Assembly (NCBI GenBank): GCA_963777415.1
Contig: CAVZQL010000009.1
Span: forward strand, 122,457-186,456
Source: an uncultured Acidobacteriota bacterium
GTDB taxonomy: Bacteria; Acidobacteriota; Terriglobia; Terriglobales; Acidobacteriaceae
Length of the DNA: 64,000 nucleotides
Direction of reading: 5' to 3'
The position numbers were made by a program, and so were the translations under genes. The notes below the pieces were generated by a model, which made no database searches, had not been told where the DNA came from, and worked only from the letters and a program-made list of their open reading frames with translations. Positions 1-64,000 of this stretch are shown here, in pieces. Within the stretch, counting starts at the first letter, position 1. The number at the start of each line of letters is the position of its first letter.

Positions 1-620
1 TTGTAGTCATGGGTCATGGTTCCGCAACGCCCCTTCTTCAGCGGCAGGCCGGGTTGAGTGCGGTTCAAGGCCTGAATCTGGGTCTTCTCGTCGACGCATA
101 GAACGATCGCCCGTTCGGGTGGATTCAAGTACAACCCGACGACGTCGGTGAGTTTTTCCAGAAACCTTGGATCACGCGAGAGCTTGAAAGTCTTGCTGCG
201 ATGAGGCTTGAGATTGTGGCTCCGCAAGATGTTATTGACCGTCGACTTGCTCACGCCCTGAGCGGCCGCCAAGGTGCGACAACTCCAATGTGTGCTCCCT
301 TTGGGTCTCGATTGCAGGGTGGTGTCGATGACGGCCTTGACACGGTCCGGGCCGTAGGTCGGCTTGCGTCCGCGGCCCGGTGCGATCTCCCACAACCCCT
401 GTAAGCCTTCCCGCCTAAACCGGTCCCGCCAGAGTCGAACCGTTTTGCGATTGACTTTCAGTGCGACCGCGATCTCCAGCTCGGTTCTGCCGCTGCTCGC
501 GGCCAGCACGATACGGCACCGCAGCGCCACCTGCTGGGGTGTTCCCAGCGCTGCCAGCCATTGCTCGATTTGCTCTTGCTGATGTTGCGAAAGGGAAAGC
601 GGAGGCGAAGGTCGCGGCAT
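1..620 (-). CDS. IS630-family transposase, N-terminal ~206 codons (gene continues past the left edge)
   Basis: Own translation of the minus strand from ATG 620-618: MPRPSPPLSLSQHQQEQIEQWLAALGTPQQVALRCRIVLAASSGRTELEIAVALKVNRKTVRLWRDRFRREGLQGL...STHWSCRTLAAAQGVSKSTVNNILRSHNLKPHR...LNPPERAIVLCVDEKTQIQALNR. Paired HTH modules followed by the start of a DDE domain, as in IS630/Tc1-mariner transposases. Absent from the ORF track because it is open at the window edge. Confidence 0.85.
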   Translation of the reverse strand, partial: MPRPSPPLSLSQHQQEQIEQWLAALGTPQQVALRCRIVLAASSGRTELEIAVALKVNRKTVRLWRDRFRREGLQGLWEIAPGRGRKPTYGPDRVKAVIDTTLQSRPKGSTHWSCRTLAAAQGVSKSTVNNILRSHNLKPHRSKTFKLSRDPRFLEKLTDVVGLYLNPPERAIVLCVDEKTQIQALNRTQPGLPLKKGRCGTMTHDY

Positions 621-675
621 AACTAAGTATGCCGCAGTCCCTTTTATATGTCCATCTATTTGTTGGACACTACAC
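1..675 (-). mobile_element. IS630-family insertion sequence, one terminus only
   Basis: Contains the transposase ORF above. The end is placed by inference near 675 because IS630 elements insert at TA and a TA (676-677) follows ...GGACACTACAC. The other inverted repeat is outside the window, so the boundary is unconfirmed. Confidence 0.4.
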
Positions 676-1538
676 TAGCGCGTTGGATGAAGCTCGTCCA
701 TGCTCGGTTCTGGCTCAGCACGCGAGCAATAGTCGGACGAGAGGCGGCAATAAGACTACTCGGATCGCGCGCCCTTTGTGGGAGGGCGCCGGACGGCACC
801 GATGCTGCATATGATTTGATCTATCCCATTTATGACCCCGTGCTTGAAATGGTGCAACCGGACGAACGCCCCGTGTGCTTCCGTGCGATGGACTGGAAAT
901 TCTCAGACGGCGGTCGCGAACGGTGGCTGCGCGGCAGTGATGCAGAGAGTTGGAGCAACTACCCCGACATGATCAACGACTTCTGTATTGTCGGGGAAAG
1001 GACCTATCTCATCAGACCAGACTGGGAATGGCCCCGAGAGGAGCGCCTTCGGGGGCTATATGACGGAGATGCTACCCGGCTAGAGAAAACCTGCCTCGCT
1101 AGTGGGCACGAGCTTACGCACAGCATGTACCTGGCAGAAGCGTCCCAAGACGATGAGCAGCTGGTGATTTGCAATTCAGAGCGCCAACTGGTTGGCCCTA
1201 TGCATAGGTGGGCCGCAATCAATAGCAGGTTCGCTCGCTCTTTGGGATGGCGGCCTTCGCCGGCAGCACCCTTGGAATGGATTGATGCAGATGGAACGCC
1301 AATGGTCAAATCCGTATTCTGGCGCGATGGCTGGATTGGTCTGGAGCCGCCACACATGGAACCACTTGGGGAGGGTTGGATTGTGCTGGCCTCGAAATCT
1401 GCTGTTGATGTCATCAAAGACCGGCGTCCAAATTGCAAAGTGCACCTTTGGGTCGAACGTCATTCCCACGGGGACCATCCCTACGAACAGTTCTGGCATT
1501 TGAATGAGCACCTCTCCGAAAAGTTCACTAAGGATTGA
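648..1538 (+). CDS. hypothetical protein, first gene of a two-gene cassette; start uncertain (648, ATG 687 or ATG 849)
   Basis: ORF track, 296 aa. I recognise no motif. The first codons lie in the presumed IS630 terminus. The promoter-like site at 794-809 favours ATG 849 (MVQPDERP...). There is a 44-nt gap to the next ORF on the same strand. Confidence 0.5.
   Translation: MSIYLLDTTLARWMKLVHARFWLSTRAIVGREAAIRLLGSRALCGRAPDGTDAAYDLIYPIYDPVLEMVQPDERPVCFRAMDWKFSDGGRERWLRGSDAESWSNYPDMINDFCIVGERTYLIRPDWEWPREERLRGLYDGDATRLEKTCLASGHELTHSMYLAEASQDDEQLVICNSERQLVGPMHRWAAINSRFARSLGWRPSPAAPLEWIDADGTPMVKSVFWRDGWIGLEPPHMEPLGEGWIVLASKSAVDVIKDRRPNCKVHLWVERHSHGDHPYEQFWHLNEHLSEKFTKD
794..809 (+). promoter_or_regulatory. 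sigma-54-type promoter-like site upstream of ATG 849
   Basis: CGGCACCGATGCTGCA; GG and GC are 12 nt apart (GGCAC-N6-TGCA). Predicted start ~820. No upstream palindrome found. Confidence 0.35.
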
Positions 1539-1582
1539 GCGTTAAGTAAACACATGCCTCGTGTTGGGTTTCGACATGGGGC

Positions 1583-4500
1583 TTGACGAAGAGGCGATAC
1601 TACCATGTGATGGATCAGACAACCGTCAGCCCGATTCCAGCTCTGTCTTCACGCCTGCAGCCGTACGATGTCGGCTACACCCTAGGTTGTATAGGAGCAC
1701 TGCAGCTCGTTCCGCGAAACGCCGATCAGGCGATCAGGATTGAGGCACTTGCACATGCAGCGGCATGCGTCACGGCAATCGCCGGCAAACCTAATATTAG
1801 CGCCGGGCGCTTACGGCTGATTTGTGACTCTCCCGAATTGTCGAGTTACTCGTGGGCGGAAGATCCCTGCGACGAAATGTTTGTCGAGGAGATGTCATTC
1901 TTCGGTGGTTCCTACCGCGTGATGCCTGGCATCACGGAAGCCGCAACCTTCATCTTGCAGCATCTATCAAAGGCGATATTTCTCGGGTCTCGTGTATTCG
2001 CGCCCAGAGAATTCGTGCGCGAAGCCCGGCTTCTCTTGGGAACTGCTCTCATAATCAGTGAAGAGGTCTCTAGGCGAGCCGGGCTGGCGATCGGCACACT
2101 CCCGATTGCCGCGTATCGCGAGCCGATCGTAGTACCGGATTCAGCTACTTTGCAAAGGCTTCTCGCCGCCGTCACGTTTACGGAGCAAGACTTACGCGAG
2201 TTACTTTCGCGCGCCCGTATACCTGTAGATGTTATCAATACGTACGTCCTGAACAGCGGCAGCATTCGTCCGGAGCAATTCAGCCCCGACTCTGCTCCAT
2301 TACTGTCGCGGCCACTAGTGCGTGCTAATGACAATCTGATCGCGGTTTGTCCGTCTTCTTTGCTGGCCGCTGCTCGTCACGCACTTATCTTGCACGCACA
2401 GCGGCGTGGCGTTCTCGATCAGCTGTCAGAACGCTATAACGCTGCTGTTTGGGACACGCTCAAGACTTCTCTGTCGCATGTTCAGCATGAACCAGTTCCG
2501 TTTGCACCTCCACCGGGCCTGTCGTACGCAGGTTGGAGGGAAGGTCTCTTTCGTTTCGATACAGACAAGCTGATGTACACCATCTTGGTGACGGACCCGC
2601 TGACGGACTACTCTCCAGATGCGGTCTTCGGTAACTGGAGCGATCCCCAGCTGCACGAGGCATTACAGGGCAGGATTCTAGAGGTCGAGACGCAGATATA
2701 TGGCTCCCTACCTTGGGTTAATGAGGTGTTGTTCCTAGTCAGCATGCAAGGGGTCGGCCGCGCTGGCGTTCTTGGTTTCAGCGAGCTGCCGCGCTACTCC
2801 GAACTCCTTGCCGGTTCTGCAGCACACATAGAAACAATGACGCTGGCCGAAGGGGGCGAGCCCCTCGCCCTGTGGAAGTACGCGCAAGCGCGTCGCATAC
2901 TGCGGGATCGTGCGCGTGTAGTGGTTACTTCTGAGGTGGACGAGTTCCAAATGTACCGATCACACAAGCACTCGTTCTACTTCAGCGACGACGTGATGCC
3001 GAATCTGATCTTTATCCCGCCTGGCGAAGGCGGACCTCTGCGTCGAGACGTCGCCGAGAAGCGAGCGTGGCATACCGTGCCTGCCTACGACCGTGGCTAT
3101 TTCCGCAGAGTAACATCCTTGCATGATACGTCTCAAATTCCAATCTATGTTGCTTATCCCCCAGAGTCGAGGCGGGCGGTACTCCTCGAGGGTCTCCCTG
3201 CATACGTTTGGATCATTGCTCCACGCAACTTACCAGAGAACCATGCGTATTTATCCAAGCTCTATGCCCTCATTCTCGACGGCATTGCATATTGGCTATG
3301 GCAGTTCACCCCGTTTTTGCGGCACCGTCTGGAGCCGCTCGCGGGCGAGGTCGTTCGTCTCGATGTGGAATTGGTTCCTGACGCAAAATGGAACGCCGCG
3401 GGCACGGACGAGCAATACACCACTGACGAATTGGCCCAAGCAGTTAAGGTGTCGACTGATCCAGAATTGCGAACGATTTGCGTGAAAGTTACATCGGCCA
3501 TGACTGAGCTACTGGGCACGGCTGACAATCGTGGCGAACGAGAGTTAATGATCCCGATTGTTCGCGCGTTCAACGACATCGTTCCCGAGGAGCGACGTGC
3601 ACTCCTTACCGAAGGAGAACTAGAAATAGCGGCAGACATTTATGCTCCACTTGGACTCAAGAAGATGCTGCTGTTTCTTAAGTCCGAGAACACTCCTCAA
3701 CTTGATCGCCGGGACATCCCTCGCTATCGTCCTGGGCAAGAAGCTGATGTCAACGTTGTATTGGATAGACTCGGTGCACACCTACGTTCTACCCGGCCAG
3801 TCGGCCCAATACTGCCCGAGGAAACCAATGAGGTGATCAAGCACTCAGTTGCATTCTTCATGGCCGAGCTCGAAACCTTGGTCGCTTCACTCTCTCCCAA
3901 GGGGCTCCTTGAGTACTTGATCCGCCAGCATGAAGCGGTGAGCAGGGAGACCGCGTACTCTCGTCTCACACTCCCAACCAGAATCGCTTGCTACGGCTCC
4001 GTCTCCGACATTCGCAACAAGCTGCAAGAGGAGATTCCTGTTCTCTCGAATGCCGCTCTCGCAGGTCGGTTCCTAATTGAGTTTGTGACGGCTGTGCCGG
4101 CCCGAGGCTATCGCCAGATTTCGTTGTCGTGTTTCGATGAGATGCGCGCGCTGGCCTCACACATAGTGAACGACGGGATGTTAAGTGACCTGGTTCACTT
4201 TGAACTCGCAAAGATGAAACTCTCAATCCTCCCCTCTGGACGACTTGGAATTGATGCAGATGAATACAGGTCTGCGATGGACAGCTATTTGGGTGCGTTC
4301 GCGGCCGAGGAAGTGATCAGAAGCCCGCAAAGTTTCTCACTGTCTTGGCGAGACCGATCTGAGAACAAGAGAACAAATTACCTTAACGCACTTGATGCAG
4401 CGACATCTGCGGAATTTGGCACCTCGATTAGCGAACTGTTGGGATTTCTCACCGCGGTAATGAACATCGGATATCAGATCGGACCCGGTGTGTCCGTATT

Positions 4501-5329
4501 GCGCTTCGAAGATCTAATTGCGGAGCTGCGCAGCCAGACTGGGTTTCCCGAGTCGAACGTCAAGCAATACATCGAGCTGTTTTCGCTTGGCCCGCGTACT
4601 CGGTTCTATGACGTGACTCCACCGCACCGCACTGAAGATGTATATCCTTGGCGATTCAATCGTGAGCTGTCGTACCTGAGGCGACCATTGATACGTCGTC
4701 GTCAGATGGATATCGATGAGGTACTTTGGGGTAACAGGCACGTCGAGGATTCAAAGAAGTACCTCTTTCAACTCTGTACATCTGGTCATCTGCGCCCGAG
4801 AACGCCCGAAATGCGTAGGTTTTCCGGAGATACTCATGACCGCCAAGGCGATGCGTTCAATCATGCAGTGGCAGAGTTCTTCCGTTCGCTACCAGGGATG
4901 GGTGTTTGGCCGAAGTTCAAGAAGTTGAAAACACCACATGGCACGTTACGAGCACCGGGCGATATTGACGTGCTTGCTGCTGACCCCAAGCGCGCGTCGA
5001 TATACCCTGTCGAATGCAAGAGCCTGTCTGCTGCCCGCACTCCTTTTGAGCTCGCAACCGAGATGGAGCAACTGCTGGATGGCACGGGAACGCAACGATC
5101 TATGGTCCAGAAGCACATTCTCCGGGTAGAGTGGTGCCAAGAGCACCTACACGAGCTTCTTGGTGTACTGAATCTCGACAGGTCGTTGCGGTGGAAAATC
5201 GTCCCCTATATTGTCGTCGATCAACCTATGGTGACAGTGCATATGAGAAGAAGTCCAATTCCGATTCTCACGTTCAGTGAAATCAAGGAGAGAATGCAGC
5301 AACTTTCAGAGCAGCGTCTGCGTTCATGA
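1583..5329 (+). CDS. large uncharacterised protein (1248 aa) with C-terminal PD-(D/E)xK nuclease-like motif
   Basis: ORF track; TTG at 1583, first ATG at 1610. The C-terminus reads ...AFNHAVAEFF...GDIDVLAADPKRASIYPVECKS... (nt 4958-5020). This fits the D-x(n)-E-x-K core of restriction-endonuclease-fold/NERD-like domains. No Walker A, DEAD/DExH or other familiar motif seen in the first ~1100 residues. Confidence 0.75.
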   Translation: MTKRRYYHVMDQTTVSPIPALSSRLQPYDVGYTLGCIGALQLVPRNADQAIRIEALAHAAACVTAIAGKPNISAGRLRLICDSPELSSYSWAEDPCDEMFVEEMSFFGGSYRVMPGITEAATFILQHLSKAIFLGSRVFAPREFVREARLLLGTALIISEEVSRRAGLAIGTLPIAAYREPIVVPDSATLQRLLAAVTFTEQDLRELLSRARIPVDVINTYVLNSGSIRPEQFSPDSAPLLSRPLVRANDNLIAVCPSSLLAAARHALILHAQRRGVLDQLSERYNAAVWDTLKTSLSHVQHEPVPFAPPPGLSYAGWREGLFRFDTDKLMYTILVTDPLTDYSPDAVFGNWSDPQLHEALQGRILEVETQIYGSLPWVNEVLFLVSMQGVGRAGVLGFSELPRYSELLAGSAAHIETMTLAEGGEPLALWKYAQARRILRDRARVVVTSEVDEFQMYRSHKHSFYFSDDVMPNLIFIPPGEGGPLRRDVAEKRAWHTVPAYDRGYFRRVTSLHDTSQIPIYVAYPPESRRAVLLEGLPAYVWIIAPRNLPENHAYLSKLYALILDGIAYWLWQFTPFLRHRLEPLAGEVVRLDVELVPDAKWNAAGTDEQYTTDELAQAVKVSTDPELRTICVKVTSAMTELLGTADNRGERELMIPIVRAFNDIVPEERRALLTEGELEIAADIYAPLGLKKMLLFLKSENTPQLDRRDIPRYRPGQEADVNVVLDRLGAHLRSTRPVGPILPEETNEVIKHSVAFFMAELETLVASLSPKGLLEYLIRQHEAVSRETAYSRLTLPTRIACYGSVSDIRNKLQEEIPVLSNAALAGRFLIEFVTAVPARGYRQISLSCFDEMRALASHIVNDGMLSDLVHFELAKMKLSILPSGRLGIDADEYRSAMDSYLGAFAAEEVIRSPQSFSLSWRDRSENKRTNYLNALDAATSAEFGTSISELLGFLTAVMNIGYQIGPGVSVLRFEDLIAELRSQTGFPESNVKQYIELFSLGPRTRFYDVTPPHRTEDVYPWRFNRELSYLRRPLIRRRQMDIDEVLWGNRHVEDSKKYLFQLCTSGHLRPRTPEMRRFSGDTHDRQGDAFNHAVAEFFRSLPGMGVWPKFKKLKTPHGTLRAPGDIDVLAADPKRASIYPVECKSLSAARTPFELATEMEQLLDGTGTQRSMVQKHILRVEWCQEHLHELLGVLNLDRSLRWKIVPYIVVDQPMVTVHMRRSPIPILTFSEIKERMQQLSEQRLRS

Positions 5330-5729
5330 ACCCATAGGTTTGTGACAATGTCAGGCCACCCTTGCCAATGGTCTGTTTTCAACAACTTGCCACGGTGTCT
5401 TCAGGCACGCTTCATGGCCGAAAGCGTCATCGGGGCACTGCAAGATGCTGTTCCGGTCAAGGGCGTGTCGGGTTGATTACCACAGAGTAACTGACGTGTA
5501 GCCCGTTATCCGTCCGGGACATAAAAGTCAATCTGCCGCTCGCAGCGGATCGAACGCTGCAGAAAATCGGCGCGTGCAAGGCCCGCCGGGCGCATCCCGA
5601 GAAAGCGGCGCTCGGATCACGCTACACCGGGCAAGCGCCTCTTCATTTCCACTCCGCTTCAATTCTGTCAGAAGCACTTCCGTCGGTACGCAGCGTCAGA
5701 CGCAAGCGAAGTCGTGATTGAAGGTCGAA

Positions 5730-5747
5730 CCGACCGCCAGTGGGCAG
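5730..5747. promoter_or_regulatory. possible enhancer (UAS) palindrome, weak left half
   Basis: CCGACC-GCCAGT-GGGCAG, 10/12 to CTGCCC-N6-GGGCAG, centred 113 bp upstream of the GG at 5851. Confidence 0.25.
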
Positions 5748-5849
5748 TATGTCCATATACCGGCATCACGATATTAATGCGAAGAACAGGCGCCGCTTGT
5801 AAGCCTCGCTACTGCCGCACCTTGCATGATTCTCTTCCTTTGTTTCATG

Positions 5850-5865
5850 TGGCACATTCCGTGCA
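5850..5865 (+). promoter_or_regulatory. sigma-54-type promoter upstream of the TetR/DksA genes
   Basis: TGGCACATTCCGTGCA (TGGCAC-N5-GTGCA). Predicted start ~5876, leader ~100-160 nt. Confidence 0.6.
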
Positions 5866-5972
5866 ACTACAGAAGATGGGCAGACTGCGGGGTTCCGCAT
5901 TGACTGCCCTGCGATGCAAGCAAATGGCTGACACGGGGCGAAAAGCTTCCGACGGCCACATGAGGCGAATGA

Positions 5973-6695
5973 TTGAAGAACGCCAGCACCCCGACAACGA
6001 AGCGACGACCACCGGCAAGGCTCCACTGTACGCCGGTGCGGAGCAATAGTGCCGATGTAATCCTGTCTGCGGCCAAAGAGCTATTTGCGTCGAAGGGATT
6101 TCAGCAGACATCTATTCGCGACATTTGCAGTGCCGCAGGAATTACCCGACCGGTTCTGTACTACTTTTATAAAAACAAAATAGGTCTGTTTCGGGCCGTG
6201 ATGGATAAAGCTCGCCAGCACTTCGCCGAGTACTTTGTTTCGGCAGCCCAAGAGCACCCGCACTTCCGTCAGCAATGTGTTCACCTCACGAGACTGCTCT
6301 TCCATGACGCAGTGAAGAACCCACAGATGTGGCGATTGATGTTACTTAGCGTGTGGTTCGGGGCCACGCCAGCCTGCGATGAACTGCGTGAGTTGCGCGA
6401 AAACATGGTCGGGGTATTGATGCCCGAAAGCAGAAACTTCAGCTCTAGAAACTGCGATCCGCGTGTCAAGGCGGCAGCTTATGCCTATGCCGGCAGCGTG
6501 TCGCTCATGATAGCCAGATATCTGAACACTGGCGAGCCCGACATTTCAAACGTCCAAGCCGAGAGCCTGGTTGCTTCGCTGTTTGACGGGTGCGCAGGTT
6601 TCGCAGCTGGACATGGCTCCTCCTCCACGTCAACAGACAACAAAGGCCAACTCGGCAAGGTTCGCCCCGCTAAGAAAGGACGTCCTCGGCGATAA
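5973..6695 (+). CDS. TetR/AcrR family transcriptional regulator (start may be GTG 6036)
   Basis: N-terminal HTH signature ILSAAKELFASKGFQQTSIRDICSAAGITRPVLYYFYKNKIGLF. Track start 5973 is TTG. GTG at 6036 lies ~10 codons before the HTH, as is usual for TetR proteins. Confidence 0.85.
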   Translation: MKNASTPTTKRRPPARLHCTPVRSNSADVILSAAKELFASKGFQQTSIRDICSAAGITRPVLYYFYKNKIGLFRAVMDKARQHFAEYFVSAAQEHPHFRQQCVHLTRLLFHDAVKNPQMWRLMLLSVWFGATPACDELRELRENMVGVLMPESRNFSSRNCDPRVKAAAYAYAGSVSLMIARYLNTGEPDISNVQAESLVASLFDGCAGFAAGHGSSSTSTDNKGQLGKVRPAKKGRPRR

Positions 6696-6712
6696 CGCCA
6701 ATCGAGGCACTT

Positions 6713-7129
6713 ATGAACAGACGAACTAGCAACATGACCCGATCCCTGCAACACGAGCATTTGCGTGACAGGCTGCGTCACGAAGGCGCTCATCTGCGCA
6801 GTGCATTGAGCGAGGCAGAAGCTCGCTTGAGACAACTGAATGCAACCGATGTGTCGCAGGCAGACGAAACACTGACCAACTGCGATTTGGAATACCTGAC
6901 CAACGCCTACAACCGGCAACGAGAACGGCTCCAGTCGATAGTAGAAAGCCTGGAGCGAATCGAAGAGGGAACGTTCGGCCTGTGTGTCGGCTGCGATGAG
7001 CCGATCGGGGAGAAGCGACTCAAAGCTATGCCGTCGGCCAGATTCTGCATTTCCTGCCAGGAAGAACTGGAGCAGGGTGCGCGCTACCCGGTCGCGTCGG
7101 GAAATGCGTTACTGTCCAGAACATTTTAG
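6713..7129 (+). CDS. DksA/TraR family C4-type zinc-finger protein
   Basis: C-terminal CVGCDEPIGEKRLKAMPSARFCISC (CxxC-N17-CxxC) preceded by a coiled-coil region, the DksA/TraR architecture. Confidence 0.8.
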   Translation: MNRRTSNMTRSLQHEHLRDRLRHEGAHLRSALSEAEARLRQLNATDVSQADETLTNCDLEYLTNAYNRQRERLQSIVESLERIEEGTFGLCVGCDEPIGEKRLKAMPSARFCISCQEELEQGARYPVASGNALLSRTF

Positions 7130-7157
7130 TGCTCGCATCTGTTGCGGAGTTGTAAAG

Positions 7158-7661
7158 ATGGACGCTTTCTTGATCAGCATTCTTCTGTCGGGCGTGGCGA
7201 TGGTTTTATGTCTCTTCTTCAGCGAGCGGATTCGTCCCAGCCCCTCATCATCGTTGCGCGATTTCAGCCGCGCGTCGAGAGAGCTTGAGGGGGTGCTCGA
7301 AGTGATGCTGCCGTTGCCGCACCCGGCCGATGCGCTTCAGCCCGACCAGGCGCTCATTTGGAGTACTCAGATTCCGGCACTTCGATTCGTTAGCGACCGC
7401 GAACCACGAGGTGCTTATTACACGCCATTAAGACTCATATACATCGAGTCTGCGCGCCGCTATCCCGAAATCTACGACGGTTGCACTTTTCAGAACTGGG
7501 TGGAGTTTTACGTCCGCCGGGGGCTGCTTCACTTTGAAGATGATGCGATACATATCACAGCCGCCGGCCGTGAACTGCTTGGGATGTTGGAACGCAGCAC
7601 ACCGAGTGAGTCTGCGGCGCAGGCGCATCTCGGAACCCGGCCGAATACACGCCTTCGCTGA
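7158..7661 (+). CDS. hypothetical membrane-anchored protein
   Basis: Internal ATG of track ORF 6984-7661. MDAFLISILLSGVAMVLCLFF is a single N-terminal TM helix. The upstream part of the track ORF overlaps the DksA-like gene out of frame. Confidence 0.5.
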   Translation: MDAFLISILLSGVAMVLCLFFSERIRPSPSSSLRDFSRASRELEGVLEVMLPLPHPADALQPDQALIWSTQIPALRFVSDREPRGAYYTPLRLIYIESARRYPEIYDGCTFQNWVEFYVRRGLLHFEDDAIHITAAGRELLGMLERSTPSESAAQAHLGTRPNTRLR

Positions 7662-7700
7662 CCTTTTTCACTCTTCACTTGCGTTCTTGCCATCCATGCG

Positions 7701-7718
7701 GTGCCCCAACATGGGCAT
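7701..7718. promoter_or_regulatory. putative enhancer (UAS) palindrome
   Basis: GTGCCC-CAACAT-GGGCAT (10/12), 90 bp upstream of the GG at 7799. Confidence 0.6.
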
Positions 7719-7797
7719 CCGCCCTGCGACGGGCGCAGGTTGCGAGCACAGCGTTGTACAAACGTCTGCGTTGGAATGAGTTACGGGAAGAGGCGAG

Positions 7798-7813
7798 TGG
7801 CAGAGCGTATGCA
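7798..7813 (+). promoter_or_regulatory. sigma-54-type promoter of the Spy/CpxP-like gene
   Basis: TGGCAGAGCGTATGCA. Palindrome GTGCCC-CAACAT-GGGCAT is centred 90 bp upstream of the GG. Confidence 0.7.
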
Positions 7814-7901
7814 CACCATTGTCAGGGATCAGTTACGCACCTGTGGTCGCGGTCACGGGCGGGCGTGCCGACCAGGAGTTTTGAGAAAGAGAGTAGCTCA
7901 T

Positions 7902-8480
7902 ATGAAGCGCTGGATAGTTAGTTTGTTCTTGATCGTTGTTGCAGGTTCAGTGGCGGCAGGGGCACGGGACCATGCCGGTAAGGGTATTTCGAACACGGTG
8001 GTCGCGACCGATGCGGAGAGTGCAGTGGTTCCTAATCTCCCGCCGGCCTCCGCTGAAACAGAGCGCAAGCTACAGGACACACAGGAAAATGCGGAGATGC
8101 AGGTGGATAACGCCCTGGCGATCGTTGTACCGCTTCCACCATTTCCAGCCGATGCCGATGAGCAATTGGTGCAGGATCTCGGACTGAGTCCGGCCCAGAT
8201 CACGGCAATGAAGGCACAAGTGGAAGAGGAGCGCAGGAAGTCGCAGCCGCTGATCGAGGACATCACCAGGATCGAGCGTCGCCTTGTCGCCATCACGCTG
8301 AACGGGAAGTTCGACGAGAAAGAGGTCCGGGAACTCGCAGAGAACGAAGCACACATACTGCAGGAGCTCATCATCTGTAATGTCCGACTCGAGACGGAAC
8401 TCTATAAAATGCTTACCGATCCGCAGCGCCGGCGGATTGATGAACTTCGTGTACAGGCGATAGTTTCGGGCAGGCAGTAG
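7902..8480 (+). CDS. Spy/CpxP-family periplasmic chaperone-like protein (LTxxQ motif)
   Basis: Signal peptide MKRWIVSLFLIVVAGSVAAGA; helical E/Q/R-rich body with LTDPQRRRIDEL. The promoter-like site at 7798-7813 lies inside the longer 259-aa track ORF, so the start is moved to ATG 7902. Confidence 0.65.
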   Translation: MKRWIVSLFLIVVAGSVAAGARDHAGKGISNTVVATDAESAVVPNLPPASAETERKLQDTQENAEMQVDNALAIVVPLPPFPADADEQLVQDLGLSPAQITAMKAQVEEERRKSQPLIEDITRIERRLVAITLNGKFDEKEVRELAENEAHILQELIICNVRLETELYKMLTDPQRRRIDELRVQAIVSGRQ

Positions 8481-8524
8481 TGCCACTCGGCGTGGTTTAT
8501 GTTCTTCGGGGTACAGGACGAGAA

Positions 8525-8552
8525 GGCACGCGGGTACTTACATCTGCGTGCC
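8525..8552. terminator. possible hairpin between convergent Spy-like and activator genes
   Basis: GGCACGC-N14-GCGTGCC. Poor T-tract (CCTTTCC), so the call is weak. Confidence 0.3.
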
Positions 8553-8591
8553 CCTTTCCGAAAGAGTTTGCATAGCCGGTGCGGCGCGGAG

Positions 8592-10655
8592 TTAGTAATC
8601 AGCCCTTGTGATGTTTAGGCGCCGCATCTTGTTCTGTAGGGTAGTCCGCTTGAGTCCGAGGCGCTCTGCGGCGCCTCCGTTTCCGGAGATCCGCCCTGAA
8701 GCCGCCTTGAGGGCGGAGACGATGGCCTGGCGCTCGGCGTCATGGAAGCTGGAAACGAGTTCCGCGCCACGCCCACTGGTTTTACTGAGTTCTGACAGCG
8801 GAACATTCAACTCTTCGCCTTGCGTCAGAATGACAGCTCGCTCAACGAAGTTCTCCAATTCGCGAATGTTGCCCGGCCACGGCGCATTTGCCAGTGCTTC
8901 CATCGCATGCTTGGGGATGGACTTGATGCGTTTTTGCATTCGACGGGCCAATCGCGACACGAAGAAATGGACGAGAAGAGGGATATCCTCGCGACGTTCA
9001 CGAAGCGGGGGGATCTCGATAGGGAACACATTCAGCCGGTAGAACAAATCTTCGCGAAACTGGTTCTCACGGATCATCGCGTGAAGGTCACGATGGGTAG
9101 CAGTGATCAAGCGAACGTCAACGCTGATAGTCCTCCCGCTGCCCAGGCGCTCGAACTCTCGTTCCTGCAATGCTCGCAGTAGCTTCGGCTGTAATTCGAG
9201 GCTGATGTCGCCGATCTCGTCCAGGAACAGCGAGCCGTGGTCGGCCAACTCGAAGCGACCACGTTTCTGCATGAGCGCACCGGTGAATGCGCCTTTCTCG
9301 TGGCCAAACAGTTCGCTCTCCACCAGACCGGAAGGAATCGCTGCACAGTTGAGCCTGACGAAAGTTCGGTCTTTTCTGGGACTCAGACTGTGGATCGCAC
9401 GCGCGATCAGTTCCTTTCCGGTGCCGGTCTCGCCGTGGAGCAAGACCGTGGATGAAGTCGGAGCCACGATAGAGATCTGGTCCAGCACTTTGCGCAGCGC
9501 CGCGCTCTTCCCGACGATGTCTTCGAAGTTGTATTCAGAACGGATTTCCGATTCGAGGTACAGGCGCTCTTCTTCAAGGCGGTGTTTGGAGGCGTTCAGT
9601 CGGCCGAACGCGATCGCGTTCTCCATCGACAAAGCGATCTGGCTGCTGATCTGCGACAACAAGTCCAGATCTGCCTGCCGGAAGCTGTCTGGGTGACGAC
9701 TGCCCATGGTGATCACGCCCAGTGGGCCATTAGCCGTCGCAAGCGGAGCTAGTGCGATCGTCCTGATGGATTCAGCTTCCAACGGTTTACGGAACAGCGA
9801 TGGAAGGTTCTCAATACCATCGCTCGACAGAATTTCATGAGTTCGAGCGCGCATCTTTTCCATATCCTCATCGGTGATCTCCGATACGGGTAGGTCGGCG
9901 AGGAACCCCCTGCTGCTGGGGAAGTCCATGCTGGCGCACTCGAGCTTGTTCGATTCCTTGTCGATGATCCAAAAGCCGGTGAAGTCATTGGCGAAGTATT
10001 TTCGCAACGAAGATGAAGCCGAACAAAACAGCTCGTTCATGTCCAACTTCGAAACAACGTAGTTGTTGATCTCGAGAAGCAGCTTGAGGCGATCACGCTC
10101 CTGCGCGAGTTGGCGCTCGTACGCTCCCGCCGTGTCGATGGCGACGGCACTCTCGATGGCAAGCGCGACGTGCGAGGCCATCGAAGTCATCAGTTCCACT
10201 TCTTCGTCCGTGAACCGTCTCTTTTCAGCGCTGCCAAAGACCAAGGCCCCGAGTCTTCTTCGATGGGTCGAGATCGGGAACAAACACATACTTTGCAGTT
10301 CAACCAGAGGCACACGCGACCGCAGCTCTGGGATTTTCAGCAGTTCGCTTCTCGGGTCGTCGATGAATGCCGGCGTCTGCTCGTCGATTGCACGTCCGAG
10401 TGCCGTACCCGAAAGGGTGATTCGGGGGCTTGGGTTCGGGAGATCGGGAAGGTCGGGAGAACCGTCGAATGCGACGATTCGAGCAGAGCCGGACTGTGAC
10501 TCCAGCAGGAGGAGAGCGGCCAGATCAAAAACGATCACCTGGGATAGAAGCTTGCGCAAGCTGTGCAGGACCGCTTCAACGGTCGGTTGCTCTGCTACAG
10601 TGCTGGATACATCAAGTAAAGTCCGGTAGCGTTCTTCGGTTGCGATGGTCATCAT
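8592..10655 (-). CDS. sigma-54-dependent transcriptional activator, GAF-GAF-AAA+-Fis HTH (FhlA-like architecture)
   Basis: [15 protein letters not shown] (Walker A), [15 protein letters not shown] (GAFTGA sigma-54 contact loop), C-terminal [26 protein letters not shown]. About 380 N-terminal residues have two GAF-like regions. Confidence 0.9.
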   Translation of the reverse strand: MMTIATEERYRTLLDVSSTVAEQPTVEAVLHSLRKLLSQVIVFDLAALLLLESQSGSARIVAFDGSPDLPDLPNPSPRITLSGTALGRAIDEQTPAFIDDPRSELLKIPELRSRVPLVELQSMCLFPISTHRRRLGALVFGSAEKRRFTDEEVELMTSMASHVALAIESAVAIDTAGAYERQLAQERDRLKLLLEINNYVVSKLDMNELFCSASSSLRKYFANDFTGFWIIDKESNKLECASMDFPSSRGFLADLPVSEITDEDMEKMRARTHEILSSDGIENLPSLFRKPLEAESIRTIALAPLATANGPLGVITMGSRHPDSFRQADLDLLSQISSQIALSMENAIAFGRLNASKHRLEEERLYLESEIRSEYNFEDIVGKSAALRKVLDQISIVAPTSSTVLLHGETGTGKELIARAIHSLSPRKDRTFVRLNCAAIPSGLVESELFGHEKGAFTGALMQKRGRFELADHGSLFLDEIGDISLELQPKLLRALQEREFERLGSGRTISVDVRLITATHRDLHAMIRENQFREDLFYRLNVFPIEIPPLRERREDIPLLVHFFVSRLARRMQKRIKSIPKHAMEALANAPWPGNIRELENFVERAVILTQGEELNVPLSELSKTSGRGAELVSSFHDAERQAIVSALKAASGRISGNGGAAERLGLKRTTLQNKMRRLNITRADY

Positions 10656-10747
10656 GTCTTTTTTTTGAAATCACTTCCCAAATAGCCGGCTAGAAACAGC
10701 ATACCTTTCAGTACACAGCACGTCCTTGGCTAACATCCGCAATGACC

Positions 10748-11338
10748 TCAGTTGCACACCGCAGCGTAAGCACAGCACTCTACGAGCATCTGACAATACA
10801 TCGATTCCAGGCACTCAAGGGCAGCGCAGTAGGCTGCTTCGACTGCAGTGCTGCTGACGCCCAGCAACAGAGCAGCTCCAAGCAAGGTACACTTTTCGAC
10901 GCCGCACAAGATCAGGGCGAAACGGGAGAGGATATCCAACCGCATCTCAAGCGCGTCGGAATTTTGAATTAAAGAGTCGAGGAGATCGCCAGCAACTTGT
11001 GGATGACATCGATGAGCGCACGTGCGGCGTTCGTAACTGACAGCTAGTTCTGAAATGCGCCATTGCCGGATCTCGATTGCTGACCTGATAGTAGCGACGC
11101 GCGTCCAGCGTATAAGCCCCTTTTGAAGTACCTGGTCTTGTGCGGTCGCGATATCCACGCTTGCGCTGCCGGATGCGTCGATGACGCAAGCCTCTGCCAC
11201 CTCATCATTACCGGTCAGAAATCCAGCAAGCCACCTGAGTTCGTCCCGATACGACTTGAACGCTCCGCTGATTTCTTCTGCTGTGGCTACCTTCGAAAAG
11301 ATCTCGTCTAATCCGACGGTAATGACTTCGGTTTTCAT
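10748..11338 (-). CDS. divergent ECF-type sigma-factor-like protein, paralog 1 (Cys-rich C-terminus)
   Basis: YRDELRWLAGFLTGNDEVAEACVIDA resembles ECF region 2.1/2.2. WTRVATIRSAIEIRQ resembles region 2.3/2.4. RLDILSRFALILCGVEKCTLLGAALLLGVSSTAVEAAYCAALECL resembles the region 4 HTH. Clear paralogs at 47422-48012 and 57658-58239. Confidence 0.55.
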   Translation of the reverse strand: MKTEVITVGLDEIFSKVATAEEISGAFKSYRDELRWLAGFLTGNDEVAEACVIDASGSASVDIATAQDQVLQKGLIRWTRVATIRSAIEIRQWRISELAVSYERRTCAHRCHPQVAGDLLDSLIQNSDALEMRLDILSRFALILCGVEKCTLLGAALLLGVSSTAVEAAYCAALECLESMYCQMLVECCAYAAVCN

Positions 11339-11364
11339 AAATGACCCTTCCCACCATAAGCCAC

Positions 11365-11380
11365 AGCAAAACCAGTGCCA
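11365..11380 (-). promoter_or_regulatory. sigma-54 promoter of ECF-like paralog 1 (and probably the downstream GAF activator gene)
   Basis: The minus strand reads TGGCACTGGTTTTGCT, a full TGGCAC-N5-TTGC consensus. Predicted start ~16 nt before ATG 11338. Confidence 0.8.
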
Positions 11381-11453
11381 AATGTCCCGCTGCCGTTATG
11401 TCGCTGATTTTCAAGGAACGTCGCGGCAGGTCAGGCACCGGGCGTCTGCCCAA

Positions 11454-11471
11454 CTGCCCATATGCAGGCAC
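11454..11471. promoter_or_regulatory. putative enhancer (UAS) palindrome
   Basis: CTGCCC-ATATGC-AGGCAC (10/12), 84 bp upstream of the minus-strand GG at 11378-11379. A second CTGCCCA copy lies immediately 5-prime (11446-11452). Confidence 0.5.
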
Positions 11472-11645
11472 CACAGTCTCCGAGAACGGATTGACGACCT
11501 CTGCGCATTGTCAAACAGTGGCGCGGTCAGGCTTCTTCCTTCAGGAGAGTGCCCTTTTACAGGCAGCGCGCAAGCACGTCCCATGGGCCAGACTGCCCCG
11601 CACCAAGCACTTAAGGCCGCATTGCGGTTCGGTACTCGACGTTGT

Positions 11646-11663
11646 CTGCCCGTATTTCGGCAC
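11646..11663. promoter_or_regulatory. putative enhancer (UAS) palindrome
   Basis: CTGCCC-GTATTT-CGGCAC (10/12), 74 bp upstream of the GG at 11728. Confidence 0.45.
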
Positions 11664-11726
11664 CGGGACTATGTGCGGCCACAACGTCTAAGTCGTGTTT
11701 TCAAGTAGTTGCCAGAAGTGCCCGAT

Positions 11727-11742
11727 TGGCAAGCGATATGCA
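11727..11742 (+). promoter_or_regulatory. sigma-54-type promoter of the TolC-MFP-RND operon
   Basis: TGGCAAGCGATATGCA. Predicted start ~36 nt before ATG 11789 (GAGG RBS in the leader). Confidence 0.65.
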
Positions 11743-11788
11743 CTAGCGAAGCTCCGTATAGCACGACATTGGTTCAGCTGAGGTTGAA

Positions 11789-13147
11789 ATGAAAGCCAAG
11801 CATTTTCTCTTGATCTTGATGTTTGCGATTGCCGTTCCTGGGATTTCGCAGGGGCAGTCGCAAGCATCTCCGCCGGCATCCGAACCGCCACTGCTCACGA
11901 TGGATGATGCAGTCTCTCTCGCCGTGAAGAATAACCGCCTGGTGAAGAACTCTGCGCTGGAAGCGCAGAAGTTCGACTTCCGACTAGCCACTGCACGCAC
12001 TCGGCGGTTGCCCAATATGCAATTTGCGGTTTTAGGCGGCGAGTTGCTGCAGCCATTTGACTACACGTTCAACAAAGGTGCGTTTGGAACGTTTTCCAGC
12101 ACGGGGCCGATACCGGCGAGCGATACCAAGATCCACAACCCGGCAACCTTTACGGCGTACATAAATGGCGGAATAACCGAACCCCTTTTGCAGCAATACA
12201 AGATTGGACTTGGGATCCGTGCAACGGAGATCGGAAAACAGATCGCTCGTGAAGATGTCCGCGCCGAACGCATTAAAGTCGCCGCCGAAGTCCGTACCGC
12301 CTACTTCCAGATGGTCGCCACACAGGCGGGCGTGGAGGCAGCGCGTGAACAGGTGAAGACGCTGAAAGAGGCACAGCGGGTCACGTCTGAGTACAGGGCG
12401 CAACAAGCAGTGCTCCGCGCCGACGCCCTGGACGTCGATGCACGTCTGGCCAAGAGCGTGTACGAGCTGTCGACGGTGGAAAATGGACTCGCAACACAGC
12501 GCGAATACTTGAATCAACTGTTGGGGCGCGATCTAACAACGCAGTTCCGCGTTGACGAAACACCTGAAAACGAGGCGCCGGACATGAATCTCGCAGCGGC
12601 GCGCCAGCAAGCTCTGGGAAACCGTCCTGAGATCCGGCAAGCGCACCTCAAGGAGAAGCAGGCGGAATACGATCGCCGTATCGCCAAAGCGGACTACCTT
12701 CCCGACCTCAGCCTGGCCGTGCAGTACCTCGGAGTGCAAAACGTTCAGGTGCTACCCGCAAATGTCGCAGTAGCCGGATTCCTTTTGACGTGGGAGCCCT
12801 TCGATTGGGGACGTAAACGCAACAACGTCGCCGAGAAGGCAAAGACCGTGGAACAGGCCCGCAATGGGGCACAAGAGACAGAGTCGATGATCGCGGTGGA
12901 AGTCGGAATGAAGTATCGCAAGTGGCAGGAGGCTGCGTTGCTGCTCAAGGCGTCTCGCATTTCGCAGCAGGCGTCGGCGGAGAAGTTCCGGGTGACCGGC
13001 AACAAGTACAAGGAGCAGGCAGCGCTCATAAAGGATCTGCTGCAGGCGCAGGCGCAGAGCGCAGAGGCTGGCTATAAGTATCAGCAGGCACTCTCCTCCT
13101 ACTGGAGTGCTTTTGCGGAATTACGTCGGGCGATGGGAGAAGAGTGA
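11789..13147 (+). CDS. TolC-family outer-membrane efflux protein
   Basis: Signal peptide MKAKHFLLILMFAIAVPGISQG; two-repeat coiled OEP pattern (LTMDDAVSLAVKNN...). First gene of an efflux triad. Confidence 0.85.
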   Translation: MKAKHFLLILMFAIAVPGISQGQSQASPPASEPPLLTMDDAVSLAVKNNRLVKNSALEAQKFDFRLATARTRRLPNMQFAVLGGELLQPFDYTFNKGAFGTFSSTGPIPASDTKIHNPATFTAYINGGITEPLLQQYKIGLGIRATEIGKQIAREDVRAERIKVAAEVRTAYFQMVATQAGVEAAREQVKTLKEAQRVTSEYRAQQAVLRADALDVDARLAKSVYELSTVENGLATQREYLNQLLGRDLTTQFRVDETPENEAPDMNLAAARQQALGNRPEIRQAHLKEKQAEYDRRIAKADYLPDLSLAVQYLGVQNVQVLPANVAVAGFLLTWEPFDWGRKRNNVAEKAKTVEQARNGAQETESMIAVEVGMKYRKWQEAALLLKASRISQQASAEKFRVTGNKYKEQAALIKDLLQAQAQSAEAGYKYQQALSSYWSAFAELRRAMGEE

Positions 13148-13148
13148 G

Positions 13149-14288
13149 ATGAAGAAATTGATGACGATGGCTTCGGTTGCAGTAGTGATAATGACGGCGG
13201 GAGCCGTGATGACGGGCTGTTCATCGCACGAGCGAATCGAACAGCCACCGCAAGGGGTTCAAGCGCGGGTAATCCAGCCGCATTCCAGCAGCGGTGATGC
13301 AGGTTTGCGCTTCTCCGCGGTTGTAATGCCCGATTCGCAAGTTCCGTTGGGATTCAGAATCCCCGGGTACGTTGTTTCGCTGAAGCAAGTGCGCGGCGAA
13401 AACGGCGGCATGCGCGACATCGGAGAAGGCGACGCAGTAAGCCAGGGCGCGGTCCTGGTGCGGATCCGCCCCGCTGAATATGAACAGAAGGTGCATCAAG
13501 CTTCATCGCAGGTCGAAGCCGCTGAAGCTGCTGCGCAGAGAGCCACGCTGGACTTCGAGCGCGCCAAGCGTCTCTATGACAGCCAGAGCATCACGAAGCC
13601 GGATTTCGACGCCGCGAAAGCGCAGTATGACGCCACACAGGCGGAAGTGCGAGCTGCTCGCGCCGGGACCAGTGAGGCGCAGATCGCCCTGCGCGATACG
13701 TCTCTCGTGGCTCCCTTCAATGGAGACATCGTCAAGAAGAACGTGGAACTCGGCGCGTTCGTCGGCCCTGGATCGCCCCTCCTCTCCATTGCTAAGACGG
13801 ACACGGTGAAAATTGTAATCGGTGTGCCTGACACGACGGTGCGGTCATTGAAGCTGGGTCAGCCCGTCGAGGTTTCGGTCGACGCATTCCCCAATCGCAC
13901 GTTTCACGCTCGCATCAGCCGCATGGCTTCGGCCGCAGATCCTTCAACGCGCAATTTCGAAGTCGAAGTTGCGATACCGAACCGCGACCACATGCTGAAG
14001 GTGGGCATGATCGGGTCGCTGCAATTCGCCAATGTCAGCGACGTTAAGCAAGACGCGTCCGTGATGATTCCTCTTTCGTCAATAGTTCAGGCGCGAGACG
14101 GTAAGTATGGCGTCTTCGTGGTTTCGCAATCCGGCACCGGAGAGACAGCGCAGCTTCGTCCGGTAGAAATCGGGACTGTGAACGGAACCGACATAACGGT
14201 AGTAAGCGGCTTGGCCATCGGCGACAGGATCGTCACCGACGGTGCAAATCTGCTTAAGGACGGACAGCCGGTGGAGGTCCTGAAGTGA
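13149..14288 (+). CDS. efflux RND transporter periplasmic adaptor (MFP/HlyD family)
   Basis: Lipoprotein-like MKKLMTMASVAVVIMTAGAVMTGC; coiled-coil hairpin; LVAPFNGDIVKKNVELGAFV beta-barrel motif. ATG 13149 follows the TolC stop by 1 nt. Confidence 0.85.
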   Translation: MKKLMTMASVAVVIMTAGAVMTGCSSHERIEQPPQGVQARVIQPHSSSGDAGLRFSAVVMPDSQVPLGFRIPGYVVSLKQVRGENGGMRDIGEGDAVSQGAVLVRIRPAEYEQKVHQASSQVEAAEAAAQRATLDFERAKRLYDSQSITKPDFDAAKAQYDATQAEVRAARAGTSEAQIALRDTSLVAPFNGDIVKKNVELGAFVGPGSPLLSIAKTDTVKIVIGVPDTTVRSLKLGQPVEVSVDAFPNRTFHARISRMASAADPSTRNFEVEVAIPNRDHMLKVGMIGSLQFANVSDVKQDASVMIPLSSIVQARDGKYGVFVVSQSGTGETAQLRPVEIGTVNGTDITVVSGLAIGDRIVTDGANLLKDGQPVEVLK

Positions 14289-17200
14289 AAAATTTCAACG
14301 ACAAAAACAGCCGAAACATCGCGCGGTTCTTTACGCAACACCGTCAGATCGCGTGGGTCGCTTTGGCCGCAACGCTGGCCTGGGGCGTGTTCGGCTACAT
14401 GAACATGCCCAAGCGCAAAGACCCCGACATACCTGTGCGCATTGCACTTGCGATCTGCCCGTGGCCCGGTATCCCCGCAGACAAGGTTGAGCAGCTGGTG
14501 ACCCGGAAGATCGAGCAGGCCGCCACCGGGAACAGCAAAGTCGATCGCGTGGAATCCAACACGCAGGACAACATCTCCGTCGTGACGGTGAGGCTGCTCG
14601 ACAACATCAAGAACACGCAACAGGAATTCCAGGACATCGGGCAGCGATTGCAGCAGATCAACGATCTGCCCCAGGGGGCGGGTCCAATCACGTGGATCAG
14701 CGACTTCGGCGACACCGCGGCACTCATGCTGACGGTGGCCAGTCCGCCCATACCGGATATGGAGATCGAGTTGCGCGCGCGCGGCGTGCGCGAAGCCATT
14801 GAGCAAGCGCGCGGCGGAAAGCCGAACCGGGTGTCCGTACTGTATTGCTATCCGGCGTCGGTCTCGCCCGCGGTCGTCCAGCGCCCCTTTGCGATTTTCG
14901 GCGATCAGGCCCAACGCGATGGCATAGCGCGCGATGTGCGTCCCGTATCCGAGGGTAGCTGTTCCGGCATAGATTTTGCCACGACGAAGTCGGACGACGA
15001 AATCGGTGCTTACGGTCAGCAGTTTGTGCGGAAGCGGCTGCAAGAGTACGACTTCCACCCTGACTCATGGGGGCCGATCATCATCCGCGACCCGCAGACA
15101 ACTAAGGAACGCATCGCGGCGGTGGCCAGCAATCGTTACTCCTATCGCCAGCTTGACGACTACACCGATCTGATTCAACGCACGTTGCAGCGCGTGCCCG
15201 AGGTCGCGAAGGTTCAGCGGGCCGGCGTGTTGGGCGAGGCAATCTACCTGGAGTACTCGGACGACCGCCTGGCCGCCTTCAAGATGCAGCCGAGCAAGCT
15301 GAAAGACATTCTGGCTGCTCGGAACATTACGGCTCCGGGCGGACAGATTCAGACGCAATCGCGGAACGTCCTGATCGACCCGACAGGGGAATTCAAGAGC
15401 ACGAAGGAAATCGGCAACGTGCTGGTTGGGGCATCGTCCGATGGGGTGCCGGTGTATCTACGCGACCTCGTCGACGTTTCGCGCGGGTACCAGAGTCCGA
15501 CGCGTTACTTGAACTACATGACGTATCGCGATGCGAGCGGCAACTGGCATCGCAACCGCGCCATCACCCTGGCCGTGCAGATGCGGTCAGGAGAGCAGAT
15601 CTTCAAGTTTGGCGAGGCCGTAGACAAGGCGCTCGCCACCGTGCGCCCGCAACTGCCTGCCGACCTGATTCTTGCTCGCACTTCGGATCAGCCGAAACAA
15701 GTGAAGGATCTTGTTAGTCTGCTGATGTCGAGTCTCTACGAGGCCATTGTGCTCGTCGTCATCGTCGCACTGGTCGGTTTCTGGGACTGGCGTGCCGCTG
15801 CCTTGATGGCCGCGTCGATTCCTCTGACTTTGGCGATGACCTTCGGCATCGTTCACGTTCTCGGCATCGATATTCAACAGGTTTCCATTGCGACGCTGAT
15901 CATAGCTCTCGGCCTGCTGGTGGACATGCCTGTCGTAGCAGGAGATGCCATCAAACGCGAGTTGGCGTCCGGTTCACCCAGGGACCTTGCGTCCTGGATT
16001 GGGCCGACGAAGCTGGCAAAGGCAATCGTGTTTGCCACCGTCACGAACATCGTGGCCTATCTGCCTTTCCTGATGCTGACAGGCGACACCTATTTCTTCC
16101 TTTACAGTTTGCCCGTTGTGATGACTTGCACACTGATCGCGTCGGTAATCGTGTCGTTCACGTTCATGCCGTTGATCGCGTATTACTTGATCAAGCCGCC
16201 GAAAAAGGCGGAAGAGCCCATGGCCCAGCGGCGTTCTCACGGGTTCCCGGGATTCTACTACCGCGTAGGTGATTTCTGCCTCGGACACCGGTGGGGTGTC
16301 TTCGCCGGCTCACTGCTATTCCTGGTTCTCGGTGGGTTCTTGTTTTCCAGGTTGACCCCACAGTTCTTCCCCAAGGACCTCTCGTATCTCTCGTATGTGG
16401 ATGTCTGGCTTCCTCCGGACGCGCCGCTAGGTGCGACCGATGCTGCCGCAAAGCAAGCCGAAACTGTCATTCGCGCGGAGGCCGAGCGGTTTGGGAAGGA
16501 ACATCACGTTAAAGACGTGTTGAAGAGTGTCACCACGTTCGACGGCGGCGGCGGGCCGCGCTTCTGGTTCTCGGTGGACCCGGAGCAGCAGCAACTGAAT
16601 TACGCGCAGCTCATTATCGAGGTAACCGACAAGCACTTAACGAACGAACTGGTCGGTCCCTTGCAGACGGCGCTGAGCCGTGATGTGCCCGGAGCCCGAG
16701 TCGACGTGCGCCAGCTCGAAACCGGCAAACCGGTCGGGATCCCCATTTCGGTACGGATTTCCGGCGCCGATGAAAAGGTGTTGCACCAGCTCTCGAGCGA
16801 AATGCAGGCGATGTTCCGTTCTCAGCCAAACGCCGCCCGTGTACGCGATGACTGGGGAGAACCCGCGATGGCCGTTCGCTTGAGGGTGGACCCCGATCGC
16901 GCAAACCTCTCCGGAGTTACCAATCTCGACGTCGCCTTGTCCTCGACCGCCGCAATGACCGGATTGCCTGTCTCCACTTACCGCGAGCTGGACAAACAGA
17001 TTCCGATCGAGGCCCGCTTGCGAATGGAGGAGCGCGCCGGACTGTCTGACGTTCAAAACACGTACGTGTACTCCTCGACCAGCAACCAGCGGGTGCCTCT
17101 CCGGCAGGTATCGGACGTCACCACTGAGATGAAAATCCCCAAGATCAAACGCCGTAACCAGTTCCGCACCGTAACAGTTTCGGCGTTCCCAGTCCCGGGT

Positions 17201-17881
17201 GTGTTGCCATCTCAAGTTCTCACACCGCTTCTGCCGAAGATCAAGGAGTTCCAGAAGAAACTTCCCCCCGGATATTTCCTGGAGTTCGGTGGCGAGTATG
17301 AGGAACAGGTGAAAGGCTTCAAGCAACTCAGCGTTGTGATGGCCGTTTCGGTAATGCTCATTTACCTTGCCCTGGTCCTCCAGTTCAAAAATGCGATCAA
17401 ACCGCTTCTCGTGTTCGCTGCTATTCCGTACGGCATGACGGGAGCGTTCGCCGGCCTCGTCATCATGGGCCAGCCATTCGGATTCATGGGCTTCCTGGGA
17501 GTAGCGAGCCTCGTGGGCGTGATCGTCAGCCACGTGATCGTGCTGTTCGATTTCATCGAAGAAGCGCATGAACGCGGAGCGCCGTTGCGAGAAGCGCTGC
17601 TCGATGCCGGAATCGTGCGACTGCGCCCCGTGATGATCACGGTCGGTGCAACCGTACTCGGACTCGTGCCGCTGGCCATGCACGGCGGACCGCTGTGGGA
17701 GCCACTCTGCTACGCGCAGATCGGCGGCCTCACCGTCGCAACGTTCGTCACGCTGCTGCTTGTGCCGGTGCTGTACTCGATCTTCGTGCTGGACCTGAAG
17801 CTGATCAAGTGGGGGGAGAAGGAACACGAGGCCATCCCGAACGAAGCGATTGCGACCCAGGGTACAGCGAGTGGGGACTAA
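14285..17881 (+). CDS. efflux RND transporter permease (AcrB/HAE family, 1198 aa)
   Basis: Size, 12-TM pattern with two large periplasmic loops, typical N-terminus IARFFTQHRQIAWVALAATLAWGVFGY. 4-nt overlap with the adaptor gene. Confidence 0.9.
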   Translation: MKNFNDKNSRNIARFFTQHRQIAWVALAATLAWGVFGYMNMPKRKDPDIPVRIALAICPWPGIPADKVEQLVTRKIEQAATGNSKVDRVESNTQDNISVVTVRLLDNIKNTQQEFQDIGQRLQQINDLPQGAGPITWISDFGDTAALMLTVASPPIPDMEIELRARGVREAIEQARGGKPNRVSVLYCYPASVSPAVVQRPFAIFGDQAQRDGIARDVRPVSEGSCSGIDFATTKSDDEIGAYGQQFVRKRLQEYDFHPDSWGPIIIRDPQTTKERIAAVASNRYSYRQLDDYTDLIQRTLQRVPEVAKVQRAGVLGEAIYLEYSDDRLAAFKMQPSKLKDILAARNITAPGGQIQTQSRNVLIDPTGEFKSTKEIGNVLVGASSDGVPVYLRDLVDVSRGYQSPTRYLNYMTYRDASGNWHRNRAITLAVQMRSGEQIFKFGEAVDKALATVRPQLPADLILARTSDQPKQVKDLVSLLMSSLYEAIVLVVIVALVGFWDWRAAALMAASIPLTLAMTFGIVHVLGIDIQQVSIATLIIALGLLVDMPVVAGDAIKRELASGSPRDLASWIGPTKLAKAIVFATVTNIVAYLPFLMLTGDTYFFLYSLPVVMTCTLIASVIVSFTFMPLIAYYLIKPPKKAEEPMAQRRSHGFPGFYYRVGDFCLGHRWGVFAGSLLFLVLGGFLFSRLTPQFFPKDLSYLSYVDVWLPPDAPLGATDAAAKQAETVIRAEAERFGKEHHVKDVLKSVTTFDGGGGPRFWFSVDPEQQQLNYAQLIIEVTDKHLTNELVGPLQTALSRDVPGARVDVRQLETGKPVGIPISVRISGADEKVLHQLSSEMQAMFRSQPNAARVRDDWGEPAMAVRLRVDPDRANLSGVTNLDVALSSTAAMTGLPVSTYRELDKQIPIEARLRMEERAGLSDVQNTYVYSSTSNQRVPLRQVSDVTTEMKIPKIKRRNQFRTVTVSAFPVPGVLPSQVLTPLLPKIKEFQKKLPPGYFLEFGGEYEEQVKGFKQLSVVMAVSVMLIYLALVLQFKNAIKPLLVFAAIPYGMTGAFAGLVIMGQPFGFMGFLGVASLVGVIVSHVIVLFDFIEEAHERGAPLREALLDAGIVRLRPVMITVGATVLGLVPLAMHGGPLWEPLCYAQIGGLTVATFVTLLLVPVLYSIFVLDLKLIKWGEKEHEAIPNEAIATQGTASGD

Positions 17882-17882
17882 C

Positions 17883-19349
17883 ATGGCTCAGCGTTTTGTA
17901 CGTCCACTGCTGTGCCTGGTATGCGCGGCGGGTCTGACGGCAAGTGGTATCTGCCAACAGCCCGCCCGCAAACCGGTGTCGGAAGTCCATGCCGGCAACC
18001 GGGTGATTTCACGATTTTCCGCCGGTACGCTGGCGCAGCTCAGTGACTCGCTACAGGAACTGGCTTGTAAGGTCTCCCCTGCTGTCGTTCAGATCGAGGT
18101 CAGCGGCTTCGGAACCGCCGAGGAGACCGGTCGTAGAAACACGGCCGTTCTCGTGCGCCAACATGCGGTTGGCACTGGAGTCGTCATGGACCCGGACGGG
18201 TACATCATGACGAATGCCCATGTCGTCGAAGGCGCGCAGCGGATCCGCGTGATCCTGTCGGTCGCGCAGCCGACTTTCGATGGCGTGCCCGGTGCCGCGA
18301 AGGTGCAAGTGCTGGAGGCAAAAGTCCTCGGACTGCAAAAGGAGACGGACCTCGCGTTGCTGAAGGTTGAAGCCAAGGCTCTGCCTTCGCTGCCCTTCAA
18401 CATCACGCGTGTCCCGCAACCAGGCGAACTTGTCTTCGCCATCGGCAGCCCGGAGGGTCTGCAAAATTCGGTGACGATGGGCGTCGTAAGCTCGGCCTGG
18501 CGGCAGCCTGATCCTGACAACCCGATGATCTACCTGCAAACCGATGCGCCCATTAATCCCGGCAACAGTGGCGGGCCGTTGGTGGACGTCTCCGGCACCG
18601 TCATCGGCATGAATACTTTTATCCTCAGTAACGGCGGCGGAAGTGAAGGGCTCGGCTTTGCGATTCCGGCCCCGGTCGTGGATTTCGTTTACCATAGCCT
18701 GCGCAAGAAGGGCCGTGTGGATCATGTTGAAATCGGAGTCATAGCACAAACGATCACCCCCACATTGGCTCAAGGACTCGCGCTTCCACAGAACTGGGGC
18801 GTAGTGGTCGTCGACCTGGTGCCATACGGACCTGCGGAAGTAGCCGGCATCAAGCGCGACGACGTCATTCTGGCTGTAGACGGCCAGCCCACGCTGGGCC
18901 TTACGGCGTTTGCCACCTTGCTCTACCGGCACGTGCCCGATCAGGTCGTCAAAGTTGATATCCTGCGAGGCAGACAGAAACTGACATTCAACGTTCCCGC
19001 CGTCCTGGTGGGCAACCGGATGGACACATTCGCCGATATCTCAGACCCGGCAAAGAGCCACATTGATCGGCTGGGACTTGTAGGACTCACTTTCGATGAG
19101 GCCCTCCGTTCCGCACTGCCGAATGTTCGTTTCGGCACGGGTGTACTCGTGGTTGGACGGGCACCGGGATTCGATTCGGTCAGCAACGGCCTGCAACCCG
19201 GTGATCTGATTCACTCGCTGAATCGCACGCCAATCGAGTCCGTTGAGCAACTGAGAGCCGCGCTGGCTACGTTGAAACCTGGCGACGCGGTCGTATTGCA
19301 GATCGAGCGCCAGGCACAACTTCAATACCTCGCGTTCGAAATGGAATAA
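17883..19349 (+). CDS. HtrA/DegP-family serine protease with PDZ domains
   Basis: TNAHVVEGA (His), DLALLKV (Asp), GNSGGPLVD (Ser) catalytic motifs and two C-terminal PDZ-like regions. ATG 17883 lies 1 nt after the RND stop. Confidence 0.9.
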   Translation: MAQRFVRPLLCLVCAAGLTASGICQQPARKPVSEVHAGNRVISRFSAGTLAQLSDSLQELACKVSPAVVQIEVSGFGTAEETGRRNTAVLVRQHAVGTGVVMDPDGYIMTNAHVVEGAQRIRVILSVAQPTFDGVPGAAKVQVLEAKVLGLQKETDLALLKVEAKALPSLPFNITRVPQPGELVFAIGSPEGLQNSVTMGVVSSAWRQPDPDNPMIYLQTDAPINPGNSGGPLVDVSGTVIGMNTFILSNGGGSEGLGFAIPAPVVDFVYHSLRKKGRVDHVEIGVIAQTITPTLAQGLALPQNWGVVVVDLVPYGPAEVAGIKRDDVILAVDGQPTLGLTAFATLLYRHVPDQVVKVDILRGRQKLTFNVPAVLVGNRMDTFADISDPAKSHIDRLGLVGLTFDEALRSALPNVRFGTGVLVVGRAPGFDSVSNGLQPGDLIHSLNRTPIESVEQLRAALATLKPGDAVVLQIERQAQLQYLAFEME

Positions 19350-19408
19350 CGCGGCGACCAACTTACACAGAAACGAGATTCATTAGTTCCGAAGTGGAGG
19401 CGACACCA

Positions 19409-20554
19409 ATGGCGGGAGCAAGGCGGATAGCGATCAATACTGGAGGCGGTGATGCGCCCGGCCTGAATGCGGTCATTCATGGTGCGGTTTACGCGGCACG
19501 AGGCCTGGGCTGGCAGATCTTTGGCATTCGCGACGGTTACGACGGATTTCTCGAACCGCAGAACTATCCTGACGGTGGCCTGATCGAACTCAGGCGCTCT
19601 ACCGTGCGTGACATTTCTCAGTTGGGGGGGACGATCCTGGGCACAACCAATCGCGGCAATCCCTTCTGCCGCCCGACCAAACAGCCGGACGGCACCATGA
19701 AGGAAGTGGACCGTTCCGACGAACTGATGGAGTGTTTTCGCAAGAACGATCTTGACGCGCTCATCGCAGTCGGAGGCGACGGCAGCCTCAGCATTGCGCA
19801 CCAACTCCAGAAGAAGGGCTTATGCGTTGTCGGCGTGCCCAAAACCATCGATAACGATCTTGATTCCACGACTCTCACATTCGGTTTCAATACAGCTGTT
19901 TCTTTCGCAACCGATTGTATTGATCGGCTGCATAGCACGGCTCTAGCGCACCATCGACTCATGGTTGTCGAAGTGATGGGGCGTTACGCAGGATGGATCG
20001 CGATGCACGCCGGTCTGGCGGCAAGGGCCGACGCCATCCTTATTCCCGAGATTCCTTATGACATCGAGAAAGTCGCAGCACATCTTGGCCGGAAGCACCG
20101 CGACGGCAAACCATATTCCATCGTGGTTGTCGCTGAAGGAGCTAAACCCATCGGCGGCGATGTAAGTGTCAGAAGCCGTGAGTTAGGCCGAGCCGAACGC
20201 TTGGGCGGCATCGGTGAGACCGTTACAGCACAGCTTCAGGAACTGACCGGCAAGGAGAGCCGCTGCGTCGTTCTGGGACATCTGCTGCGCGGAGGCTCGC
20301 CTACGGCGCTTGATCGCGTACTGGGTCTTACCTTCGGCGCCGGCGCCATCTACGCGCTCGCTAAGGGCATGAACGGAGTGATGGTGGCGCTCAAGCCTCC
20401 TGTTATCGATTTCGTTCCCATCGAGGAGGCCATCGCAAAGCTGAGGCTGGTTCCAATTGACAGCGAGTTTGTTCTCACATCCCGGGCGCTCGACATCTGT
20501 TTGGGAGATACTGATGGCACTCCGGCAGCTCTGGCCAAGCAGATGTCGATATGA
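19409..20554 (+). CDS. pfkA: ATP-dependent 6-phosphofructokinase
   Basis: RIAINTGGGDAPGLNAVI, IAVGGDGSLSIA (GGDGS form typical of ATP-dependent enzymes), GVPKTIDNDL. GGAGG sits 8 nt upstream of ATG 19409. Confidence 0.88.
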   Translation: MAGARRIAINTGGGDAPGLNAVIHGAVYAARGLGWQIFGIRDGYDGFLEPQNYPDGGLIELRRSTVRDISQLGGTILGTTNRGNPFCRPTKQPDGTMKEVDRSDELMECFRKNDLDALIAVGGDGSLSIAHQLQKKGLCVVGVPKTIDNDLDSTTLTFGFNTAVSFATDCIDRLHSTALAHHRLMVVEVMGRYAGWIAMHAGLAARADAILIPEIPYDIEKVAAHLGRKHRDGKPYSIVVVAEGAKPIGGDVSVRSRELGRAERLGGIGETVTAQLQELTGKESRCVVLGHLLRGGSPTALDRVLGLTFGAGAIYALAKGMNGVMVALKPPVIDFVPIEEAIAKLRLVPIDSEFVLTSRALDICLGDTDGTPAALAKQMSI

Positions 20555-21159
20555 ATGATGTCGTTCATTTCCTTACGAGGCACGGTTATTCCATTCTGTT
20601 TGGTGCAGTGTTTGCACGCCAGATAGGCTTGCCGGTACCGGCGAACCTGTTTCTGCTTGCGGCCGGAGCACTAGCAGCCACAGGCAAGCTCGAATTCATC
20701 GCCACTCTCTCGCTGGCTGTGATTGCGTGTTTGATAGCTGATTGGATGTGGTACGAGGCTGGCCGGCAACGGGGCGACAAGGTCCTGCACTTCCTCCACG
20801 GCTTCACACGAGATCCGGACTTGCATGACCGCAGGGCGAAGGCGACGTTTGCCAAATATGGCCCTCCACTGCTCGTTTTTGCTAAGTTCGTCCCTGGACT
20901 GGACGCCGTCGCGCCTCCGCTCGCCGGAACGTCCCAGACCAGCCGCCTGCGTTTTCTGATCTTTGAAATAGTTGGCGCCAGCCTCTGGTCCTGTGCTTAT
21001 GCGGGTCTCGGCTTTGTCTTCAGTCACGACCTGAATCGTGCGGCTGTCTATATAGCCAGAACCGGAAGAACTGTGACAGTTGTTGCGCTGTTAGCGATCT
21101 GCATCCTGGTCGGCCGCAAGCTGGCTCAGTATATGCGCCAGCAGAGGTCTGCTGACTGA
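20551..21159 (+). CDS. DedA-family membrane protein
   Basis: HGYSILFGAVFARQIGLPVPANLFLLAAGALAATG and a later KFVPGLDAVAPPLAG motif typical of DedA/SNARE-associated proteins. 4-nt overlap with pfk. Confidence 0.8.
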   Translation: MNDVVHFLTRHGYSILFGAVFARQIGLPVPANLFLLAAGALAATGKLEFIATLSLAVIACLIADWMWYEAGRQRGDKVLHFLHGFTRDPDLHDRRAKATFAKYGPPLLVFAKFVPGLDAVAPPLAGTSQTSRLRFLIFEIVGASLWSCAYAGLGFVFSHDLNRAAVYIARTGRTVTVVALLAICILVGRKLAQYMRQQRSAD

Positions 21160-21167
21160 AAATTGGC

Positions 21168-22808
21168 TTATCTGAAAAACGGATATGTCAGTAACTGCGC
21201 GAGAATGATCTTCGCAATGGTCGTGAACGGATACACAGCAGCGTAGGCGATGTTAGGTGCGTCGCAGTCTGCTTCGCGAGTGGCGTAAGCGAGACAGGCG
21301 GGCTGAGTCTGGATACCGGAAACCAAGCCCATGAGGGATGCGAACGGAATCTTGAGCACCTTGTAACCCACGATCAACGAGACTTCCGTCACCACGATTG
21401 TAACGACCGCCCCCGCCAGCAGCATCGCCAGTCCGTTCTCGCGAAGCGTTTGCGCGAATGGATACCCGGAGCGGATACCGACACTGGCGAGAAAGAACAC
21501 TAACCCAAGCTGCCGCAGAGTGAGATTGGAGTGCAGCGGCATGATCCACGTGACGCGGCCAGTGTGCTCCAGCTTGCCTAGAATGAGAGCGACCAGCAGT
21601 GGGCCGCCCGCGAATCCAAGATGAATCGTGCCCCCGGGCAGCGGGATCGGCACAAGGCCGACGAGCACACCAAGAACCATGCCGAGGGCAACGGAACCGA
21701 AGTCGGTTTCCGCGGTGCCGCGAATTGAGTCACCGAAGAAGTTCGAGATCGCCGAAAAGTTTTCCCGGCGGGTGAGCACGCGCACGCGGTCGCCGAGTTC
21801 GAGTCGCGTCTCCTGCGTAGGAACACAGTCCACATCGCCGCGGCGCAGGCGGGTGATTGTGGCGCCCAGAGTTTCCTCCAGCTTTAGCTCACGGATGCGC
21901 TTGCCGACAATTGCCGGTCGAGAGACGAAAACACGGCGGAAGTCGAGCTGACGCCGGTCCTCTTCGACGTGGGCCTCCAAGGGGCGGCCAAACATCTCTT
22001 CGGCGCGGCCCATCGCCTCGTCCTGTCCTACGGCAACGACGATATCCCCCTGCTCGAATCGTGTATCGCCGCGCGGGATATCACTCGCTTCCCCGTGCTG
22101 GATGCGGCTGATTACGAATCCGGCCTTGCCTTGCGAACGCAGAACTTCCTCGACTGAGTGCCCGATCACGGCAGGATTGATCACCTCGAAGTTACAGACA
22201 CGGATCTCCGGATTTTCCGCGAGCGGCTTCATTTCCGGTTTCCACCGGCGGCGCAGCACGGCAAACGAGAGTAGTACGCCAATGACGCCCACCGGATAAG
22301 CAATGGTGTAGGCGACCACTGGGTCGGCGGACATCGCGTGAAGCTGCTCGGGAGGCAGTCCAGCGGCGCGACCGCGCACGTTCAAGAGATCGCGCACGGC
22401 AGCCAGCGCTGGCGTGCTAGTCATAGCACCCGCAAAGAGTCCAGCCGCGCGAGAATGGGTCAAGTGCGCCGGGCGCGAGACCAGCATCGTGAGTCCCGCC
22501 CCCAAGACAACCATCATCAGTGCAAAGACACTCTGGCGATAACCTCGCCTTAAAGACTTGAAAAACTCGGGACCGCTCTGTATCCCGATCGTGTAGATGA
22601 AAAGAATCAGCCCCAGCGTGGAAATCACTTCCGGAACCGTGATCGAAGCGCCGAGCGAACCCACGGCCAGTCCAACGAAAAGGACTCCGACAATACCGAA
22701 GCGAAATCCAAAGAAAGAAATCTCGCCTAACAGATATCCCAGCCCAATCACGACGAAGAGCGTGAGGATCGGATTTTCCGCTAGCGCCGTGACAATAAAG
22801 CTGTGCAT
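21168..22808 (-). CDS. YidE/YbjL-type (AAE family) transporter with two internal RCK_C/TrkA-C domains
   Basis: N-terminus MHSFIVTALAENPILTLFVVIGLGYLLGEISFFGFRFG. Duplicated membrane halves flank two soluble TrkA-C-like segments. Confidence 0.8.
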   Translation of the reverse strand: MHSFIVTALAENPILTLFVVIGLGYLLGEISFFGFRFGIVGVLFVGLAVGSLGASITVPEVISTLGLILFIYTIGIQSGPEFFKSLRRGYRQSVFALMMVVLGAGLTMLVSRPAHLTHSRAAGLFAGAMTSTPALAAVRDLLNVRGRAAGLPPEQLHAMSADPVVAYTIAYPVGVIGVLLSFAVLRRRWKPEMKPLAENPEIRVCNFEVINPAVIGHSVEEVLRSQGKAGFVISRIQHGEASDIPRGDTRFEQGDIVVAVGQDEAMGRAEEMFGRPLEAHVEEDRRQLDFRRVFVSRPAIVGKRIRELKLEETLGATITRLRRGDVDCVPTQETRLELGDRVRVLTRRENFSAISNFFGDSIRGTAETDFGSVALGMVLGVLVGLVPIPLPGGTIHLGFAGGPLLVALILGKLEHTGRVTWIMPLHSNLTLRQLGLVFFLASVGIRSGYPFAQTLRENGLAMLLAGAVVTIVVTEVSLIVGYKVLKIPFASLMGLVSGIQTQPACLAYATREADCDAPNIAYAAVYPFTTIAKIILAQLLTYPFFR

Positions 22809-22870
22809 CGTCGATGAACCCTCACTTCTTCGGTTGAGGCGGGTTATTCTTGAAAAGCTTCGGCATCATT

Positions 22871-22884
22871 TTTTGCGCGCAAAA
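22871..22884. repeat. 14-bp perfect palindrome TTTTGCGCGCAAAA
   Basis: Read directly. Lies between the glgP stop (22894) and the YidE-type transporter start (22808). Confidence 0.6.
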
Positions 22885-22893
22885 TTAACTTTG

Positions 22894-25395
22894 CTAAGGT
22901 ACCGGGCATGGCTTCACACCCCATATTTCCGTTGCGTACTCGGCGATGGTGCGATCGCTGGAGAACCTTCCGGAGCCGGCCACGTTCAAAATCGCCTTGC
23001 GCGCCCACTCGTTGGGGTCGGCGTACAACGCGCGCAGCTGATCGTCTGCCTCGAGGTACGAGGTCAGGTCGGCAAGATGCATGTAGTGATCGTGGGCCAG
23101 CAAGATGTCGGCAAAGGGTGCGAAGAGGCCCGGTTCATTGCGGCTGAAGTAGTCTGAGAATATTAGGTCCAACGCCTTGCGGGTTTCGGGTTCGTTCTCG
23201 TAGTGCCAGCGCGGGTTGTACCAACTGCGACTCTCGGCCACCTGTTGTGCTGTGAGACCAAAGAGGAAGAAATTCTCCTCGCCGGCTTCCGCAGCCATCT
23301 CGATCGTCGCGCCATCGCGCGTGCCGATCGTCAGGGCACCGTTCATCATGAACTTCATATTGCTTGTGCCGCTGGCTTCGTAGCCTGCAGTCGAAATCTG
23401 GTTGGAAACGTCGCTGGCCGGAATCAAGTGTTCCGCAACCGAGACGCAGTACTCGGGCAGAAAGACGACTTTAAGCCGTCTACGTGCAACGGGATCACCG
23501 TCGATGGTGCCCGCAAGATTGTTGATGAACTTGATGATCAGTTTGGCCAGCCGGTACGCAGGGGCCGCTTTACCGGCGAAGAAGAAAACCCTGGGAGGCA
23601 TGTCCATTGAAGGGTTTTCTCGTAGGCGGTTGTAAAGCACCACTACTCTGAGTGCATTCAGGAGTTGGCGTTTGTACTCGTGGATGCGTTTCACCTGGCA
23701 ATCGAAAATCGCATCCGGATCGAGAATATGGCCGGTTGACCATCTGTACCATTCGCAAAAGTTGCGTTTGCCGTTGCGCTTGGCCGTTCGAAAGCCATCG
23801 CGGAAACTACTGTCTTCTGTGAATGCCTTCAGCTTCTCCAGTTCCCCCAGGTCACTGATCCAGCCTTCTCCGATCGCATCCGTAATCAATTCGGAGAGGT
23901 CAGGGTTGCATAGTCGCAACCAGCGGCGAGGCGTCACTCCGTTAGTCTTGTTGTTGAAACGTTCAGGAAAGATATCCGCCAGATCGTTGAGTGTCGTCTC
24001 GCGCAACAGGTTAGAGTGGATCGCGGCCACTCCGTTCGTGCTATGGGAACCTACCACCGCCAGATTGGCCATCCGAACTTTCTTGCCGCACGGTGCTTCT
24101 TCGATCAGGCTCACGCGTTGAACGCGACCATCATCGCCGGGAAACTGCCGGCGAACATCTCCCAGAAAACGGCGATTGATCTCGTGAATGATCTCAAGCT
24201 GTCTCGGCAGCATGTCTCTAAACCAGTCCACCGGCCACTTTTCGAGCGCTTCGGGCAGCAAGGTGTGGTTCGTGTATGCCAGCGTCTTCTGTGTGATCTC
24301 CCAGGCATTGTCCCAACCAAGGCGCACCTGATCGACAAGGATTCGCATCAGCTCCGGGACTGCAAGAGCCGGGTGCGTATCGTTCATCTGCATCGCAGCT
24401 TTGTCCGGGAACGAGCGCCAGTCTCGGTTGCTGCATTGGAAGCGGCGCACCGCATCTGCGAGCGAGCAGGCGACCAGAAAGTGCTCCTGCAATAGGCGTA
24501 GGCCTTGGCCCTGGATTCTTGAGTCGTCTGGATAAAGGACGCGGGTCAGTGTTTCAGCCGAGAGGTTCTGAGCGAATGCTTCTATGAAATCTCCGTGCGA
24601 GAACTCTTCAAAGCTGAAAAAGTCCGGCGCACTTGCGGCCCAGAGACGGAGCGTGTTGATCGTCTTCCCACCGTACCCAATCACAGGGCGGTCGTACGGA
24701 ATTCCGATCAGAGTGGATGGTCGCCCGGGCACTGGGCGCAGACTGCCTCCGCTCAGTTCGAACGAGCAACCTAGTCTAATTTCTACTTTCTCGTTCGGAC
24801 GAGCGATCTCCCACGGGTCGGGAGAACGCAGCCAATTATCCGGCGCCTCCTGTTGCCATCCGTTCTCGATCGATTGCCTGAAAATGCCGTACTCGTATCG
24901 CAGTCCGTAGCCCATGGCCGGAAGCTGCATCGTCGCGGCGGATTCCATAAAGCACGCTGCCAAGCGTCCCAGCCCACCATTGCCTAGTCCAGCGTCGGGC
25001 TCCTGTTCCAGAATCTCCACCAGGTCGAGTCCCTTGTCCTCGAGGACCTGGGTCGCGAGCGGAGAGAGGAGAAGATTCATGACGTTGTTTGAGAGCGAGC
25101 GTCCAATGAGGAACTCCATCGAGAGGTAATACAGCCGCTTAGGATTGCTCTGCTGGTAGGTCTTTTCCGTTAAGAGCCATCGCTGTGACAGAATGTCACG
25201 CACGGAACGCGCGAGGGCCTCGAAGCGGTCGCGCGCGGTCGCGGCTGCCACATCGACGCCATTGTCAAACAGCAGGTGTCGCTCATACAGGGCGTCGCTT
25301 CTCCCGGCAAAGTGCACAGGGCCGCATCCATAACGTGTATCGAGTAGCTCGGCAGCACCCGACAACTCCTTCTTCGTTTCAGCCTTGATCGACAT
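22894..25395 (-). CDS. glgP: glycogen/alpha-glucan phosphorylase
   Basis: 833 aa; PLP-site motif EASGTSNMKFMMNGALTIGTRDGA and conserved GLGNGGLGRLAACF. Confidence 0.95.
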   Translation of the reverse strand: MSIKAETKKELSGAAELLDTRYGCGPVHFAGRSDALYERHLLFDNGVDVAAATARDRFEALARSVRDILSQRWLLTEKTYQQSNPKRLYYLSMEFLIGRSLSNNVMNLLLSPLATQVLEDKGLDLVEILEQEPDAGLGNGGLGRLAACFMESAATMQLPAMGYGLRYEYGIFRQSIENGWQQEAPDNWLRSPDPWEIARPNEKVEIRLGCSFELSGGSLRPVPGRPSTLIGIPYDRPVIGYGGKTINTLRLWAASAPDFFSFEEFSHGDFIEAFAQNLSAETLTRVLYPDDSRIQGQGLRLLQEHFLVACSLADAVRRFQCSNRDWRSFPDKAAMQMNDTHPALAVPELMRILVDQVRLGWDNAWEITQKTLAYTNHTLLPEALEKWPVDWFRDMLPRQLEIIHEINRRFLGDVRRQFPGDDGRVQRVSLIEEAPCGKKVRMANLAVVGSHSTNGVAAIHSNLLRETTLNDLADIFPERFNNKTNGVTPRRWLRLCNPDLSELITDAIGEGWISDLGELEKLKAFTEDSSFRDGFRTAKRNGKRNFCEWYRWSTGHILDPDAIFDCQVKRIHEYKRQLLNALRVVVLYNRLRENPSMDMPPRVFFFAGKAAPAYRLAKLIIKFINNLAGTIDGDPVARRRLKVVFLPEYCVSVAEHLIPASDVSNQISTAGYEASGTSNMKFMMNGALTIGTRDGATIEMAAEAGEENFFLFGLTAQQVAESRSWYNPRWHYENEPETRKALDLIFSDYFSRNEPGLFAPFADILLAHDHYMHLADLTSYLEADDQLRALYADPNEWARKAILNVAGSGRFSSDRTIAEYATEIWGVKPCPVP

Positions 25396-25465
25396 TTCAA
25401 ATCCCTTCCAAGGGAGCCTTCACTAACAACGCTCCTAATCGGTTGATCACATCGGGGACACATAA

Positions 25466-25481
25466 TGCAGGTGATGTGCCA
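25466..25481 (-). promoter_or_regulatory. sigma-54-type promoter of glgP
   Basis: The minus strand reads TGGCACATCACCTGCA. Palindrome CTGCCG-CAATGC-GGGCGG is centred 92 bp upstream. Confidence 0.7.
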
Positions 25482-25562
25482 ACCCCGAATTGAGAGGAAG
25501 TGCCGGAAACAATGGGCCTTACACTGCGGACCCGCAACGGAGCGATTGCGCAATAGCGGCAG

Positions 25563-25580
25563 CTGCCGCAATGCGGGCGG
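25563..25580. promoter_or_regulatory. putative enhancer (UAS) palindrome
   Basis: CTGCCG-CAATGC-GGGCGG (10/12), 92 bp upstream of the glgP GG. The first 11 nt are identical to the site at 52198. Confidence 0.5.
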
Positions 25581-25675
25581 GCACTCCTCAGATGCCTGAA
25601 TGTGGGCAACCGAAGAAGGGCCGGGAGCGCAGAGGCGGCGGTGATTTGGTGTGTTTTATGGGCACTTTCAGCTGA

Positions 25676-25693
25676 GGCAATCGAACGATTGCC
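25676..25693. promoter_or_regulatory. perfect inverted repeat GGCAATCG-AA-CGATTGCC upstream of the STAS/Mla operon
   Basis: Read directly. 8+2+8 palindrome with the opposite half-site order (GGCA...TGCC) to the common motif. Confidence 0.4.
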
Positions 25694-25766
25694 TACATAC
25701 GGGCACTAAACAAGCGCGCACGATCATTGGTTCTCCTTAACGGCGCCTTTTCAATCACTTGGAAGT

Positions 25767-25782
25767 TGGTATCCGAACTGCA
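25767..25782 (+). promoter_or_regulatory. weak sigma-54-like site before the STAS/Mla operon
   Basis: TGGTATCCGAACTGCA. It would leave only a ~7-nt leader before ATG 25800, so it is doubtful. A different palindrome (25676-25693) lies 84 bp upstream. Confidence 0.25.
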
Positions 25783-25799
25783 CTCATGGGTAAAGAAAC

Positions 25800-26150
25800 A
25801 TGAACCCCAACGAGCTTCAAATCGCGGTGACGCAAGGCGACAAAGCTATGGTTCTGTCCTTATCGGGGCGGGTCAGTGTGGATTCGTCACCGATTTTACG
25901 GGAGCAGCTGTTGCGTGTGTTGCGGTCGGAAACAGCAACGGCGGTCACCGTTGATTTGACCGGGAGCCGGTCTGTTGATTGCTCCGGTATCGCAACCCTG
26001 GTCGAAGCGCTCAAGATCGCGCGAAAACGCAATGTCGCTCTGCAACTCACCGGACTGCAGGGCCGGCTCAAGAAGTTGTTCGAAGTCACTGGGGTGTTGT
26101 GCCTGTTCGAAGAAAACTCGCAAGCAAAACCATCGACGGAGGCCTCTTGA
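25800..26150 (+). CDS. STAS-domain protein (MlaB-like / anti-sigma antagonist fold)
   Basis: VDLTGSRSVDCSGIATLVEALKIARKRNVALQLTGLQGRLKKLFEVTGV. ATGA overlap with the MlaE gene. Confidence 0.8.
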   Translation: MNPNELQIAVTQGDKAMVLSLSGRVSVDSSPILREQLLRVLRSETATAVTVDLTGSRSVDCSGIATLVEALKIARKRNVALQLTGLQGRLKKLFEVTGVLCLFEENSQAKPSTEAS

Positions 26151-26953
26151 TGGCAACTCACCTCGAACGCGTTGGCAGGACAACGCTCGACCGGCTCGAG
26201 TACGTTGGGAGCCTCAATATTCAGCTGTGGAACACGCTGCGGTCGATGACCAGGGCTCTGCCGTTTGTGGGAAATCGGTACAGGTGGAAGACCGCGCTTC
26301 ACCAAATGCTTCAGATCGGCGTGGATGCGCTGCCGATGGTGGCGCTGATGGCAATCTCCACCGGCTTCATTCTCGCAATGCAGGGAGCAGCCGAGCTGCG
26401 CCGGTTCGGCGCTATTCACTACGTCATCGATCTCGTTGCCGTCGGCTTCACGCGTGAAATCGGCCCACTGCTTACGGCCATTGCCGTCAGCGGTCGCTCA
26501 GGATCAGCCTTCGCTGCTGAAATTGGAACAATGAAGGTCACCGAGGAAGTTGATGCGCTTCGGGTGATGGCTTTCGATCCAGTTGAGTTCGTACTCGCGC
26601 CCAAATTTCTGGCCGCGCTAGTCGCTGTGCCGTGCCTCAGTATCCTCTGCGGCTTATTTGGCATCGTCGCTGGTGGAGTGTTCATGTTCTTCAGCACGCA
26701 TCTCAGCTTTCCCCTGTACATGCGATACGTGCTTACTTCCATCCAGTTGCGTGATGTCGTCAGCGGAATGATCAAGAGCCTCGCGTTTGCAACGATCATA
26801 GCCCAGGTGGGCGGACTGGAAGGATTTCGCGTCCGCGGAGGTCCCGATGCCGTCGGGCGCTCAACAACCGCGGCAGTCGTGAAAGCCACGTTCCTCGTCA
26901 TCATCGCGGACGCCGTCTTCACCGCAATCTTCTATTTCATGGGGACACTCTGA
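26150..26953 (+). CDS. mlaE: MlaE-family ABC transporter permease
   Basis: Internal start MATHLERVGRTTLDRLEYVG of track ORF 25979-26953. Conserved GVDALPMVALMAISTGFILAMQ and EIGTMKVTEEVDAL. Confidence 0.88.
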   Translation: MATHLERVGRTTLDRLEYVGSLNIQLWNTLRSMTRALPFVGNRYRWKTALHQMLQIGVDALPMVALMAISTGFILAMQGAAELRRFGAIHYVIDLVAVGFTREIGPLLTAIAVSGRSGSAFAAEIGTMKVTEEVDALRVMAFDPVEFVLAPKFLAALVAVPCLSILCGLFGIVAGGVFMFFSTHLSFPLYMRYVLTSIQLRDVVSGMIKSLAFATIIAQVGGLEGFRVRGGPDAVGRSTTAAVVKATFLVIIADAVFTAIFYFMGTL

Positions 26954-27756
26954 TGGCGATCATCTCCATCCGCGACCTGGTGGTCGAATACGACGGACGG
27001 CGCGTTCTGGACCGGCTCAGCCTCGATATCGAACAGGGCGAAACAATGGTTCTCCTGGGTGGCAGCGGGTCAGGGAAGAGCACGCTCTTGCGGCAAGTCA
27101 TCGGCCTTGAGAAGCCGGAGTCAGGAACTATCGTTGTGAAAGGAACTGATATCACTCACTGCTCGCAATCAGAACTCAGTTTTGTCCGGCGCTCTATCGG
27201 AGTGGCATTTCAGAGTGGGGCCTTATTCAATTCACTCACGCTCGAAGAGAACGTCGCGCTCAATTTACGCGAACATACGCAGCTGGCCCCGCCGATCATT
27301 GACTTGACCGTATCGATGTTGCTGGCCGCGGTTGGCTTGTCGGAATTCGGCAAGTTGCACCCCCGCGAGCTCTCCGGCGGAATGAAGAAACGCGGCGCCG
27401 TGGCTCGCGCCCTCGCCCTTGACCCGGAAATACTCGTGTTCGACGAACCTTCCGCTGGGCTGGACCCGGTTGTCGCCGCCGAATTGGACGAGATGATTTT
27501 GCTGCTGAAGCAGGTTTACCAGATGACCATCGTCGTCGTAACTCATGAAATGAGAAGTGCCTTCAAGATCGCCGACCGCATAGCAATGCTGTACGACGGA
27601 GCGTTCGTGGCCGTCGGGTCAAAAGAAGAGATCACGAACAACAACGACCCTCGCGTACAGCAATTTCTCCGCGGGATTCCAAGCAACGTAGCAAAGACCG
27701 CTGAAATAGCCGGCGTTTTCGAACGTTATCTCGCCGCACCGGAGGTGAACCAGTGA
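26953..27756 (+). CDS. mlaF: ABC transporter ATP-binding protein (MlaF-like)
   Basis: Walker A GGSGSGKST, signature LSGGMKKR, Walker B ILVFDEP. Confidence 0.9.
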   Translation: MAIISIRDLVVEYDGRRVLDRLSLDIEQGETMVLLGGSGSGKSTLLRQVIGLEKPESGTIVVKGTDITHCSQSELSFVRRSIGVAFQSGALFNSLTLEENVALNLREHTQLAPPIIDLTVSMLLAAVGLSEFGKLHPRELSGGMKKRGAVARALALDPEILVFDEPSAGLDPVVAAELDEMILLLKQVYQMTIVVVTHEMRSAFKIADRIAMLYDGAFVAVGSKEEITNNNDPRVQQFLRGIPSNVAKTAEIAGVFERYLAAPEVNQ

Positions 27757-28676
27757 GCACGGAAGCAAAAGTCGGCGCGTTCGTTCTGGGGTGTTTTGCC
27801 ATTCTGGCGTTCACCGTTGTGTACCTGATGCATGCGCAGTTCGGGAACAATACCTCACCGTTTAGAAGCTACCTCCGGTACGCTGGCGGACTCCAGCCCG
27901 GAGCGCAGGTTCTGTTTGGCGGTATAGCTGTGGGCGAAGTTAAGGCCGTCAGACCCTGGGCCTCTGACCCCACCCGCATCGAGATTTTGTTCGATGTGAC
28001 GAAAGGCACGCCCCTGAACGAAAAGTCCGTCGCCAAGCTGGGCCTCGTGAGCATCATGAACAGCGCAGCGCTCTCGATCAGCACAGGCAGCAACGAAGCC
28101 AAGCGGCTGCCACCGAACTCGACCGTTCCTTCGCAGGAAGCCGCCAGCCTGGATGAGATCGCCGGCAAGATGGCCACGGTCGCCGACAGTGCCGACGCGC
28201 TCATTAAGCAGGCACAAGGCGAACTGGACGGCATAACTACAGATGCCCGAGGTGTCCTCGCTAATCTGAACAACATGACGGGTGCCCCTAACCAGCGGCG
28301 CGTACAAACGATATTGAGCCGCGTTGACGGACTGCTCGCCACCGAAGGCCCGAAGATAGACCGCCTCACTGACCAACTGCTCCTGGTTACCAAGCACGCC
28401 GATGGAACCATACAGAACGTCGATGGCACCGTCACCGAACTGCGCGAGCCAATGCGCAAAGACCTTGTCGAACTGCAGCAAACCTTGCAGGAAGCCCACG
28501 CTCTGATGGAGAACATGCAAGCGATCGTGCGGACGAACGACGGCAAGATCAATGACACCATGGAGAACTTGCGCACCACAACCGACAACCTGCAGCAATT
28601 GACAGATTCGCTGAAACAGCGGCCCTGGAGCCTGATTCGGATCAAGCCGCCAGAGGACCGAAAGGTCCCACGCTGA
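27753..28676 (+). CDS. mlaD: MlaD/MCE-domain protein
   Basis: N-terminal TM (KVGAFVLGCFAILAFTVVYL), MCE fold region GGIAVGEVKAV, long helical C-terminus. GTGA overlap with mlaF. Confidence 0.85.
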   Translation: MSTEAKVGAFVLGCFAILAFTVVYLMHAQFGNNTSPFRSYLRYAGGLQPGAQVLFGGIAVGEVKAVRPWASDPTRIEILFDVTKGTPLNEKSVAKLGLVSIMNSAALSISTGSNEAKRLPPNSTVPSQEAASLDEIAGKMATVADSADALIKQAQGELDGITTDARGVLANLNNMTGAPNQRRVQTILSRVDGLLATEGPKIDRLTDQLLLVTKHADGTIQNVDGTVTELREPMRKDLVELQQTLQEAHALMENMQAIVRTNDGKINDTMENLRTTTDNLQQLTDSLKQRPWSLIRIKPPEDRKVPR

Positions 28677-28690
28677 GGGGGAGAAGAATT

Positions 28691-29308
28691 ATGAAGCAAC
28701 GTCTTACAACAACACTTTTGACGGTCGCGATCACGCTCATGCTGGCGGGCTGCTTTGGCGGAAAGGTAAAGTACCCCGCCTACTACACCCTCCATGTCCC
28801 GCCGCCACCGGATCCGCCCGCAGCGGAGACTGTGCGGCCAACACCAACACTGGCGCTGCGCGAATTCACATCACCGGCGTACTTGCGTCAAGGAGCCATC
28901 GTGTACCGCGTCTCGCCAGAGCAGATCGGGTTCTACGACTACCATCGCTGGGCGATCGATCCGCGCGAGTTGGTCACCAACGCTATCGCTGATCATCTAC
29001 GTGCCGGCGGCAAATTCGCCGCGGTAAAGCTCTATGACGGTCATGCCGACGTCGACTACGTTCTTAATGGGCGTCTGGAGAAGCTGGAAGAATTGGACTA
29101 CGGCGGCGGCGTTCGAGTCGAAGTAGCGATGTCTGCCCAGATCACCAATATCAAAACCGGCGCTACGGTCTGGACCAATGCCGTTAACGACGTCGAGAAA
29201 GTTGAACAGCGCAGCGTGCCTGGCGTTGTGTCCGAAATGAATCTGGCAATGGAGCGAAGCGTCGCGAAACTCTTATCTTCTGTCCGAATCCCCCCGGCGG
29301 CCCGGTAG
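28691..29308 (+). CDS. ABC-transport auxiliary lipoprotein (PqiC/YmbA-like, DUF330)
   Basis: Lipobox LMLAGC; YYTL...LREFTSPAYLRQGAIVYR...YDYHRWAIDPRELV pattern of PqiC-like proteins. Last gene of the Mla-type operon. Confidence 0.75.
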   Translation: MKQRLTTTLLTVAITLMLAGCFGGKVKYPAYYTLHVPPPPDPPAAETVRPTPTLALREFTSPAYLRQGAIVYRVSPEQIGFYDYHRWAIDPRELVTNAIADHLRAGGKFAAVKLYDGHADVDYVLNGRLEKLEELDYGGGVRVEVAMSAQITNIKTGATVWTNAVNDVEKVEQRSVPGVVSEMNLAMERSVAKLLSSVRIPPAAR

Positions 29309-29343
29309 GCGAGGCCTGCGGCCCGGAGGTATCCAGGGCAGAT

Positions 29344-29820
29344 TTAGGCGTGAGTATGACACTCGCTTGTGACTGGCGCTGTAAGTCGCGAAATAACGCG
29401 GGGGAACACGTTCACGAAGTCCACCTTGTCAATGAACGTGTCCGCGCCCGAAGCGCGAATCTGCTCGTCGATGAAGCATGACGGACAGGCCGACATGAGC
29501 ACGATTGAGACTTGCGGAAATCGCTGCCGGATCAGCGCCGCTGCGGTCGGCCCATCCATTGTGGGCATCTGCACGTCCATAACAACCAGGTCGGGCCTGA
29601 GGCTAGCGACGGCCTCTACTGCTTCCCTGCCGTTTGTTGCGCGCCCGATCAATTCAAGACGATCATCCATTGAGACGAACATCGAGACCAGTTCCAGAAT
29701 ATCTGGGGTATCATCCACCACGAGCGTGCGGATGACTGGCGCTCTCCGCCCGCTTAGTTCACCTATTCCCGCCACGTAGCCGGTCCCAAGTTGTGGGACA
29801 TGTGTTGCCATCGTTTTCAT
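29344..29820 (-). CDS. stand-alone response-regulator receiver protein
   Basis: VVDDTPDILELV...PDLVVMDVQMPTMDG...IVLMSA...DKV receiver motifs. Start moved to ATG 29820 (MKTMATH) because the longer track ORF would include the promoter-like site at 29898-29913. Confidence 0.8.
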   Translation of the reverse strand: MKTMATHVPQLGTGYVAGIGELSGRRAPVIRTLVVDDTPDILELVSMFVSMDDRLELIGRATNGREAVEAVASLRPDLVVMDVQMPTMDGPTAAALIRQRFPQVSIVLMSACPSCFIDEQIRASGADTFIDKVDFVNVFPRVISRLTAPVTSECHTHA

Positions 29821-29897
29821 TCGTTCCTTGTTTCTGATCGTGCTGGACCGCGCCGGATAGACTCGTGCGCGAGCGCGTGACGGTCGTAATGCTGTAC

Positions 29898-29913
29898 TGC
29901 AGGTGTCGTGCCG
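29898..29913 (-). promoter_or_regulatory. sigma-54-type promoter of the orphan receiver gene
   Basis: The minus strand reads CGGCACGACACCTGCA, almost the same as the glgP site. Leader ~67 nt. Confidence 0.55.
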
Positions 29914-30139
29914 AATCCCGAGCGTCGCTAAATGCTTGAAGAACAGCAGTATCGCCGACCCTCGGCTGCCCAACTGTTAGCCCTGATACGGTCAGCTGCC
30001 AACCTGAGGTCGCCGAGCGCACCACGGACGATCACGAGCACGCGATTGAAAACGCAGCCAAAAATCGTGTCGCGCCTGTAAGAACAGGGGGATGGTTGCG
30101 TTTGGAAACGGAAGTGCCTCTACATGATTCGGGAAGGAG

Positions 30140-30679
30140 ATGATTGTGAGCACAAAGAACAGTAGAACCACAATGCGAATCGCATTCATCACCGTGTTAG
30201 CTGTTATGCTGGCCGGCACTTTTGCGGCGGCGCAGGAATACTCCTGTGATTACAGCAAGGCAGATTTCTCTCAGTTCAAAACATATGCCTGGGCCAGTGG
30301 CCATCCCGTCGAGGATAAGCTCGCGAACGATAGCATCGTCAGTTCGATCGATGCGCAGCTCTCGGCCAAAGGGCTAACCAGGGTCAGCCCCAGCGAGAAT
30401 CCCGATGTGCTGGTCTCTTACAGCGTTGTTTTCGACCGCGACGTTCGCCCCACTGGTTTCAAGGACGGTTTGCGGAACCTGCGTTGGAGCCCCAGTTCCA
30501 GGAAATTTGTCACCCTGGGCATGCTCGTGGTGAATATTGTGGACGCGGACGATGGCGCGATGCTGTGGCGCGGGATGGTTACCGGAGACGTCGACGCGAA
30601 CGCTAGCCCTGAAAAGCGGGACAAGAAAACCAGCGATGTTGTTCAGGAGATGTTCCGCAATTACCCGCCGGAAAAGTAG
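30140..30679 (+). CDS. DUF4136-type lipoprotein (start may be GTG 30146 or ATG 30173)
   Basis: Signal peptide MRIAFITVLAVMLAGTFAAAQ; FKTYAW...DVLVSYSV...LVVNIVDADDGAMLWRG pattern typical of DUF4136. Confidence 0.75.
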   Translation: MIVSTKNSRTTMRIAFITVLAVMLAGTFAAAQEYSCDYSKADFSQFKTYAWASGHPVEDKLANDSIVSSIDAQLSAKGLTRVSPSENPDVLVSYSVVFDRDVRPTGFKDGLRNLRWSPSSRKFVTLGMLVVNIVDADDGAMLWRGMVTGDVDANASPEKRDKKTSDVVQEMFRNYPPEK

Positions 30680-30705
30680 TGGAGAGCGAACAACTCCACA
30701 CGAAG

Positions 30706-30739
30706 ACACCGCCTACCTCCGGCGGTGTTCTTTGTTTCT
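30706..30739 (+). terminator. rho-independent terminator after the DUF4136 gene
   Basis: ACACCGCC-tacctcc-GGCGGTGT hairpin followed by TCTTTGTTTCT. Confidence 0.7.
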
Positions 30740-30748
30740 GCCACGGGT

Positions 30749-30940
30749 CTATTCCACTTCTTCTACCCAGTGCGGACGCATGATGATCCGGCCGTGGGAA
30801 TCAGTATCTGGCGCCCACCGCATCCGGAGCGCCTTGTCTTCACTCCACCTGATTCGTAGCTCCTGGATCGTGTCCTCCGTGCGGGCCTCAATAACTCCGA
30901 CTCCCCCGAAGCTCTGAGCGTTCGTCGCCAAAGTAGCCAT
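30749..30940 (-). CDS. small hypothetical protein (63 aa)
   Basis: G/C-rich third codon positions, GGAAGG upstream of the ATG, and a full-consensus sigma-54-type promoter about 20 nt upstream (30971-30986). Confidence 0.45.
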   Translation of the reverse strand: MATLATNAQSFGGVGVIEARTEDTIQELRIRWSEDKALRMRWAPDTDSHGRIIMRPHWVEEVE

Positions 30941-30970
30941 TCTCTTTGCCTACCTTCCGATATTGTTTGT

Positions 30971-30986
30971 AGCAACTGCAGTGCCA
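30971..30986 (-). promoter_or_regulatory. sigma-54 promoter of the 63-aa ORF
   Basis: The minus strand reads TGGCACTGCAGTTGCT (full consensus). Leader ~20 nt containing GGAAGG. Confidence 0.75.
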
Positions 30987-31064
30987 CGAAGTAGGGAGTC
31001 CACACTTGCGGCACATAGTGCTATGGAGTCGATCCGCACTCCCGCCGCTGCTGATCCAGCTGCT

Positions 31065-31082
31065 TGCCCTCCGCCCAAGGCA
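31065..31082. promoter_or_regulatory. variant palindrome between divergent promoters
   Basis: TGCC-N10-GGCA (spacing 10 rather than 8), centred 89 and 91 bp from the two GG elements at 30984-30985 and 31164-31165. Confidence 0.35.
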
Positions 31083-31162
31083 TTTGACCATCGCGGGGCA
31101 TTGATACCAAGGACACTGTCTCAAATCCCTTCGCTCTCATTCACTTAGCCGCACGATTGGAT

Positions 31163-31178
31163 TGGCACTCCCTGTGCA
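31163..31178 (+). promoter_or_regulatory. sigma-54-type promoter of the secreted-protein gene 31209-31853
   Basis: TGGCACTCCCTGTGCA. Leader ~20 nt containing GAGGAG. Confidence 0.7.
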
Positions 31179-31208
31179 CTTCCCCTTGTGTTGTTGAGGA
31201 GATGAACC

Positions 31209-31853
31209 GTGAAACGCTTTTTGATCATTGCATCGTTAGTGAGTGGACTGCTGCTGGCTTCCGCCAATGCTCGCGAGAACAGCGGCACAGACGTTACGAA
31301 TACTGGTGTTGCGAGTGCATCGCGCCAACAGTCGAGCATGCCGACGACGCCCGACGCAGCGGGGAGCCCGCAACCGAGTAGCGAGGCAAACGAAGGAAGA
31401 ATCGTGGTTGATGTGTGGTCCCACGCGCCAGACGAAGCAGAGAACAACAGCCTGTCCCGCGATTTTGCCCGTGCGGCTTTGAGTACCGCGTTCAGGATGC
31501 GATCGACCCAGCGCGCCCTCGAGAATTGCATCAAAAAGCGCTATCCGCTCGGCGAGTACTGGATCCGCTCCGAAATGGACTCGATCGATGAATCGCTCAA
31601 ATTGGCAAATCTCTCCGCCACCAACGACGCTGATCGACAGGCGTTGCAGCAACTCGAAAACGAAAATGGCAAACTCCGCGCCTGGACCGATTGGCTGATC
31701 GACGCGAACCGGAACCTCCGCCTGGCCGACTACTACATGTCCGAGTCGAAACTGGATAACGACGAGCAGTTCCAGAGCAACACGGCTTGCGCCGGCTTCC
31801 TGGTTTCAATGCTGTCGAGCGGCAAAGTGAAAGAAGGCTACGGTTGCCGGTAA
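31209..31853 (+). CDS. secreted hypothetical protein
   Basis: GTG start 7 nt after GAGGAG; signal peptide VKRFLIIASLVSGLLLASANA; helical body with no motif I recognise. Confidence 0.65.
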   Translation: MKRFLIIASLVSGLLLASANARENSGTDVTNTGVASASRQQSSMPTTPDAAGSPQPSSEANEGRIVVDVWSHAPDEAENNSLSRDFARAALSTAFRMRSTQRALENCIKKRYPLGEYWIRSEMDSIDESLKLANLSATNDADRQALQQLENENGKLRAWTDWLIDANRNLRLADYYMSESKLDNDEQFQSNTACAGFLVSMLSSGKVKEGYGCR

Positions 31854-31864
31854 GCCTTGGCCCG

Positions 31865-31923
31865 ACCCGCCCTCATGTTTTCGTCAATGCGGAAGCCAGT
31901 TTTGACCTAAAATGAGGGCGGGT
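31865..31923. repeat. 12-bp inverted repeat with 35-nt spacer upstream of the kinase gene
   Basis: ACCCGCCCTCAT ... ATGAGGGCGGGT, read directly. Lies between gene 31209-31853 and ATG 31954. Confidence 0.5.
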
Positions 31924-31953
31924 TCCGGCCCTTTCGGCCGCAAAGGTGCGAAA

Positions 31954-34900
31954 ATGGCTTCTCGCCGACGGCTTCTGCTGCACTCCATCTGGCCCCGTAC
32001 AAACGGTTGGGCTCAGGTTGTTCTGGGTCTGCTGGCCAGCATCTTGATCCCTTCTGTTCACGCACTATCGCATCCAGCACAGTACGTCACTACGGTTTGG
32101 CAAACCGAACAAGGTCTTCCCAACAACACGATCGATGCGATGGTGCAGGACAACGAAGGCTATCTGTGGGCAGCGACCAATGCGGGGCTCGCGCGGTTTG
32201 ACGGCGTGCGCTTCAGAGTATTCGCCGCGGAAGATTTTCCCAGCCTTCAATCCAGTCGATTTCAGTCTCTCTACGCAAGCCGCTCCGGAGAGTTGTGGAT
32301 CGGAACCCGGAATGGGGGCCTCATCCGATTGCACGACGGCAGCGTCACCACATACATGGAGCGCGACGGCTTGCCGAGCAAGAACATCAGGTCGATCCGC
32401 GAAGATGCCGAAGGCAAGCTCTGGATCAACACCATCAGCGGCGTAGCTTGCTGCGCCGGCGCGAAGCTACAGCCTGTCACTGCTTACCGAGGGAAACCGG
32501 TCAGCGAATTCTTCTTGCAAGCGCGGGACGCAAGCATGTGGTTTCGCTCCGGAACGGATGTCGTGCGTTTCGGTGCTGATGGCTCCATTGCGACTTTGGC
32601 GGGCGGCTCTATGGCAGCCGAAGCTCGCGACGGGAGCGTGTGGATTGCTTTTCAATCTCAGTCTCGCCTGGTGCGCTATCACCAGGGCGCGTTTTCCGAG
32701 ATAGCTCTCCCAAGCGCCGGACTGCGGCAATGGACGGCCGCGGACCCCTGGCAAGGTGTTGCCATGGAGGGGAATCCCCGACAGGCCGTGCTGGGCATGG
32801 CGACAGACACCGACGGCGAGTTGCTGCTGCTGACAGCCGCCGGATTGATTCGGGTGGTGGACGGCAAACTCGGTCCGCCCGAAGCCCTGCCGCTGCCTGC
32901 CAACAGTGATGCCCCTCCTCGAGTGCTCAGCCTCTTGGTCGATCGTCAAGGCAATCGCTGGGTGGGAACGGTTGGCAGAGGCATGTTTCGTTTTCGCCCA
33001 GCACCGTTGACCGCCTATGGCAAGGACGAGGGCTTGTCGGACGCGCCTTTCCGTGCCGTATTTCAGGATCGCGAGGCCCGCATCTGGCTGGGCGGAGATG
33101 ACGGGATCTACTGGTTCGATGGAAACACCTTCAATCGGGTTCCCGGCCTCGCGCAAATCGGCACCATCACCCAGACAAACGATGGGGACCTGTGGTTTGG
33201 AGGAGCAGGTTCTGTCTACCGCTGGCGCTCGGGCGTGGTGACCCGGTTCAGTATAGATTCGTCAGCCGTGTTCCAAATGTTCCAGGACCGCGAGGGAACG
33301 CTCTGGGCCGTTGCTCCTATGCGCGAGCAAAAATGGCAGCTTCACCGTTTCCGTGACGGGAAGTTCGAGCAGGCGGACGCGGACGCTGTCAATGTCGTGG
33401 AGGACCGCGGCGGTGGCCTATGGATCGCCGGCGTGAACCCGCCAGCGATTCGCTTAGTTCGTGGCGGCAAAACCATCCTTCGATACGACGTGTCGAGTGG
33501 TATGCCCCCCAACGGGGTGCACAGCTTTTGGCAGGATCCGAACGGCGCTTTCTGGTTTTCAACCGCGACCGGACTTTACCGTTTACGAGATGGCAAATTC
33601 GCCGCAATTACGGCCAGAAAAGGCCTGACCACCGAAATCACAAGCATCCTGGATGACGGCGCGGGCAATCTCTGGCTGCCCTCCGAGCACGGAATCTTTC
33701 GCCTCAGTCTGCAGGAGCTGAATGATCTTGCCGACGGAAAACTCCCATCTATTCCGCCCATTTCCTATGGGATCGCCGAAGGCATGAAGAATACCGAATG
33801 CAACGGGGGAGCACCCGGTTCTCTCAAAGCTCGGGACGGACGGTTATGGTTCCCGACCATGCGCGGCGTGGTGGCGGTTGACCCCAATGTCGTTACCGGT
33901 CCTCCGCCTGTCGTGCTGGAGGACGCTTGGGCAAAAAAAGCAAAGCTCGGGCGCAATGATCGGACCTCCGTAACCGCGGGCAACGACACCTTTGATTTCA
34001 CCTTCACGGCCCTGGATCTCTCGGCGCCCGATCGACTTAGGTTCAGGTATCGGCTCGTGCCCTACGACAAGGAGTGGGTGGACGCCGGTACGCGACGTAC
34101 CGCTCACTATACGAACATGCCGCCGGGAGAATACTCGTTCGAGGTCATCGCGGCCAACAGCTTCGGTGTCTGGAGTAACCACGCCGCCGGCGTGCGTTTC
34201 GTTCTGCAGCCGCACTATTACCAGACGAACTGGTTTCGCGCGCTCTGCGTGTTTCTGTTCCTGGCACTGTTGTGGGCCTTCTATGAGTTGCGTGTCCGGA
34301 AATTGCAGCATCAGTTCGAACTTCGCAAGCGCGCCGACGAAGAACGACGCCAAAGTGCGGAACGTTTCCGTGCCATCGCGGATTACACGTACGACTGGGA
34401 AAATTGGTTCGGGGTCGATGGAAAGTTGCTCTGGGTAAACCCCGCCGTTGAGCGTATCACCGGGTACTCGGTCACTGAATGCATGGCCATGCCCGACTTT
34501 CCTGTGCCGATTGTCGCAGACGCTGATCGGGACGCGGTCGCAAGAGAGTTAGCGCAAGCGGTTCAGGGGTCCAGCACGAACGATTTCGAGTTCCGAGTGC
34601 GTCACAAACACGGCTCTCTCGCATGGGTGGCCGCCTCGTGGCAACCAATATACGACTCGCAAGGCGCCAGACTTGGATATCGCGCCAGTCTTCGCGATAT
34701 CGGCAAGCGTAAACAGGCCGAGGAGGCTTTGCAGCAGAGTGAAGCGTATCTGGCGGAAGCGCAACGGCTGAGCCACTCCGGTAGCTGGGCATTGGACTTG
34801 GCCAACGGAATGTACGATTACATTTCCGAAGAAGACTTCCGGATTTTTGGATTAGATCAGCAGGACGGTTCACCAAGCAGGGAGACAGTCTTCCAACGGA

Positions 34901-37776
34901 TCCACCCCGACGATCGGAGCAGGGTGGAACAGAATCTTAAGACGACCGTGCGCGACAAAGTAGATACGCACGACGAATACAGGATTGTGCTCCCTGACGG
35001 AACGGTCAAACATATCTTCACGATCCGCCACCCCATCCTCGATGATGCCGGAAATGTGGTTCGATTAGTCGGCACCTCGGCCGATATCACGGAACGCAAA
35101 CGCGCCGAAGAGGCCCTGCAGCGGACCACGACTTACCTTGGCGACGCCCACAGGCTGACCCATACTGGTGCTTGGGCGGTTGATACCAGCATGGAGCCGT
35201 TGTACTGGTCAGAGGAAGTATTCCGGGTCTTTGGATTTGATCCGCAACAGGGATTACCTACAGCGCTGCAAATGCTGCAGCGAGTACACCCCGATGACCG
35301 GGAAGAGGCGATTCGGACCTTCGGCAGGGCCATGAAGGGGAAAGTAGATGACGAGATCGAGTTCAGAACCGTGTTGCCGGATGCAAGCGTAAAACACCTC
35401 CACGTTTTAGGTCGCCCCGTCTTGGACGACCATGGAGAAGTCGTTGAGGTTGTCGGCACGGTCGTCGACATTACCGAGCGCAAGCGCGCCGAAGAAGCGC
35501 TTCGCGAGAATGAGGTTCGTTTCCGAACCTTCGTTGACCACGCGGCCGATGCACTCTTCATTTTGGATTTTGAGCAAGGCACCATCGTTGATGTGAACCA
35601 AAGCGCTTGCGATACGCTTGGCTACACTCGGCAGGAACTTATCGGCTCGGTCCCGCACTTCTTTCACCTGGATTCGTACCGAGCAGAAGTGGGTTCAGTA
35701 GCGGAACGAGCGGCGCAGGGTGAGACCCTGTTCGACACGCACTTGCATCGACGCAAGGACGGCACCACGTTCCCTGTCGAAGTCAGCACGAGTTCGTTTT
35801 GGCATGGCGGACGTCGTTTTCTGCTGAAATTGGCGCGCGATATCAGCGACCGTGTACGGGCGGAAGAAGCTATCCGTCAGAGCGAAAAGCAACTTCGAGA
35901 GGCGATCGACACGATCCCGGCGAATGTGTGGAGTGCTCAGCCGGATGGCACAGTCGAGTTTATCAATCGGCGCATTCTGGAATTCAGCGGTTTGCCTTTC
36001 GAACAGGCCATTGGCAACGGTTGGCGAGACGCGATTCACCCTGATGATCGTGCGCCTTACCTCAATGTACAAGATGCCGCCGTTGCGGCGGGAAAGGACT
36101 TCGAAGTTGAAGCGCGCCTCCTCAGGGCCGATGGTGAGTATCGCTGGATGCTGTTCCGTAGTGTGCCTCTGCGTGACGAGACGGGTACCGTCGTCAAGCG
36201 GTACGGGGTAAGTACTGACATCGACGATAGAAAACGCGCGGAGCAAGCTCTGAAGCGAAGCGAGGCTTATTTGTCGGAAGGACAACGGCTAAGCCACACA
36301 GGCAGTTGGGCGTGGGACCCCGCTAGTCGTCAGTCGCTCTATTGGTCTGAGGAGATGTTAAGGATCTTCGGTTTCGATCCAAACAATAGTGCACCCTCCG
36401 CGGAGGTGTTCTGGAAGCGAATTCATCCTGATGACTTCGAACGCACCTACGAACTGCTCGTGAAGGCAGCCGATGGAAATATGGATTACGAGCATGAGCA
36501 CCGGATCGTGTTGCCCGACGGAACCGTCAAGCACATCCACGCGATCGGTCATCCAGTTCTCGGCAACAACGGAGTTGTCGTCGAATATGTAGGAACCGCG
36601 GTCGACGTTACGGATCGCAAGCGCTCCGAGCAAGCTTTGCGACGAATCGAAGGTTACTTGGCCGAGGCGCAGAGGCTGACCCACACTGGTGCTTGGGCTA
36701 CCGATGCCACGCCGACGCCGTTGTACTGGTCTGAGGAATTGTTCCGGCTTTATGGATTCGATCCGAAGCAGGGAATTCCAAAGCATGAACAGGCAGTGCA
36801 GTGCGTACATCCCGAAGACCGCCAGAGATACGAGCGGGCCTTCCGTAAGATACTCGACCAGAAGGTGGATTCCGACGTCGAGTTTAGAACCGTGTTGCCC
36901 GATGGAACGATTCGGTGGCTGTACGGTCTCGGTCATCCCGTTTTGAACGCCAGCGGAGATGTAGTTGAAATCGTCGGAACGACCGTCGATATTACGGAAC
37001 GGAAACGCGCCGAAGAAGAGCGCACGAGACTTCGCCATCTCGAAGCGGATCTCGCGCATATCAACCGGGTGAGCATGCTGGGCGAACTGACCGCCTCCAT
37101 CGCGCACGAAGTCAACCAGCCTCTGGCGGGCATAGTCGGCAATGCTAGTGCCGGGCTCCGTTGGCTGGCCGCAGACGTGCCCAATCTGGACGAAGCGCGC
37201 GAAGGTCTGCGCCGCATCGTTCGCGACGGCAAGCGAGCCGCTGAGGTGATCTCGCGTACCCGTGCGCTGACGAAAAAGACTGTGGCCCAGACAGAAAAAG
37301 TGGATGTGAATGACACCATCAGCCAGGTTCTCGCGCTCGTCACCGACGAAGCGAAGAGGAGGAGCGTGGCCATCGAAACCCGCTTCGCTGAGGACCTTTC
37401 ACCGGTTCTCGGCGATCGCGTCCAGTTGCAGCAGGTGACGCTCAACCTGGTGATGAACGCTATCGAAGCCATGGCGAGTGCAAGTGAGCGACAACTCGTG
37501 ATCACCACCCAAAATGGCGAGGCCGATAGGATCCAGGTGATGGTGGAAGATTCGGGGGTCGGTCTCGACCCAAAGGCTCTTTCCAAGATCTTCGATCCGT
37601 TCTATACCACGAAGCCGGACGGGATGGGCATGGGGCTCTCAATAAGCACTTCCATCATTCAGGCGCACGGAGGACGGTTGTGGGCCACAACTAAAACTAG
37701 TCCGGGTACAGTATTTTGCTTTACCCTTCCAAGGTATGAAGAACAAGGAGCGCCTGCGGGAGCCGGGGGAGTATGA
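31954..37776 (+). CDS. sensor histidine kinase: periplasmic beta-propeller/Y_Y_Y sensor, TM, ~8 PAS domains, HisKA, HATPase_c
   Basis: Repeated GxLWxGTxxGL propeller blades (GYLWAATNAGLARFDG, GELWIGTRNGGLIRL...). TM WFRALCVFLFLALLWAFYEL. Repeated PAS units ending ITERKRAEEAL. H-box SIAHEVNQPL. G-boxes DSGVGL and GMGMGLSIS. ATG 31954 chosen (MASRRRLLLH). Confidence 0.9.
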   Translation: MASRRRLLLHSIWPRTNGWAQVVLGLLASILIPSVHALSHPAQYVTTVWQTEQGLPNNTIDAMVQDNEGYLWAATNAGLARFDGVRFRVFAAEDFPSLQSSRFQSLYASRSGELWIGTRNGGLIRLHDGSVTTYMERDGLPSKNIRSIREDAEGKLWINTISGVACCAGAKLQPVTAYRGKPVSEFFLQARDASMWFRSGTDVVRFGADGSIATLAGGSMAAEARDGSVWIAFQSQSRLVRYHQGAFSEIALPSAGLRQWTAADPWQGVAMEGNPRQAVLGMATDTDGELLLLTAAGLIRVVDGKLGPPEALPLPANSDAPPRVLSLLVDRQGNRWVGTVGRGMFRFRPAPLTAYGKDEGLSDAPFRAVFQDREARIWLGGDDGIYWFDGNTFNRVPGLAQIGTITQTNDGDLWFGGAGSVYRWRSGVVTRFSIDSSAVFQMFQDREGTLWAVAPMREQKWQLHRFRDGKFEQADADAVNVVEDRGGGLWIAGVNPPAIRLVRGGKTILRYDVSSGMPPNGVHSFWQDPNGAFWFSTATGLYRLRDGKFAAITARKGLTTEITSILDDGAGNLWLPSEHGIFRLSLQELNDLADGKLPSIPPISYGIAEGMKNTECNGGAPGSLKARDGRLWFPTMRGVVAVDPNVVTGPPPVVLEDAWAKKAKLGRNDRTSVTAGNDTFDFTFTALDLSAPDRLRFRYRLVPYDKEWVDAGTRRTAHYTNMPPGEYSFEVIAANSFGVWSNHAAGVRFVLQPHYYQTNWFRALCVFLFLALLWAFYELRVRKLQHQFELRKRADEERRQSAERFRAIADYTYDWENWFGVDGKLLWVNPAVERITGYSVTECMAMPDFPVPIVADADRDAVARELAQAVQGSSTNDFEFRVRHKHGSLAWVAASWQPIYDSQGARLGYRASLRDIGKRKQAEEALQQSEAYLAEAQRLSHSGSWALDLANGMYDYISEEDFRIFGLDQQDGSPSRETVFQRIHPDDRSRVEQNLKTTVRDKVDTHDEYRIVLPDGTVKHIFTIRHPILDDAGNVVRLVGTSADITERKRAEEALQRTTTYLGDAHRLTHTGAWAVDTSMEPLYWSEEVFRVFGFDPQQGLPTALQMLQRVHPDDREEAIRTFGRAMKGKVDDEIEFRTVLPDASVKHLHVLGRPVLDDHGEVVEVVGTVVDITERKRAEEALRENEVRFRTFVDHAADALFILDFEQGTIVDVNQSACDTLGYTRQELIGSVPHFFHLDSYRAEVGSVAERAAQGETLFDTHLHRRKDGTTFPVEVSTSSFWHGGRRFLLKLARDISDRVRAEEAIRQSEKQLREAIDTIPANVWSAQPDGTVEFINRRILEFSGLPFEQAIGNGWRDAIHPDDRAPYLNVQDAAVAAGKDFEVEARLLRADGEYRWMLFRSVPLRDETGTVVKRYGVSTDIDDRKRAEQALKRSEAYLSEGQRLSHTGSWAWDPASRQSLYWSEEMLRIFGFDPNNSAPSAEVFWKRIHPDDFERTYELLVKAADGNMDYEHEHRIVLPDGTVKHIHAIGHPVLGNNGVVVEYVGTAVDVTDRKRSEQALRRIEGYLAEAQRLTHTGAWATDATPTPLYWSEELFRLYGFDPKQGIPKHEQAVQCVHPEDRQRYERAFRKILDQKVDSDVEFRTVLPDGTIRWLYGLGHPVLNASGDVVEIVGTTVDITERKRAEEERTRLRHLEADLAHINRVSMLGELTASIAHEVNQPLAGIVGNASAGLRWLAADVPNLDEAREGLRRIVRDGKRAAEVISRTRALTKKTVAQTEKVDVNDTISQVLALVTDEAKRRSVAIETRFAEDLSPVLGDRVQLQQVTLNLVMNAIEAMASASERQLVITTQNGEADRIQVMVEDSGVGLDPKALSKIFDPFYTTKPDGMGMGLSISTSIIQAHGGRLWATTKTSPGTVFCFTLPRYEEQGAPAGAGGV
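34711..37005 (+). repeat. internal duplication of a two-PAS module (A-B ... A-B) within the kinase gene
   Basis: Units A1 ~34711-35097 and A2 ~36231-36615 share ...AYL(A/S)E(A/G)QRLSH(S/T)GSWA...RIHPDD...(E/H)(Y/H)RIVLPDGTVKHI... Units B1 ~35098-35480 and B2 ~36616-37005 share ...RLTHTGAWA...PLYWSEE(V/L)FR...GFDP(Q/K)QG(L/I)P...VHP(D/E)DR...(I/V)EFRTVLPD...ITERKRAEE... Confidence 0.75.
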
Positions 37777-38398
37777 GGCGGTCATCGCGATTGTTGACGA
37801 TGACGAGTCGGCCCGCGAGGGACTGAGTAGCCTCCTTCGCTCAGCCGGCTTGCACGTTCAAACCTTCTCGTCCGCCCAGGATTTCCTCGCCCGCGCGCGT
37901 GCCAACGCCCCCAGTTGTCTGCTGTTGGATTTACAAATGCCAGGTCTGAGCGGTCTCGACCTGCAGAAGCGAATGGCCGAATTCGAGCTTAATGTCCCTA
38001 TCGTGTTTCTCACGGGGCATGGCGATATCCCAGCTTCCGTGCAGGCAATGAAGGCCGGAGCGATTGAGTTTCTTACGAAACCCTTCGACGAACACACATT
38101 GCTCCGAGCGATTCAAGAGGCCCTGGAGCGTGCTCAGTTTACACGCACGCAACGCGCGCAAATGAGTGAGTTGCGCGACCGCTACGAATCGTTGACCGCC
38201 CGCGAGCAGCAGGTGATGCAGCAGGTGGTTTCGGGCCTGCTTAACAAACAGATTGCAGCCGAACTGAACATAGCGGAATACACGGTGAAGATCCATCGCG
38301 GTCGAGTAATGCGTAAGATGCACGCCGATTCACTCGCCGACTTGGTGAGAATGGCCCAGCGCCTGGACATCCATTCCAACAAATCGTCCCAAACCTAG
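37736..38398 (+). CDS. FixJ/LuxR-type response regulator (REC + LuxR HTH)
   Basis: IAIVDDDESAREGL...LLLDLQMPGLSGL...FLTGHGD...TKP receiver, plus LTAREQQVMQQVVSGLLNKQIAAELNIAEYTVKIHRGRVMRKM. Overlaps the kinase stop by 41 nt if ATG 37736 is used. Confidence 0.88.
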   Translation: MKNKERLREPGEYEAVIAIVDDDESAREGLSSLLRSAGLHVQTFSSAQDFLARARANAPSCLLLDLQMPGLSGLDLQKRMAEFELNVPIVFLTGHGDIPASVQAMKAGAIEFLTKPFDEHTLLRAIQEALERAQFTRTQRAQMSELRDRYESLTAREQQVMQQVVSGLLNKQIAAELNIAEYTVKIHRGRVMRKMHADSLADLVRMAQRLDIHSNKSSQT

Positions 38399-38490
38399 AA
38401 CCAACTCCCAACTACTCAGGCCAAAACCTACCACCAAGGTGTAATAGACTCGCCTCCCGGCCGGTGCTATTCATTGAACAGGACGGACAA

Positions 38491-38868
38491 ATGGCATCCT
38501 TGGTTGCAGTAGTCGATGATGATATCTCGGTTCGCGAGTCGCTCGAGAGCCTTATCCGATCCATTGGCCTGGAAGTGAAAGCCTTTGAGTCGGCGGAGGA
38601 GTTTTTGGACGCACCCCAGCCCCGCAAAGCGGACTGTCTCATTTTGGACGTACGCCTGCCAGGCATGACCGGCATCGAACTACACCGTGAATTGATGTCC
38701 CGTAAGTGCAAGGTGCCCGTTGTCTTTATAACGGCACATGCATCCGACGATCGTTCGCGGGCGGAAGCATCTTCCAAATGGACAGTTGCTTACCTGCCCA
38801 AACCGTTCAGTGAAGATGAATTACTTGACGCCGTCAACGCGGCTTTGGAATGGAAACCTAGCACTTAA
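38491..38868 (+). CDS. single-domain response regulator (REC only)
   Basis: MASLVAVVDDDISVRESL...LILDVRLPGMTGIEL...FITAHAS...PKP. Start at ATG 38491. Confidence 0.85.
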   Translation: MASLVAVVDDDISVRESLESLIRSIGLEVKAFESAEEFLDAPQPRKADCLILDVRLPGMTGIELHRELMSRKCKVPVVFITAHASDDRSRAEASSKWTVAYLPKPFSEDELLDAVNAALEWKPST

Positions 38869-38899
38869 CACAAGATAGCGGGACCAGGGGGAGGTTCCA

Positions 38900-40306
38900 A
38901 TGAGTCACACAGGAGCTTTGGTTTACGTAGTCGATGACGACGTTTCGGCGCGCGAAGGAGTAGCGAACCTGCTCCGTTCCGCTGGGCTGATTACAAAGAC
39001 TTTTACCTCAGCTGAGGAGTTCCTGGCTGCGCCGCGAACCAAGCCGCCGAGCTGTCTTGTGCTGGACGTGAATCTCCCTGGCTTAAGCGGCCTCGAACTG
39101 CAAGAGGAACTTGCAAAAACCAGTGGCAATGTCCCGATCATCTTCCTCACGGGCCACGGCGATATCCCGATGACAGTGCGCGCGGTCAGAGCTGGCGCGG
39201 TGAATTTCCTTACCAAGCCTGTCGACGATGAAGAACTCTTGAACGCGATCGAGCAGTGTGTCGCGACCTATGAAGATGAGCTTCGTTCCGATCTGAATGT
39301 GGGAAACATGGTCGGCGAGAGCGCGGCGTTCCAAGACGTCCTGAGAGCCCTCCAGATCGTGGCCCCTACCGACTCGACCGTGCTCATCGAAGGCGAAACC
39401 GGTACCGGAAAGGAACTGGTGGCACGCGCTATCCACGGCCTTAGCAGCAGAAGTAAGCGTCCGTTCGTGATGCTGAATTGCGCCGCTATCCCCGCCACCC
39501 TGCTCGAAAGCGAGCTGTTTGGCCACGAAAAAGGCGCCTTCACGGGGGCCTTCGCGCAGAAGATCGGGCGTTATGAAATGGCGCACCAGGGAACCCTGTT
39601 TCTCGATGAGATTGGCGAAATGCCGGTCGAACTCCAGCCCAAGCTGTTACGCGTTCTTCAGGAGCAGGAGTTTGAGCGCCTGGGCGGCACTCGAACCATT
39701 CGCGTGGATGTCCGCATCATCGCCGCAACAAATCGCAAACTGACGCAAATGGTCGATGAAGGAAAGTTCCGCAGCGACCTGTACTATCGTCTGCACGTGT
39801 TCCCCCTCACAGTACCGTCCTTGCGCCAGCGCCGCGAGGATATCCCCCTGCTGGTCCGGCACTTCACGCTCAAGTACGCGAAGAAGTTGAACCGCGTTAT
39901 CGACGAGATCCCTCCCGAGTCGATCGAAGCGCTCACCCGGTACGCCTGGCCCGGCAACATTCGCGAGTTGCAGAACACGGTCGAACGCTCCGTCATCCTG
40001 AGCCCCGGACGCGTGCTGCAGATTACTCCCCCGAACCGCGCCGTCAGTGGCCCCGCCGTGGAGCCAGCGAATGTGCAGCTGAACAACTCAGCTCACAGCC
40101 CTGAGGGCCAAAGCGTATCGACTTTCCGCGATGCCGAACGAATTGCCATCATTCACGCGCTGAAAGCTGCTGCGGGAAAGGTCGCCGGCGCAGGCGGAGC
40201 GGCAGAACGTCTAGGCCTGAAACGCACCACACTGCAGAACAAGATGCGGCTGCTGCAAATTTCCCGTTCGGACTACGTATCAGAATCGCCCAACGCACGC
40301 ATGTGA
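38900..40306 (+). CDS. NtrC-family sigma-54-dependent response regulator (REC-AAA+-Fis HTH)
   Basis: [14 protein letters not shown]...[13 protein letters not shown] receiver, [31 protein letters not shown]-terminal [23 protein letters not shown]. Confidence 0.92.
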
Positions 40307-40352
40307 TCGAAGTTGCAGTGATTGGCCAGGCGGGCATTCGGCCGCCTGAATC

Positions 40353-41183
40353 TCACAGCCTCACCCTGAGCGACAGCGGAAAGTGGTCGGACGCGCCGAC
40401 GAAACCATGAACCCACTCATCTGCTGTTCCCAGCGAAGCTTTCGTCAGGATCGAGTCGATTGTCAGGTCGCGATGCCCGAAGCGCGGCCGTGTCGTGGCG
40501 ACCCGCAGATGCTCGAACGGATTGCGGAACTCCATGCTCTTGATGGCCGACGCTGCAGGGTCCTCGGTGAGGTCGAAGTTGAAGTCGCCGGCTACCAGAA
40601 CCGGCACATCACTGTCATACCGCCGAGTGTCATCCCACAATTCGGCCAACTGCGCCTGCCGGCAGTTCTCGTCGCGGCTCTCCAAGTGCACGTTGTAAAC
40701 CACCAGCACTTTGTCCCAAACTTTCAAGTGAGTTACAAGCGCAATACGGCCGCCCAACCTTCTTTGAAATACAGCCAGCCTCGGAATCGCCCAATGCGGC
40801 TTCCAAAACCGTGATTGAGCGCGAAAGCGGAGCACGCGAGAGTGCTCGATCGGCAAAAGCGACAACGTAGCCTGGCCATGATAGGCCGGCGATCCTCTTG
40901 AACCTTGGGCCAACTCTTCGAACTCAATCCCGAACGCGTAATTCGCTCCAAGTTCCGCAGCGAGTTCCGCTGCGACATTGCGGAACCGGGTGCGACGAGC
41001 GTTGCAGTCCGACTCCTGCAGGCATATAACATGGGCGTGGGTTTCAGCCAAAAACGCGGCGATCTCATCAAAGCGCGAGCCGCGCGCTATGTTCCAACTC
41101 ACCACGCGGATCTCGTCGGTGCAGTCGGGCTTGCAACACGCAACAGAGCCAGTCTCGACCAGGTCTAAGGACATAGCCATCAA
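40353..41183 (-). CDS. endonuclease/exonuclease/phosphatase (EEP) family hydrolase
   Basis: VVSWNIARGSRFDEI...HVICLQESD...VAGDFNF...SDHFPLSL motifs of the EEP fold. Confidence 0.8.
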   Translation of the reverse strand: MMAMSLDLVETGSVACCKPDCTDEIRVVSWNIARGSRFDEIAAFLAETHAHVICLQESDCNARRTRFRNVAAELAAELGANYAFGIEFEELAQGSRGSPAYHGQATLSLLPIEHSRVLRFRAQSRFWKPHWAIPRLAVFQRRLGGRIALVTHLKVWDKVLVVYNVHLESRDENCRQAQLAELWDDTRRYDSDVPVLVAGDFNFDLTEDPAASAIKSMEFRNPFEHLRVATTRPRFGHRDLTIDSILTKASLGTADEWVHGFVGASDHFPLSLRVRL

Positions 41184-41226
41184 TCAGTCTTCTGTCTTAC
41201 GATGCGCATCAAAGCGCTCAGTCAAA

Positions 41227-43593
41227 TCAATCCCCGCTGTAAGCAACTTCACACGCAGGCCTGCGACCGGAGAAAGCGAAGGACGAGTACAACGCTATCG
41301 TCCAAACCAGGTTAGCGCCCACCGCCGTCGCCACGAATGCAAACCTCGTGAGATTGAACAGCGCGAAGAACAGTAACGCATAGGGGAAGAAACAGCGGCG
41401 AATGATGAACTCACAGTGTCTTCCCAGGAACAGCAGCGGGTTGAATCCCTGACTCTCTGCCTTCTTTTGCCATACTTTCAGGAAGGCGTCAGGGCGATCC
41501 TGCGACATTCGATGTCGTAAATGACTGACGACCACGAAGCTAAGAGCTGCTCCGACCAAAAGCGCCGCTCCCCATCCCAGATAAGCGTTGCTGCCTGAGC
41601 CCTTGTTCAACCCGACAGCGATCCCAACGAATACCAGCAAGTAGTAGAGATAATCGCAGATCGTGTCCAGCCAGCAACCGAAGTCGGACGACAGGAGTTT
41701 CATGCGCGCGACCTCGCCATCGCAGCCATCGAGGATACTGGCCCAGACCGACAGCAACGCGCCAATGAGCATGTCCCAGTAGCCCCCACGCGAAAAGTAG
41801 AAGCCCGAAGCAATGCTCACGCCCAGGATCAAAAGCGTGACCATGTTCGGAGTAAGAGGCGTCTTGATCAGCTGCCGGCTGATTGGGATCGAGATCCTCC
41901 GATTCATACGGGCATACACGCCATCGGTGGGCTTTACCAGCCAGCTGTCCAATTTACGTTCAGCAGCGCGAACCGTTTCCGGCGAGGATATCTTCTGCCA
42001 TTCCTGCTCCGGTGCTTGCAGCGTCTCGCCAGAGCAGAGTGATCGGATCGCCTCATCAATACTTTCGAAGTTGTCGACCTTGCTCGCGATCCGAAGAGCC
42101 CCTTCTCGCGACATACCGCAGATCCCGACAGCTTCACTGTCTGTTTCATAGACAAAACTCTCGGAGTCCTCGGCTTTCCAATCATTGACCACCTGCAGCA
42201 AACAGGGCTTGAAAGTAGTTGATCCGGAAAGCAGAACGACGCGAGCCGCAGTGCTGGCCGCCTCCCGGATCAGCGACGAAAGGGCTTCGTCCGACGCTCG
42301 CTCATGCCATTCCAGCGCATCAGGAAGACGTCCTGTCCGGAGCAACTCCTTCTTCACGATGCGAGCGATCGATGAAGGCAACGAAACGATCGTGCGCGAC
42401 GGCCGGAGGCTTTGCGCAGACAAAACGTTGCGCAGCACAACGGGAAGTGACCCAACCCGTGCCAGTGCCGGGATGAATGTCCCAGTGTCACAGAAGCTCT
42501 CCACGACGATAATCACAGCGAGCGAGCCATTTTCCCAAAACTGCTCGCCCCCCATCGCTGTATCGGGTTGCGAACTCTCCAGATATCCCTGCATGTTTTG
42601 CTCCTTTCGACGAGACAATCCAATAAGGCACAATGCGCCGATACCGGCCCAGAATAGGGTGCGTGCCCTGCGGCAGAGTGCCAGCGTCAGACCGGCACCA
42701 GGCGTGTAGCCGAGCATCCTCGAAAGCAGCAGATTGCCGCCCTCATAAGTCCCGATGTTTCCTGGATTCACTGCTCCGACGACGTTGATCAACTTGGTGA
42801 ATCCTTCGATCACCAAGGCCGCAACAGGCGTGACGTTAACGCCCATGAATCGCAACACGAGATAAACTTCGCCTAGCGCCAGTATCTGCGAGCTGAGGTT
42901 CAAGACCACGGCTCCCCAGAAAGCCATCGGCGCATGAGAATGGAAACTGAGAAGACTTTCCTCCGCGGATTCGATCACCACGAGCTTGTTTTCCAGCCAA
43001 CGCCTCGCCCATGGCAATCTTTGGAGCGCGCGCGCACTAGCCGAGAGAAGGCGCCACCGCCTCTTGAACGCCATCCCCGTCAGCACGAGCACTGCTGCGA
43101 TGCTGGCCGCGAACACAATGGCGCAAACGCGCCACGCGCCAGTCAGCGAAAGCAGAACTAATGACGCGAGAACTCCTGCGATCCCGATGACGGCGGAGCA
43201 CACCGTGTAAATTCCACGATCAAGCGCAACCGACGAAATGCGATCCGCGATTGGCAGCACCGGTCCCAGCAGCGTTACCCGCAGCGTATCTCCGACGACC
43301 TGGCCCGCTACGCCGAGAACTCCGATGGCCTCCGAGATCAGACGCAGCATGAAGGTGCGCCACAGAGACAAACCCCGCAGGTCGGAACGGAACGTGAGCC
43401 GCCAGGCCCAGGCGCGGATCAGATGTGAGAGGCCTCCCAAGGCGAGGATCACGAGCATGCCCCAGCCTACGGCCCTCACGTGCGCGATCACGTTGCCCAC
43501 ACCCGTGCGGACGATGAAGTAGCCTAAAAGCCCGACTCCCATCAGCACGGCCGCGAGGCGAAGCGGCTTTCGTTTTGTAGAGTCTCTAGACAT
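41227..43593 (-). CDS. fusion protein: flippase-like (LPG_synthase_TM/UPF0104) membrane domain + degenerate nucleotidyltransferase-like middle region + CDP-alcohol phosphatidyltransferase
   Basis: The N-terminal ~330 aa are polytopic with the lysyl-PG-synthase-TM-like pattern. The C-terminus carries the full CDP-alcohol motif DGCDGEVAR-x8-G-x3-D-x3-D (nt 41653-41730). The middle segment LAVIIVVESFCDTGTF...VGSLPVVLRNVL resembles an NTP-transferase fold lacking the GxGxR signature (inference). Confidence 0.8.
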   Translation of the reverse strand: MSRDSTKRKPLRLAAVLMGVGLLGYFIVRTGVGNVIAHVRAVGWGMLVILALGGLSHLIRAWAWRLTFRSDLRGLSLWRTFMLRLISEAIGVLGVAGQVVGDTLRVTLLGPVLPIADRISSVALDRGIYTVCSAVIGIAGVLASLVLLSLTGAWRVCAIVFAASIAAVLVLTGMAFKRRWRLLSASARALQRLPWARRWLENKLVVIESAEESLLSFHSHAPMAFWGAVVLNLSSQILALGEVYLVLRFMGVNVTPVAALVIEGFTKLINVVGAVNPGNIGTYEGGNLLLSRMLGYTPGAGLTLALCRRARTLFWAGIGALCLIGLSRRKEQNMQGYLESSQPDTAMGGEQFWENGSLAVIIVVESFCDTGTFIPALARVGSLPVVLRNVLSAQSLRPSRTIVSLPSSIARIVKKELLRTGRLPDALEWHERASDEALSSLIREAASTAARVVLLSGSTTFKPCLLQVVNDWKAEDSESFVYETDSEAVGICGMSREGALRIASKVDNFESIDEAIRSLCSGETLQAPEQEWQKISSPETVRAAERKLDSWLVKPTDGVYARMNRRISIPISRQLIKTPLTPNMVTLLILGVSIASGFYFSRGGYWDMLIGALLSVWASILDGCDGEVARMKLLSSDFGCWLDTICDYLYYLLVFVGIAVGLNKGSGSNAYLGWGAALLVGAALSFVVVSHLRHRMSQDRPDAFLKVWQKKAESQGFNPLLFLGRHCEFIIRRCFFPYALLFFALFNLTRFAFVATAVGANLVWTIALYSSFAFSGRRPACEVAYSGD

Positions 43594-44353
43594 AAGCGAG
43601 TTCGGGCGTCATTGGGTCATAGCGGTACGGCTCCCCAAAAATACGTTCAGCGTGAGCAAGCGCCTCGGGAGTATCTACGTCCTGCCACAGTCCACTCCCA
43701 ATATCGAACGCCCGCAATTTGCGTTTCTGGGCCAGCAGGCGCATGCCGTCCGAGAGCGAACAGTTGCCGTTCACCATGACCCGCTCGAGCGCTGTAAACA
43801 CCGCCGGAGTACACAAGAACATCCCGGTATCTACCGCGTCATACTGGAGAATCTCTTTTCCGATTCCGGCAATGAACTCGCCGTGGCACAGCACCTTCGT
43901 CGCATCGTCCATATCAAAGATGCGCTCCAACTTCCGATCGACCGCCAGGATCACTGAATCCGGCTCCAAAGGTTGTTCAAGCAGGGCTGTTGCCGTTTCC
44001 GGTTCAAAGATATGGTCGGCCATCAGCAACAAGAAGGGCTCCGCAATCAGGTCTCGTGCGGTTAGAACCGAAACTCCGTTCGCTTTGTCGTATCGGGGAT
44101 TCTCGATCACTTCGATCGTCGTTCCCTCGAACTGGCGGCTTGCCGCCCACGAACGCATCGCGTTAGCCCGGAAGCCGGCGACGATGACGAATCGTTCTAT
44201 CCCTGCGTGACGTGCGCCCAGCACGATGTGTTCGATCAGCGGCTGACCATGCAGTTCGACCAGCGGTTTAGGCATGGCGGACTGCAACAAGGGGACGAGT
44301 CGGCTGCCGTTCCCGGCAGCCAGGATCAATGCGGTCTTGGGTGGCTTTGACAT
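43586..44353 (-). CDS. sugar/alcohol-phosphate nucleotidyltransferase (NTP_transferase family)
   Basis: ALILAAGNGSRL...PKPLVELHGQPLIEHIV...MADHIF...DVDTPEAL. ATG 44353 (MSKPPK) has GAGGAA upstream. Overlaps the downstream fusion gene by 8 nt. Confidence 0.85.
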   Translation of the reverse strand: MSKPPKTALILAAGNGSRLVPLLQSAMPKPLVELHGQPLIEHIVLGARHAGIERFVIVAGFRANAMRSWAASRQFEGTTIEVIENPRYDKANGVSVLTARDLIAEPFLLLMADHIFEPETATALLEQPLEPDSVILAVDRKLERIFDMDDATKVLCHGEFIAGIGKEILQYDAVDTGMFLCTPAVFTALERVMVNGNCSLSDGMRLLAQKRKLRAFDIGSGLWQDVDTPEALAHAERIFGEPYRYDPMTPELAYV

Positions 44354-44370
44354 ATTTCCTCTTCTCATTG

Positions 44371-46878
44371 CTAGAACTCGAACACGAGCTTTCCCCTGTA
44401 CTCACGCCACGCATCGTTGAAGAACTGCCCGAATTGCGGGCTCTGCTGGATGCTCTGCACGTCGCGGGGATTGTAATGACCGAGCAGGTTGAAGATGGTG
44501 AATCCGGCGCGTGCCTTGATGTGCTTGATTTTGATTTCGCGCAGCACCTGCACATCGACCGACGAGAATCGCGGGAATCGCTCCGTATTTCGCGGACCTA
44601 CGTACTGGCGATACGCATCCTGGACGGAGTACGGGAAGCCCGTATGCACGTCCATTACTGGAATCGCCGTGAACTTCTTCGGCAGTTTGAATTCGCCCCA
44701 AACCAGGAATCGGTTCGGCGCGTCGTAAGGAAGCCGACCTCGGCTGTTTGGCTGCACGACTGCCTTGGCGTTGTTCCCGTAGAACTGGAAGAAGTCGTTC
44801 AGATCGCCGTAAGCTCTCGAGCGCACATAGGAAGCGTTAAGCGTGTGCTTGTGGAACTGATAACGGGTGCGGACCTGAAATTCGCGGTACGTCTGCTCGC
44901 CCGAGTTTTCCAGACTCAAAATGCAGGATGCGGCACACACCGGCGACACCACGAAATCATCCTTCGTGCGGCGCCATTCGTAGCCGACTTCGGCTGCCAA
45001 TCCGGGCAGAATCTGGCGACTGAGCGCAGCGTTCCACGATGTGCTGCGAGGGTTTTGTAGTCCGCCTACCACCTCGTTCCGGTAAAAGGTCGAACTTGTC
45101 TCCTGCCCATCGGAACCGAGTACAGAGACGGTGCGCCCCGGCAGGTCGGGGAAGGACGCGACCATCAGGGGCACGCGGTCGTAGAAGATTCCCACTCCGC
45201 CCTTCAGAAGTGTCTTTCCATCCCCGGTCAGAGCAAGGTGAAAACCTGCGCGAGGAGAGGCGTGGGTCGCGTCGGTGATGCTGTCCCTATCGAACCTCAA
45301 CCCGACATCGAAAGAGAGCCGAGACGCAACCGCCCAGTGATCGGAGGCGAACCAGCTCGCTTCATTCTGCCCGAGGGTCGAAGAACTCGGGGCCGTGAAT
45401 GTGATGCGCTCGATCGACTGATTCGAAGTGCCATCGACTTGCACCGGACGGAACGCGTTCTGGCTGTCGTACGACGAGTGCGCGTAGTTGAGTCCAACCT
45501 TCCACTGATGAGTTCCCAGGAAGTGGCGAGGTGATGCCTGGTAGATTTCCTGCCAGTCCACTCGTGACGATTGCCGCGATTGTGTGTTGAAGTATGAACC
45601 TTCAGTCGTCTCCACCGTCATCTGGTACGCGCCGCTGCCGTGGGCTGTCACGTCGGCGTCAAAAGTCTTGTAACTGAACTGCGACGTCAGCAAACTGTCT
45701 TTTCCGATTGCGTACCGGTGCTGAAAGTAGACTTGATACCCGCGCTGGTGGTAGTCAGAAGTGGACGGCTGGGGCGTGAACGTGTTCAGGCCCGAGTACC
45801 GCAATTTTTGCGGATAGATTGAAAACGAAGCGGTCGCCGTCTGCTTTTGCGTAAGGTTTAGATCCAGTTGCGTATAGGAGTTCGTGCTTTCGCTCGTGGT
45901 GTCGCGCTGAGAACCAGGCAGGCTGTTCACCGGTGTTCTTATGTATCGGTATTCGAGTGACTGGGTAAAAGCGATGCGGTCTTTCAGCAGTGGGCCAGTG
46001 ATCGTCATTCGCGGCGTGGCCCCGCCAACGCCTAAAATCGACCCGTCCCGCACGCGTACGCGCGGCATGATGTTCTGAATCGAGAAATGAAGCTTTTCGT
46101 AGTTGCCGGTTTTTGTTTCGATGCTCGACACTGCACCGGTCAACTTCCCGTATTGCGGATCATAAGGATTCGAGATGACCTGGACCGACTCCACCACGTC
46201 GATCGGGAGGTCCATGCCTGGTGAACCCGTGCCAGGATCGGTCACGTTCGCGCTGTTGACCAGCGCTCCGCTCTGCGTATTGCGCGCACCCTTCATGTTG
46301 ATGCGCCCGTCCGGCCCGCGCACAACGCCCGGAACCAGAGGCAGAAGACTTTCAGCGCGATCGTTGGAATTGGGAGCGTCTCGGACCACTTTCTGCGGAA
46401 TCGTCTGAGCGGTTTGATCCGAAGCAGTCTGCTGAACCTGGTCCTCGGTTGCGTTGACGGAGATCGAACTCTTCACGGCCGCAGGCTTCACTTCGAGCGC
46501 GATCTGAGCAACACTGCCGGAATTCACGTCCACGAGTTCGGTCGCCTCGAGCCCCTCGAAGTTGGCCTTGATCGCATAAGTGCCCGCCGGCACGTCGGCG
46601 AAGAGGCACTTGCCTTCTCCATTTGTCTTTGCCGTAAGCTCGCTGGGCCCGCTCAAAGAGATATTGGCCTGGGCGACTACCATCCGTCCCTGGGAGTTGT
46701 TGACGAAAACCGTGCATTCAACACGCCCGGGAGGCGGAGTGGTTTGTGCCTTCATCCACGAAGGCAAAAGCATCGAGAGCACAACGAATGCCCAGGCCAG
46801 GTGCAACGATTTTGTGTGAACAGCAATCACCGAATCCTCCAAAGTATTGGGGCCGACGTTCAGCAAGGGAGTGCGCAA
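44371..46878 (-). CDS. TonB-dependent-receptor-like outer-membrane protein with N-terminal CarboxypepD_reg domain
   Basis: Signal peptide, then the GRVECTVFVNNSQG...GEGKCLFADVPAGTYAIKA beta-sandwich, a plug-like LLPLVPGVVRGPDGRINMKGAR, a long beta-strand-rich body, and C-terminal ...YRGKLVFEF. Confidence 0.85.
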   Translation of the reverse strand: MRTPLLNVGPNTLEDSVIAVHTKSLHLAWAFVVLSMLLPSWMKAQTTPPPGRVECTVFVNNSQGRMVVAQANISLSGPSELTAKTNGEGKCLFADVPAGTYAIKANFEGLEATELVDVNSGSVAQIALEVKPAAVKSSISVNATEDQVQQTASDQTAQTIPQKVVRDAPNSNDRAESLLPLVPGVVRGPDGRINMKGARNTQSGALVNSANVTDPGTGSPGMDLPIDVVESVQVISNPYDPQYGKLTGAVSSIETKTGNYEKLHFSIQNIMPRVRVRDGSILGVGGATPRMTITGPLLKDRIAFTQSLEYRYIRTPVNSLPGSQRDTTSESTNSYTQLDLNLTQKQTATASFSIYPQKLRYSGLNTFTPQPSTSDYHQRGYQVYFQHRYAIGKDSLLTSQFSYKTFDADVTAHGSGAYQMTVETTEGSYFNTQSRQSSRVDWQEIYQASPRHFLGTHQWKVGLNYAHSSYDSQNAFRPVQVDGTSNQSIERITFTAPSSSTLGQNEASWFASDHWAVASRLSFDVGLRFDRDSITDATHASPRAGFHLALTGDGKTLLKGGVGIFYDRVPLMVASFPDLPGRTVSVLGSDGQETSSTFYRNEVVGGLQNPRSTSWNAALSRQILPGLAAEVGYEWRRTKDDFVVSPVCAASCILSLENSGEQTYREFQVRTRYQFHKHTLNASYVRSRAYGDLNDFFQFYGNNAKAVVQPNSRGRLPYDAPNRFLVWGEFKLPKKFTAIPVMDVHTGFPYSVQDAYRQYVGPRNTERFPRFSSVDVQVLREIKIKHIKARAGFTIFNLLGHYNPRDVQSIQQSPQFGQFFNDAWREYRGKLVFEF

Positions 46879-47098
46879 TGTCCTGGTGCAGCCAGAGCCG
46901 CATTGCGCTTGAACTTGTCCCGTGGACGTCGGCCGCGGGTTTGATATTTAACCAAAGGACCGTCGAGTGACTGTCGTGTCTGTCCATCCATAGTTCGCTC
47001 GGGAAATGCAATCCTCGATGTCCTTCAGGCTGTCCCAGCGAATCGCACGCGGTTGCTGGTTCACATCCGAGTGTCGATTCCCAAACACTCTAGGAACT

Positions 47099-47114
47099 TG
47101 CATTCGCCACGCCA
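47099..47114 (-). promoter_or_regulatory. sigma-54-type promoter upstream of the TonB-dependent-like receptor gene
   Basis: The minus strand reads TGGCGTGGCGAATGCA. The perfect palindrome CTGCCC-TAAGTA-GGGCAG is centred 93 bp upstream. Leader ~210 nt. Confidence 0.55.
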
Positions 47115-47196
47115 AAACACTCCGTGTAAGAAGCTGCCTGTTTTCAATGCTCTTGCTGTCGCGACCGCTTTCTTTGCCCGCATCGCGGCAGCAAAG

Positions 47197-47214
47197 CTGC
47201 CCTAAGTAGGGCAG
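47197..47214. promoter_or_regulatory. putative enhancer (UAS) palindrome, or hairpin
   Basis: CTGCCC-TAAGTA-GGGCAG (12/12), extended to GCTGCCCTA-AG-TAGGGCAGC. Lies 93 bp upstream of the GG at 47112-47113 and 207 nt downstream of the paralog-2 stop. Confidence 0.6.
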
Positions 47215-47421
47215 CAGGCAGGCACACTGCCCACATCGCCCGACTCAGCGCAGACGGATGGAATTGATGGACAAGCGGAGGGAGATAAGACTGGTGGGAA
47301 AAGCTCAGCGGGACTGCTACTTTGCGGGACTATGCGGGCTCTGCCGTTTCGACTGAGCGAGTCGTGAGAGAACATCGGTGATCCGATCGACCGTTGCTGA
47401 TCTTCTGATCCTTCGAGTCCA

Positions 47422-48012
47422 TCAGCGGGCGCAGTCGGCCACTGGGCTGACGATCTCATCCACCAACTCCACAAGGTCGCGATTGAGCAACGCGAACGAT
47501 TCCAGGGCTGCGCAATAGGCGGCGTCCAGTGATCTGCGGCTTATGTTCAGCATCGACGCAGCCTCAGAAGCGTCATGGCCCTGCACGCCGCGCAGCACGA
47601 TCGCAAACCGGCAGAGAACATCCATCCTGTGCTTGGCGAAGGCAGAGACTTGCTTCAGCACTTCGCTGACGTGTGGCGCAAGCGGTTCATGGGAATAATG
47701 AAGACAAGGACGTTTCTCGTAAGCATGGGAAAGCGCTGTCAAGCGCCTCTGTTGCATCTCGATCGCAGATCGCACAGTGGCCCTCTTGAGCCAGTCTCCG
47801 AGCCACTCCTGCGCGAGGTACGTCTGCCTCGTTGCGAGCGCGCATGCATCGACGATGCATGCCTCTGCCATCATCCCATCCGCGGTCAAAAAGAAGGCCA
47901 GCCAGTCCAGCTCTGCGCGAGACTGAGTCACCGCTCGCGTGATGTCATCCGTGGTTGCGTAAAAAGCTTCTGACGCTCCCGCTGGCGCGCTTTTCGTGGA
48001 CAAGAAAGCCAT
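47422..48012 (-). CDS. divergent ECF-type sigma-factor-like protein, paralog 2
   Basis: SRAELDWLAFFLTADGMMAEACIVDACALA / WLKRATVRSAIEMQQ / YEKRPCLHYSHEP / MDVLCRFAIVLRGVQGHDASEAASMLNISRRSLDAAYCAALESF. Block-for-block match to 10748-11338 and 57658-58239. Confidence 0.55.
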   Translation of the reverse strand: MAFLSTKSAPAGASEAFYATTDDITRAVTQSRAELDWLAFFLTADGMMAEACIVDACALATRQTYLAQEWLGDWLKRATVRSAIEMQQRRLTALSHAYEKRPCLHYSHEPLAPHVSEVLKQVSAFAKHRMDVLCRFAIVLRGVQGHDASEAASMLNISRRSLDAAYCAALESFALLNRDLVELVDEIVSPVADCAR

Positions 48013-48042
48013 AAAACCTCTTTCGGCGCGAATTGCGATTCG

Positions 48043-49419
48043 CTATTCGAAGCTCCGCGCGCCGCTTCCGAATCCGTTCTTCGCCTGTTTCCAGATCCAC
48101 TTGATCACGCGCGCGTCGTTGTAGCAGTACGCAAGGTTGTGGTTGAGCGTGGAGAAGCAATGCCGCTGGCACGTCTCCTTGATCCCGTTCAACTGCGCGT
48201 AGTCGAACCGGATATCTTCTATGTTTCCCCAGTCGAATGTTGCCGGATACAGGGGGAAGCACGGGGCCAGCGTCCCATCTGTTCGAATCACCACATTGTT
48301 CTGACCCGCACGGCAGTTCCAGTCCGCGAAATGAAGCTCGCCGTCCTCTTCCTGCACGATTCCTGGATTGCAGCGCAGCATCTCTTCCAGTTCGCCGTCT
48401 TTGCCGGTGCCGTCACCGTTCCACCCGACCTCGCGCAGATCCAGACCGGAGGACATGCGCATGAACGTCTTCATTTCCAGCAGCCGCGGCACCGAGTTCA
48501 CCATCTGGTATCCCGCTTTGTTCTTCTCGACGATCCAGTCAACCAGTTCGTCCACCGCCCGCCAATCTTCCGGGCCAATGTAGGTCGGATTATCTTCCAG
48601 GTGCCGGAAGTGGTCGCTCTGATCCAGCATGGGACTTTCATTGATGTGGTAGTCGGTCGCGATGCGGTGCTCGCGCGCCCATTCGGTCAACAGCTTTACG
48701 TCTTCATGGTTATTGCGGCAGATATTGATGTTGAAGAAGGTCAGGTATCCGTGAACGTACTGTTTCCTCAGGGCGTACTCGAGCTTCTTCTGGATCGGAA
48801 CGAACGATTTCGGAAGACTCTCTCTTTCCTCCCATGAATCCACAGCGATATTGAACACGGCTACGCCCGCATCACCCAGCCGATCCGTCAGCTCGGGGCT
48901 CAGCAGACGAGCATTGGTCGCGACATAAACCCACATGCCCTTCTTCGCGGCGTAGTACACGAGCTTATGAATGAACTTGGGACGAAGCAACGGCTCGCCA
49001 CCCATCAGCGCCAGCACACGACCGCCGCGATCATACAGCCAGTCGATCGAGCGGCGCGCGATGTCCTCGCTCATGCCCTTGACCTTGTTATTGAACGAGG
49101 GGCAGTACCAGCAATCCAGATTGCACTTGTACTCGACGAACAGATACGCCGTTATCGGATGAAAATTTCCTGGCAACAACCGCGACCGCAAATAAGGCAC
49201 CAACCATCCGCGCGCACTTCGCGCTAATTGGCCAGCCGTCCACTTGCGCTTTTCCGGCGCCACTTCAGGCCCGGGGTCGCTGCACCTCTCAGGAAAACGT
49301 GGATAGACTGCTTCTGGAAATGACTCGCCACGTTCTTCTGGTGGCAACGGCTGAACGCTTGAGTTCGTCAGCAGGTCGTTCATCGCAACATCGATACGAA
49401 ACTTTGCGGCAGTCACCAT
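48043..49419 (-). CDS. radical SAM protein with C-terminal Cys-rich (SPASM-like) region
   Basis: CNLDCWYC (CxxxCxxC, nt 49102-49125), GGEPLL, and a C-terminal WNCRAGQNNVVIRTDGTLAPCFPLY...CQRHCFSTL. Start moved to ATG 49419 (or 49383) because the upstream 160 codons of the track ORF are R/C/H/W-rich and contain a promoter-like site. Confidence 0.8.
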   Translation of the reverse strand: MVTAAKFRIDVAMNDLLTNSSVQPLPPEERGESFPEAVYPRFPERCSDPGPEVAPEKRKWTAGQLARSARGWLVPYLRSRLLPGNFHPITAYLFVEYKCNLDCWYCPSFNNKVKGMSEDIARRSIDWLYDRGGRVLALMGGEPLLRPKFIHKLVYYAAKKGMWVYVATNARLLSPELTDRLGDAGVAVFNIAVDSWEERESLPKSFVPIQKKLEYALRKQYVHGYLTFFNINICRNNHEDVKLLTEWAREHRIATDYHINESPMLDQSDHFRHLEDNPTYIGPEDWRAVDELVDWIVEKNKAGYQMVNSVPRLLEMKTFMRMSSGLDLREVGWNGDGTGKDGELEEMLRCNPGIVQEEDGELHFADWNCRAGQNNVVIRTDGTLAPCFPLYPATFDWGNIEDIRFDYAQLNGIKETCQRHCFSTLNHNLAYCYNDARVIKWIWKQAKNGFGSGARSFE

Positions 49420-49587
49420 GGGAGTCGATTTTGTCCTTCCTTTCACCGGATTTAGGCTCGTAAACACGGGCCCGAGGATGCGCCTGCTATGGGGTGGAAC
49501 GCACCCTCGGTCGCCTACTTTGCCCGTGCAGACAAGGCCTACTGCCCCGCTCCAAGTTCGGTGCAGTACGCCCCGGCATTTCCAAGA

Positions 49588-49603
49588 AGCACGATGTTTG
49601 CCA
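49588..49603 (-). promoter_or_regulatory. sigma-54-type promoter upstream of radical SAM / ECF-like paralog 2
   Basis: The minus strand reads TGGCAAACATCGTGCT. TTGCCG-ATATTC-AGGCAC is centred 92 bp upstream. Leader ~160 nt. Confidence 0.5.
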
Positions 49604-49605
49604 AA

Positions 49606-49638
49606 GCAGAATGCGTGCAGAATGCGTGCAGAATGCGG
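49606..49638. repeat. 3 x 11-bp tandem repeat
   Basis: GCAGAATGCGT GCAGAATGCGT GCAGAATGCGG, directly adjoining the -24 element at 49598-49603. Confidence 0.8.
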
Positions 49639-49684
49639 AAATTCCGGTGTTTTCATCCAAGCTGCCGGCCCAGCGCCTAGTGCC

Positions 49685-49702
49685 TTGCCGATATTCAGGC
49701 AC
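49685..49702. promoter_or_regulatory. putative enhancer (UAS) palindrome
   Basis: TTGCCG-ATATTC-AGGCAC (8/12, core TGCC-N8-GGCA intact), 92 bp upstream of the GG at 49601-49602. Confidence 0.4.
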
Positions 49703-49946
49703 TTGGACCAGATGTGGTCATCTGCAACGCGAGGGGCCGCCGCCTTGAAAATTAAATCGGGCGCTCGATCATGCAGTTCGAGCGTCCAGGGAGGCGGAAT
49801 GCGCGCTGTTTCAGGAGGCGATGTGGTCACCGCAGCGCGTCCGCATGAGGGAGGTTTTTGTCGAGTCGCTGCGGTATGAACAGCTCTCCTCTTGCCCACT
49901 CGAGTCTGAGATGTTCATCCGCAGTGACATAACGCCGCTCGATTCG

Positions 49947-50531
49947 TTAGAAGTTAAAGACCAGACCGATGGACGGTACGGCCGTGTGCGTTGTCTTGTC
50001 GACGTTGAAAGCGTTGACGTCAAAGTCCGGCGCCTTGTAAACGAAGCCACGGTACTGAACTCGTGCGGCCACGTGCTTCAGGATCGGATAGTCAAGGCCG
50101 CCACCATAAACGAACATGCCGCGGGTCTGGGAACTGAATGCGGAATTGTTGCGTGGGTCAAAGACGATCGCGCCGCCACCGGCGAGCACGTAGGGTTTGA
50201 AGGTCCAACGTACGGGGAGTTTGTAGACGAGGTTCCCAGACACCGCATTAACATTCGTCTGTAGTTGCGAAAACGCTGTGCTCTTGATGTATTTTTGCGA
50301 ATTACTGAAGTAATCGTAAGTCGCTTCAACCGAGAACGACTTGCTCAAGTTGTAGCGATAGCTGGCGACGAGTCCGCCCGACTGCGTCGATTTCTGCGTC
50401 ATGCCGGCGTTCGTCGATTCCTTGCCAAAGAAACCACTACCCTGAATACTGACCTCGTGTTTGCCCTCCTGTGCAAAAACACTCGCGCACAAACAGAACA
50501 GCAGAACCACCGCAATCACTACTCTCTTCAT
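49947..50531 (-). CDS. outer-membrane beta-barrel protein (OmpA-like barrel/porin family)
   Basis: Signal peptide MKRVVIAVVLLFCLCASVFAQ, alternating beta-strand pattern, C-terminal IGLVFNF. GGAGG lies upstream of ATG 50531. Confidence 0.75.
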   Translation of the reverse strand: MKRVVIAVVLLFCLCASVFAQEGKHEVSIQGSGFFGKESTNAGMTQKSTQSGGLVASYRYNLSKSFSVEATYDYFSNSQKYIKSTAFSQLQTNVNAVSGNLVYKLPVRWTFKPYVLAGGGAIVFDPRNNSAFSSQTRGMFVYGGGLDYPILKHVAARVQYRGFVYKAPDFDVNAFNVDKTTHTAVPSIGLVFNF

Positions 50532-50584
50532 TTTGTTCGTCCTCCAAGGGGTCGTTATCTGAAACTCATTACGCCTGGGATTAA

Positions 50585-50600
50585 GGCACGGCGGTTGCCA
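50585..50600 (-). promoter_or_regulatory. sigma-54-type promoter of the OMP barrel gene
   Basis: The minus strand reads TGGCAACCGCCGTGCC. Leader ~43 nt with GGAGG. Confidence 0.45.
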
Positions 50601-50674
50601 ACTTTGGAGGACGTACAAAGCTGAACAAACACAAGTGGTTACGCATAATCACAACAACGAGACTGCCGCTTTGT

Positions 50675-50692
50675 TTGCCCGAATGTCGGCCA
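50675..50692. promoter_or_regulatory. weak enhancer-like palindrome
   Basis: TTGCCC-GAATGT-CGGCCA (8/12), 85 bp upstream of the GG at 50598-50599. Confidence 0.3.
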
Positions 50693-50759
50693 CGTGCCCG
50701 TCTACTGTCATCAAACTGCTCGTGCAGCGCAACACCGTCGCACGGTTTCGCCATGTTCG

Positions 50760-51178
50760 TTAGCGCTCTTTGTTCCGTTCGGTTTTAAGCTGGAACTCAA
50801 TCAGCGTTTGTTGACCTTCCCTGAGGTCCACCGATTTCGTCAGCACGCTGTAGCCTCTGCTGACGGCAGTTGCCGCACACTCGCCGCTGGTCAAGTGGTC
50901 CAACTGAAACACGCCTTCTTCATCTGTGACTGTCGAGCGCGTGTTGGATGATCGATCAAAGCATTCGAGCTCTATCCGCGCGCCCGGCAACTGGATACGT
51001 TCTCCGGAGGACGAGAGGCCGACGACGGTGCCCTGACGCTTGCTGCGGCAGTTTCACAACGAGAGGGGAAACAGTAGAAGAGAAGAATAAGCGCGGTGAT
51101 GCCGATACATCGCCAACCGGGGGCGAAGATGCCATGCAAGACTGCTCGCCATGCCACATCAACTTTAGGCGGCCTCAT
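50760..51178 (-). pseudogene. small CarboxypepD_reg-domain protein split by a 1-nt frameshift (pseudogene, assembly error or recoding)
   Basis: One frame gives MRPPKVDVAWRAVLHGIFAPGWRCIGITALILLFYCFPSRCETAAAS (signal-peptide-like; ATGA overlap with the upstream gene stop at 51175-51178). Another frame continues QGTVVGLSSSGERIQLPGARIELECFDRSSNTRSTVTDEEGVFQLDHLTSGECAATAVSRGYS... The switch lies near 51040-51050. Confidence 0.55.
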
Positions 51179-51972
51179 GGCTGCAACCGCTCCAGCGAAC
51201 TGAGACCAGTTCTCGGCGAACACGCCGCGTTCATCGGAGGCTGAGTGTCATAGATGACATCCCAGTTGAATTGCCCAGCCACTGAATAACTCTCAGCATC
51301 ATCAACATCGGCCCAGGGCAGATCCTGCGTGGACGCACACGAAACTTCCGCGCCTTTATGAATGAGGTGTTCGACTGCCGCGCTGTACAGCTCGCGCTCG
51401 CGCCGTGAAGTCAGCAGCAACTCCATCTCTCGGACTAGTGCAATCATCTCCAACGATCCGCATACCATCGCACCCGCGTACGTCCCCGAGGCTCGTTCCG
51501 GCGGAACGTTCTTAGAAACCTCGAGTACGTGCCCCTCTCGAACCGAGACCTTCACTGCATCTTGGCGATACTTGCCGTCCACGAGCATACAAATCCCAGC
51601 CGAAGATCCCATCGCGGACAAGGGGATTCGCGGGTGGAACAATATATCCGAATCCAGGCAAATGGCCCTGCGGTTCCCGATCCATTCGCTTGCCAACCAG
51701 AGGGAATAGATATTGTCGGTCTGGTCGAAAATGGGGTTGCTGATGAAGGTGATGTCATCCAGCAACTCGAGTTGATGCCGGACCACGTGCTCTACGACTT
51801 CCGCACCCTTGTAGCCGACGACGATCGCAAACTCGCCAATGCCGGCAGCTCTCAATGCCTGCAGTTGATAATCGATGATTGCTTGCCCATTGAATCTCAG
51901 CAGGCATTTGGGGGAGGATGTGACGGCACTGATTCGGGCGCCCGTGCCAGCAGCGAGTATTACGGCTTTCAT
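51175..51972 (-). CDS. NTP_transferase-family nucleotidyltransferase (second copy)
   Basis: MKAVILAAGTGARI...PKCLLRFNGQAIIDYQLQAL...DSDILF...ADVDDAESY. Confidence 0.8.
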   Translation of the reverse strand: MKAVILAAGTGARISAVTSSPKCLLRFNGQAIIDYQLQALRAAGIGEFAIVVGYKGAEVVEHVVRHQLELLDDITFISNPIFDQTDNIYSLWLASEWIGNRRAICLDSDILFHPRIPLSAMGSSAGICMLVDGKYRQDAVKVSVREGHVLEVSKNVPPERASGTYAGAMVCGSLEMIALVREMELLLTSRRERELYSAAVEHLIHKGAEVSCASTQDLPWADVDDAESYSVAGQFNWDVIYDTQPPMNAACSPRTGLSSLERLQP

Positions 51973-52104
51973 AAAGGTTCGCCTCCAACATCAACAGTTC
52001 TTCCGGACCGAATGGGCGAAACGGGTGGCTCCGGAACAACCTCACCGTAATGCAGCCACCGTCAAGATGCCCAGCCACGGCCCCATTCCCGACACTAGTG
52101 TTCG

Positions 52105-52120
52105 TGCAACCGAACCGCCA
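52105..52120 (-). promoter_or_regulatory. sigma-54-type promoter of NTP-transferase gene 51175-51972
   Basis: The minus strand reads TGGCGGTTCGGTTGCA. The shared palindrome is centred 88 bp upstream. Confidence 0.6.
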
Positions 52121-52197
52121 TAACGACGCGCAACAGTAAGCCCTTGTCGATTCTGGCTCATTTTCTTTACGAGCACATGCCGGCGATCGCCGCCATT

Positions 52198-52215
52198 CTG
52201 CCGCAATGAAGGCAG
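52198..52215. promoter_or_regulatory. putative enhancer (UAS) palindrome shared by divergent promoters
   Basis: CTGCCG-CAATGA-AGGCAG (10/12), 88 bp from the minus-strand GG (52118-52119) and 98 bp from the plus-strand GG (52304-52305). Confidence 0.55.
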
Positions 52216-52302
52216 TTGCCGGGATTCGGGCAAAGTTCCCCGCGCTTCGCCAGGAATCGGTCATTTTCCCGGCACAACTCGCGTGCATTAAGCCATTTCG
52301 GT

Positions 52303-52318
52303 TGGCAGGTGAATTGCG
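52303..52318 (+). promoter_or_regulatory. sigma-54-type promoter of the LolA-like gene
   Basis: TGGCAGGTGAATTGCG. The shared palindrome is centred 98 bp upstream. Leader ~69 nt. Confidence 0.65.
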
Positions 52319-52397
52319 TTACTGCACAGCGGGACACGTCCCGCGCAGAGAAGTCGAGCTCTTCTGTAGAATTTAGCTCTCTAGAGGTGGTGCGGTA

Positions 52398-53147
52398 ATG
52401 CCTACAAAGCCAGGTTCATCAATTTTCAGTGCATGTCTTCTTCTTGCACTGTTTCACTTCGTAGTTCCTGTTATTGGAAACGCCCAGGAGCCGGCGCGAT
52501 TAACCGTCGATGAAATTGTCGGGCGCATGATCGCTATGGACGCTCAGCGCGCCGCAAAGAACCAGGGCTACCACGGTGTCCGTCACTACACCGTTGACTA
52601 TAAGGGCTTCCCGGGCGACAAACACGCCGAGATGGTGGTCAACGTCGTTGCCACCCAGAACCACAAGGAGTTCACGACCGTCTCCCAAAGTGGATCGCAG
52701 TTCCTGCTCAATCGGGTCGTCCGCAAGCTCCTCGATAGCGAAAGCGAAGCCGCCGATAGCAAGAATCGACGCGAAGTGAAGCTCACTCCCGAAAATTATG
52801 ACTTCTCCCTGCTCGGAACCGAGAACGTACAGAACCGCCGCTGTTACGTCCTGGAAGTGAAGCCCAAGCGAGACAACAAGTTTCTTTACAAGGGCAAAGT
52901 GTGGATCGACGCCGAAGAGTTCGCCGTTATGCAGATTTCGGCCAAGCCCTCCAAGAATCCATCCTTCTGGATCTCATCCGTCGAGATCGAGCACCAGTAC
53001 GAGAAAGTTGGAGATCTTTGGTTGCCTCGCAGCAATCAATCCACTTCGAAGGTTAAGTTAGGTGGCCACGCGCTACTGACCATCGACTACCAGAAGTACG
53101 AGCTCACAGATTCTAAAACCGTCGCAGAAGCTATCCAGAACCAATGA
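52398..53147 (+). CDS. LolA-like outer-membrane lipoprotein-sorting-type protein
   Basis: Signal peptide; YVLEVKPKRDNKFLYKGKVWIDAEEFAVMQI...WLPRSNQ pattern as in LolA_like family proteins (recognition from memory, moderate). Confidence 0.55.
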   Translation: MPTKPGSSIFSACLLLALFHFVVPVIGNAQEPARLTVDEIVGRMIAMDAQRAAKNQGYHGVRHYTVDYKGFPGDKHAEMVVNVVATQNHKEFTTVSQSGSQFLLNRVVRKLLDSESEAADSKNRREVKLTPENYDFSLLGTENVQNRRCYVLEVKPKRDNKFLYKGKVWIDAEEFAVMQISAKPSKNPSFWISSVEIEHQYEKVGDLWLPRSNQSTSKVKLGGHALLTIDYQKYELTDSKTVAEAIQNQ

Positions 53148-53180
53148 GGGCCAGCAATAAGCGAGAGCTCGCAAATGAAT

Positions 53181-53216
53181 AACGGGTGGTCGCTCAAGCG
53201 ACCACCCGTTTTGTTT
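53181..53216 (+). terminator. rho-independent terminator between convergent genes
   Basis: AACGGGTGGTCGC-tcaa-GCGACCACCCGTT (13-bp stem) followed by TTGTTT. Lies between the LolA-like (+) and DUF2934 (-) genes. Confidence 0.8.
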
Positions 53217-53251
53217 CACGTGGGGAAAAGTTTGAGTATCAGGATGCTCCG

Positions 53252-53437
53252 CTACTTGCGGGAATTAACTACTTCTTCTTCGGCCGCCAGCCAGTCTTCG
53301 GAGTCGCGTCCGTTCTCCCGCCCTCTCTGTTCATAGAGCTCGTACGCTCGCCGGCGGATCTCTTCCTGCTGTTCCTCCGTAATTTGAATCTGCTTCTTAG
53401 CGCTGGCGGCTTTCGTTGTGCGCTTCTTCATCCACAT
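53252..53437 (-). CDS. DUF2934-family small protein
   Basis: EEIRRRAYELYEQRGRENGRDSEDWLAAEEEV matches the DUF2934 signature. Confidence 0.75.
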   Translation of the reverse strand: MWMKKRTTKAASAKKQIQITEEQQEEIRRRAYELYEQRGRENGRDSEDWLAAEEEVVNSRK

Positions 53438-53484
53438 AACCTCCCTTTGACTATATTGAGCCGCTCAATCTACGGCATGCTTAC

Positions 53485-53516
53485 TTTGAAACCTTGAAAC
53501 TTTGAAACCTTGAGAC
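53485..53516. repeat. 4 x 8-bp tandem repeat upstream of the DUF2934 gene
   Basis: TTTGAAAC CTTGAAAC TTTGAAAC CTTGAGAC, 48-80 bp upstream of ATG 53437 (minus-strand gene). Confidence 0.8.
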
Positions 53517-53862
53517 CTGCAGGAATGCACTCGGCGCATCTGACGGAGGCGGGGTGGCAGACTGTCGCTCACCCGTATTTGGCTTATGCGCCGAGTGCAA
53601 ACAGGTCCGCGAACAAGACGATCACGAACCAACTCGAAATTCGATTTCTTAAATTCGCTTCCACGAAACCGGCGGCTCCGAACATGATTCCCTGTCCTAT
53701 ATCAGTGCTATACGTTCCCACCCGATTGGGTCGCCCGTCTGCGATCGCTCCCGGGGGAGACGGAAATTCACCTCGAAAGCGGTCGCAGACTGCCAAGCGA
53801 ACCGGTGCTCCCGGGGACAAACCCGCTCGGCTCGCTACCGGGACAACACCGCACTCTGTCAA

Positions 53863-53878
53863 TGCAGCTCTCGTGCCA
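53863..53878 (-). promoter_or_regulatory. orphan sigma-54-type promoter in a gene-poor 550-bp gap
   Basis: The minus strand reads TGGCACGAGAGCTGCA. The next annotated minus-strand start (53437) is ~415 nt downstream. Confidence 0.55.
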
Positions 53879-53939
53879 CTCGAAACAAGTTGTAAGTCTT
53901 TGATTTTCCGCACCCACCCGAAGCGCTCTTTCTGTTTCG

Positions 53940-53957
53940 GCGCCCAAATGCAGGCAG
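53940..53957. promoter_or_regulatory. weak enhancer-like palindrome
   Basis: GCGCCC-AAATGC-AGGCAG (9/12), 72 bp upstream of the orphan promoter GG at 53876-53877. Confidence 0.25.
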
Positions 53958-53994
53958 GTGTCAGACTGTGGGCACCGGGTAAGCCGCTTGGGCC

Positions 53995-54894
53995 TTAACG
54001 GGATCGAATGGTCAGCACAGGGCATGGGGCTTCGGACACGATTCTGTACGCATGTCTCCACGGCAGATGATCGGCCAGCGGCGTCCGATTCTTCAGACCC
54101 ATGATGACCAGGTCGCTCGTTTCCTCCCATGCATAGTTGAGGATCGTTTCCTCAACAGGTCCGACCGCAACTTCGAATCTGGCGGACACCTTCTCACCCC
54201 CTGCCGAAGCGAGCAACGCCCGTAGTCGCGCTTGCAACGCCACTACGGTTTCGAAATCATCATGCGACTGGTTCTTCACGTCTTGCACAACATGCAGCAG
54301 CGTCAGTTCAGCTTCGTGTTCCATCGCAACAGAGATCGCGTAAGGAATCGCCAGCGCGGAATCGGCCGTCAAATCTGTCGGAAAGAGAATGCGGCCTAGC
54401 TTTCTTGTGCGCGGCTTCGAAGGCGAGCATGGGCCGATCGTCAGCACGGGGATGGACGCATGTCGAAACACGGTTTCGGCCCCCGAGCCTACCACTAGTT
54501 TGGAGACTCCGCTTCGGCCACGAGTGCCGATCACGATCAAGTCAACGTCTTCCGTCGCGGCGATCCGGCTAAGTTCCCGCCAGAGATCTCCAGCGGCGAT
54601 CAGAACCTCGTGCTGTAGCCCTTCCACAACACCGCATTCCTCGAACTTCCCCTCGCAACGGATCAGCTCCTCGAGCGCCAATCTGAACCGATCTACGTAG
54701 CCATCGTATAAAGACTTCTGCAACGCAGCAGGGGGGATCACGTTTGCCAAGTAAAACTTGGCTCCATATCGCCGCGCAAGTATCACGGCGTAACTGAGCG
54801 CCTTCTCAGATGTCTCCGAGAAGTCAGTTGCCACCAGGACTTTTGAGATCATGGAACTCACAACCGTATCGGCCGCCTCAATCGAAGCTTCCAT
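53995..54894 (-). CDS. tandem universal stress protein (UspA family)
   Basis: Two Usp repeats: KVLVATDFSETSEKAL...DLIVIGTRGRSG and RILFPTDLTADS...DLVIMG. Confidence 0.85.
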   Translation of the reverse strand: MEASIEAADTVVSSMISKVLVATDFSETSEKALSYAVILARRYGAKFYLANVIPPAALQKSLYDGYVDRFRLALEELIRCEGKFEECGVVEGLQHEVLIAAGDLWRELSRIAATEDVDLIVIGTRGRSGVSKLVVGSGAETVFRHASIPVLTIGPCSPSKPRTRKLGRILFPTDLTADSALAIPYAISVAMEHEAELTLLHVVQDVKNQSHDDFETVVALQARLRALLASAGGEKVSARFEVAVGPVEETILNYAWEETSDLVIMGLKNRTPLADHLPWRHAYRIVSEAPCPVLTIRSR

Positions 54895-54898
54895 ATGG

Positions 54899-56986
54899 TT
54901 ACCTCGAACCCTTTGCCGATCCCTCTACGAGGGGGGCGACCAGCACAACAACTGAGTGTGGCTGGGCACAAAAATGGCTGTCCATTACAAGAGGCGCTTG
55001 TTCCGTATCGACGATATCGCAGGGCGAGTCCTGGCCGGTGTCGATCCAGCGCCGCCAGCCACCCTTTTGAAACGGCAGTTCGAAACGGAGTGGGTCCCAA
55101 TAGGCGTTCAAAATCGCGCACATCGCTATTTTTTCCGGGGGAATCTCGCCGCTGAGAGCCAGGCTATGAGAGTAGTAGCTCCAGTCCGGCTGGCCCAGCG
55201 CCACTCCATGCCACTCCTTGTACGTACTGCCGAGCAGTTGCTTGAGCGTCCATCGAGCACGCTCCGGCTGGTCATCGCGCCTCACCCTATATGCACAAAG
55301 CCGACTGAAGAATCGAAGCAGGTCGGCGTGCTCGTTCAGCAGTCCCCAGTCGAACCAGGTAGTCTCGTCGTCGTGGCAATAAGCGTTGTTATTTCCACCC
55401 TGAGTGCGACGCACTTCGTCGCCCATGGAAAACATCGGCACGCCCAAAGCCAGTGTGGTGACCGTAATGAGGTTTTTCACTTGCCGCTCCCGAAACTTCT
55501 CGACTTCCGGGTTCGTGGACGGCCCTTCTACGCCAAAGTTGTAACTTCGATTGTCGTCGGCGCCGTCGCGGTTATTTTCCTTGTTTGCCTCATTGTGTTT
55601 CGTGTTGTACGAGACAAGGTCGTTCAGCGTGAATCCGTCATGGCAGGTCACGAAATTGATACTCTGCTCCGCTTCTCTTTCTCCCTGTTCGTAAATCTTG
55701 GGGCTCCCCATCAAACCGTCGGCAAACCCCTGCACGGAGCCATTGTCGCCCCGAAAGAAGCTGCGAACCTCGTCACGAAAGCGTCCGTTCCACTCTTTCC
55801 AACTGTCTCCCGGAAAACTGCCCACCTGGTAAAGCCCTGCCGCGTCCCATGCTTCCGCGATCAGCTTCACGCCGGCCAAAAACGGATCCGTCTCTATGTC
55901 CCACAGCAGCGGCGGATTGGCCAGAACCTGCCCGCATGAGTCCCGCGCCATGATCGAGGCCAGATCGAATCGAAATCCGTCCACATGCATCTCGCTCACC
56001 CAGTAGCGCAGGCTGTCCAGTATCATGCGCCGCACAATCGGATGATTGCCATTGATCGTGTTTCCCGTACCCGTGTAGTCGGCATACCGAGTCTTATCAC
56101 CTTCGAGGATGTAGTAAGCGCAGTTGTCGATTCCCCGCAGGCTGAAAGTCGGTCCCTTCTGATCGCCTTCCGCGGTGTGATTAAAGACCACATCCAGGAT
56201 CACCTCGATCCCGGCGCGATGTAGAACCTTTACCATGTCGCGGAATTCATCAAGCGCCCCCATGCAACTCGCGCGCGAGCTATACGCCCGATGCGGGGCG
56301 AAGAACGACACCGGCGCATATCCCCAGTAGTTGACCAGCCCCGGTGGACAATCCTGGGCGTCGAATTGAAACACCGGCATCAGCTCGACCGCTGTAATAC
56401 CCAGTTCCTTCAGGTACGGAATCTTCTCGCACAATCCCGCATACGTTCCGCCAATACCCGCGCCGACGTTGGAACTTGGATGCCGCGTAAATCCCCGTAC
56501 GTGCAGTTCATAAATAATGGTCTGACACCACGGTCGCCGCAGCGGCACATCGCCTTCCCAATCGTAGGTGCTCGTGTCCACCACCACGCCCTTCATCGCA
56601 CCTGCGGTGTTGTCACCCGCTTCAGCCGCAGCGGCACGACTGTAGTGACGCGGCACGATCACGGAACGCGCGTAAGGGTCCAGCAGAACCTTCTCTGGGT
56701 CGAAGCGCATTCCCTTGCACGGCTCGAACGGCCCTCGGACTCGGTATCCATACAGCTGTCCCGCCTTGAGTCCGGGCACGAATAAATGCCAGTAGTAGTA
56801 AGTGCGATTGACGTCCGGATCCAGGCAAATCGTCCTGCTTGGCCTCGCGCAATCTTCGCTGTCAAAGAGGAGCAGTTCTACCCCGGTGGCGTGTCGTGAA
56901 TACAGACTGAAGTTCACGCCGGATTCCTGCACCGTCGCGCCCAGAGGAAAGCTTCTTCCGACCTGTTGAGTAGAGTTCGTTCTCAC
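54899..56986 (-). CDS. glgX: glycogen debranching enzyme
   Basis: FPLGATVQESGVNFSLYSRHATGVELLLFD N-terminus, GH13 motifs DVVFNHT, GFRFDLA, EAWD, FVTCHD. GTG start at 56986 without an obvious SD. Confidence 0.92.
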   Translation of the reverse strand: MRTNSTQQVGRSFPLGATVQESGVNFSLYSRHATGVELLLFDSEDCARPSRTICLDPDVNRTYYYWHLFVPGLKAGQLYGYRVRGPFEPCKGMRFDPEKVLLDPYARSVIVPRHYSRAAAAEAGDNTAGAMKGVVVDTSTYDWEGDVPLRRPWCQTIIYELHVRGFTRHPSSNVGAGIGGTYAGLCEKIPYLKELGITAVELMPVFQFDAQDCPPGLVNYWGYAPVSFFAPHRAYSSRASCMGALDEFRDMVKVLHRAGIEVILDVVFNHTAEGDQKGPTFSLRGIDNCAYYILEGDKTRYADYTGTGNTINGNHPIVRRMILDSLRYWVSEMHVDGFRFDLASIMARDSCGQVLANPPLLWDIETDPFLAGVKLIAEAWDAAGLYQVGSFPGDSWKEWNGRFRDEVRSFFRGDNGSVQGFADGLMGSPKIYEQGEREAEQSINFVTCHDGFTLNDLVSYNTKHNEANKENNRDGADDNRSYNFGVEGPSTNPEVEKFRERQVKNLITVTTLALGVPMFSMGDEVRRTQGGNNNAYCHDDETTWFDWGLLNEHADLLRFFSRLCAYRVRRDDQPERARWTLKQLLGSTYKEWHGVALGQPDWSYYSHSLALSGEIPPEKIAMCAILNAYWDPLRFELPFQKGGWRRWIDTGQDSPCDIVDTEQAPLVMDSHFCAQPHSVVVLVAPLVEGSAKGSR

Positions 56987-56998
56987 GCCAGAACACCG

Positions 56999-57014
56999 TG
57001 CACGAGAGTTGCCA
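56999..57014 (-). promoter_or_regulatory. sigma-54-like site immediately upstream of glgX
   Basis: The minus strand reads TGGCAACTCTCGTGCA. The sequence match is good and a palindrome lies 83 bp upstream, but the predicted start is only ~2 nt before GTG 56986. Confidence 0.35.
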
Positions 57015-57086
57015 CACGCTGCGCTTCATACCCTGAGCCGAATCAGCGGTTCCTGCCCACTGTCACGAAGCGCCGTTCTCGCCTGG

Positions 57087-57104
57087 CTGCCATCATGCGG
57101 GCAT
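57087..57104. promoter_or_regulatory. putative enhancer (UAS) palindrome shared by divergent promoters
   Basis: CTGCCA-TCATGC-GGGCAT (10/12), 92 bp from the plus-strand GG (57187-57188) and 83 bp from the minus-strand GG (57012-57013). Confidence 0.55.
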
Positions 57105-57185
57105 CTCGCCCGTTCTTGGGCACTAACCGCGGCTTCGCCGGCGACCAAGTCCCATTGCCACAAGCAGTTGTGATCCCTCGCCCTT

Positions 57186-57201
57186 GGGCATTCTACGTGC
57201 A
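57186..57201 (+). promoter_or_regulatory. sigma-54-type promoter of the zinc-ribbon ORF / ECF-like paralog 3
   Basis: GGGCATTCTACGTGCA. Palindrome CTGCCA-TCATGC-GGGCAT is centred 92 bp upstream. Leader ~50 nt. Confidence 0.55.
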
Positions 57202-57261
57202 TTCTCTAAAACGTGCGGTTGAGGGAGCCTGCCGGGCCGACTCGACCAGTAGGAGCCGCCA

Positions 57262-57471
57262 ATGAAAAGTCTAACGAAGGTAGTCGATTACTTGTTCGGG
57301 TGTCATCACGAACATCTCAGTCGTGTATTCACGATCAACAAGCGCAGTTATCGCGTCTGCTGTGATTGCGGCGCAAACTTCGATTTTTCGCTGATCACAA
57401 TGAAAACGCGCTCTGACGCTCGTGACCGCAGCGCCGCGTTCCAGTCGAACGCGCAGCTGAAGGCTGTTTGA
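57262..57471 (+). CDS. small Cys/His-rich (zinc-ribbon-like) hypothetical protein
   Basis: GCHHEH...YRVCCDCG gives CHH plus CxxC ligands. Promoter-like site 50 nt upstream. Precedes ECF-like paralog 3. Confidence 0.45.
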   Translation: MKSLTKVVDYLFGCHHEHLSRVFTINKRSYRVCCDCGANFDFSLITMKTRSDARDRSAAFQSNAQLKAV

Positions 57472-57657
57472 GCCGAACGCTGAAGGCATGAGGGCGATCA
57501 CTCTCAACACGAAGTTTACCCATGCGGGCCCTCGTCGTACTTGGACTCGTCGAAGGTCCGCATCGGCGCACGGGCCGACTGATCGCAATCAACGAGGGTG
57601 CGGACACCCCACCGCATCCTGGCCCGTGCCAAATCTGGACAGAAGAGGGCCCCGACA

Positions 57658-58239
57658 ATGAGACCGTTTTTTTTGAAAGCGCAGCGAAATCCGATCCTGA
57701 ACACCCAGCGCGCGACGCCGGAACAACTTCATAACGTCTTCATAGATCATCGACAAGATCTCTACTGGCTGGCCTTGTTCTTGACCGGCGATGAAATTAC
57801 GGCCGAGGCCTGCATCGTCGATGCCTGTGCCCTCGCGACGACCGGCAATAAGGTATTCGCAGAATGGCTTGAGCACTGGGCTCGCAGGTCCACCGTGCGT
57901 TCGGCGATCGACACACAGAAGGGGAGGATCGCCCAGCTCGCGGCTTCCTACGAGCGCCGCCCCTGCTCTCATCGTGACCACCAGCCGTTAGCGCCGGAGA
58001 GCATCACGCTCCTTCGGGACAGCGGTCTCGCTCCTCTTCGCATGGACGCTCTCTGCCGGTTCGCAATCGTCCTACGCGGAATCGAAGGCTATTCCGCTCA
58101 CGAATCCGCCCTGTTGCTGAACATAAGCAGAGCCGTATTCGACGCCGCCTATTGTGCAGCAATGGACACGCTCACGATCTTCCTTGGTGCCGCCCAAGCC
58201 CAACCGGGAGAGGCGGCACTATGCGCCATGACGTGCTGA
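57658..58239 (+). CDS. divergent ECF-type sigma-factor-like protein, paralog 3
   Basis: HRQDLYWLALFLTGDEITAEACIVDACALA / WARRSTVRSAIDTQK / YERRPCSHRDHQP / MDALCRFAIVLRGIEGYSAHESALLLNISRAVFDAAYCAAMDTL. ATG 57658 gives the same length (~193 aa) as the paralogs. Confidence 0.55.
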   Translation: MRPFFLKAQRNPILNTQRATPEQLHNVFIDHRQDLYWLALFLTGDEITAEACIVDACALATTGNKVFAEWLEHWARRSTVRSAIDTQKGRIAQLAASYERRPCSHRDHQPLAPESITLLRDSGLAPLRMDALCRFAIVLRGIEGYSAHESALLLNISRAVFDAAYCAAMDTLTIFLGAAQAQPGEAALCAMTC

Positions 58240-58303
58240 TCGCAACACGAGCGACAGTTTCGACAGCTCACTTTATTGAAAGACGAGACCAAGGGTCATC
58301 TGT

Positions 58304-59212
58304 ATGAAAAACGTAAAGCTAATCGCACTATCGCTTGTCCTCGCTGCCGTCTGGCTCAGTTTGCCGGGGACGGCTCGCGGCCAGTCCATCACGCGAATTG
58401 ACGGCGTTGATGATTTGGGTGACCCCACCCTCGCGCCCGTGTGCGCGAATGCCACGATGGACGCAAGCGTAAAAGAGGCCTTGCGACTCGTGTGTCGTCG
58501 AGAACCCTTCCGGACACAAGACCCTATGCTCGATAACGCGATCGTCATCGGCTTTGTCGGGGGATTCGTTAAGGCCGGGGACGAAAAGCATCCTGAAGTT
58601 CAGTTTGCTTCCTTCCTTCGCCACAGCTACCCATCGGTCGTTCGCGCCCAGGTCTTCTCCAACCACGACGGCCACAAGGCCCTTCGCCGTGTATTGCAGT
58701 TGTTGGACGACAACGAGGATGGAGTCCTTACCGCCACTGAGAAACAGCAAGCCAAAATCATCATCTACGGCCACAGCTGGGGTGCTTCACAAGCAGTCAC
58801 ATTGGCTCGCCAACTGGAGCAGGAAGGAGTTCCAGTCCTGCTCACCATCCTGGTGGACAGCGTTCACAAGCCAGGCCACCACGATTCCACAATACCTCCG
58901 AACGTCAGAATGGCTGTCAACTTCTACCAGACCAAAGGTCCTATCCATGGGCGATCGACCATCAAGGTCCAGGATCCGGAGCGCACCAGAATGTTAGGCA
59001 ATTTTCGGATGACCTACGGCGATCGCCGAATCAGCACCGACAATTACCCCTGGATTTCTCGCCACCTGAACAAACCGCACCACGAGATTGAAAACGATCC
59101 CCAACTTTGGGACGAGATCGCTTCGTTGATTGACTCACAATTGTTCGTGAGGACGTCAGTGGCAGCCGCCTTACCAGCCGGCTCGGCACATGGCGGTTCG
59201 ACCGGCAATTAG
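58304..59212 (+). CDS. secreted alpha/beta-hydrolase-like protein (GHSWG nucleophile elbow)
   Basis: Signal peptide MKNVKLIALSLVLAAVWLSLPGTARG; IIIYGHSWGASQAV fits the GxSxG motif. Confidence 0.55.
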   Translation: MKNVKLIALSLVLAAVWLSLPGTARGQSITRIDGVDDLGDPTLAPVCANATMDASVKEALRLVCRREPFRTQDPMLDNAIVIGFVGGFVKAGDEKHPEVQFASFLRHSYPSVVRAQVFSNHDGHKALRRVLQLLDDNEDGVLTATEKQQAKIIIYGHSWGASQAVTLARQLEQEGVPVLLTILVDSVHKPGHHDSTIPPNVRMAVNFYQTKGPIHGRSTIKVQDPERTRMLGNFRMTYGDRRISTDNYPWISRHLNKPHHEIENDPQLWDEIASLIDSQLFVRTSVAAALPAGSAHGGSTGN

Positions 59213-59265
59213 GGACAGTCCTGCCGCGACTTCCGTCCAGGCAACAGAGCAATGAGTTCGGAGGG

Positions 59266-59670
59266 TTATGCCGTTGCGTGATAGCTCTTAAGCTGCTGCG
59301 CACCCGCCGGCCGCCGATCGCTGACCGCCAACTTCTCCACCACTTGCGCAATTCGTGGTGACTCGTTCTTCATGATGCAATCGTCCACCAGCGAAAGAAT
59401 GCGTTGGGGGACATCGGAATAGGCCGACAGCAGAATAATAGGTAGCCGAGGATGCCGTCGCTTTAGATGAAACGCCACCGCTCCCGAATCCATGCCCTCC
59501 CAACTGTACTCGATCACCACCGCGTCAATGGGCATCTCTTCAAGCAGAACCAGCGCGGCCGTTACGCTGGTGGCCGTCACGACCGTAAAGCCCATCTTCT
59601 CAAGATTTGTCTTCCGCACCTGTAACAGTTGCTGGCTGTAATCCACACACAGCAGGACAGGAGAGCACAT
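59266..59670 (-). CDS. degenerate receiver-domain protein (phospho-acceptor Asp replaced by Glu)
   Basis: LLCVDYSQ...IDAVVIEYSWEGMDS...IILLSAY...IMKNESP aligns to the CheY fold, but the position of the phosphorylated Asp (xxLLD) reads VIE. Confidence 0.65.
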   Translation of the reverse strand: MCSPVLLCVDYSQQLLQVRKTNLEKMGFTVVTATSVTAALVLLEEMPIDAVVIEYSWEGMDSGAVAFHLKRRHPRLPIILLSAYSDVPQRILSLVDDCIMKNESPRIAQVVEKLAVSDRRPAGAQQLKSYHATA

Positions 59671-59722
59671 GTATACACCTCCCTGACCTTCTCAGTCAGA
59701 TAAGCTTTCCCACTCGTGTTAA

Positions 59723-59738
59723 AGCACTTGGATTTCCA
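59723..59738 (-). promoter_or_regulatory. sigma-54-like site of the pseudo-receiver gene
   Basis: The minus strand reads TGGAAATCCAAGTGCT (weak -24). The perfect palindrome CTGCCC-GCGGAT-GGGCAG is centred 90 bp upstream. Confidence 0.45.
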
Positions 59739-59817
59739 ATGCCCATCCCACGCAAGTTGCTGGATTCAAAGCACACACTCGCTGCACGAGCGCGCCGGCC
59801 CTGACTTCATCTTGGCA

Positions 59818-59835
59818 CTGCCCGCGGATGGGCAG
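59818..59835. promoter_or_regulatory. putative enhancer (UAS) palindrome
   Basis: CTGCCC-GCGGAT-GGGCAG (12/12; extended CACTGCCC/GGGCAGTG), 90 bp upstream of the GG at 59736-59737. Confidence 0.6.
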
Positions 59836-59873
59836 TGAACTCCTGTGTCGCGGCCCGATATTCCGGCCGCGGC

Positions 59874-60227
59874 CTAATGAACTGTGTGGCTGCGGTGCGC
59901 CGTCCTCACTTCCATCGGCGCAATGGGATGCGTGCGAGCGGGTTCGCCCAGTAGAGCGAGTTGCAGCCGCTCGCAGAGATGCCGCGCGTAGGAGCTCTCC
60001 GCAATGAACGTCGCTCCAATGCGCTTCAACCAATGCAACGCCGCCTCGCCCGCCGAATCGGCGAAGGTTACTTCCGACAGATCCACTACCAGATTTGAAC
60101 TGATATTCCTGGTCGCGAGCAGTTGGATCGTTTCCTCCGCAAAAGAACCGACGAATCGACCCTCTATGCGCATAGTGAGGTCATTGGGCCGTTCCTCAAA
60201 GCTGATACGAAACATTCTGATCTCCAT
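59874..60227 (-). CDS. STAS-domain protein (anti-sigma-antagonist fold)
   Basis: LTMRIEGRFVGSFAEE...NLVVDLSEVTFADSAGEAALHWLKRIGATFIAES. Confidence 0.7.
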   Translation of the reverse strand: MEIRMFRISFEERPNDLTMRIEGRFVGSFAEETIQLLATRNISSNLVVDLSEVTFADSAGEAALHWLKRIGATFIAESSYARHLCERLQLALLGEPARTHPIAPMEVRTAHRSHTVH

Positions 60228-60258
60228 CGGAGGCTTGCCGCCTCACACAACCTGAAGG

Positions 60259-60274
60259 TGCAGTCCGCATACCA
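60259..60274 (-). promoter_or_regulatory. sigma-54-like site of the STAS gene 59874-60227
   Basis: The minus strand reads TGGTATGCGGACTGCA. No matching upstream palindrome. Confidence 0.3.
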
Positions 60275-60513
60275 ACGGAAATCATTGATAACACTCGACT
60301 CGCAAGGAGCAGGTCGTCCTCCGGCGGGCACGTCGCCCGCCGATGGTCAATGGATCTCTAGCGTGGCGTACCGTACGTAGACCTGGAGAAAAGTGCGGGC
60401 ACCGTTAAGCGGCGCCCGCTGAGCAACGTGAGTAGCGGGTTGTGGAAGATTCAAGAGCGGTAGTTGCGGTTTGTGAAAACAGGAGATTCAAGCGGTAGCT
60501 GTGGTCTCGCTCC

Positions 60514-60876
60514 TCACGCTGCATTTGCGAACGAAATCTGATCTATGCTCCGGACGATCGCGGGCCGAGAGGCTGAAGTGATCGGCACCACAGGCGCCGG
60601 CTGAGAACCACCTATCGGTGCCGCTAATCGCCGCGGCAGACCCATGACGCGCTCCCACCGTCGCCAGAAGTAATCGGCAACCCGCGGAGTTGCGGCGGAC
60701 AGCTCCGCTGCATTTCGCCACTCGATTGCTGCGGTGTACTGGAAGCCATTGCGCTCATCGCGCTCGGCGGCGCAGCCGTAATGAAGAGCCTTCGCGGCAA
60801 CAACGACATGCGACAACCACCATGCTGTGATGGCTGTGATTGCTGGGTTCCTCTTGTTGTTGTTGCCGCTTGTCAT
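60514..60876 (-). CDS. hypothetical protein (120 aa)
   Basis: ATG 60876 (MTSGNNNK) is preceded by GAGGAGAAGGG and lies ~31 nt after a strong sigma-54-type promoter at 60918-60933. No motif recognised. Confidence 0.5.
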   Translation of the reverse strand: MTSGNNNKRNPAITAITAWWLSHVVVAAKALHYGCAAERDERNGFQYTAAIEWRNAAELSAATPRVADYFWRRWERVMGLPRRLAAPIGGSQPAPVVPITSASRPAIVRSIDQISFANAA

Positions 60877-60917
60877 TGCCCTTCTCCTCGTTTTCAGCCT
60901 CGTACGCACATAGGTAG

Positions 60918-60933
60918 AGCAAGGGCAATGCCA
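60918..60933 (-). promoter_or_regulatory. sigma-54 promoter of hypothetical gene 60514-60876
   Basis: The minus strand reads TGGCATTGCCCTTGCT (TGGCA-N6-TTGCT). Palindrome CTGCCC-GTCGAT-GGGCAT is centred 101 bp upstream. Confidence 0.7.
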
Positions 60934-60966
60934 AAAGTTTCACGGCGCTAAATCATTGAGAGGGGA

Positions 60967-61773
60967 TTAGATGGCGGGCTTTTTGTTCGGCGCGACCGAA
61001 CTCGAACTCGGAAATGCCAACTGCTGCCCGTCGATGGGCATTTGAGCCGTGGCACTGGGCATCGCGACTGACATTATTTCGGCGCGAACTACTCACGGGA
61101 GTTACGGGAAACACACCTCGCGGCTACAGCGGCGTAGACAAAAGACTGCGTGGCATACGGGCTAGCGTCCACGAATCCGGCACTCACTCCCGGTTGTGTC
61201 TGGTTGGTCGCATGGATGAACCAACCCCCGGTGAGGCGGTTAGCAAGCGCCTGCTGGCGCGCTTGGGCGCGCTGTGCAGGAACGGCCAGATCCGAAGCTG
61301 AACACGTGCTTGCGGTTGTAATCCACTTTGCCGTAGCTTACGTTCTTGTCCACCCCGAAGTTAGTCGTAGGCATAATCAGATGCCTTCGAGAAGGTGTAG
61401 AACGCAGTGAACTGCAGGCCCTTGCTGAACCGTTTATCCACGCGGTTTGGCATGAGTTGTACTTGCTGTTTGCATCCGGCGAAACGAAGGACAGGTCGCC
61501 GTCGCAGCACTGCGCAACCGTACGGTCGCTATAGGTCTAGTTATACCGGTTGTGGTGGGCGCGGCGACTCAGGGTCGTGCCTGAGCCCACTCTGGCCTGG
61601 TTCATGTTGTATCCGGCATTACCGGCGTAGACCGCTTCGCCCCAGTTGCCCACGTAGGCGACTTCAGCCGTCAGCGTGTTGGTGAACTGGAACTAAAGAC
61701 TGGCGTTCCAGGAATCCACGGTGGGCAACTGCATCTTGCTTGGACGCACCGAGGGATAGCTCACGCCATTCTG
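60967..61773 (-). pseudogene. decayed C-terminal remnant of a TonB-dependent-receptor-like OMP
   Basis: Own minus-strand translation: PTVDSWNASL*FQFTNTLTAEVAYVGNWGEAVYAGNAGYNMNQ...N*TYSD..., then after a frameshift DKRFSKGLQFTAFYTFSKASDYAYD*, then NFGVDKNVSYGKVDYNRKHVFSFG and LANRLTGGWFIHATNQTQPGVSAGF. These are classical TBDR C-terminal blocks, interrupted by stops and frameshifts. The N-terminal ~800 codons are missing. Confidence 0.7.
61024..61041. promoter_or_regulatory. putative enhancer (UAS) palindrome
   Basis: CTGCCC-GTCGAT-GGGCAT (11/12), 101 bp upstream of the GG at 60931-60932. Lies inside the TBDR remnant. Confidence 0.6.
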
Positions 61774-61958
61774 CTACGGAATGGTGCCTTGCTTAAGAGG
61801 GTCGAGAAGGTGTACGCCGTTGTACAGCCGCGAAGCCACATCCTGCCACTGCAAGCCCAAGCACTCCGAAATCCGACGCACGGCGGCGCGTTCACGAAAA
61901 CCAACCAGCCGCATGATAGAGGTCAAAAGAGTAACAAGTCATTAAGCGTTGCAAGCGA

Positions 61959-63971
61959 CTACGCGCGGGCAGACACTACACTTTCACAGAAGATCTGTAA
62001 TTGTCGGTAACAGTCCAAGGTCTTTTGTATAATTGTCGGCTGCGCGATGTGCGCCGCCTCGAACGGCTGATCACCTGCATCCTCTCTCGGCTCCGCATCA
62101 TTCCAGGCAGGTTGTTCGAGAGAACAAGCGAGTGACTGCAAACCATTTGCGATGTTTTCGCGAACTGATTCCAGCTTTGCGTACCAAGGGTTTGCGTCTG
62201 TTTCATGCGGCCATGCACTCACACACAAGACCAGGTCCGCGGAAGTGGACATCGCGGCAAGAATCTCATTGCTAAGTGCCATGTCGGCCGTGCGGTCCGG
62301 GTCGAATTCGTAGCTAACGACCTCCGCGTAGCCATGCTCCGCGAGAACCAGTCGCTCGATTTGCGTTCTAAGCCCGATGAGCTTGGGTGACAGAGCCACG
62401 GCTCCTGCTTCTTGTCCCATGAGGCGCACGAGTTCTGCTTTCGTACGAAGGATGCGAGCGAGGGTAGTCCGCATCGTGTCGACCGTACGCTCGGGATGTA
62501 CCTGGTGGAAAATGATGAGCATTACGATCAGGCCGAGCATAATGGACAAAATTCGATCCCTGGCCACGATGATTTCGGTTGGAGTCGAAAGGCGTTCATA
62601 CGCCAGCAGAGAAAAAGAATAAAAAAGCTGCAAGCCGATGTAGCTGAAGTACGGACTCGCGGCCATCCACGCTCCTACAAAGGTCACCGCGGCGACCACA
62701 AGAAGGAACGGCGTCACAGATTCAATGTTGGGGAATACAAAGGCGAGGCACCCTAAACCAATGAAGACGCCGCCAATGATGTTCCCAATGAATCGAAACA
62801 ATAACTTTCGATTGGTTGCGCCTGTTGTGCTGAGGCCGGTGAAGAAGACGGTGTAATAACACGCGGATATGCCAGGCCACCCCAACGCGTTGTAGACCAC
62901 AAAAACTATCGCGCCACATACTGAGAGCTTGAAGGCGTACATGAAATAAGCAGGGTTGGTAAACGCGTCCGGAACAAGCAGGGAACGAAGAACTGTAGTG
63001 CGTGACGGAGGCGCTGTGGCGCGATCGCAAGGTATCGGCTCTGCCGTGTCTGCCATTTCACGCAAAGTGCGCTCGAATTGATCGAGTTCTTCGCTGCCGT
63101 GCTGTTCAAAAGGGCCGAGAACGATCACTATTTCTTCGAAGGTCCCTTTGCGGGCAGCCGTCAGTGCATGGCGAATTCGGTCCAGTCGTTCTGAGTCGAT
63201 CTGCTCAAAACGCTCATACATGGAGAAGGCGGCGCCTAGATCGAGTAATCGCGCCATCAAAAGAGTCCTTCTCTCCAGAGTTTGCAGAGACGAGTTGTCG
63301 ATCGCCTGGCGATTTCTGACGCGCTCCAACAAGGCCTGGCCGGGTTCCCGGCCTGTCACTACCAAGCGCTTGAGTTTCATCGATTGGCGGCGGATCTGTT
63401 TCTCACCTGCATTGGTCGCGAAGAGGGTGAATAGCTGCTCGAAAGCGCCAAAGCGGGTGCTCATCTCGCGTTTCAAAACCACCAATGGATCGTTGCGGTT
63501 CAGCAGAAATTCGACAAGCACTGAGCACAGCGCTACCGTCGACAAGGTGCCCATTGGCCACAGCGAAAAATGCAAGATCTGCTCCGGCCGGATCTGCATC
63601 TCCCAAAGCGAAATGACCATATAGCTCAAAGCGCCGAAAGCCATCGAAACAAGAGGAATGAGCGACGCGCGGAAGAAGTACATTGACACAAACGTGCACA
63701 CGGCCAGTCCCAGCACCCGAGCGATTGGTTCATTTCCAGTGCAGATGATCAGGACCAGCCCTGCCGCCGTTCCAAGCAAAGCACCTGTGAGGCACTGGAT
63801 AAGCCCCCCGAAACAACGCTGTGGCGTGTCGTGCGGCACCAGAAACAGCATGTAGAGCGAGGGAGCGATGAAGAAAACCGGGGGCTGCAGGATTAGCAAC
63901 ACGAGGACTGCGAGTGCCATCGACAAGGTAATGCGCAGGCTCGCAGCCATACGTTGGGGAGAGAAGGCCAT
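61959..63971 (-). CDS. FUSC-family (fusaric-acid-resistance/aromatic-acid exporter-like) membrane protein
   Basis: 670 aa. Two polytopic membrane blocks separated by a large cytoplasmic helical region; N-terminus MAASLRITLSMALAVLVLLILQPP is typical of FUSC/AaeB-like proteins. Confidence 0.75.
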   Translation of the reverse strand: MAFSPQRMAASLRITLSMALAVLVLLILQPPVFFIAPSLYMLFLVPHDTPQRCFGGLIQCLTGALLGTAAGLVLIICTGNEPIARVLGLAVCTFVSMYFFRASLIPLVSMAFGALSYMVISLWEMQIRPEQILHFSLWPMGTLSTVALCSVLVEFLLNRNDPLVVLKREMSTRFGAFEQLFTLFATNAGEKQIRRQSMKLKRLVVTGREPGQALLERVRNRQAIDNSSLQTLERRTLLMARLLDLGAAFSMYERFEQIDSERLDRIRHALTAARKGTFEEIVIVLGPFEQHGSEELDQFERTLREMADTAEPIPCDRATAPPSRTTVLRSLLVPDAFTNPAYFMYAFKLSVCGAIVFVVYNALGWPGISACYYTVFFTGLSTTGATNRKLLFRFIGNIIGGVFIGLGCLAFVFPNIESVTPFLLVVAAVTFVGAWMAASPYFSYIGLQLFYSFSLLAYERLSTPTEIIVARDRILSIMLGLIVMLIIFHQVHPERTVDTMRTTLARILRTKAELVRLMGQEAGAVALSPKLIGLRTQIERLVLAEHGYAEVVSYEFDPDRTADMALSNEILAAMSTSADLVLCVSAWPHETDANPWYAKLESVRENIANGLQSLACSLEQPAWNDAEPREDAGDQPFEAAHIAQPTIIQKTLDCYRQLQIFCESVVSARA

Positions 63972-64000
63972 CTCCCGACGGAAGAACTCGAAGCCTGAAA

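What the first reader, a model, noticed from the sequence alone, without database searches (positions are those of the whole stretch)
648..5329. IS630-flanked two-gene cassette: unknown 230-296-aa protein plus 1248-aa protein ending in a PD-(D/E)xK nuclease-like domain (candidate defence or conflict system)
Directly next to a truncated IS630 element lie two co-directional genes separated by 44 nt. I recognise nothing in either except one feature: the C-terminus of the large protein carries AVAEFF...GDIDVLAADPKRASIYPVECKS (nt 4958-5020). This is the D...E-x-K core of restriction-endonuclease-fold (NERD/Cap4/Shedu-like) effectors. The preceding ~1100 residues lack P-loop, helicase or methylase signatures.

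By eye this stretch is lower in GC (several 60-nt lines at 45-55%) than the efflux and kinase regions (~60%). It is followed by ~400 bp of non-coding DNA.

A very large sensor-like protein with a C-terminal nuclease, a small partner, and a mobile-element neighbour are typical of antiphage or abortive-infection modules. I cannot assign this cassette to any named system.

Counter-indication: a sigma-54-like site at 794-809 may tie it to host regulation.
Basis: partly seen in the sequence, partly recalled or inferred. Interest (0 to 1): 0.72.

Follow-up and report, generated by a model that had tools for sequence, protein, structure and literature searches.

The report
Upx defence gene beside broken Avs gene
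The large gene is an intact but distant member of the known single-protein anti-phage nuclease family Upx, and its supposed small partner is only the tail of a neighbouring giant Avs-type defence gene cut off by an IS630 insertion, so this is a known kind of defence locus and not a new two-gene system.

Summary
The reading as an unnamed two-gene cassette does not hold.

ORF2 (nt 1610/1583-5329) belongs to the Upx family. It hits the PADLOC Upx model (8e-48), the NCBIfam Upx model (6e-54, far below the equivalog cutoff) and the solved SeUpx sequence 9wuf (2e-30). Its AlphaFold model matches 9wuf over the whole length (Foldseek E 6e-44, TM 0.68). The catalytic D...ExK residues are invariant or nearly so in its clade.

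Upx is a published single-protein defence system. It senses the phage large terminase and acts through a C-terminal PD-(D/E)xK nuclease.

ORF1 is not a gene. Homology begins at a CTAG at nt 675-678, so its ATG and first ~9 codons come from the IS630 end. The rest is the last ~287 codons of a ~2000-aa Avs1/Avs3-like STAND NTPase. That protein is one uninterrupted ORF in 10 of 10 genomes tested.

The closest relatives (87% nt identity) carry the intact Avs-like gene and no Upx. None of 80 Upx-clade loci has an ORF1 homologue.

Verdict: a decaying defence island with a new member of a known family. Interest is low to moderate.

The parts
1..676 (-). Right-hand part of an IS630-family insertion sequence. 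The transposase N-terminal 206 codons are at nt 620->3 on the minus strand and run off the window edge. The IS end sequence is at about 621-676.
   Evidence: NCBIfam NF033545 transpos_IS630 at 124.6 bits (cutoff 100), profile positions 2-177 of 299. Pfam HTH_32, HTH_23 and HTH_29. Homology to uninterrupted relatives of the neighbouring gene starts at the CTAG at 675-678, which fits a TA-target IS630 insertion. The Logan contig L001 of the same sequence breaks at about nt 650, as expected at a repeat.
648..676 (+). Fortuitous ATG and first ~9 codons of 'ORF1'. They are supplied by the IS630 end and are not part of the ancestral gene.
   Evidence: No relative aligns with residues 1-6. DNA alignment with L100, L101 and L102 shows no similarity left of about nt 675.
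677..1538 (+). 3' remnant (last ~287 codons plus stop) of a ~2000-aa Avs1/Avs3-like STAND NTPase defence gene. It covers the end of the helical repeats and the beta-rich C-terminal sensor domain. It is inferred to be a pseudogene fragment.
   Evidence: The 90%-identity cluster of ORF1 holds a 1755-aa fused NTPase-sensor protein, and the P0022 cluster holds a 2009-aa one. The whole protein is a single ORF of 2006-2065 codons in 10 of 10 genome loci. The parent proteins hit PADLOC and NCBIfam Avs1b (1.4e-21 to 6e-14) and Pfam AAA_22. The model of the C-terminal 491 aa matches only Avs3-terminase 8dgc (E 3e-6, prob 1.0). L101-L103 are 87% identical in DNA over nt 680-1612.
795..809 (+). Sigma-54-type -24/-12 core (GGCACCGATGCTGCA) inside the remnant. 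Probably fortuitous.
   Evidence: The motif is found. The closest homologous DNA reads GGTACGGGTGACGCA, so it is not conserved.
1539..1609 (+). 3' flank of the Avs-like gene. It is shared with relatives that lack Upx, and similarity fades at about 1613-1620.
   Evidence: blastn and MAFFT alignment with L101 and L102.
1610..5329 (+). Intact Upx-family gene (1239 aa from ATG 1610; 1248 aa if TTG 1583 is used). N-terminal sensor domain, middle domain and C-terminal PD-(D/E)xK nuclease.
   Evidence: PADLOC Upx 8e-48. NCBIfam Upx_antiphage 6e-54. phmmer against 9wuf 1.8e-30, with N- and C-terminal stretches both aligned. Precomputed Pfam PF28173 Upx-like. AF2 model with pLDDT 80.5 and pTM 0.75. Foldseek against 9wuf: E 5.6e-44, TM 0.68/0.68.
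4958..5023 (+). Catalytic core of the PD-(D/E)xK nuclease. In 1248-aa numbering: GDID with D1127 and D1129 (D1129 at nt 4967-4969, equivalent to SeUpx D1161), E1144 (5012-5014, SeUpx E1176) and K1146 (5018-5020, SeUpx K1178).
   Evidence: Residue-level alignment to 9wuf. Clade conservation: D 14/14, D 14/14, E 13/14, K 14/14. Mutating E1176/K1178 abolishes SeUpx defence (PMC13099982, PMC13601566).
5330..5972 (.). 643-nt spacer between Upx and a TetR-family regulator gene (5973-6695). It carries a second sigma-54-type core at 5851-5865 (+).
   Evidence: ORF list. TetR_N hit. Motif search. No Rfam hit. No terminator-like site in this stretch.

Best explanation
The left edge of the window is the end of a defence island. 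It holds two separate single-protein phage sensors in tandem on the + strand.

1. An Avs1/Avs3-like STAND NTPase of about 2000 aa. An IS630-family element inserted at a TA in its coding sequence (nt ~676). Only the last ~287 codons remain in view. Together with ~9 codons of IS-end sequence they mimic a 296-aa ORF.

2. An intact, divergent Upx gene (nt 1610-5329).

Inferred mechanism, taken from characterised Upx homologues: the large N-terminal and middle region of the monomeric protein binds a phage protein. Evans et al. 2026 identify this as the ATPase domain of the large terminase in a partly unfolded state. Binding releases the C-terminal Mg-dependent PD-(D/E)xK nuclease (D1129/E1144/K1146 here). 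The nuclease degrades DNA and stops the infection, probably at the cost of the cell.

Shown here: family membership by sequence and fold, conservation of the catalytic residues, absence of a conserved partner gene, the truncated state of ORF1, and the variable presence of Upx at this site.

Inferred: the trigger, the nuclease substrate, that the gene is expressed, and that the Avs-like gene is inactive.
For: Upx identity. 9wuf is the only significant PDB fold match, at E 5.6e-44 and TM 0.68 over about 1200 residues.

Catalytic residues.

Single-gene nature: none of 80 metagenomic Upx-clade loci, nor L002 or L099, carries an ORF1-family gene. The literature also describes Upx as a single-gene system (PMC13099982).

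ORF1 as an Avs remnant:
- Homology starts at residue 7-10.
- Fused relatives of 1755 and 2009 aa exist.
- The protein is a single ORF in 10 of 10 genomes.
- The parent proteins hit Avs1b.
- The only fold match is Avs3-terminase 8dgc.

IS630.

Variable presence: L101-L103 share 87% nt identity from nt 680 to about 1612 and have no Upx beyond that point.

Mechanism: SeUpx, HpUpx and PbUpx are activated by diverse large terminases, and E1176A abolishes both defence and toxicity (PMC13601566). The SeUpx CTD is a Mg-dependent nuclease (PMC13099982). Evans et al. also report that Upx is sometimes next to an Avs1 variant. In my loci, giant STAND-like proteins abut Upx in L039 and L067.
Against: - Identity to SeUpx is only about 18%, and the NCBIfam equivalog cutoff (1900 bits) is far from met (182.7 bits). 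Function and trigger are therefore extrapolated across a large distance. The tested homologues HpUpx and SeUpx share only 16% identity and behave alike.
- The two Upx papers disagree on the trigger (gp16 or terminase) and on whether the N-terminal domain is a second nuclease.
- The positions matching the SeUpx N-terminal 'catalytic' residues D122, D127 and E147 are S, S and K here and vary across the clade. The dual-nuclease part of the model probably does not apply.
- The DNA to the left of the IS630 lies outside the window. I could not show that the 5' 85% of the Avs-like gene is there, nor see the second TA.
- No promoter for Upx was identified.
Confidence: 0.85

Rival explanations
1. One reading: ORF1 and ORF2 are a true two-gene defence or conflict operon, with a small partner regulating or sensing for a large nuclease effector.
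For: The ORFs are co-directional and 44-71 nt apart. ORF1 is an open frame of 296 codons whose sequence is strongly conserved.
Against: - ORF1's relatives are the C-terminus of a ~2000-aa protein.
- The ORF1 start lies in IS-derived sequence.
- The two families do not co-occur in 15 genome loci or 80 metagenome loci.
- The nearest Upx relatives (L099, L002) have no ORF1 homologue, and the nearest ORF1 relatives (L100-L103) have no Upx.
Confidence: 0.03
2. The remnant is still expressed, from the IS-supplied ATG or by read-out from the IS. It has gained a new role as a free Avs sensor domain, for example a terminase-binding module that modulates the neighbouring terminase sensor Upx.
For: The remnant frame has no stop or frameshift and keeps the whole confidently modelled beta-rich C-terminal domain. 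Both parent families are reported to be terminase sensors (PMC13601566).
Against: - An intact frame is what a recent insertion would leave anyway.
- No forward sigma-70-like promoter was found, and the sigma-54-like site is not conserved.
- The same arrangement was not seen anywhere else.
- The only other copy of this exact sequence that could be retrieved, the Logan contig L001, shows the same state and breaks at the IS, so it says nothing about selection.
Confidence: 0.04
3. ORF2 has the Upx fold but is used for something other than phage defence, for example a housekeeping DNA-repair nuclease.
For: It shares only 18% identity with the tested protein. The genes to its right are ordinary chromosomal genes: TetR, DksA-like, RND efflux, PFK.
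Against: - It is absent at this site in the closest relatives.
- The family is patchily spread across phyla and sometimes occurs in tandem or next to STAND giants.
- It sits beside another defence gene and an IS, and its GC is slightly low.
- Three homologues as divergent as this one all respond to terminase.
Confidence: 0.06

Closest known systems
Upx (SeUpx, Salmonella enterica NCTC6026; PDB 9wuf; PADLOC PDLC02221; NCBIfam NF042954; Pfam PF28173 Upx-like)
   Same: - Similar length: 1239-1248 aa against 1272 aa.
- No NTPase domain.
- Whole-length fold match (TM 0.68, E 5.6e-44).
- C-terminal PD-(D/E)xK core with D...ExK in the same positions.
- No conserved partner gene.
- Accessory distribution.
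   Different: - About 18% identity, and far below the NCBIfam equivalog cutoff.
- The N-terminal residues reported as a second nuclease site in SeUpx (D122, D127, E147) are S, S and K here and are not conserved in this clade.
- The host is an uncultured environmental bacterium.
- No experiment has been done on this protein.
HpUpx and PbUpx, the divergent Upx homologues tested by Evans et al. 2026 (PMC13601566)
   Same: They show that Upx proteins sharing only about 16% identity still sense phage large terminase and need the ExK glutamate. PbUpx comes from Pyrinomonadaceae, an environmental lineage; several relatives of the flanking Avs-like gene found here are from Acidobacteriota MAGs.
Avs1/Avs3 (AVAST type 1 and 3 STAND NTPases; SeAvs3-terminase complex, PDB 8dgc)
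   Same: The parent family of ORF1 has an N-terminal endonuclease-like effector, a STAND P-loop NTPase that hits the Avs1b profiles, long helical repeats, and a C-terminal region whose only PDB fold match is Avs3 bound to terminase. Its total length of about 2000 aa is close to the Avs1b profile length of 1924-1931.
   Different: - Profile scores are far below the Avs1b cutoffs (50-74 bits against 1500).
- There is no sequence-level PDB hit.
- TM to 8dgc is low (0.23).
- Only the last ~15% of the gene is present in the window.
- I could not check whether this is the 'split-TPR Avs1 variant' that Evans et al. found next to Upx, because their supplement is not held.
IS630-family insertion sequences
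   Same: The transposase matches NF033545 above its cutoff. The junction lies at a CTAG/TA, the usual IS630 target.
   Different: Only about 676 nt of the element are in the window. The inverted repeats and the second target copy were not seen.

Membership tests
Upx | Whole-length tripartite fold (N-terminal domain, middle domain, C-terminal domain) as in the cryo-EM structure 9wuf | tested here: met
   The AF2 model of residues 49-1248 has pLDDT 80.5 and pTM 0.75. Foldseek against 9wuf gives E 5.6e-44, prob 1.0 and TM 0.68/0.68 over 1297 columns. The next best hit has E 1e-2.
Upx | C-terminal PD-(D/E)xK nuclease with catalytic D1161, E1176 and K1178 (SeUpx numbering) | tested here: met
   These align with D1129, E1144 and K1146. 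Conservation in the clade is 14/14, 13/14 and 14/14.
Upx | Significant match to the family's sequence profiles | tested here: met
   PADLOC Upx 8e-48. NCBIfam Upx_antiphage E 6e-54. phmmer against 9wuf 1.8e-30. Precomputed Pfam PF28173 Upx-like.
Upx | NCBIfam equivalog-level score (at least 1900 bits), meaning orthology to SeUpx-type proteins | tested here: not met
   The score is 182.7 bits. This protein is a distant family member and not an equivalog.
Upx | Large sensor region without a STAND or P-loop NTPase | tested here: met
   No Pfam family at E<=1. PADLOC returns only Upx.
Upx | Single-gene system with no conserved partner | tested here: met
   0 of 80 metagenome loci, plus L002 and L099, have an ORF1-family neighbour. 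Occasional neighbours are a second Upx or unrelated STAND giants.
Upx | N-terminal 'minimal nuclease' residues D122, D127, R129, E147 and D173, reported for SeUpx by Zhou et al. 2026 | tested here: not met
   The aligned residues are S, S, R, K and E, and the columns vary across the clade. This rests on a sequence alignment. The feature is disputed as a family trait, because Evans et al. treat this region as a sensor.
Upx | Anti-phage activity and toxicity triggered by phage large terminase that depends on the ExK motif | not testable with these tools
   This needs expression and phage or terminase challenge. It is inferred only from homologues (PMC13601566).
Avs1/Avs3-like AVAST (parent gene of ORF1) | STAND P-loop NTPase core matching Avs profiles | tested here: met
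   Tested in the relatives P0071, P0076 and the large protein of L003. PADLOC Avs1b gives 1.4e-21 to 1.7e-14, NCBIfam Avs1b gives 6e-14, and Pfam gives AAA_22 and AAA_16. All scores are far below the equivalog cutoff. This part of the gene is absent from the window.
Avs1/Avs3-like AVAST (parent gene of ORF1) | C-terminal sensor structurally like the terminase-binding sensor of Avs3 | tested here: inconclusive
   8dgc_A and 8dgc_B are the only significant matches (E 3e-6, prob 1.0). However, TM is 0.23 and the model has pLDDT 70.
Avs1/Avs3-like AVAST (parent gene of ORF1) | Complete gene with effector, NTPase and sensor present at this locus | tested here: not met
   Only the last ~287 codons are present. 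tblastn with the 1508-aa N-terminal part finds nothing in the window.
IS630 family | DDE transposase matching the family model above its cutoff | tested here: met
   NF033545 at 124.6 bits against a cutoff of 100. The match is N-terminal only because the window edge cuts the gene.
IS630 family | Terminal inverted repeats and TA target duplication | tested here: inconclusive
   The junction falls at the CTAG at 675-678. The other end of the element is outside the window, and there is no second copy in the window.
   0 of 15 genome loci of the ORF1 family have Upx within 10 kb. 0 of 80 Upx loci have the ORF1 family.
   ORF2 has no Pfam hit, and its only PADLOC hit is Upx. It shares only the general PD-(D/E)xK superfamily fold.

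The most novel reading that the evidence does not exclude
The IS630 insertion created a new stand-alone gene. The IS end supplies an ATG, and perhaps outward transcription, to the last ~287 codons of a terminase-sensing Avs-like protein. The freed sensor domain would then work together with, or tune, the adjacent terminase sensor Upx. That would be a new two-component arrangement built from two known single-protein systems.
Probability: 0.03. Interest if true: 0.6.

Novelty: new member of a known kind. Interest (0 to 1): 0.2.

Why it matters
The locus shows how the raw sequence misleads at one point. A well-conserved 296-codon 'gene' next to a giant nuclease looks like a two-gene defence cassette. 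It is in fact a fragment produced by an IS insertion, and annotators should not treat it as a partner gene.

Biologically it is a small example of turnover in a defence island. Two phage sensors sit in tandem, a Upx and an Avs1/Avs3-like protein whose relatives in other bacteria are reported to sense terminase. One has been knocked out by a transposon, and the other is variably present between close relatives.

One observation bears on a current disagreement in the Upx literature. In this clade the C-terminal D...ExK is invariant or nearly so. The N-terminal residues proposed as a second nuclease site in SeUpx are not conserved. This argues that the N-terminal region is a sensor across the family and not a conserved nuclease.

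Tried and rejected
- Pfam on both ORFs returned nothing. The local Pfam copy lacks PF28173.
- PDB sequence search, PADLOC, NCBIfam and Pfam with ORF1 and with its 489-491-aa relatives returned nothing. Identity came only from genomic context, cluster membership and fold search.
- I first read the ORF1 family as the second gene of a 'split' Avs pair, based on L003. I rejected that: 10 of 10 other genome loci have one uninterrupted ORF. L003, L007, L012 and L100 are shifted in frame, either as pseudogenes or as assembly errors.
- I tried to recover the window's own 222-kb contig to see the DNA left of the IS. The look-up of encoding contigs returned only a 4.8-kb Logan contig that breaks at the IS, and the genome scan did not contain this genome.
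- I tried to fix the right border of the Upx insertion from the downstream DNA of L101-L103. None of that DNA is in the window.
- Repeats flanking Upx: only short chance-level matches. Rfam on nt 1-8000: nothing. tRNAs: none in the window.
- My first sigma-54 pattern search used the wrong spacing. I repeated it correctly.
I modelled residues 49-1248 instead.
- Viral contigs: only 4 relatives, so the clade is not mainly phage-borne.
- I ran no further search on finding the host taxon, because it would not change the conclusion.
Full report
**Observation.** The ORF scan confirms two co-directional ORFs, 648-1538 (296 aa) and 1583-5329 (1248 aa from TTG). A database entry identical in sequence starts at ATG 1610 and has 1239 aa.

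On the minus strand at nt 3-620 lies the N-terminal 206 codons of an IS630-family transposase. It scores 124.6 bits against NF033545 (cutoff 100) and covers profile positions 2-177 of 299. It also has HTH_32, HTH_23 and HTH_29 domains. The window edge cuts it, so it is not shown to be truncated, and there is no IS on the other side of the two ORFs.

The GC dip is real but small. ORF2 is 54.3% against a window mean of 57.2%, the 5th lowest of 242 windows of the same size. The non-coding stretch after ORF2 is 643 nt (5330-5972) and ends at a TetR-family gene.

**What ORF2 is.** Pfam found nothing. ORF2 does hit the Upx model of PADLOC (8e-48) and of NCBIfam (6e-54; 182.7 bits, far below the 1900-bit equivalog cutoff). 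It also hits the sequence of PDB 9wuf, the cryo-EM structure of Salmonella Upx, at E 1.8e-30. Both an N-terminal stretch (32-283) and a C-terminal stretch (759-1191) align.

All 15 database homologues carry the precomputed Pfam family PF28173 'Upx-like'. An AlphaFold2 model of residues 49-1248, built on 14 sequences, has pLDDT 80.5 and pTM 0.75. Its only significant PDB match is 9wuf, over the whole length: E 5.6e-44, TM 0.68/0.68, 18% identity. The next hit has E 1e-2.

The catalytic residues of SeUpx (D1161, E1176, K1178) align with D1129, E1144 and K1146. In the clade these are conserved 14/14, 13/14 and 14/14. ORF2 is therefore a distant but full-length member of the Upx family.

**What is known about Upx.** Zhou et al. 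2026 (PMC13099982) describe it as a single-gene, monomeric defence protein. It has an N-terminal domain, a middle domain and a C-terminal canonical PD-(D/E)xK domain that is a Mg-dependent nuclease. They also propose a second, minimal nuclease site in the N-terminal domain and activation by phage protein gp16.

Evans et al. 2026 (PMC13601566) report different findings. Three homologues sharing as little as 16% identity are triggered by diverse phage large terminases, through the ATPase domain. E1176A abolishes both defence and toxicity, and gp16 is not an activator in their screen. They also find the family (2093 sequences, 895 clusters) across many bacterial and archaeal phyla. It is sometimes next to a second Upx or to a 'split-TPR variant' of Avs1.

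**What ORF1 is.** ORF1 has about 50 homologues at 50-79% identity with no annotation. All of them align only from ORF1 residue 7-10 onward, and many extend 60-200 residues further upstream.

In 13 of 15 genome loci, and in L003, the homologous region follows a ~1500-aa protein directly. That protein hits Avs1b in PADLOC and NCBIfam. It also hits AAA_22 and AAA_16 in Pfam and an N-terminal endonuclease effector model.

ORF1's own 90%-identity cluster holds a 1755-aa protein that carries the NTPase, the helical repeats and the ORF1 region in one chain. The cluster of P0022 holds a 2009-aa fused form. In 10 of 10 genome loci checked, the whole protein is one uninterrupted ORF of 2006-2065 codons. 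The apparent splits in L003, L007, L012 and L100 are frame shifts.

A model of the C-terminal 491 residues has a helical-repeat half and a confident beta-rich domain. Its only significant PDB matches are the two chains of Avs3 bound to phage terminase (8dgc; E 3e-6, prob 1.0, but TM only 0.23).

DNA alignment with the intact relatives places the start of homology at the CTAG at nt 675-678, a typical IS630 TA target. The ATG at 648 and the first ~9 codons are therefore IS-end sequence. ORF1 is the last ~287 codons of a ~2000-aa Avs1/Avs3-like gene interrupted by the IS630.

**Is the pair a unit?** No.
- None of the 15 genome loci of the Avs-like family has a Upx within 10 kb.
- None of 80 metagenomic loci of this Upx clade has an ORF1-family sequence.
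- The closest Upx relatives (L099 at 59%, L002 at 50%) have unrelated upstream genes.
- The closest relatives of the ORF1 DNA (L101-L103, 87% nt identity) carry the intact Avs-like gene. They share its 3' flank with the window up to about nt 1612-1620, exactly where the Upx ORF begins. Beyond that they continue into unrelated DNA without Upx.

Upx is thus variably present at this site. Giant STAND-like proteins do abut Upx in a few other loci: L039 with a 30-nt gap and L067 upstream, and L078/L079 downstream. Tandem Upx pairs also occur in L058, L066 and L074. This fits the loose association reported by Evans et al., meaning co-location in a defence island and not an operon.

**Surroundings.** To the right are ordinary chromosomal genes. 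They include TetR, a DksA/TraR-type zinc finger, an LTXXQ protein, a sigma-54 activator and an RND efflux pump. Further on come HtrA, phosphofructokinase, glycogen phosphorylase and a 1954-aa PAS histidine kinase. The defence genes therefore sit at the edge of an island that extends leftward out of the window. No tRNA, no Rfam family in nt 1-8000 and no meaningful repeats around Upx were found.

**The sigma-54-like site.** GGCAC-N6-TGCA occurs 6 times in the window against 0.78 expected, so the host probably uses such promoters. The copy at 795-809 lies inside the coding remnant and is not conserved in the closest homologous DNA, so it is probably fortuitous. Another copy at 5851-5865 lies in the spacer upstream of the TetR gene.

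**Mechanism (inferred).** By homology, the N-terminal and middle regions act as a sensor that binds a phage protein. The best supported candidate is the large terminase ATPase domain. Binding frees the C-terminal PD-(D/E)xK nuclease, which then degrades DNA and aborts the infection.

The positions equivalent to the proposed N-terminal nuclease residues of SeUpx (D122, D127, R129, E147, D173) are S, S, R, K and E here, and they vary across the clade. I therefore do not expect a second nuclease activity in this protein. This rests on a sequence alignment anchored by the conserved G-x-Y-R-V segment.

**Novelty and score.** This is a new, divergent member of a family that is named, structurally solved and mechanistically studied. 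It lies next to a transposon-inactivated member of another known defence class. The 'two-gene cassette of an unnamed system' was not. Interest is 0.2. The main value is the corrected annotation, the example of defence-island decay, and the conservation argument against a family-wide N-terminal nuclease.

Noticed in passing
window 795-809, 5851-5865, 25466-25480(-), 29898-29912(-), 31164-31178, 53863-53877(-): The sigma-54-type -24/-12 core GGCAC-N6-TGCA occurs 6 times against 0.78 expected from shuffles. The window also encodes at least two sigma-54 activators, at 8592-10655(-) and 38900-40306. The copy at 5851-5865 sits about 110 nt upstream of the TetR-family gene.
   Followed up: partly
P0052 (315 aa, on a 284-kb ENA contig); no locus fetched: This protein joins a sigma-54 activator fragment (PF00158) to the last ~100 residues of the Avs-like C-terminal domain, at 61% identity to ORF1. 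It looks like another truncated remnant of the same Avs-like family fused by rearrangement.
   Followed up: no
L058 10001-17444, L074 10001-17444, L066 6729-14062: Two Upx-clade genes lie in tandem, each about 35% identical to the window protein. This matches the 'second Upx' association mentioned by Evans et al.
   Followed up: partly
L039 3413-9892 (Upx at 9923-13741); L067 244-6735 (Upx at 7434-11162); L078 9622-16158 and L079 4376-10912 (downstream of Upx): Giant proteins of 2160-2180 aa sit directly next to Upx on the same strand. Those of L039 and L067 have a Walker A motif and weak similarity to the Avs-like NTPase. L039 hits PADLOC Avs1b at 1e-4. None has the ORF1-type C-terminus.
   Followed up: partly
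L101 1188-2081 and 2093-7360: In the closest full-length relative of the Avs-like gene, the N-terminal effector region is a separate 297-aa ORF just upstream of the 1755-aa NTPase-sensor ORF. An SSB gene lies further upstream. I did not resolve whether this is a true split or a frameshift.
   Followed up: no
L003 ~7947-8262, L007 ~6678-7418, L012 ~8384-8411, L100 ~782-817: The Avs-like gene changes reading frame within the coding sequence in these four loci. Ten other loci have a single ORF. These are either pseudogenes or indel errors in assemblies. They explain why databases list many 250-490-aa 'proteins' of this family.
   Followed up: partly
window 1886-2071 (ORF2 residues ~102-163): The residues aligned with the proposed N-terminal nuclease site of SeUpx (D122, D127, R129, E147, D173) are S, S, R, K and E. 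They vary across 14 clade members, unlike the invariant or nearly invariant C-terminal D...ExK.
   Followed up: yes
L104-L107 (IMG/VR contigs): Only four viral or prophage contigs out of 2.9 million encode a relative of this Upx clade. One (L104) is 36% identical over the full length.
   Followed up: no
window 31912-37776: A 1954-aa sensor histidine kinase has Reg_prop/Y_Y_Y propeller repeats and at least six PAS domains. It is unrelated to the finding.
   Followed up: no

Follow-up and report, generated by a model that had tools for sequence, protein, structure and literature searches.

A dense set of candidate sigma-54 promoters sharing an upstream palindrome in an uncultured Acidobacteriota lineage

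Introduction

The mechanism of sigma-54 activation is itself canonical, and in Desulfovibrio or Myxococcus sigma-54 promoters are divided among many small regulons. For the regulon, enhancer and promoter density considered here, we found no description in the accessible literature. The window, a 64-kb stretch of DNA from an uncultured Acidobacteriota bacterium, had been described in a first-pass annotation as carrying an unusually dense set of sigma-54 (-24/-12) promoters. We examined the 21 proposed sites and conclude that about 20 of them, together with a shared palindrome and a GAF-GAF activator, very probably form one large regulon.

Spaced motifs in intergenic DNA

All 21 proposed 16-mers were found in the sequence at their assigned positions and strands. 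A conservative longest-ORF gene map divided the window into 7.6 kb of non-coding and 56.4 kb of coding DNA. Over the whole window, a loose consensus was not enriched (44 matches vs. 34 ± 5.6 in shuffled sequence); the enrichment becomes visible when coding and intergenic DNA are separated. TGGCA-N7-TGC occurs 10 times in the 7.6 kb of intergenic DNA, with other spacings found 0–1 times each (0, 1, 0, 0, 0, 10, 0, 0, 0, 1, 0 for TGGCA-N(k)-TGC, k = 2 to 12). The corresponding counts in 56.4 kb of coding DNA (1, 2, 1, 3, 5, 4, 4, 3, 1, 1, 3) have no excess at k = 7.

Weight-matrix scoring, as had been suggested, also gave an excess over shuffles of the intergenic DNA. Using an approximate matrix based on consensus frequencies, we counted 8 intergenic sites of at least 12.5 bits (0.54 in 500 shuffles; maximum 4) and 17 of at least 9 bits (4.7 in shuffles; maximum 12). 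The best 8 matches in the window were all intergenic, each facing a co-directional start codon, and those ranked 9 and 10, 29898(-) and 7798(+), fell within the 5′-terminal parts of same-strand ORFs that are over-long. The putative promoter consensus of the lineage is tTGGCAc-N6-TGCA. Under ∼12 bits, matches in coding DNA mix in, and the weaker sites therefore cannot be judged from the -24/-12 motif alone; they are rescued by an independent palindrome upstream.

This 16-bp palindrome, TGCCC-N2-AT-N2-GGGCA (more fully, TGCCC-rn-AT-ny-GGGCA), had been missed in the first reading and is a stronger and more informative signal than the -24/-12 motif. Of the 21 sites, 20 carry it ∼70–110 bp upstream of their -24 GG; 794(+) is the exception. 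Copies usually stand in tandem pairs 18–19 bp apart, with centers ∼72 and 90 bp from the GG on its upstream side, or farther out by one turn of the helix; the tandem centers thus fall at roughly -97 and -115 from the predicted start site. TGCC-N8-GGCA occurs 12 times in intergenic DNA, most other spacings 0–1 times and none more than 3 times, and 21 of 28 symmetrised sites have a central AT. Palindromes of at least 12 bits numbered 20 compared with 1.5 in shuffles, although the matrix was trained on window sites and its scores for those sites are circular; the unbiased evidence consists of the exact-string spacing tests and the external loci. A palindrome of at least 9 bits was present 60–125 bp upstream at 17 of the 21 proposed sites vs. 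1 of 55 other matrix matches (Fisher P = 2.6e-12), and three further proposed sites have weaker copies. When palindromes alone served as anchors, GG-N10-GC was found 70–102 bp away and GG-N9-GC was not. A search for extended similarity among the modules (palindrome plus promoter) returned none, indicating that they are not a repeat element.

Promoters, palindromes and predicted targets

The candidate features are as follows (distances are upstream of the promoter GG).

5731..5765: tandem palindromes 5731 (weak) and 5750 TGTCCATATACCGGCA (15.6 bits, outside the training set), 19 bp apart
5850..5865 (+): promoter TGGCACATTCCGTGCA, 14.4 bits, intergenic, palindrome 5750 at 94 bp; targets TetR (5973/6036-6695) and DksA/TraR (6713-7129), both (+)
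7702..7735: tandem palindromes 7702 TGCCCCAACATGGGCA and 7720 (weak)
7798..7813 (+): promoter TGGCAGAGCGTATGCA, 13.1 bits, palindromes at 90 and 72 bp; target LTXXQ (Spy/CpxP/ZraP-like) periplasmic protein by LTXXQ family match, true start ATG 7902
8592..10655 (-): GAF-GAF-Sigma54_activat-HTH_8 enhancer-binding protein (Pfam), GAFTGA at residue 455
11365..11380 (-): promoter TGGCACTGGTTTTGCT, 18.2 bits (the window's best), palindrome 11455 at 84 bp; targets (-) sigma-like protein 11338-10748 and GAF-GAF activator 10655-8592; leader 16 nt with ribosome-binding site
11455..11662: palindromes 11455, 11550 and 11647 (20.0, 16.7 and 19.8 bits), common to divergent 11365(-) and 11727(+)
11727..11742 (+): promoter TGGCAAGCGATATGCA, 14.1 bits, palindrome 11647 at 74 bp; targets OEP-MFP-RND efflux, DegP/HtrA, PFK and DedA (11789-21159, putative operon extent)
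25466..25481 (-): promoter TGGCACATCACCTGCA, 15.4 bits, palindromes 25564 and 25593 at 92 and 121 bp; targets (-) glycogen phosphorylase (25395-22894) and probably 22808-21168; leader 60 nt
25564..25705: palindromes 25564, 25593 and 25690 (12.2, 19.7 and 20.0 bits), common to 25466(-) and 25767(+)
25767..25782 (+): promoter TGGTATCCGAACTGCA, 10.9 bits, palindrome 25690 at 71 bp; target STAS, MlaE/F/D and auxiliary lipoprotein operon 25800-29308 (+)
29898..29913 (-): promoter CGGCACGACACCTGCA, 13.2 bits, palindrome 29979 at 75 bp; target response regulator (-), true start ATG 29820
29979..29994: degenerate palindrome AGCCCTGATACGGTCA, 9.4 bits
30971..30986 (-): promoter TGGCACTGCAGTTGCT, 16.4 bits, weak palindrome 31085 at 108 bp; target 63-aa ORF 30940-30749 (-); leader 20 nt with ribosome-binding site
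31085..31100: degenerate palindrome TGACCATCGCGGGGCA, 8.0 bits, common to 30971(-) and 31163(+)
31163..31178 (+): promoter TGGCACTCCCTGTGCA, 14.7 bits, palindrome at 72 bp; targets 31209-31853, giant PAS histidine kinase, LuxR response regulator, response regulator and NtrC-type activator (to 40306, putative operon extent)
38721..38736: orphan palindrome TGTCTTTATAACGGCA, 13.5 bits, inside response-regulator gene 38464-38868, with no GG-N10-GC downstream and no promoter partner
38900..40306 (+): Response_reg-Sigma54_activat-HTH_8 enhancer-binding protein (Pfam; GAFTGA)
47099..47114 (-): promoter TGGCGTGGCGAATGCA, 9.9 bits, tandem palindromes 47175 and 47198 at 70 and 93 bp; targets (-) TonB-type outer-membrane protein 46878-44371 and three downstream genes
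47175..47213: tandem palindromes, 15.5 and 17.2 bits
49588..49603 (-): promoter TGGCAAACATCGTGCT, 11.7 bits, palindrome 49686 at 92 bp; targets (-) radical-SAM protein (start at or before 49467) and 48012-47422
49686..49701: palindrome TGCCGATATTCAGGCA, 18.9 bits
50585..50600 (-): weak promoter TGGCAACCGCCGTGCC, 7.6 bits, tandem palindromes 50676 and 50695 at 85 and 104 bp; target OmpA-like beta-barrel protein (-), true start ATG 50531
50676..50710: tandem palindromes, 13.8 and 12.0 bits, both outside the training set
52105..52120 (-): promoter TGGCGGTTCGGTTGCA, 9.3 bits, palindromes at 88 and 106 bp; target nucleotidyl transferase 51972-51175 (-)
52199..52232: tandem palindromes, 15.9 and 17.6 bits, common to 52105(-) and 52303(+)
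52303..52318 (+): promoter TGGCAGGTGAATTGCG, 12.5 bits, palindromes at 80 and 98 bp; target LolA-like protein 52398-53147 (+)
53863..53878 (-): promoter TGGCACGAGAGCTGCA, 16.1 bits, palindromes 53941 and 53959 at 72 and 90 bp; downstream (-) a 415-nt leader or unknown transcript, then DUF2934 (53437-53252)
53941..53974: tandem palindromes, 14.4 and 10.9 bits, both outside the training set
56999..57014 (-): promoter TGGCAACTCTCGTGCA, 11.4 bits, palindromes at 83 and 102 bp; targets (-) GlgX/isoamylase 56986-54899 and tandem-Usp protein 54894-53995
57088..57122: tandem palindromes, 16.9 and 9.3 bits, common to 56999(-) and 57186(+)
57186..57201 (+): promoter GGGCATTCTACGTGCA, 9.4 bits, palindromes at 92 and 73 bp; targets (+) 69-aa Cys/His ORF 57262-57471 and possibly 57598-58239; leader 50 nt with ribosome-binding site
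59723..59738 (-): weak promoter TGGAAATCCAAGTGCT, 8.6 bits, palindromes 59802 and 59819 at 73 and 90 bp; target response regulator 59670-59266 (-)
59802..59834: tandem palindromes, 9.9 and 15.0 bits
60259..60274 (-): promoter TGGTATGCGGACTGCA, 12.1 bits, degenerate palindromes only, at 50 and 69 bp; target STAS-like 117-aa protein 60227-59874 (-)
60315..60349: two degenerate palindromes (60315/60334), 19 bp apart, best score 6.0 bits
60918..60933 (-): promoter TGGCATTGCCCTTGCT, 15.5 bits, palindrome 61025 at 101 bp; target 120-aa ORF (-), true start ATG 60876; leader 31 nt with ribosome-binding site
61025..61040: palindrome TGCCCGTCGATGGGCA, 16.5 bits

Modules in relatives and soil metagenomes

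The composite module is lineage-specific. At a strict threshold, the 64-kb window holds 15 modules and 1.37 Mb of control loci hold 3. Among glgX loci, modules were found only in the four closest, which come from the nearest Acidobacteriota relatives; TGCC-N8-GGCA occurs 20 times in the 84 kb of these loci vs. 35 times in the other 1369 kb. Modules are conserved upstream of orthologs of a response regulator, g31209, STAS-Mla, Usp and RND genes. In locus L069, the ortholog of the 29898(-) response regulator is preceded by CGGTACAACACCTGCA, upstream of which two tandem palindromes stand at 72 and 90 bp, the ortholog of the 31163(+) target has TGGCACGAACTGTGCA upstream (L069:5463), and the TGACC...GGGCA variant of palindrome 31085 is conserved at 74 bp. 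L065 carries an orthologous STAS-Mla operon with a module at 20531(-), and L081 and L090 have modules at outer-membrane genes homologous to the 50585(-) target.

A composite-pattern scan of soil metagenomes matched at least 120 contigs, in which the distance from palindrome to GG has sharp peaks at 72 and 90 bp and the gene families downstream match those of the window. Homologs of the STAS-like 117-aa protein are the commonest downstream genes (41 of 150), followed by OEP, the first among Pfam-assigned families; LolA-like and DUF4292 genes also recur. In the flanking sequence of these contigs, a further module occurs every 5.1 kb, a density estimate biased upward, like all those from relatives, because every such locus was anchored on a regulon gene or the motif itself. 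Within these limits, the regulon appears unusually dense in what appears to be a lineage of uncultured soil Acidobacteria.

Candidate activators and a proposed regulon

Both genes annotated as sigma-54 activators proved to encode the expected Pfam domains and a GAFTGA motif, and their DNA-binding helices are the same. No rpoN gene occurs in the window or the compared loci; the presence of sigma-54 is therefore implied only by the GAFTGA activators. GAF-GAF activator orthologs with a signature helix ending in (R/K)L turned up on 57 of the 120 contigs that had been selected solely by DNA pattern and in none of the 76 control loci, and their HTH is invariant at 60–83% overall identity. In L081 and L083-L085, the ortholog has modules beside or ahead of it despite different neighboring genes. 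Other activators in related loci have different helices. More distant activator loci contain only 2–3 modules per 22 kb. Given this gene linkage and helix conservation, the GAF-GAF protein is the best candidate for the palindrome-binding protein; the REC-type protein (38900-40306) is a possible second activator on the same palindromes.

The claim of an unusually dense promoter set thus stands for 20 of the 21 sites, all but 794(+). Several lines of evidence support reading these 20 as likely genuine sigma-54 promoters: the motif is enriched at one spacing only and in intergenic DNA only, the sites point the same way as the genes that follow them, they share a palindrome at a fixed interval, orthologous genes in relatives are preceded by such modules, and the window encodes two GAFTGA activators. 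From these computational patterns, we infer binding by sigma-54 and the activator, operon extents, the signal sensed and a physiological role. In the proposed mechanism, dimers of the GAF-GAF protein would bind the palindromes via the HTH_8 helix and assemble into an active AAA+ ring, which, by way of a short loop of DNA, would contact the sigma-54 holoenzyme in its closed -24/-12 complex and open the promoter by ATP hydrolysis via the GAFTGA loops; the REC-type activator, having the same helix, would probably work on the same sites. The regulon would take in ∼20 of the window's 25 transcription units, with ∼40 of its 50 genes, covering RND/TolC efflux, DegP, the LTXXQ chaperone, Mla, LolA-like and outer-membrane proteins; glycogen phosphorylase, debranching enzyme, PFK and Usp; and STAS and sigma-like regulators, response regulators and both activators themselves. 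Judged by these genes, the programme may be one of envelope and general stress or of exit from dormancy in this Terriglobia (Acidobacteriota) lineage.

Activator binding to the palindrome is a prediction, and TetR, LuxR-type and sigma-like regulators belong to the putative regulon. The palindrome could accordingly be the operator of a non-enhancer-binding regulator (a repressor, a nucleoid protein or a LuxR/TetR-type protein) that modulates the sigma-54 promoters, with the actual activator working from other binding sites or from solution. We consider this improbable: tandem dimer-sized sites near -97 and -115 are typical of enhancer-binding placement, no feature is more tightly linked to the motif than the GAF-GAF activator gene, and the activator's HTH does not vary across orthologs. 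Slightly less probable still is a window whose real sigma-54 promoters are simply numerous and divide among many small regulons, independent of each other and each under a separate activator. Two different activators in the window, the differing helices of activators in related loci and three promoters with degenerate palindromes only would fit such a division, but one 16-bp palindrome stands at the same distance before 17–20 of the 21 sites, the helix is identical in both window activators, and no second enriched upstream motif was noticed, although none was sought systematically. Chance or compositional artefacts of GC-rich intergenic DNA, or dispersed repeats (REP or MITE), would explain the unenriched loose count and the many similar-scoring coding matches below ∼12 bits, but this reading is refuted by the single-spacing intergenic spikes of both motifs, the shuffles, the coupling geometry, the control loci and the lack of extended similarity between modules.

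Start codons and outlying sites

In line with the preferred single-regulon reading, the positions of start codons, ribosome-binding sites and signal peptides fit the predicted start sites. As proposed earlier, promoters inside over-long ORFs move their start codons downstream: ORF 7701 to ATG 7902, where signal peptide MKRWIVSLFLIVVAG begins, ORF 29973 to ATG 29820, ORF 60909 to ATG 60876 and ORF 49899 (radical-SAM) to 49467 or later. ORF 50618 likewise moves to ATG 50531, the beginning of a signal peptide. For 57186(+), the target is corrected from a gene 400 nt away to the previously unannotated 69-aa ORF 57262-57471, homologs of which lie downstream of modules in L091, L153 and L161.

Site 794..809 (+) CGGCACCGATGCTGCA (10.8 bits) lies inside ORF 648-1538, its best upstream palindrome scores -4.7 bits, and it is probably a chance match outside the system. 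Promoters 50585 and 59723 are weak members of the set, and the palindromes at 31085, 29979 and 60315/60334 are degenerate. Two of the predicted leaders are so short that canonical translation initiation from them is implausible: 2 nt for GlgX, measured from the start site predicted for 56999(-) to its GTG start codon, and 7 nt for STAS. A 460-aa homolog of the radical-SAM protein lies downstream of a module in L118.

An excess of a sigma-54 promoter string confined to intergenic DNA

All 21 sequences put forward as sigma-54 promoters in the first-pass annotation, designated here by left coordinate and strand, were located in the window at the positions and on the strands assigned to them, and in every one (21/21) the GG of the -24 element and the GC of the -12 element lie exactly 12 nt apart within TGGCA...TGC flanks. 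The -24/-12 consensus compiled by Barrios et al. in 1999 reportedly reads TGGCAC-N5-TTGCW. Scanning the whole window for TGGCACN5TTGCW with up to two mismatches gave 44 matches versus 34 ± 5.6 in shuffles, a loose count that is uninformative as evidence until coding and intergenic DNA are separated. We used a conservative gene map of longest ORFs, checked against Pfam, that divides the window into 7.6 kb of non-coding and 56.4 kb of coding DNA. For the exact string TGGCA-N(k)-TGC at k = 2 to 12, the counts were 0, 1, 0, 0, 0, 10, 0, 0, 0, 1, and 0 in intergenic DNA (10 at k = 7) and 1, 2, 1, 3, 5, 4, 4, 3, 1, 1, and 3 in coding DNA. The excess of the promoter string is restricted to a single spacing and to intergenic DNA.

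Sites were scored with an approximate sigma-54 weight matrix modeled on the published consensus, and the matrix was used only for ranking. Its top eight matches in the window are all intergenic (8/8), each directed toward a co-directional start codon, and matches 9 and 10 each fall within the 5′ end of an over-long ORF of the same orientation; the strong matches are upstream of and co-oriented with genes, either in intergenic DNA or in 5′ ORF overhangs. Intergenic DNA held eight sites at ≥12.5 bits versus 0.54 in 500 shuffles (maximum 4) and 17 at ≥9 bits versus 4.7. The comparison of intergenic with coding matches, which the annotation had proposed as a check, favored promoters at the top of the ranking, where the eight best are all intergenic, but not below ~12 bits, where coding matches are equally frequent, so that the weaker sites cannot be judged on the -24/-12 motif alone. 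Density in the window is about one promoter per 3 kb.

A palindrome at set distances upstream of the promoters

Inspection of the 220 bp upstream of each proposed site brought out a recurring palindrome. For TGCC-N(k)-GGCA at k = 0 to 15, intergenic counts were 0, 0, 0, 0, 0, 1, 0, 0, 12, 0, 1, 0, 2, 0, 3, and 1 (12 at k = 8), and coding counts were 4, 2, 0, 4, 3, 1, 3, 1, 2, 2, 1, 1, 4, 3, 0, and 3. The 14 exact-core sites yield the 16-bp consensus TGCCC-rn-AT-ny-GGGCA, with the central AT in 21 of 28 symmetrized sites. A matrix trained on these 14 sites found 20 palindromes at ≥12 bits versus 1.5 in shuffles; six of the 20 lie outside the training set, and five of those six are intergenic and adjoin proposed promoters. 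Palindromes are frequently in tandem, 18–19 bp apart.

The nearest palindrome centers 69–108 bp upstream of the -24 GG at 20 of the 21 sites, the position of an upstream activating sequence (~80–150 bp from the start site). A second copy, where present, lies ~18 bp farther upstream, except at 60259, where it is 19 bp closer (50 bp). Divergent promoter pairs with common palindromes are 11365/11727, 25466/25767, 30971/31163, 52105/52303, and 56999/57186. A palindrome of ≥9 bits at 60–125 bp was found at 17 of the 21 proposed sites versus 1 of 55 other matrix matches of ≥7.5 bits (Fisher p = 2.6e-12), and three further proposed sites have degenerate palindromes of 6–8 bits. Site 794(+), which lies inside an ORF, has no upstream palindrome (best score, -4.7 bits). 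In a matrix-free test on the window and eight related loci, GG-N10-GC accumulated 70–102 bp from exact-core palindromes; the control dyad GG-N9-GC showed no accumulation at that distance.

We refer to a palindrome with its downstream sigma-54 promoter as a module. Comparing modules with one another by blastn returned only the overlaps of divergent promoter pairs, and a window-wide repeat search returned only PAS-domain repeats. Lacking extended mutual similarity beyond the short motifs, the modules are not copies of a repeat element, and REP/MITE repeats or a mobile element are ruled out. The PAS-domain repeats form an array of internal direct repeats (34324-37021(+); 99–280 nt, 60–80% identity) in the gene for a 1954-aa histidine kinase. 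Two palindromes have no promoter partner. The first, 11550-11565, is the middle of three copies in the 11365/11727 divergent region. The second, 38721-38736, lies inside the response-regulator gene 38464-38868, ~180 bp before the gene for an NtrC-type activator; an internal promoter for this gene was ruled out, as there is no GG-N10-GC there.

Genes downstream of the modules

With co-directional gene runs taken as inferred operons, modules stand ahead of ~20 of the 25 transcription units in the window, and ~40 of its 50 genes fall in these units.

Genes and operons of the window assigned to a module
TetR and DksA/TraR
LTXXQ protein
sigma-like protein and GAF-GAF activator
OEP-MFP-RND efflux, with DegP, PFK, and DedA
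GlgP
STAS and MlaEFD
three response regulators
giant PAS kinase operon, with the second (REC-type) activator at its end
TonB-type outer-membrane protein and lipid-synthesis genes
radical-SAM protein
OmpA-like protein
LolA-like protein
DUF2934
GlgX and Usp
STAS-like protein

The functions represented are efflux, proteolysis and chaperoning in the periplasm, the handling of lipids and lipoproteins at the outer membrane, glycogen mobilization, and Usp, together with partner-switching proteins and sigma-like regulators. This gene content suggests an envelope and general stress program, in keeping with a published proposal that the cell exterior is under sigma-54 control (PMC3162934).

Three paralogs of ~200 aa each belong to a module-driven unit:

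10748-11338, minus strand, ~200-aa paralog
47422-48012, minus strand, ~200-aa paralog
57598-58239, plus strand, ~200-aa paralog

They give only subthreshold matches to sigma-70 region 4, the PhyR sigma-like domain, and SigE-family models, and homologs also occur downstream of modules in metagenome contigs. These proteins may act under the sigma-54 layer, either as anti-sigma partners or as ECF-like sigma factors that have diverged.

Conservation in relatives and metagenomes

A scan of species-representative genomes for GlgX gave 80 loci, and by protein identity and genes in common the closest relatives are four uncultured Acidobacteriota/Terriglobia loci (L069, L071, L065, and L077), with identities of up to 89% for PFK, 82–84% for GlgP, and 85% for AcrB. 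Among the GlgX loci, modules occur only in these four. Their 84 kb contain 20 copies of TGCC-N8-GGCA versus 35 in the remaining 1369 kb, where its count equals that at other spacings. Across 41 Acidobacteriota loci (758 kb), TGGCA-N7-TGC stays at background level with no excess at the critical spacing, and we therefore reject a phylum-wide trait. Within the related loci, modules are kept upstream of orthologous genes despite differing neighbors. The response-regulator promoter reads CGGCACGACACCTGCA in the window and CGGTACAACACCTGCA in L069, and modules are also kept at g31209, the STAS-Mla operon, Usp, and the RND operon.

We searched JGI environmental metagenomes for a perfect palindrome followed, after a 60- to 90-nt gap, by TGGCA-N7-TGC, and obtained at least 120 contigs (672 kb listed). 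In the listed contigs the distance from palindrome to GG is sharply bimodal, at 71–74 and 89–92 bp, with a minor register at 79–83 bp, about one helical turn away. These contigs hold at least 251 module promoters, one extra per 5.1 kb beyond each seeding module; the same thresholds give 3 modules in 76 control loci (1.37 Mb) and 15 in the window. Either a regulon gene or the motif served as the anchor for every related locus retrieved, which biases the density estimates upward, and the more distant activator loci hold only 2–3 modules per 22 kb.

Among the matches listed, the gene families downstream of metagenome modules agree with those in the window. The most frequent behind perfect modules is the STAS-like small protein (41 of the 150 listed), followed in our tally by OEP/TolC (23–29); others listed are the sigma-like paralog family, HlyD, RsbW-like kinase, STAS, LolA-like/DUF4292, M48 protease, OmpA-like, DegP, PFK, and activators. 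The STAS-like protein (59874-60227(-) in the window; L086–L205 among the metagenome contigs) has ~110 aa and the consensus MLRVEI...LKLEGRF...VDLTEVTFID...GEEVL. In soil metagenomes its gene usually adjoins the activator gene and is transcribed divergently from an OEP/TolC efflux operon.

Activators with a common DNA-binding helix

The two sigma-54 activators that had been recognized in the window are indeed such proteins, each having an AAA+ domain with the GAFTGA loop:

8592-10655, minus strand, GAF-GAF-Sigma54_activat-HTH_8 (GAF-GAF activator)
38900-40306, plus strand, REC-type (NtrC-type) activator

The GAF-GAF activator matches the FhlA profile (NCBIfam NF011958) over its full length at 540 bits, under the equivalog cut-off of 830, and so has an architecture in common with FhlA and is rejected as an FhlA equivalog. 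The same holds for 38900-40306 and NtrC (TIGR01818; 430 bits versus a cut-off of 558.6), where the resemblance is of NtrC-type architecture only. Among solved structures, ZraR (1ojl) is the best match to the AAA+-HTH portion of the GAF-GAF activator. Hundreds of orthologs of the GAF-GAF activator, 69–76% identical, occur in Terriglobales and Acidoferrales assemblies, and those in JGI are annotated "formate hydrogenlyase transcriptional activator." No ORF with an RpoN box was found in the window or in any retrieved locus.

In four orthologs retrieved with flanks (L081, L083, L084, and L085), the neighboring genes differ in each, and strong modules immediately precede the activator gene in L081 and closely follow it in the other three. 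An ortholog with an invariant HTH helix, ending (R/K)L, was present in 57 of the 120 contigs listed by DNA pattern alone versus 0 of 76 control loci. The REC-type activator carries the same helix. In L069 (13479-16882(-)), genes for a GAF-GAF activator (711 aa) and for a 408-aa activator with no recognized sensor domain are adjacent, and both proteins carry the signature helix, ending (M/I)RRL; the pairing of same-helix activators thus recurs outside the window. The remaining activators in loci with signature-helix activators have different helices. A separate linked family of NtrC-type activators in the metagenome contigs was rejected, since all tblastn matches were cross-matches to GAF-GAF orthologs. 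From gene linkage and helix sequence, we infer that the palindrome belongs to the signature-helix activator family; the GAF-GAF protein would then be its principal activator, with the REC paralog a probable second input.

The module as a proposed sigma-54 regulatory unit

In its sequence features, the module matches the textbook anatomy of a sigma-54 promoter with an enhancer-binding protein. Activator dimers would bind the tandem palindromes at about -97 and -115 and assemble into an AAA+ ring, which would touch the closed sigma-54 holoenzyme complex across a short DNA loop, ATP hydrolysis then leading to promoter opening. The near-fixed distance, with an alternative register one helical turn away, argues that the activator must occupy a given face of the helix.

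The predicted window promoters are ordinary members of the sigma-54 class, and what is unusual is their density and uniformity. They resemble canonical sigma-54 promoters in the invariant GG and GC 12 nt apart, in TGGCA at -24 and TGC at -12, in their placement upstream of and co-oriented with genes, and in an activator site ~100 bp upstream. They differ in the -12 element, which in this lineage reads TGCA rather than the canonical TTGCW: the T at -15 is unconserved (T in 25% of window sites), and A predominates at -11. Desulfovibrio vulgaris, noted for its many activators, has 87 sigma-54 operons in 36 regulons genome-wide (64 with predicted activator sites and 23 without, as summed here; PMC4641369), whereas the 64-kb window alone has ~20 promoters with a single type of enhancer.

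FhlA, the formate hydrogenlyase activator of E. coli, has the same GAF-GAF-AAA+-HTH architecture as the GAF-GAF activator, but the window targets include no formate or hydrogenase genes, and the proposed regulon is far larger and directed to envelope and stress. ZraR is a response regulator and PspF has no sensor domain, and both control few promoters. As in the ZraSR/ZraP and PspF systems, a sigma-54 activator would drive periplasmic and envelope protection genes, and the LTXXQ gene under a module belongs to the ZraP/Spy/CpxP family; in the window, however, a GAF-GAF sensor and a same-helix REC paralog would serve ~20 promoters in 64 kb. The global regulons of NtrC and CbrB likewise combine one activator and one type of site with many sigma-54 promoters of varied function, the CbrB regulon of Pseudomonas comprising at least 61 genes (PMC6296734). 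Their sites are scattered over the genome and serve nitrogen or carbon, whereas those of the window are locally dense, serve envelope, efflux, and stress functions, have the palindrome at a small number of fixed distances (72/90 bp, or ~10 bp farther), and belong to an uncultured member of the Terriglobia.

A broader reading is possible, and we hold it tentatively, as rather unlikely: that in this Terriglobia lineage sigma-54 and one activator family (the same helix with GAF-GAF, REC, or no sensor) control several hundred promoters across the genome, one every 3–10 kb or so, as a general stress and envelope response in which a single palindrome, kept at a few set positions relative to the promoter, integrates several signals. 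If true, this would be the largest single-enhancer sigma-54 regulon known, in the role played elsewhere by RpoS, sigma-B, or EcfG; and if the density of the window holds genome-wide, the view of sigma-54 as a factor for small specialized regulons would change.

Gene regulation is almost unstudied in the Terriglobia, which rank among the most abundant bacteria of soils. In the searchable full-text literature we found no work on promoter motifs, enhancer-binding proteins, or sigma-54 regulons of Acidobacteria, and neither this regulon nor its enhancer and activator is described there; the main text of Francke et al. 2011 does not mention Acidobacteria. The outcome here is a testable regulatory code, comprising a promoter consensus, a 16-bp enhancer, a spacing of ~70–110 bp (peaks at 72 and 90), a named candidate activator, and target gene families recurring across metagenomes. 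It can be used to reannotate start codons and small ORFs, to predict coregulated genes for stress, efflux, and envelope functions across thousands of metagenome-assembled genomes from soil, and to interpret soil metatranscriptomes.

Start codons, leaders, and smaller features

Predicted start sites were placed 12 nt after the C of the GC element. The start-codon distance of 16–160 nt proposed earlier holds for most promoters and fails for GlgX (2 nt), STAS (7 nt), 47099(-) (~210 nt), and 53863(-) (415 nt). Start codons downstream of most promoters carry a ribosome-binding site, and several open signal peptides. The annotation was also right that promoters fall inside over-long ORFs, and several starts were reset downstream of predicted start sites. 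These are listed with an unannotated ORF, the target of 57186(+).

Revised starts and a new ORF
ATG 7902, LTXXQ protein
ATG 29820, response regulator
ATG 50531, OmpA-like protein
ATG 60876, 120-aa ORF
49467 or later, radical-SAM protein
57262-57471, plus strand, unannotated 69-aa Cys/His-rich ORF

The 69-aa ORF has a weak zinc-ribbon match and a good ribosome-binding site, begins 50 nt after the predicted start site, and is conserved downstream of modules in three metagenome contigs (L091, L153, and L161).

No known RNA families or tRNAs were found in the leaders. The GTG of GlgX lies 2 nt from its predicted start site (56986-57000) and the ATG of STAS 7 nt (25782-25800), which would mean leaderless or near-leaderless mRNAs, or mispredicted start sites or start codons. 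Downstream of the strong promoter 53863(-) (16 bits, tandem palindromes), ~415 nt (53438-53862) lack a convincing ORF before DUF2934 begins; this minus-strand stretch has no Rfam match and may represent an extended 5′ UTR or encode a small RNA or small protein. At the left end of the window, which is unlike the remainder, a helix-turn-helix transposase-like fragment (3-620(-)) and ORFs of 296 and 1248 aa (648-5329(+)), the two ORFs having no family matches and no modules, may mark an insertion or a regulon boundary. A 76-aa ORF at 50760-50990(-), which has a CarboxypepD_reg domain only and a weak orphan palindrome nearby at 51100, may be the remnant of a gene for a TonB-type outer-membrane protein.

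Follow-up and report, generated by a model that had tools for sequence, protein, structure and literature searches.

Classical sigma-54 enhancer architecture is exemplified by the upstream activating sequence (UAS) of NifA, TGT-N10-ACA, with IHF at nifH, and by the NtrC sites at glnAp2. FhlA, the activator of formate hydrogenlyase in E. coli and Proteus, has a UAS of the form TG[A/T]C-N6-G[A/T]CA that lies about 100 bp 5' of sigma-54 promoters (PMC7658346). The sigma-54 regulome of Desulfovibrio vulgaris comprises 37 enhancer-binding proteins (EBPs) and about 84 promoters, and two of these proteins, DVU0946 and DVU0539, have one binding motif for both (PMC4641369).

Here we describe a palindrome of 16-18 bp, with the consensus c-TGCCC-gc-AT-gc-GGGCA-g, which is likely to be the enhancer (upstream activating sequence) through which FhlA-like activators control a sigma-54 regulon in Terriglobia. 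Literature searches found no published description of it, in agreement with the original prediction, which had not recognized the motif as a described operator. The motif is accordingly judged to be a new one, of a known kind of sigma-54 enhancer.

The window, which is the whole stretch of 64,000 nucleotides analysed from an uncultured soil Acidobacteriota bacterium, contains 14 copies of the exact core TGCC-N8-GGCA where 1.40 are expected (about 10-fold), and the highest count across 100 dinucleotide shuffles of the window was 5. All 13 palindromes listed in the original prediction are present with the sequences and coordinates that it gave, and its centre-to-GG distances were recomputed to within 1 bp. 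Its list lacked exact-core copies at 11549, 25592, 25689, 47174 and 52216, as well as weaker partner sites at 5749, 29978/29996, 53958, 59801 and 57106. Non-coding DNA makes up just about 12% of the window, yet every one of the 13 sites that match CTGCCC-N6-GGGCAG at 10/12 or better lies there or in an ORF start that is clearly over-extended. Coding DNA holds about 30 matches at 9/12 per 56 kb, a rate that fits the earlier estimate of about 1% chance per 20-bp interval. The strong copies are thus all intergenic.

The same motif is enriched in other Terriglobia (Acidobacteriota) genomes, 80 loci of which contain 239 TGCC-N8-GGCA cores against 37 expected (6.4-fold). As these loci were chosen via the GAF-GAF activator of the window (EBP1), they do not sample genomes without bias, and many of their promoters are orthologous rather than independent. 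Among 16 TGxC-N8-GyCA variants tested, the CC/GG half-site alone is strongly enriched at this 6.4-fold level, and neither the compensatory variant TGAC..GTCA (20 observed, 27 expected) nor TGTC-N8-GACA (14 observed, 22 expected) shows enrichment. Of the spacers from N2 to N14, N8 alone is enriched, with 239 copies against 27-77 for the others in the loci and 14 against 0-6 in the window.

The position of the palindrome ties it to sigma-54. In the window, a copy is present 70-112 bp 5' of the -24 GG, mostly as an abutting pair, at 17 of about 20 sigma-54-like promoters; three strong sigma-54-like sites, at 30986-, 31163+ and 60274-, have degenerate copies at best or none. The loci give 189 motif-promoter pairs, of which 135 have the motif in the bin 60-100 bp upstream and hardly any have it downstream. 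An outward-pointing -24/-12 element (score of at least 12 on a home-made consensus score) lies at 55-105 bp from 74.5% of the palindromes, compared with about 4% and 3% in two controls, and 90% of the strongest sigma-54 sites have a palindrome upstream, the exceptions being 5 sites only. One motif covers nearly all sigma-54 promoters found across 1.6 Mb of Terriglobia sequence. The suggestion of a common enhancer is therefore supported by this positional link, including in 80 loci that were new to it.

Judged from the sequence, the promoters are built in the classical three-part way, from tandem dyad sites, an IHF-like site and a -24/-12 element. The original prediction placed the palindrome at a fixed distance of about 90 bp; its upstream placement holds, but the single distance resolves into a tandem pair, whose proximal member is centred about 70-92 bp from the GG and whose distal member is centred at about 88-112 bp. 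A typical pair consists of two abutting copies about 17-19 bp apart from centre to centre, and tandem spacings peak at 17, 24 and 41 bp. Of 247 promoters, 83 have an IHF-like TCAA-N4-TTR box at a constant distance of 25-27 bp 5' of the GG, whereas controls gave 0-2 of 247. When the promoters directly 3' of EBP1 orthologues are stacked (n=39), the palindromes, the IHF-like box and the -24/-12 element alone are conserved. In divergent intergenic regions a single site pair is common to both promoters.

As a separate observation, neighbouring dimers at a spacing of 17 bp would not share one face of the helix; this departs from the NtrC paradigm and counts against the enhancer reading.

In the first half of the window (distances are from palindrome centre to GG), weak tandem palindromes at 5730..5766 (5730 CCGACC-N6-GGGCAG and 5749 ATGTCC-N6-CGGCAT) lie 112.5 and 93.5 bp from the sigma-54-like promoter TGGCACATTCCGTGCA (5850..5865, +), 5' of a TetR gene (5973). 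GTGCCC-CAACAT-GGGCAT (7701..7736, including a weak abutting copy at 7719) lies 89.5 bp from TGGCAGAGCGTATGCA (7798..7813, +), 5' of an LTXXQ (Spy/CpxP-like) gene whose true start is probably 7881. The sigma-54-like promoter TGGCACTGGTTTTGCT (11365..11380, -), with CTGCCC-ATATGC-AGGCAC (11454..11471) 83.5 bp from the GG of 11380(-), is assigned to the hyp196-EBP1 operon, so autoregulation is possible. Divergent from it, TGGCAAGCGATATGCA (11727..11742, +), for OEP-HlyD-AcrB-DegP, has CTGCCC-GTATTT-CGGCAC (11646..11663) at 73.5 bp and the IHF-like core TCAAGTAGTTG (11701..11711, +) 27 bp 5' of the GG, and an extra palindrome, GTGCCC-TTTTAC-AGGCAG (11549..11566), sits centrally amid the two promoters. 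Ahead of glycogen phosphorylase, TGGCACATCACCTGCA (25466..25481, -) is preceded by CTGCCG-CAATGC-GGGCGG (25563) and ATGCCT-GAATGT-GGGCAA (25592), which together span 25563..25609 and lie 91.5 and 120.5 bp from the GG of 25481(-). TTGCCT-ACATAC-GGGCAC (25689..25706) is 70.5 bp from the GG of 25767(+), where the IHF-like TCAATCACTTG and sigma-54-like TGGTATCCGAACTGCA (25751..25782, +) precede the Mla (MlaE/F/D) operon. A receiver-domain gene has the sigma-54-like CGGCACGACACCTGCA (29898-29913, -), the IHF-like TCAAGCATTTA (29929-29939, -) and the weaker tandem palindromes TAGCCC-N6-GGTCAG and CTGCCA-N6-GGTCGC (29978..30013; 74.5 and 92.5 bp). A degenerate palindrome, TTGACC-ATCGCG-GGGCAT (31084, +), and the sigma-54-like TGGCACTCCCTGTGCA (31163, +; region 31084..31178) lie ahead of genes for hyp214, a histidine kinase and a LuxR-type regulator, with EBP2 3' of these genes.

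Further along, the sigma-54-like promoter TGGCGTGGCGAATGCA (47099..47114, -), for a TonB-dependent-receptor-like outer-membrane protein, has the tandem palindromes TTGCCC-GCATCG-CGGCAG and CTGCCC-TAAGTA-GGGCAG (47174..47214; 69.5 and 92.5 bp). A single palindrome with a weak abutting copy precedes both TGGCAAACATCGTGCT (49588..49603, -), for a radical-SAM gene and hyp196b (TTGCCG-ATATTC-AGGCAC, 49685..49721, 91.5 bp), and TGGCAACCGCCGTGCC (50585..50600, -), for an OmpA-like beta-barrel protein (TTGCCC-GAATGT-CGGCCA, 50675..50711, 84.5 bp). The divergent promoters TGGCGGTTCGGTTGCA (52105..52120, -), for a nucleotidyltransferase gene, and TGGCAGGTGAATTGCG (52303..52318, +), for a LolA-like protein, have in common the tandem palindromes at 52198..52233, which are 87.5/105.5 bp from 52120- and 97.5/79.5 bp from 52303+. 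Ahead of a small ORF (53587-53820) are the sigma-54-like TGGCACGAGAGCTGCA (53863-53878, -), the IHF-like TCAAAGACTTA (53893-53903, -) and the tandem palindromes GCGCCC-AAATGC-AGGCAG and GTGTCA-GACTGT-GGGCAC (53940..53975; 71.5 and 89.5 bp). Another divergent pair, TGGCAACTCTCGTGCA (56999..57014, -) for a glycogen debranching enzyme and GGGCATTCTACGTGCA (57186..57201, +) for a conserved small ORF (57262-57468), has CTGCCA-TCATGC-GGGCAT with a weak copy at 57106 in common (57087..57123; 82.5 and 91.5 bp). For a single-domain receiver protein, TGGAAATCCAAGTGCT (59723..59738, -) has CTGACT-TCATCT-TGGCAC and CTGCCC-GCGGAT-GGGCAG 17 bp apart (59801..59835; 72.5 and 89.5 bp). The STAS-gene promoter TGGTATGCGGACTGCA (60259-60274, -; within 60259..60350) has the IHF-like TCAATGATTTC (60278-60288, -) and a degenerate palindrome, TTGACC-ATCGGC-GGGCGA (60333-60350), at about 68 bp. 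Ahead of hyp131 lie the sigma-54-like TGGCATTGCCCTTGCT (60918-60933, -), the IHF-like TCAATGATTTA (60949-60959, -) and CTGCCC-GTCGAT-GGGCAT (61024..61041), 100.5 bp from the GG of 60933(-).

Two candidate activators are encoded in the window. EBP1 (8592..10655, -), a GAF-GAF-AAA+-HTH_8 protein, is FhlA-like over its full length, with 39% identity to E. coli FhlA in an end-to-end alignment and an NCBIfam FhlA equivalog score of 540, under the cutoff of 830. EBP2 (38900..40306, +), a REC-AAA+-HTH_8 protein, has a recognition helix identical to that of EBP1. The same helix occurs in 20 of 28 readable activator genes from the loci and window, counted outside the 80 orthologues and with the window's two included; 4 further genes run off a contig end, leaving the helix unreadable, and are outside the 28. 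It is found across at least three sensor architectures (GAF-GAF, receiver and sensor-less). Overall, the co-located paralogues are closely related (AAA+ domains 77-98% identical), so the shared helix may reflect recent duplication rather than selection for a common site. In support of the link to these activators, the motif is concentrated near the genes of this one EBP subfamily: promoters number 2-2.7 per 10 kb up to 5 kb from the EBP1 gene, against 0.6-0.8 per 10 kb farther away.

We propose that dimers of FhlA-like enhancer-binding proteins with this shared helix, of which EBP1 (GAF-GAF) and EBP2 (receiver) would be two, dock on the tandem dyads. Once the sensor module is activated, the dimers would form an AAA+ hexamer, and an IHF-type bend centred about 20 bp 5' of the -24 element would allow the hexamer to meet the closed sigma-54 holoenzyme at -24/-12 and to spend ATP in opening the promoter. 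One site pair would serve both promoters in divergent intergenic regions. Physical binding by the activators, and which paralogue or paralogues would bind, are things we infer from sequence, as are the IHF dependence of the promoters and the signal that the activators would sense. The controlled genes are mostly those of cell-envelope and stress functions. They comprise genes for RND efflux with DegP, for the Mla system, for outer-membrane proteins, for LolA-like and Spy/CpxP-like proteins, and for Usp and STAS proteins, as well as glycogen mobilisation genes and the activators' own operons.

A narrower alternative, plausible but on balance doubtful, is that the palindrome is the enhancer of EBP1 alone as one dedicated activator, and that EBP2 and the other paralogues use subtly different sites distinguished by spacer or flanking bases. 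The motif is tightly clustered at EBP1 genes: it lies immediately 3' of the gene in 39 of 80 loci and 5' of it in 14, in keeping with the promoter densities given above. Spacer and flank positions do differ from site to site, and no strong copy immediately adjoins EBP2 in the window. However, the recognition helix is identical in EBP1, EBP2 and most paralogues, and no second motif class was found, enrichment being limited to TGCC/GGCA among the half-site variants tested. Since nearly all sigma-54 promoters in these regions carry the motif, the sequence examined leaves the other paralogues without a promoter set of their own.

It is improbable that the palindrome is instead the operator of a conventional non-AAA+ factor, such as a TetR-type repressor or co-regulator, that modulates the sigma-54 promoters, the actual enhancer being located elsewhere or the activators working from solution. 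Dyads of 16-18 bp are common for many dimeric regulators, and TetR genes are among the downstream targets in both window and loci. However, a site about 85-125 bp 5' of the start site is too distant for classical repression, the discrete distances, tandem copies and intervening IHF-like box form an enhancer layout, there is no other conserved upstream element to act as an obligatory activator site, and the motif is akin in kind to the site of FhlA, the closest characterised homologue. Hardly credible is the idea that the palindrome is not a protein site at all (a chance or compositional feature, a REP/MITE-like dispersed repeat, or a DNA or RNA hairpin such as a terminator), for although a GC-rich stem of 5-6 bp is possible and the location is intergenic, the half-site is kept while the spacer varies, a T-run is absent, an Rfam search gave no match, the distance to the promoters of downstream genes is conserved across two orders, perfect copies outside the lineage are near sigma-54 sites in just 8 of 82 cases, and the sigma-54 positional link together with the half-site and spacing specificity effectively refutes this reading.

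The preferred reading, an enhancer common to FhlA-like activators, invites comparison with each of the described systems. As in the NifA and NtrC systems, tandem dyads lie 70-150 bp upstream with an intervening IHF-type site and a -24 GG/-12 GC promoter, and the NifA UAS also spans 16 bp. The Terriglobia sites differ in sequence, TGTC-N8-GACA not being enriched in the loci, they abut at 17-19 bp instead of standing whole helical turns apart, and their IHF-like box, whose TCAA is 26 bp from the GG, is very near the promoter. D. vulgaris offers a precedent both for the definition of EBP motifs by comparative genomics and for two paralogous EBPs with a common motif, but there most EBPs have a motif that is theirs alone, and their targets are few (PMC4641369). 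In Terriglobia, by contrast, one motif is found at nearly all sigma-54 promoters seen in 1.6 Mb, and one recognition helix is common to at least three sensor architectures. FhlA is the closest characterised homologue: EBP1 has the same GAF-GAF-AAA+-HTH architecture and an identical helix-turn-helix start, RLGLKRTTL, and both sites are TG.C...G.CA dyads, usually in two copies, about 100 bp from a -24/-12 promoter (PMC7658346). However, the Terriglobia half-site is TGCC(C) rather than TG[A/T]C, with N8 rather than N6 between the TG.C cores, and the FhlA recognition helix TTLLSRMKRL differs from that of EBP1. The targets are envelope and stress genes, in contrast to hyc/hyp/fdhF for FhlA, and the Terriglobia system has many more promoters and several paralogous activators.

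Every palindrome that the original prediction had placed in the window lies there with the predicted sequence, and the distances recomputed from palindrome centre to the GG of the -24 element agree with the earlier values within 1 bp. The window contains 14 exact copies of the core TGCC-N8-GGCA, against 1.40 expected and a maximum of 5 in shuffled sequence; five of these copies, at 11549, 25592, 25689, 47174 and 52216, were absent from the predicted set. Weaker partner palindromes adjoin many of the predicted sites, and abutting pairs are seen. The palindromes also show a bias towards non-coding DNA, which makes up about 12% of the window: every one of the 13 sites that match CTGCCC-N6-GGGCAG at 10/12 or better is either non-coding or within a clearly over-extended ORF start. 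Such mechanical starts run across a promoter or palindrome in the ORFs at 7701-8480, 48043-49899, 29344-29973 and 49947-50618. The true starts are likely near 7881 for the LTXXQ gene, 49467 for the radical-SAM gene and 29820 for the receiver gene, and that of the OmpA-like gene must lie below 50585.

The central claim, that the palindrome sits upstream of sigma-54-like promoters, stands as well. A consensus scan for well-oriented GG-N10-GC elements ahead of genes gave about 20 promoters in the window, 17 of which have one or two copies of the palindrome 69.5-112.5 bp from the GG. Three divergent intergenic regions have palindromes between two outward-facing promoters. At 52198/52216 and at 57087 the same palindromes are common to both promoters, while the region at 11454-11663 has separate palindromes for each promoter and an extra one in the centre. 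A perfect-consensus sigma-54-like site, TGGCACTGCAGTTGCT at 30971-30986 (-), is without a palindrome, and no gene is evident downstream of it on the same strand; it faces the 31163(+) promoter from the opposite strand.

The link between motif and promoter extends beyond the window. Scanning species-representative genomes with EBP1, the GAF-GAF-AAA+-HTH activator of the window, yielded 80 loci that together span 1.57 Mb; they all come from Terriglobia MAGs, with 60-74% identity to EBP1, and cover at least the Terriglobales and the Ca. Acidiferrales. In these loci, which were chosen via EBP1 and hold many promoters that are orthologous and not independent, there are 239 exact cores against 37 expected. 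The predicted positional bias is also found here, with 135/189 motif-promoter pairs placing the palindrome 60-100 bp upstream of a strong sigma-54-like site and essentially none placing it downstream. A sigma-54 site that scores at least 12 on an ad hoc consensus scale and points away from the palindrome lies 55-105 bp from 74.5% of them, compared with 4.2% for the wrong orientation and 2.9% for a displaced control. Conversely, an upstream palindrome accompanies 90% of the strongest sigma-54 sites when the false-positive threshold is set at 3%, and is missing at only five. A conserved strong site, TGGCAAGCCATTTGCA, at L050:6673 (+) and L065:7855 (+), stands ahead of a 145-aa ORF without a palindrome; it is one of these five exceptions and may be the target of a different activator. 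Ribosomal and EF-Tu anchor genes, sought in the 80 loci as the basis for an unbiased Terriglobia sample, were not found.

The sequence requirements of the motif are narrow. Among the 16 TGxC-N8-GyCA variants the CC/GG form alone is strongly enriched (6.4x), and among spacings from N2 to N14 only N8 stands out. The consensus refines to c-TGCCC-g/a-c-A-T-g-c/t-GGGCA-g; its central AT is conserved and its position weight matrix is symmetric. Perfect palindromes collected from metagenomes, mostly chance matches in unrelated organisms, are suitably spaced from a sigma-54 site in only 8/82 cases, all at a GC content of 0.50-0.55. Because these unrelated copies are mostly without sigma-54 sites, the link to sigma-54 is lineage-specific. 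One 46% GC metagenome contig (Ga0247832_1091580) holds three perfect CTGCCC-NN-AT-NN-GGGCAG palindromes within 1.3 kb, at 199-216, 301-318 and 1264-1281; no sigma-54 site was found near them, and they are probably an unrelated repeat.

Three other readings of the dyad were weighed. A second half-site class, suggested by TGACC...GGTCA copies in some of the loci, would imply two kinds of site; the class itself occurs 20 times against 27 expected and only hybrids with it are mildly enriched, so that we regard such copies as degenerate forms of the one motif. A dyad may also form a hairpin; however, compensatory TGAC..GTCA pairs are not enriched, which argues for a protein-binding site instead. 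A REP/MITE repeat or intrinsic terminator is rejected on the variable spacer, the fixed half-site, the fixed promoter distance upstream of genes and the lack of any Rfam match.

Sigma-54 enhancers (UAS) lie roughly 70-150 bp from a -24 GG / -12 GC promoter, and only upstream of it. They have dyad symmetry and usually occur in two or more adjacent copies that nucleate the activator oligomer. The activator is an AAA+ protein with a GAFTGA loop and a C-terminal HTH, often encoded near its targets, and a bend or IHF site lies between enhancer and promoter. The palindrome shows the distance and side, the dyad symmetry and tandem copies, the nearby AAA+ activator genes and an intervening IHF-like box. 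Neighbouring palindromes are spaced by 17 bp (67 cases), 24 bp (22 cases) or 41 bp (9 cases), as abutting dyads would be. The core of the putative IHF-like site, TCAA-N4-TTR, occurs at 83/247 promoters in a single orientation, with the TCAA 25-27 bp upstream of the GG, compared with 0-2/247 in controls; five or six promoters of the window have it. When the 39 promoters directly downstream of EBP1 orthologues, usually before a STAS gene, are stacked, only the tandem palindromes, the TCAA box and the -24/-12 elements are kept. This layout is that of a classical tripartite sigma-54 promoter. The distances peak suggestively near 60, 71, 80 and 90 bp; we make no claim of helical phasing, which is confounded by tandem sites and orthology.

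Taken from sequence evidence, these observations make it highly probable that the palindrome is the enhancer of an enhancer-binding protein (EBP), and the candidate binders are close at hand. By Pfam annotation the window encodes EBP1 at 8592-10655 (-) and a receiver-AAA+-HTH activator, EBP2, at 38900-40306 (+), and the HTH is identical in the two. The density of palindromes paired with a promoter falls from 2-2.7 per 10 kb in the nearest 5 kb around EBP1 genes to 0.6-0.8 per 10 kb at a distance of 5-10 kb, and a copy of the palindrome lies directly downstream of EBP1 in 39/80 loci and upstream in 14/80. Since the density peaks at EBP1 and copies flank it, the activator subfamily and the motif are genomically linked. 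We infer that one or more members of this subfamily would bind the palindrome.

Besides the 80 orthologues, the loci and the window hold 29 activator ORFs, 20 of which have the EBP1/EBP2 helix or a one-residue variant of it; of the other nine, four have a different helix or C-terminus, four run off a contig end so that the helix is unreadable, and one is seemingly disrupted. The 20 helix carriers include GAF-type, receiver (EBP2 of the window) and sensor-less (about 355 aa) proteins. The AAA+ domains of co-located paralogues are 77-98% identical, and the common helix may be the product of a recent expansion. We set aside the idea of an unusually conserved DNA-binding domain: it is more conserved than the AAA+ domain in the window pair alone (73% vs 64%), and the paralogues of the loci are simply close relatives. 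A protein search with the 54-aa DNA-binding domain, aimed at listing sensor architectures, was uninformative, since it brought up nothing but short gene fragments.

Several neighbouring genes could bear on how these activators are controlled. Sensor-less paralogues, consisting of AAA+ and HTH domains as in PspF, adjoin EBP1 orthologues, for example at L035:14849-15922, L050:12491-13570 and L065:12473-13624 and 19156-20238, and would need a protein partner for control. Two paralogous 196-aa proteins of the window, at 10748-11338 (-) and 47422-48012 (-), are 40% identical and have no Pfam family, only a weak match to SigE/ECF-sigma-like proteins. One, hyp196, is co-transcribed with EBP1 and the other lies behind the radical-SAM gene; homologues occur in 23/80 and 34/80 EBP1 loci, often directly upstream of EBP1, and partner regulators of the activators are a possible role. 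A small STAS gene (anti-sigma-antagonist-like; 59874-60227, -) has homologues in 69/80 loci, about +2000 to +3500 from the EBP1 start, mostly directly downstream of EBP1 with a tandem-palindrome/sigma-54 promoter of their own. In the window the gene is 50 kb away from EBP1, and the only palindrome ahead of it is degenerate. The window also encodes a 1954-aa histidine kinase (31912-37776, +) that combines a Reg_prop/Y_Y_Y beta-propeller with 6-7 PAS domains. A LuxR-type response regulator and EBP2 come next, in that order, and the kinase may be the one that serves the EBP2 receiver domain.

The gene set of the window is Acidobacteria-type by Pfam annotation, together with the two sigma-54 activators. 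Behind its promoters are genes for TetR, a Spy/CpxP-like LTXXQ protein, hyp196-EBP1, an OEP-HlyD-AcrB-DegP efflux/protease operon, an Mla operon, glycogen phosphorylase, debranching enzyme, a TonB-dependent-receptor-like OMP, an OmpA-like barrel, a LolA-like protein, the radical-SAM protein, receiver proteins and the STAS protein. In the loci, 247 downstream ORFs were clustered and representatives of the largest clusters annotated with Pfam, which gave STAS (two families), OEP, HlyD, TonB, OMP beta-barrels, DUF2490, DUF4136, LPG-synthase-like, family-2 glycosyltransferase, LolA-like, VTT/DedA, TetR, UDP-glucose dehydrogenase and acetate kinase. The targets of loci and window together are an envelope and stress set, in keeping with the proposal, which they also sharpen, that the bacterial exterior is under sigma-54 control (PMC3162934). 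Glycogen phosphorylase (22894-25395, -) and debranching enzyme (54899-56986, -) each have their own palindrome/sigma-54 promoter, and phosphofructokinase (19394-20554, +) ends the efflux-DegP operon; carbon-store mobilisation therefore seems to be coupled to the envelope regulon. Downstream of the 57186 sigma-54 promoter, a 68-aa ORF (57262-57468, +) clusters with six similar small ORFs of other loci, and overlapping minus-strand ORFs without family matches (hyp105 and hyp130; e.g. 57271-57981, -) may be spurious.

Terriglobia are among the most abundant bacteria of soil and peat, and to our knowledge almost nothing is known of their transcriptional regulation, nor do we know of general envelope-stress responses of the RpoS, sigma-E or Cpx kind in the phylum Acidobacteriota. 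The present results provide a concrete, testable regulatory code, valid in at least two orders: a motif with its promoter architecture, a set of candidate regulators and a list of targets. Within the 64-kb window, about two thirds of all transcription units appear to be sigma-54-dependent via a single enhancer type. Going further, several paralogous activators might share the enhancer, a reading suggested by the common helix to which we give somewhat less than even weight. The family would then span GAF-GAF, receiver and sensor-less members, the last perhaps under the control of STAS or hyp196 proteins encoded alongside them. Were differently sensing activators to use one enhancer, this would be an unusual design of many inputs and one enhancer. 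More speculatively, and in our view rather unlikely, sigma-54 regulation in Terriglobia would be organised not as many private activator-enhancer pairs but around one paralogous family, one DNA-binding domain and one enhancer, with many signals converging on one regulon that might comprise hundreds of envelope and stress promoters, much like the RpoS, sigma-E and Cpx responses.

Among described systems, FhlA is a close comparison. EBP1 is 39% identical to E. coli FhlA, but its full-length alignment to the FhlA equivalog model NF011958 reaches 540 bits where the cutoff is 830. Genes for hydrogenases or formate dehydrogenases (hyc/hyf, hyp or fdhF, expected of an FhlA regulon) were not found among the window genes or the loci targets. 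FhlA recognises dyads of the form TG[A/T]C-N6-G[A/T]CA upstream of sigma-54 promoters (PMC7658346), whereas the motif here is TGCC-N8-GGCA, and neither the N6 spacing nor the A/T variants are enriched. The palindrome is the same kind of site with a different half-site and spacing, and the recognition helix differs accordingly from that of FhlA (TTLLSRMKRL). The NifA UAS (TGT-N10-ACA) differs as well: position 3 of the palindrome is C in 88% of sites, and TGTC-N8-GACA occurs 14 times against 22 expected. Literature searches on the motif and on sigma-54 regulation in Acidobacteria yielded no description of either, in agreement with the original prediction that the motif is not a described operator. 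The density of sigma-54 promoters known from E. coli and Desulfovibrio is far below that of the window. For a motif common to two EBPs there is a precedent in Desulfovibrio vulgaris (PMC4641369). The element itself is of a well-known kind, an EBP enhancer. New are the motif and its conservation across the lineage, the crowding of about 20 sigma-54 promoters into 64 kb, a very high local density, and the possibility that a single enhancer serves several activators that sense different signals.
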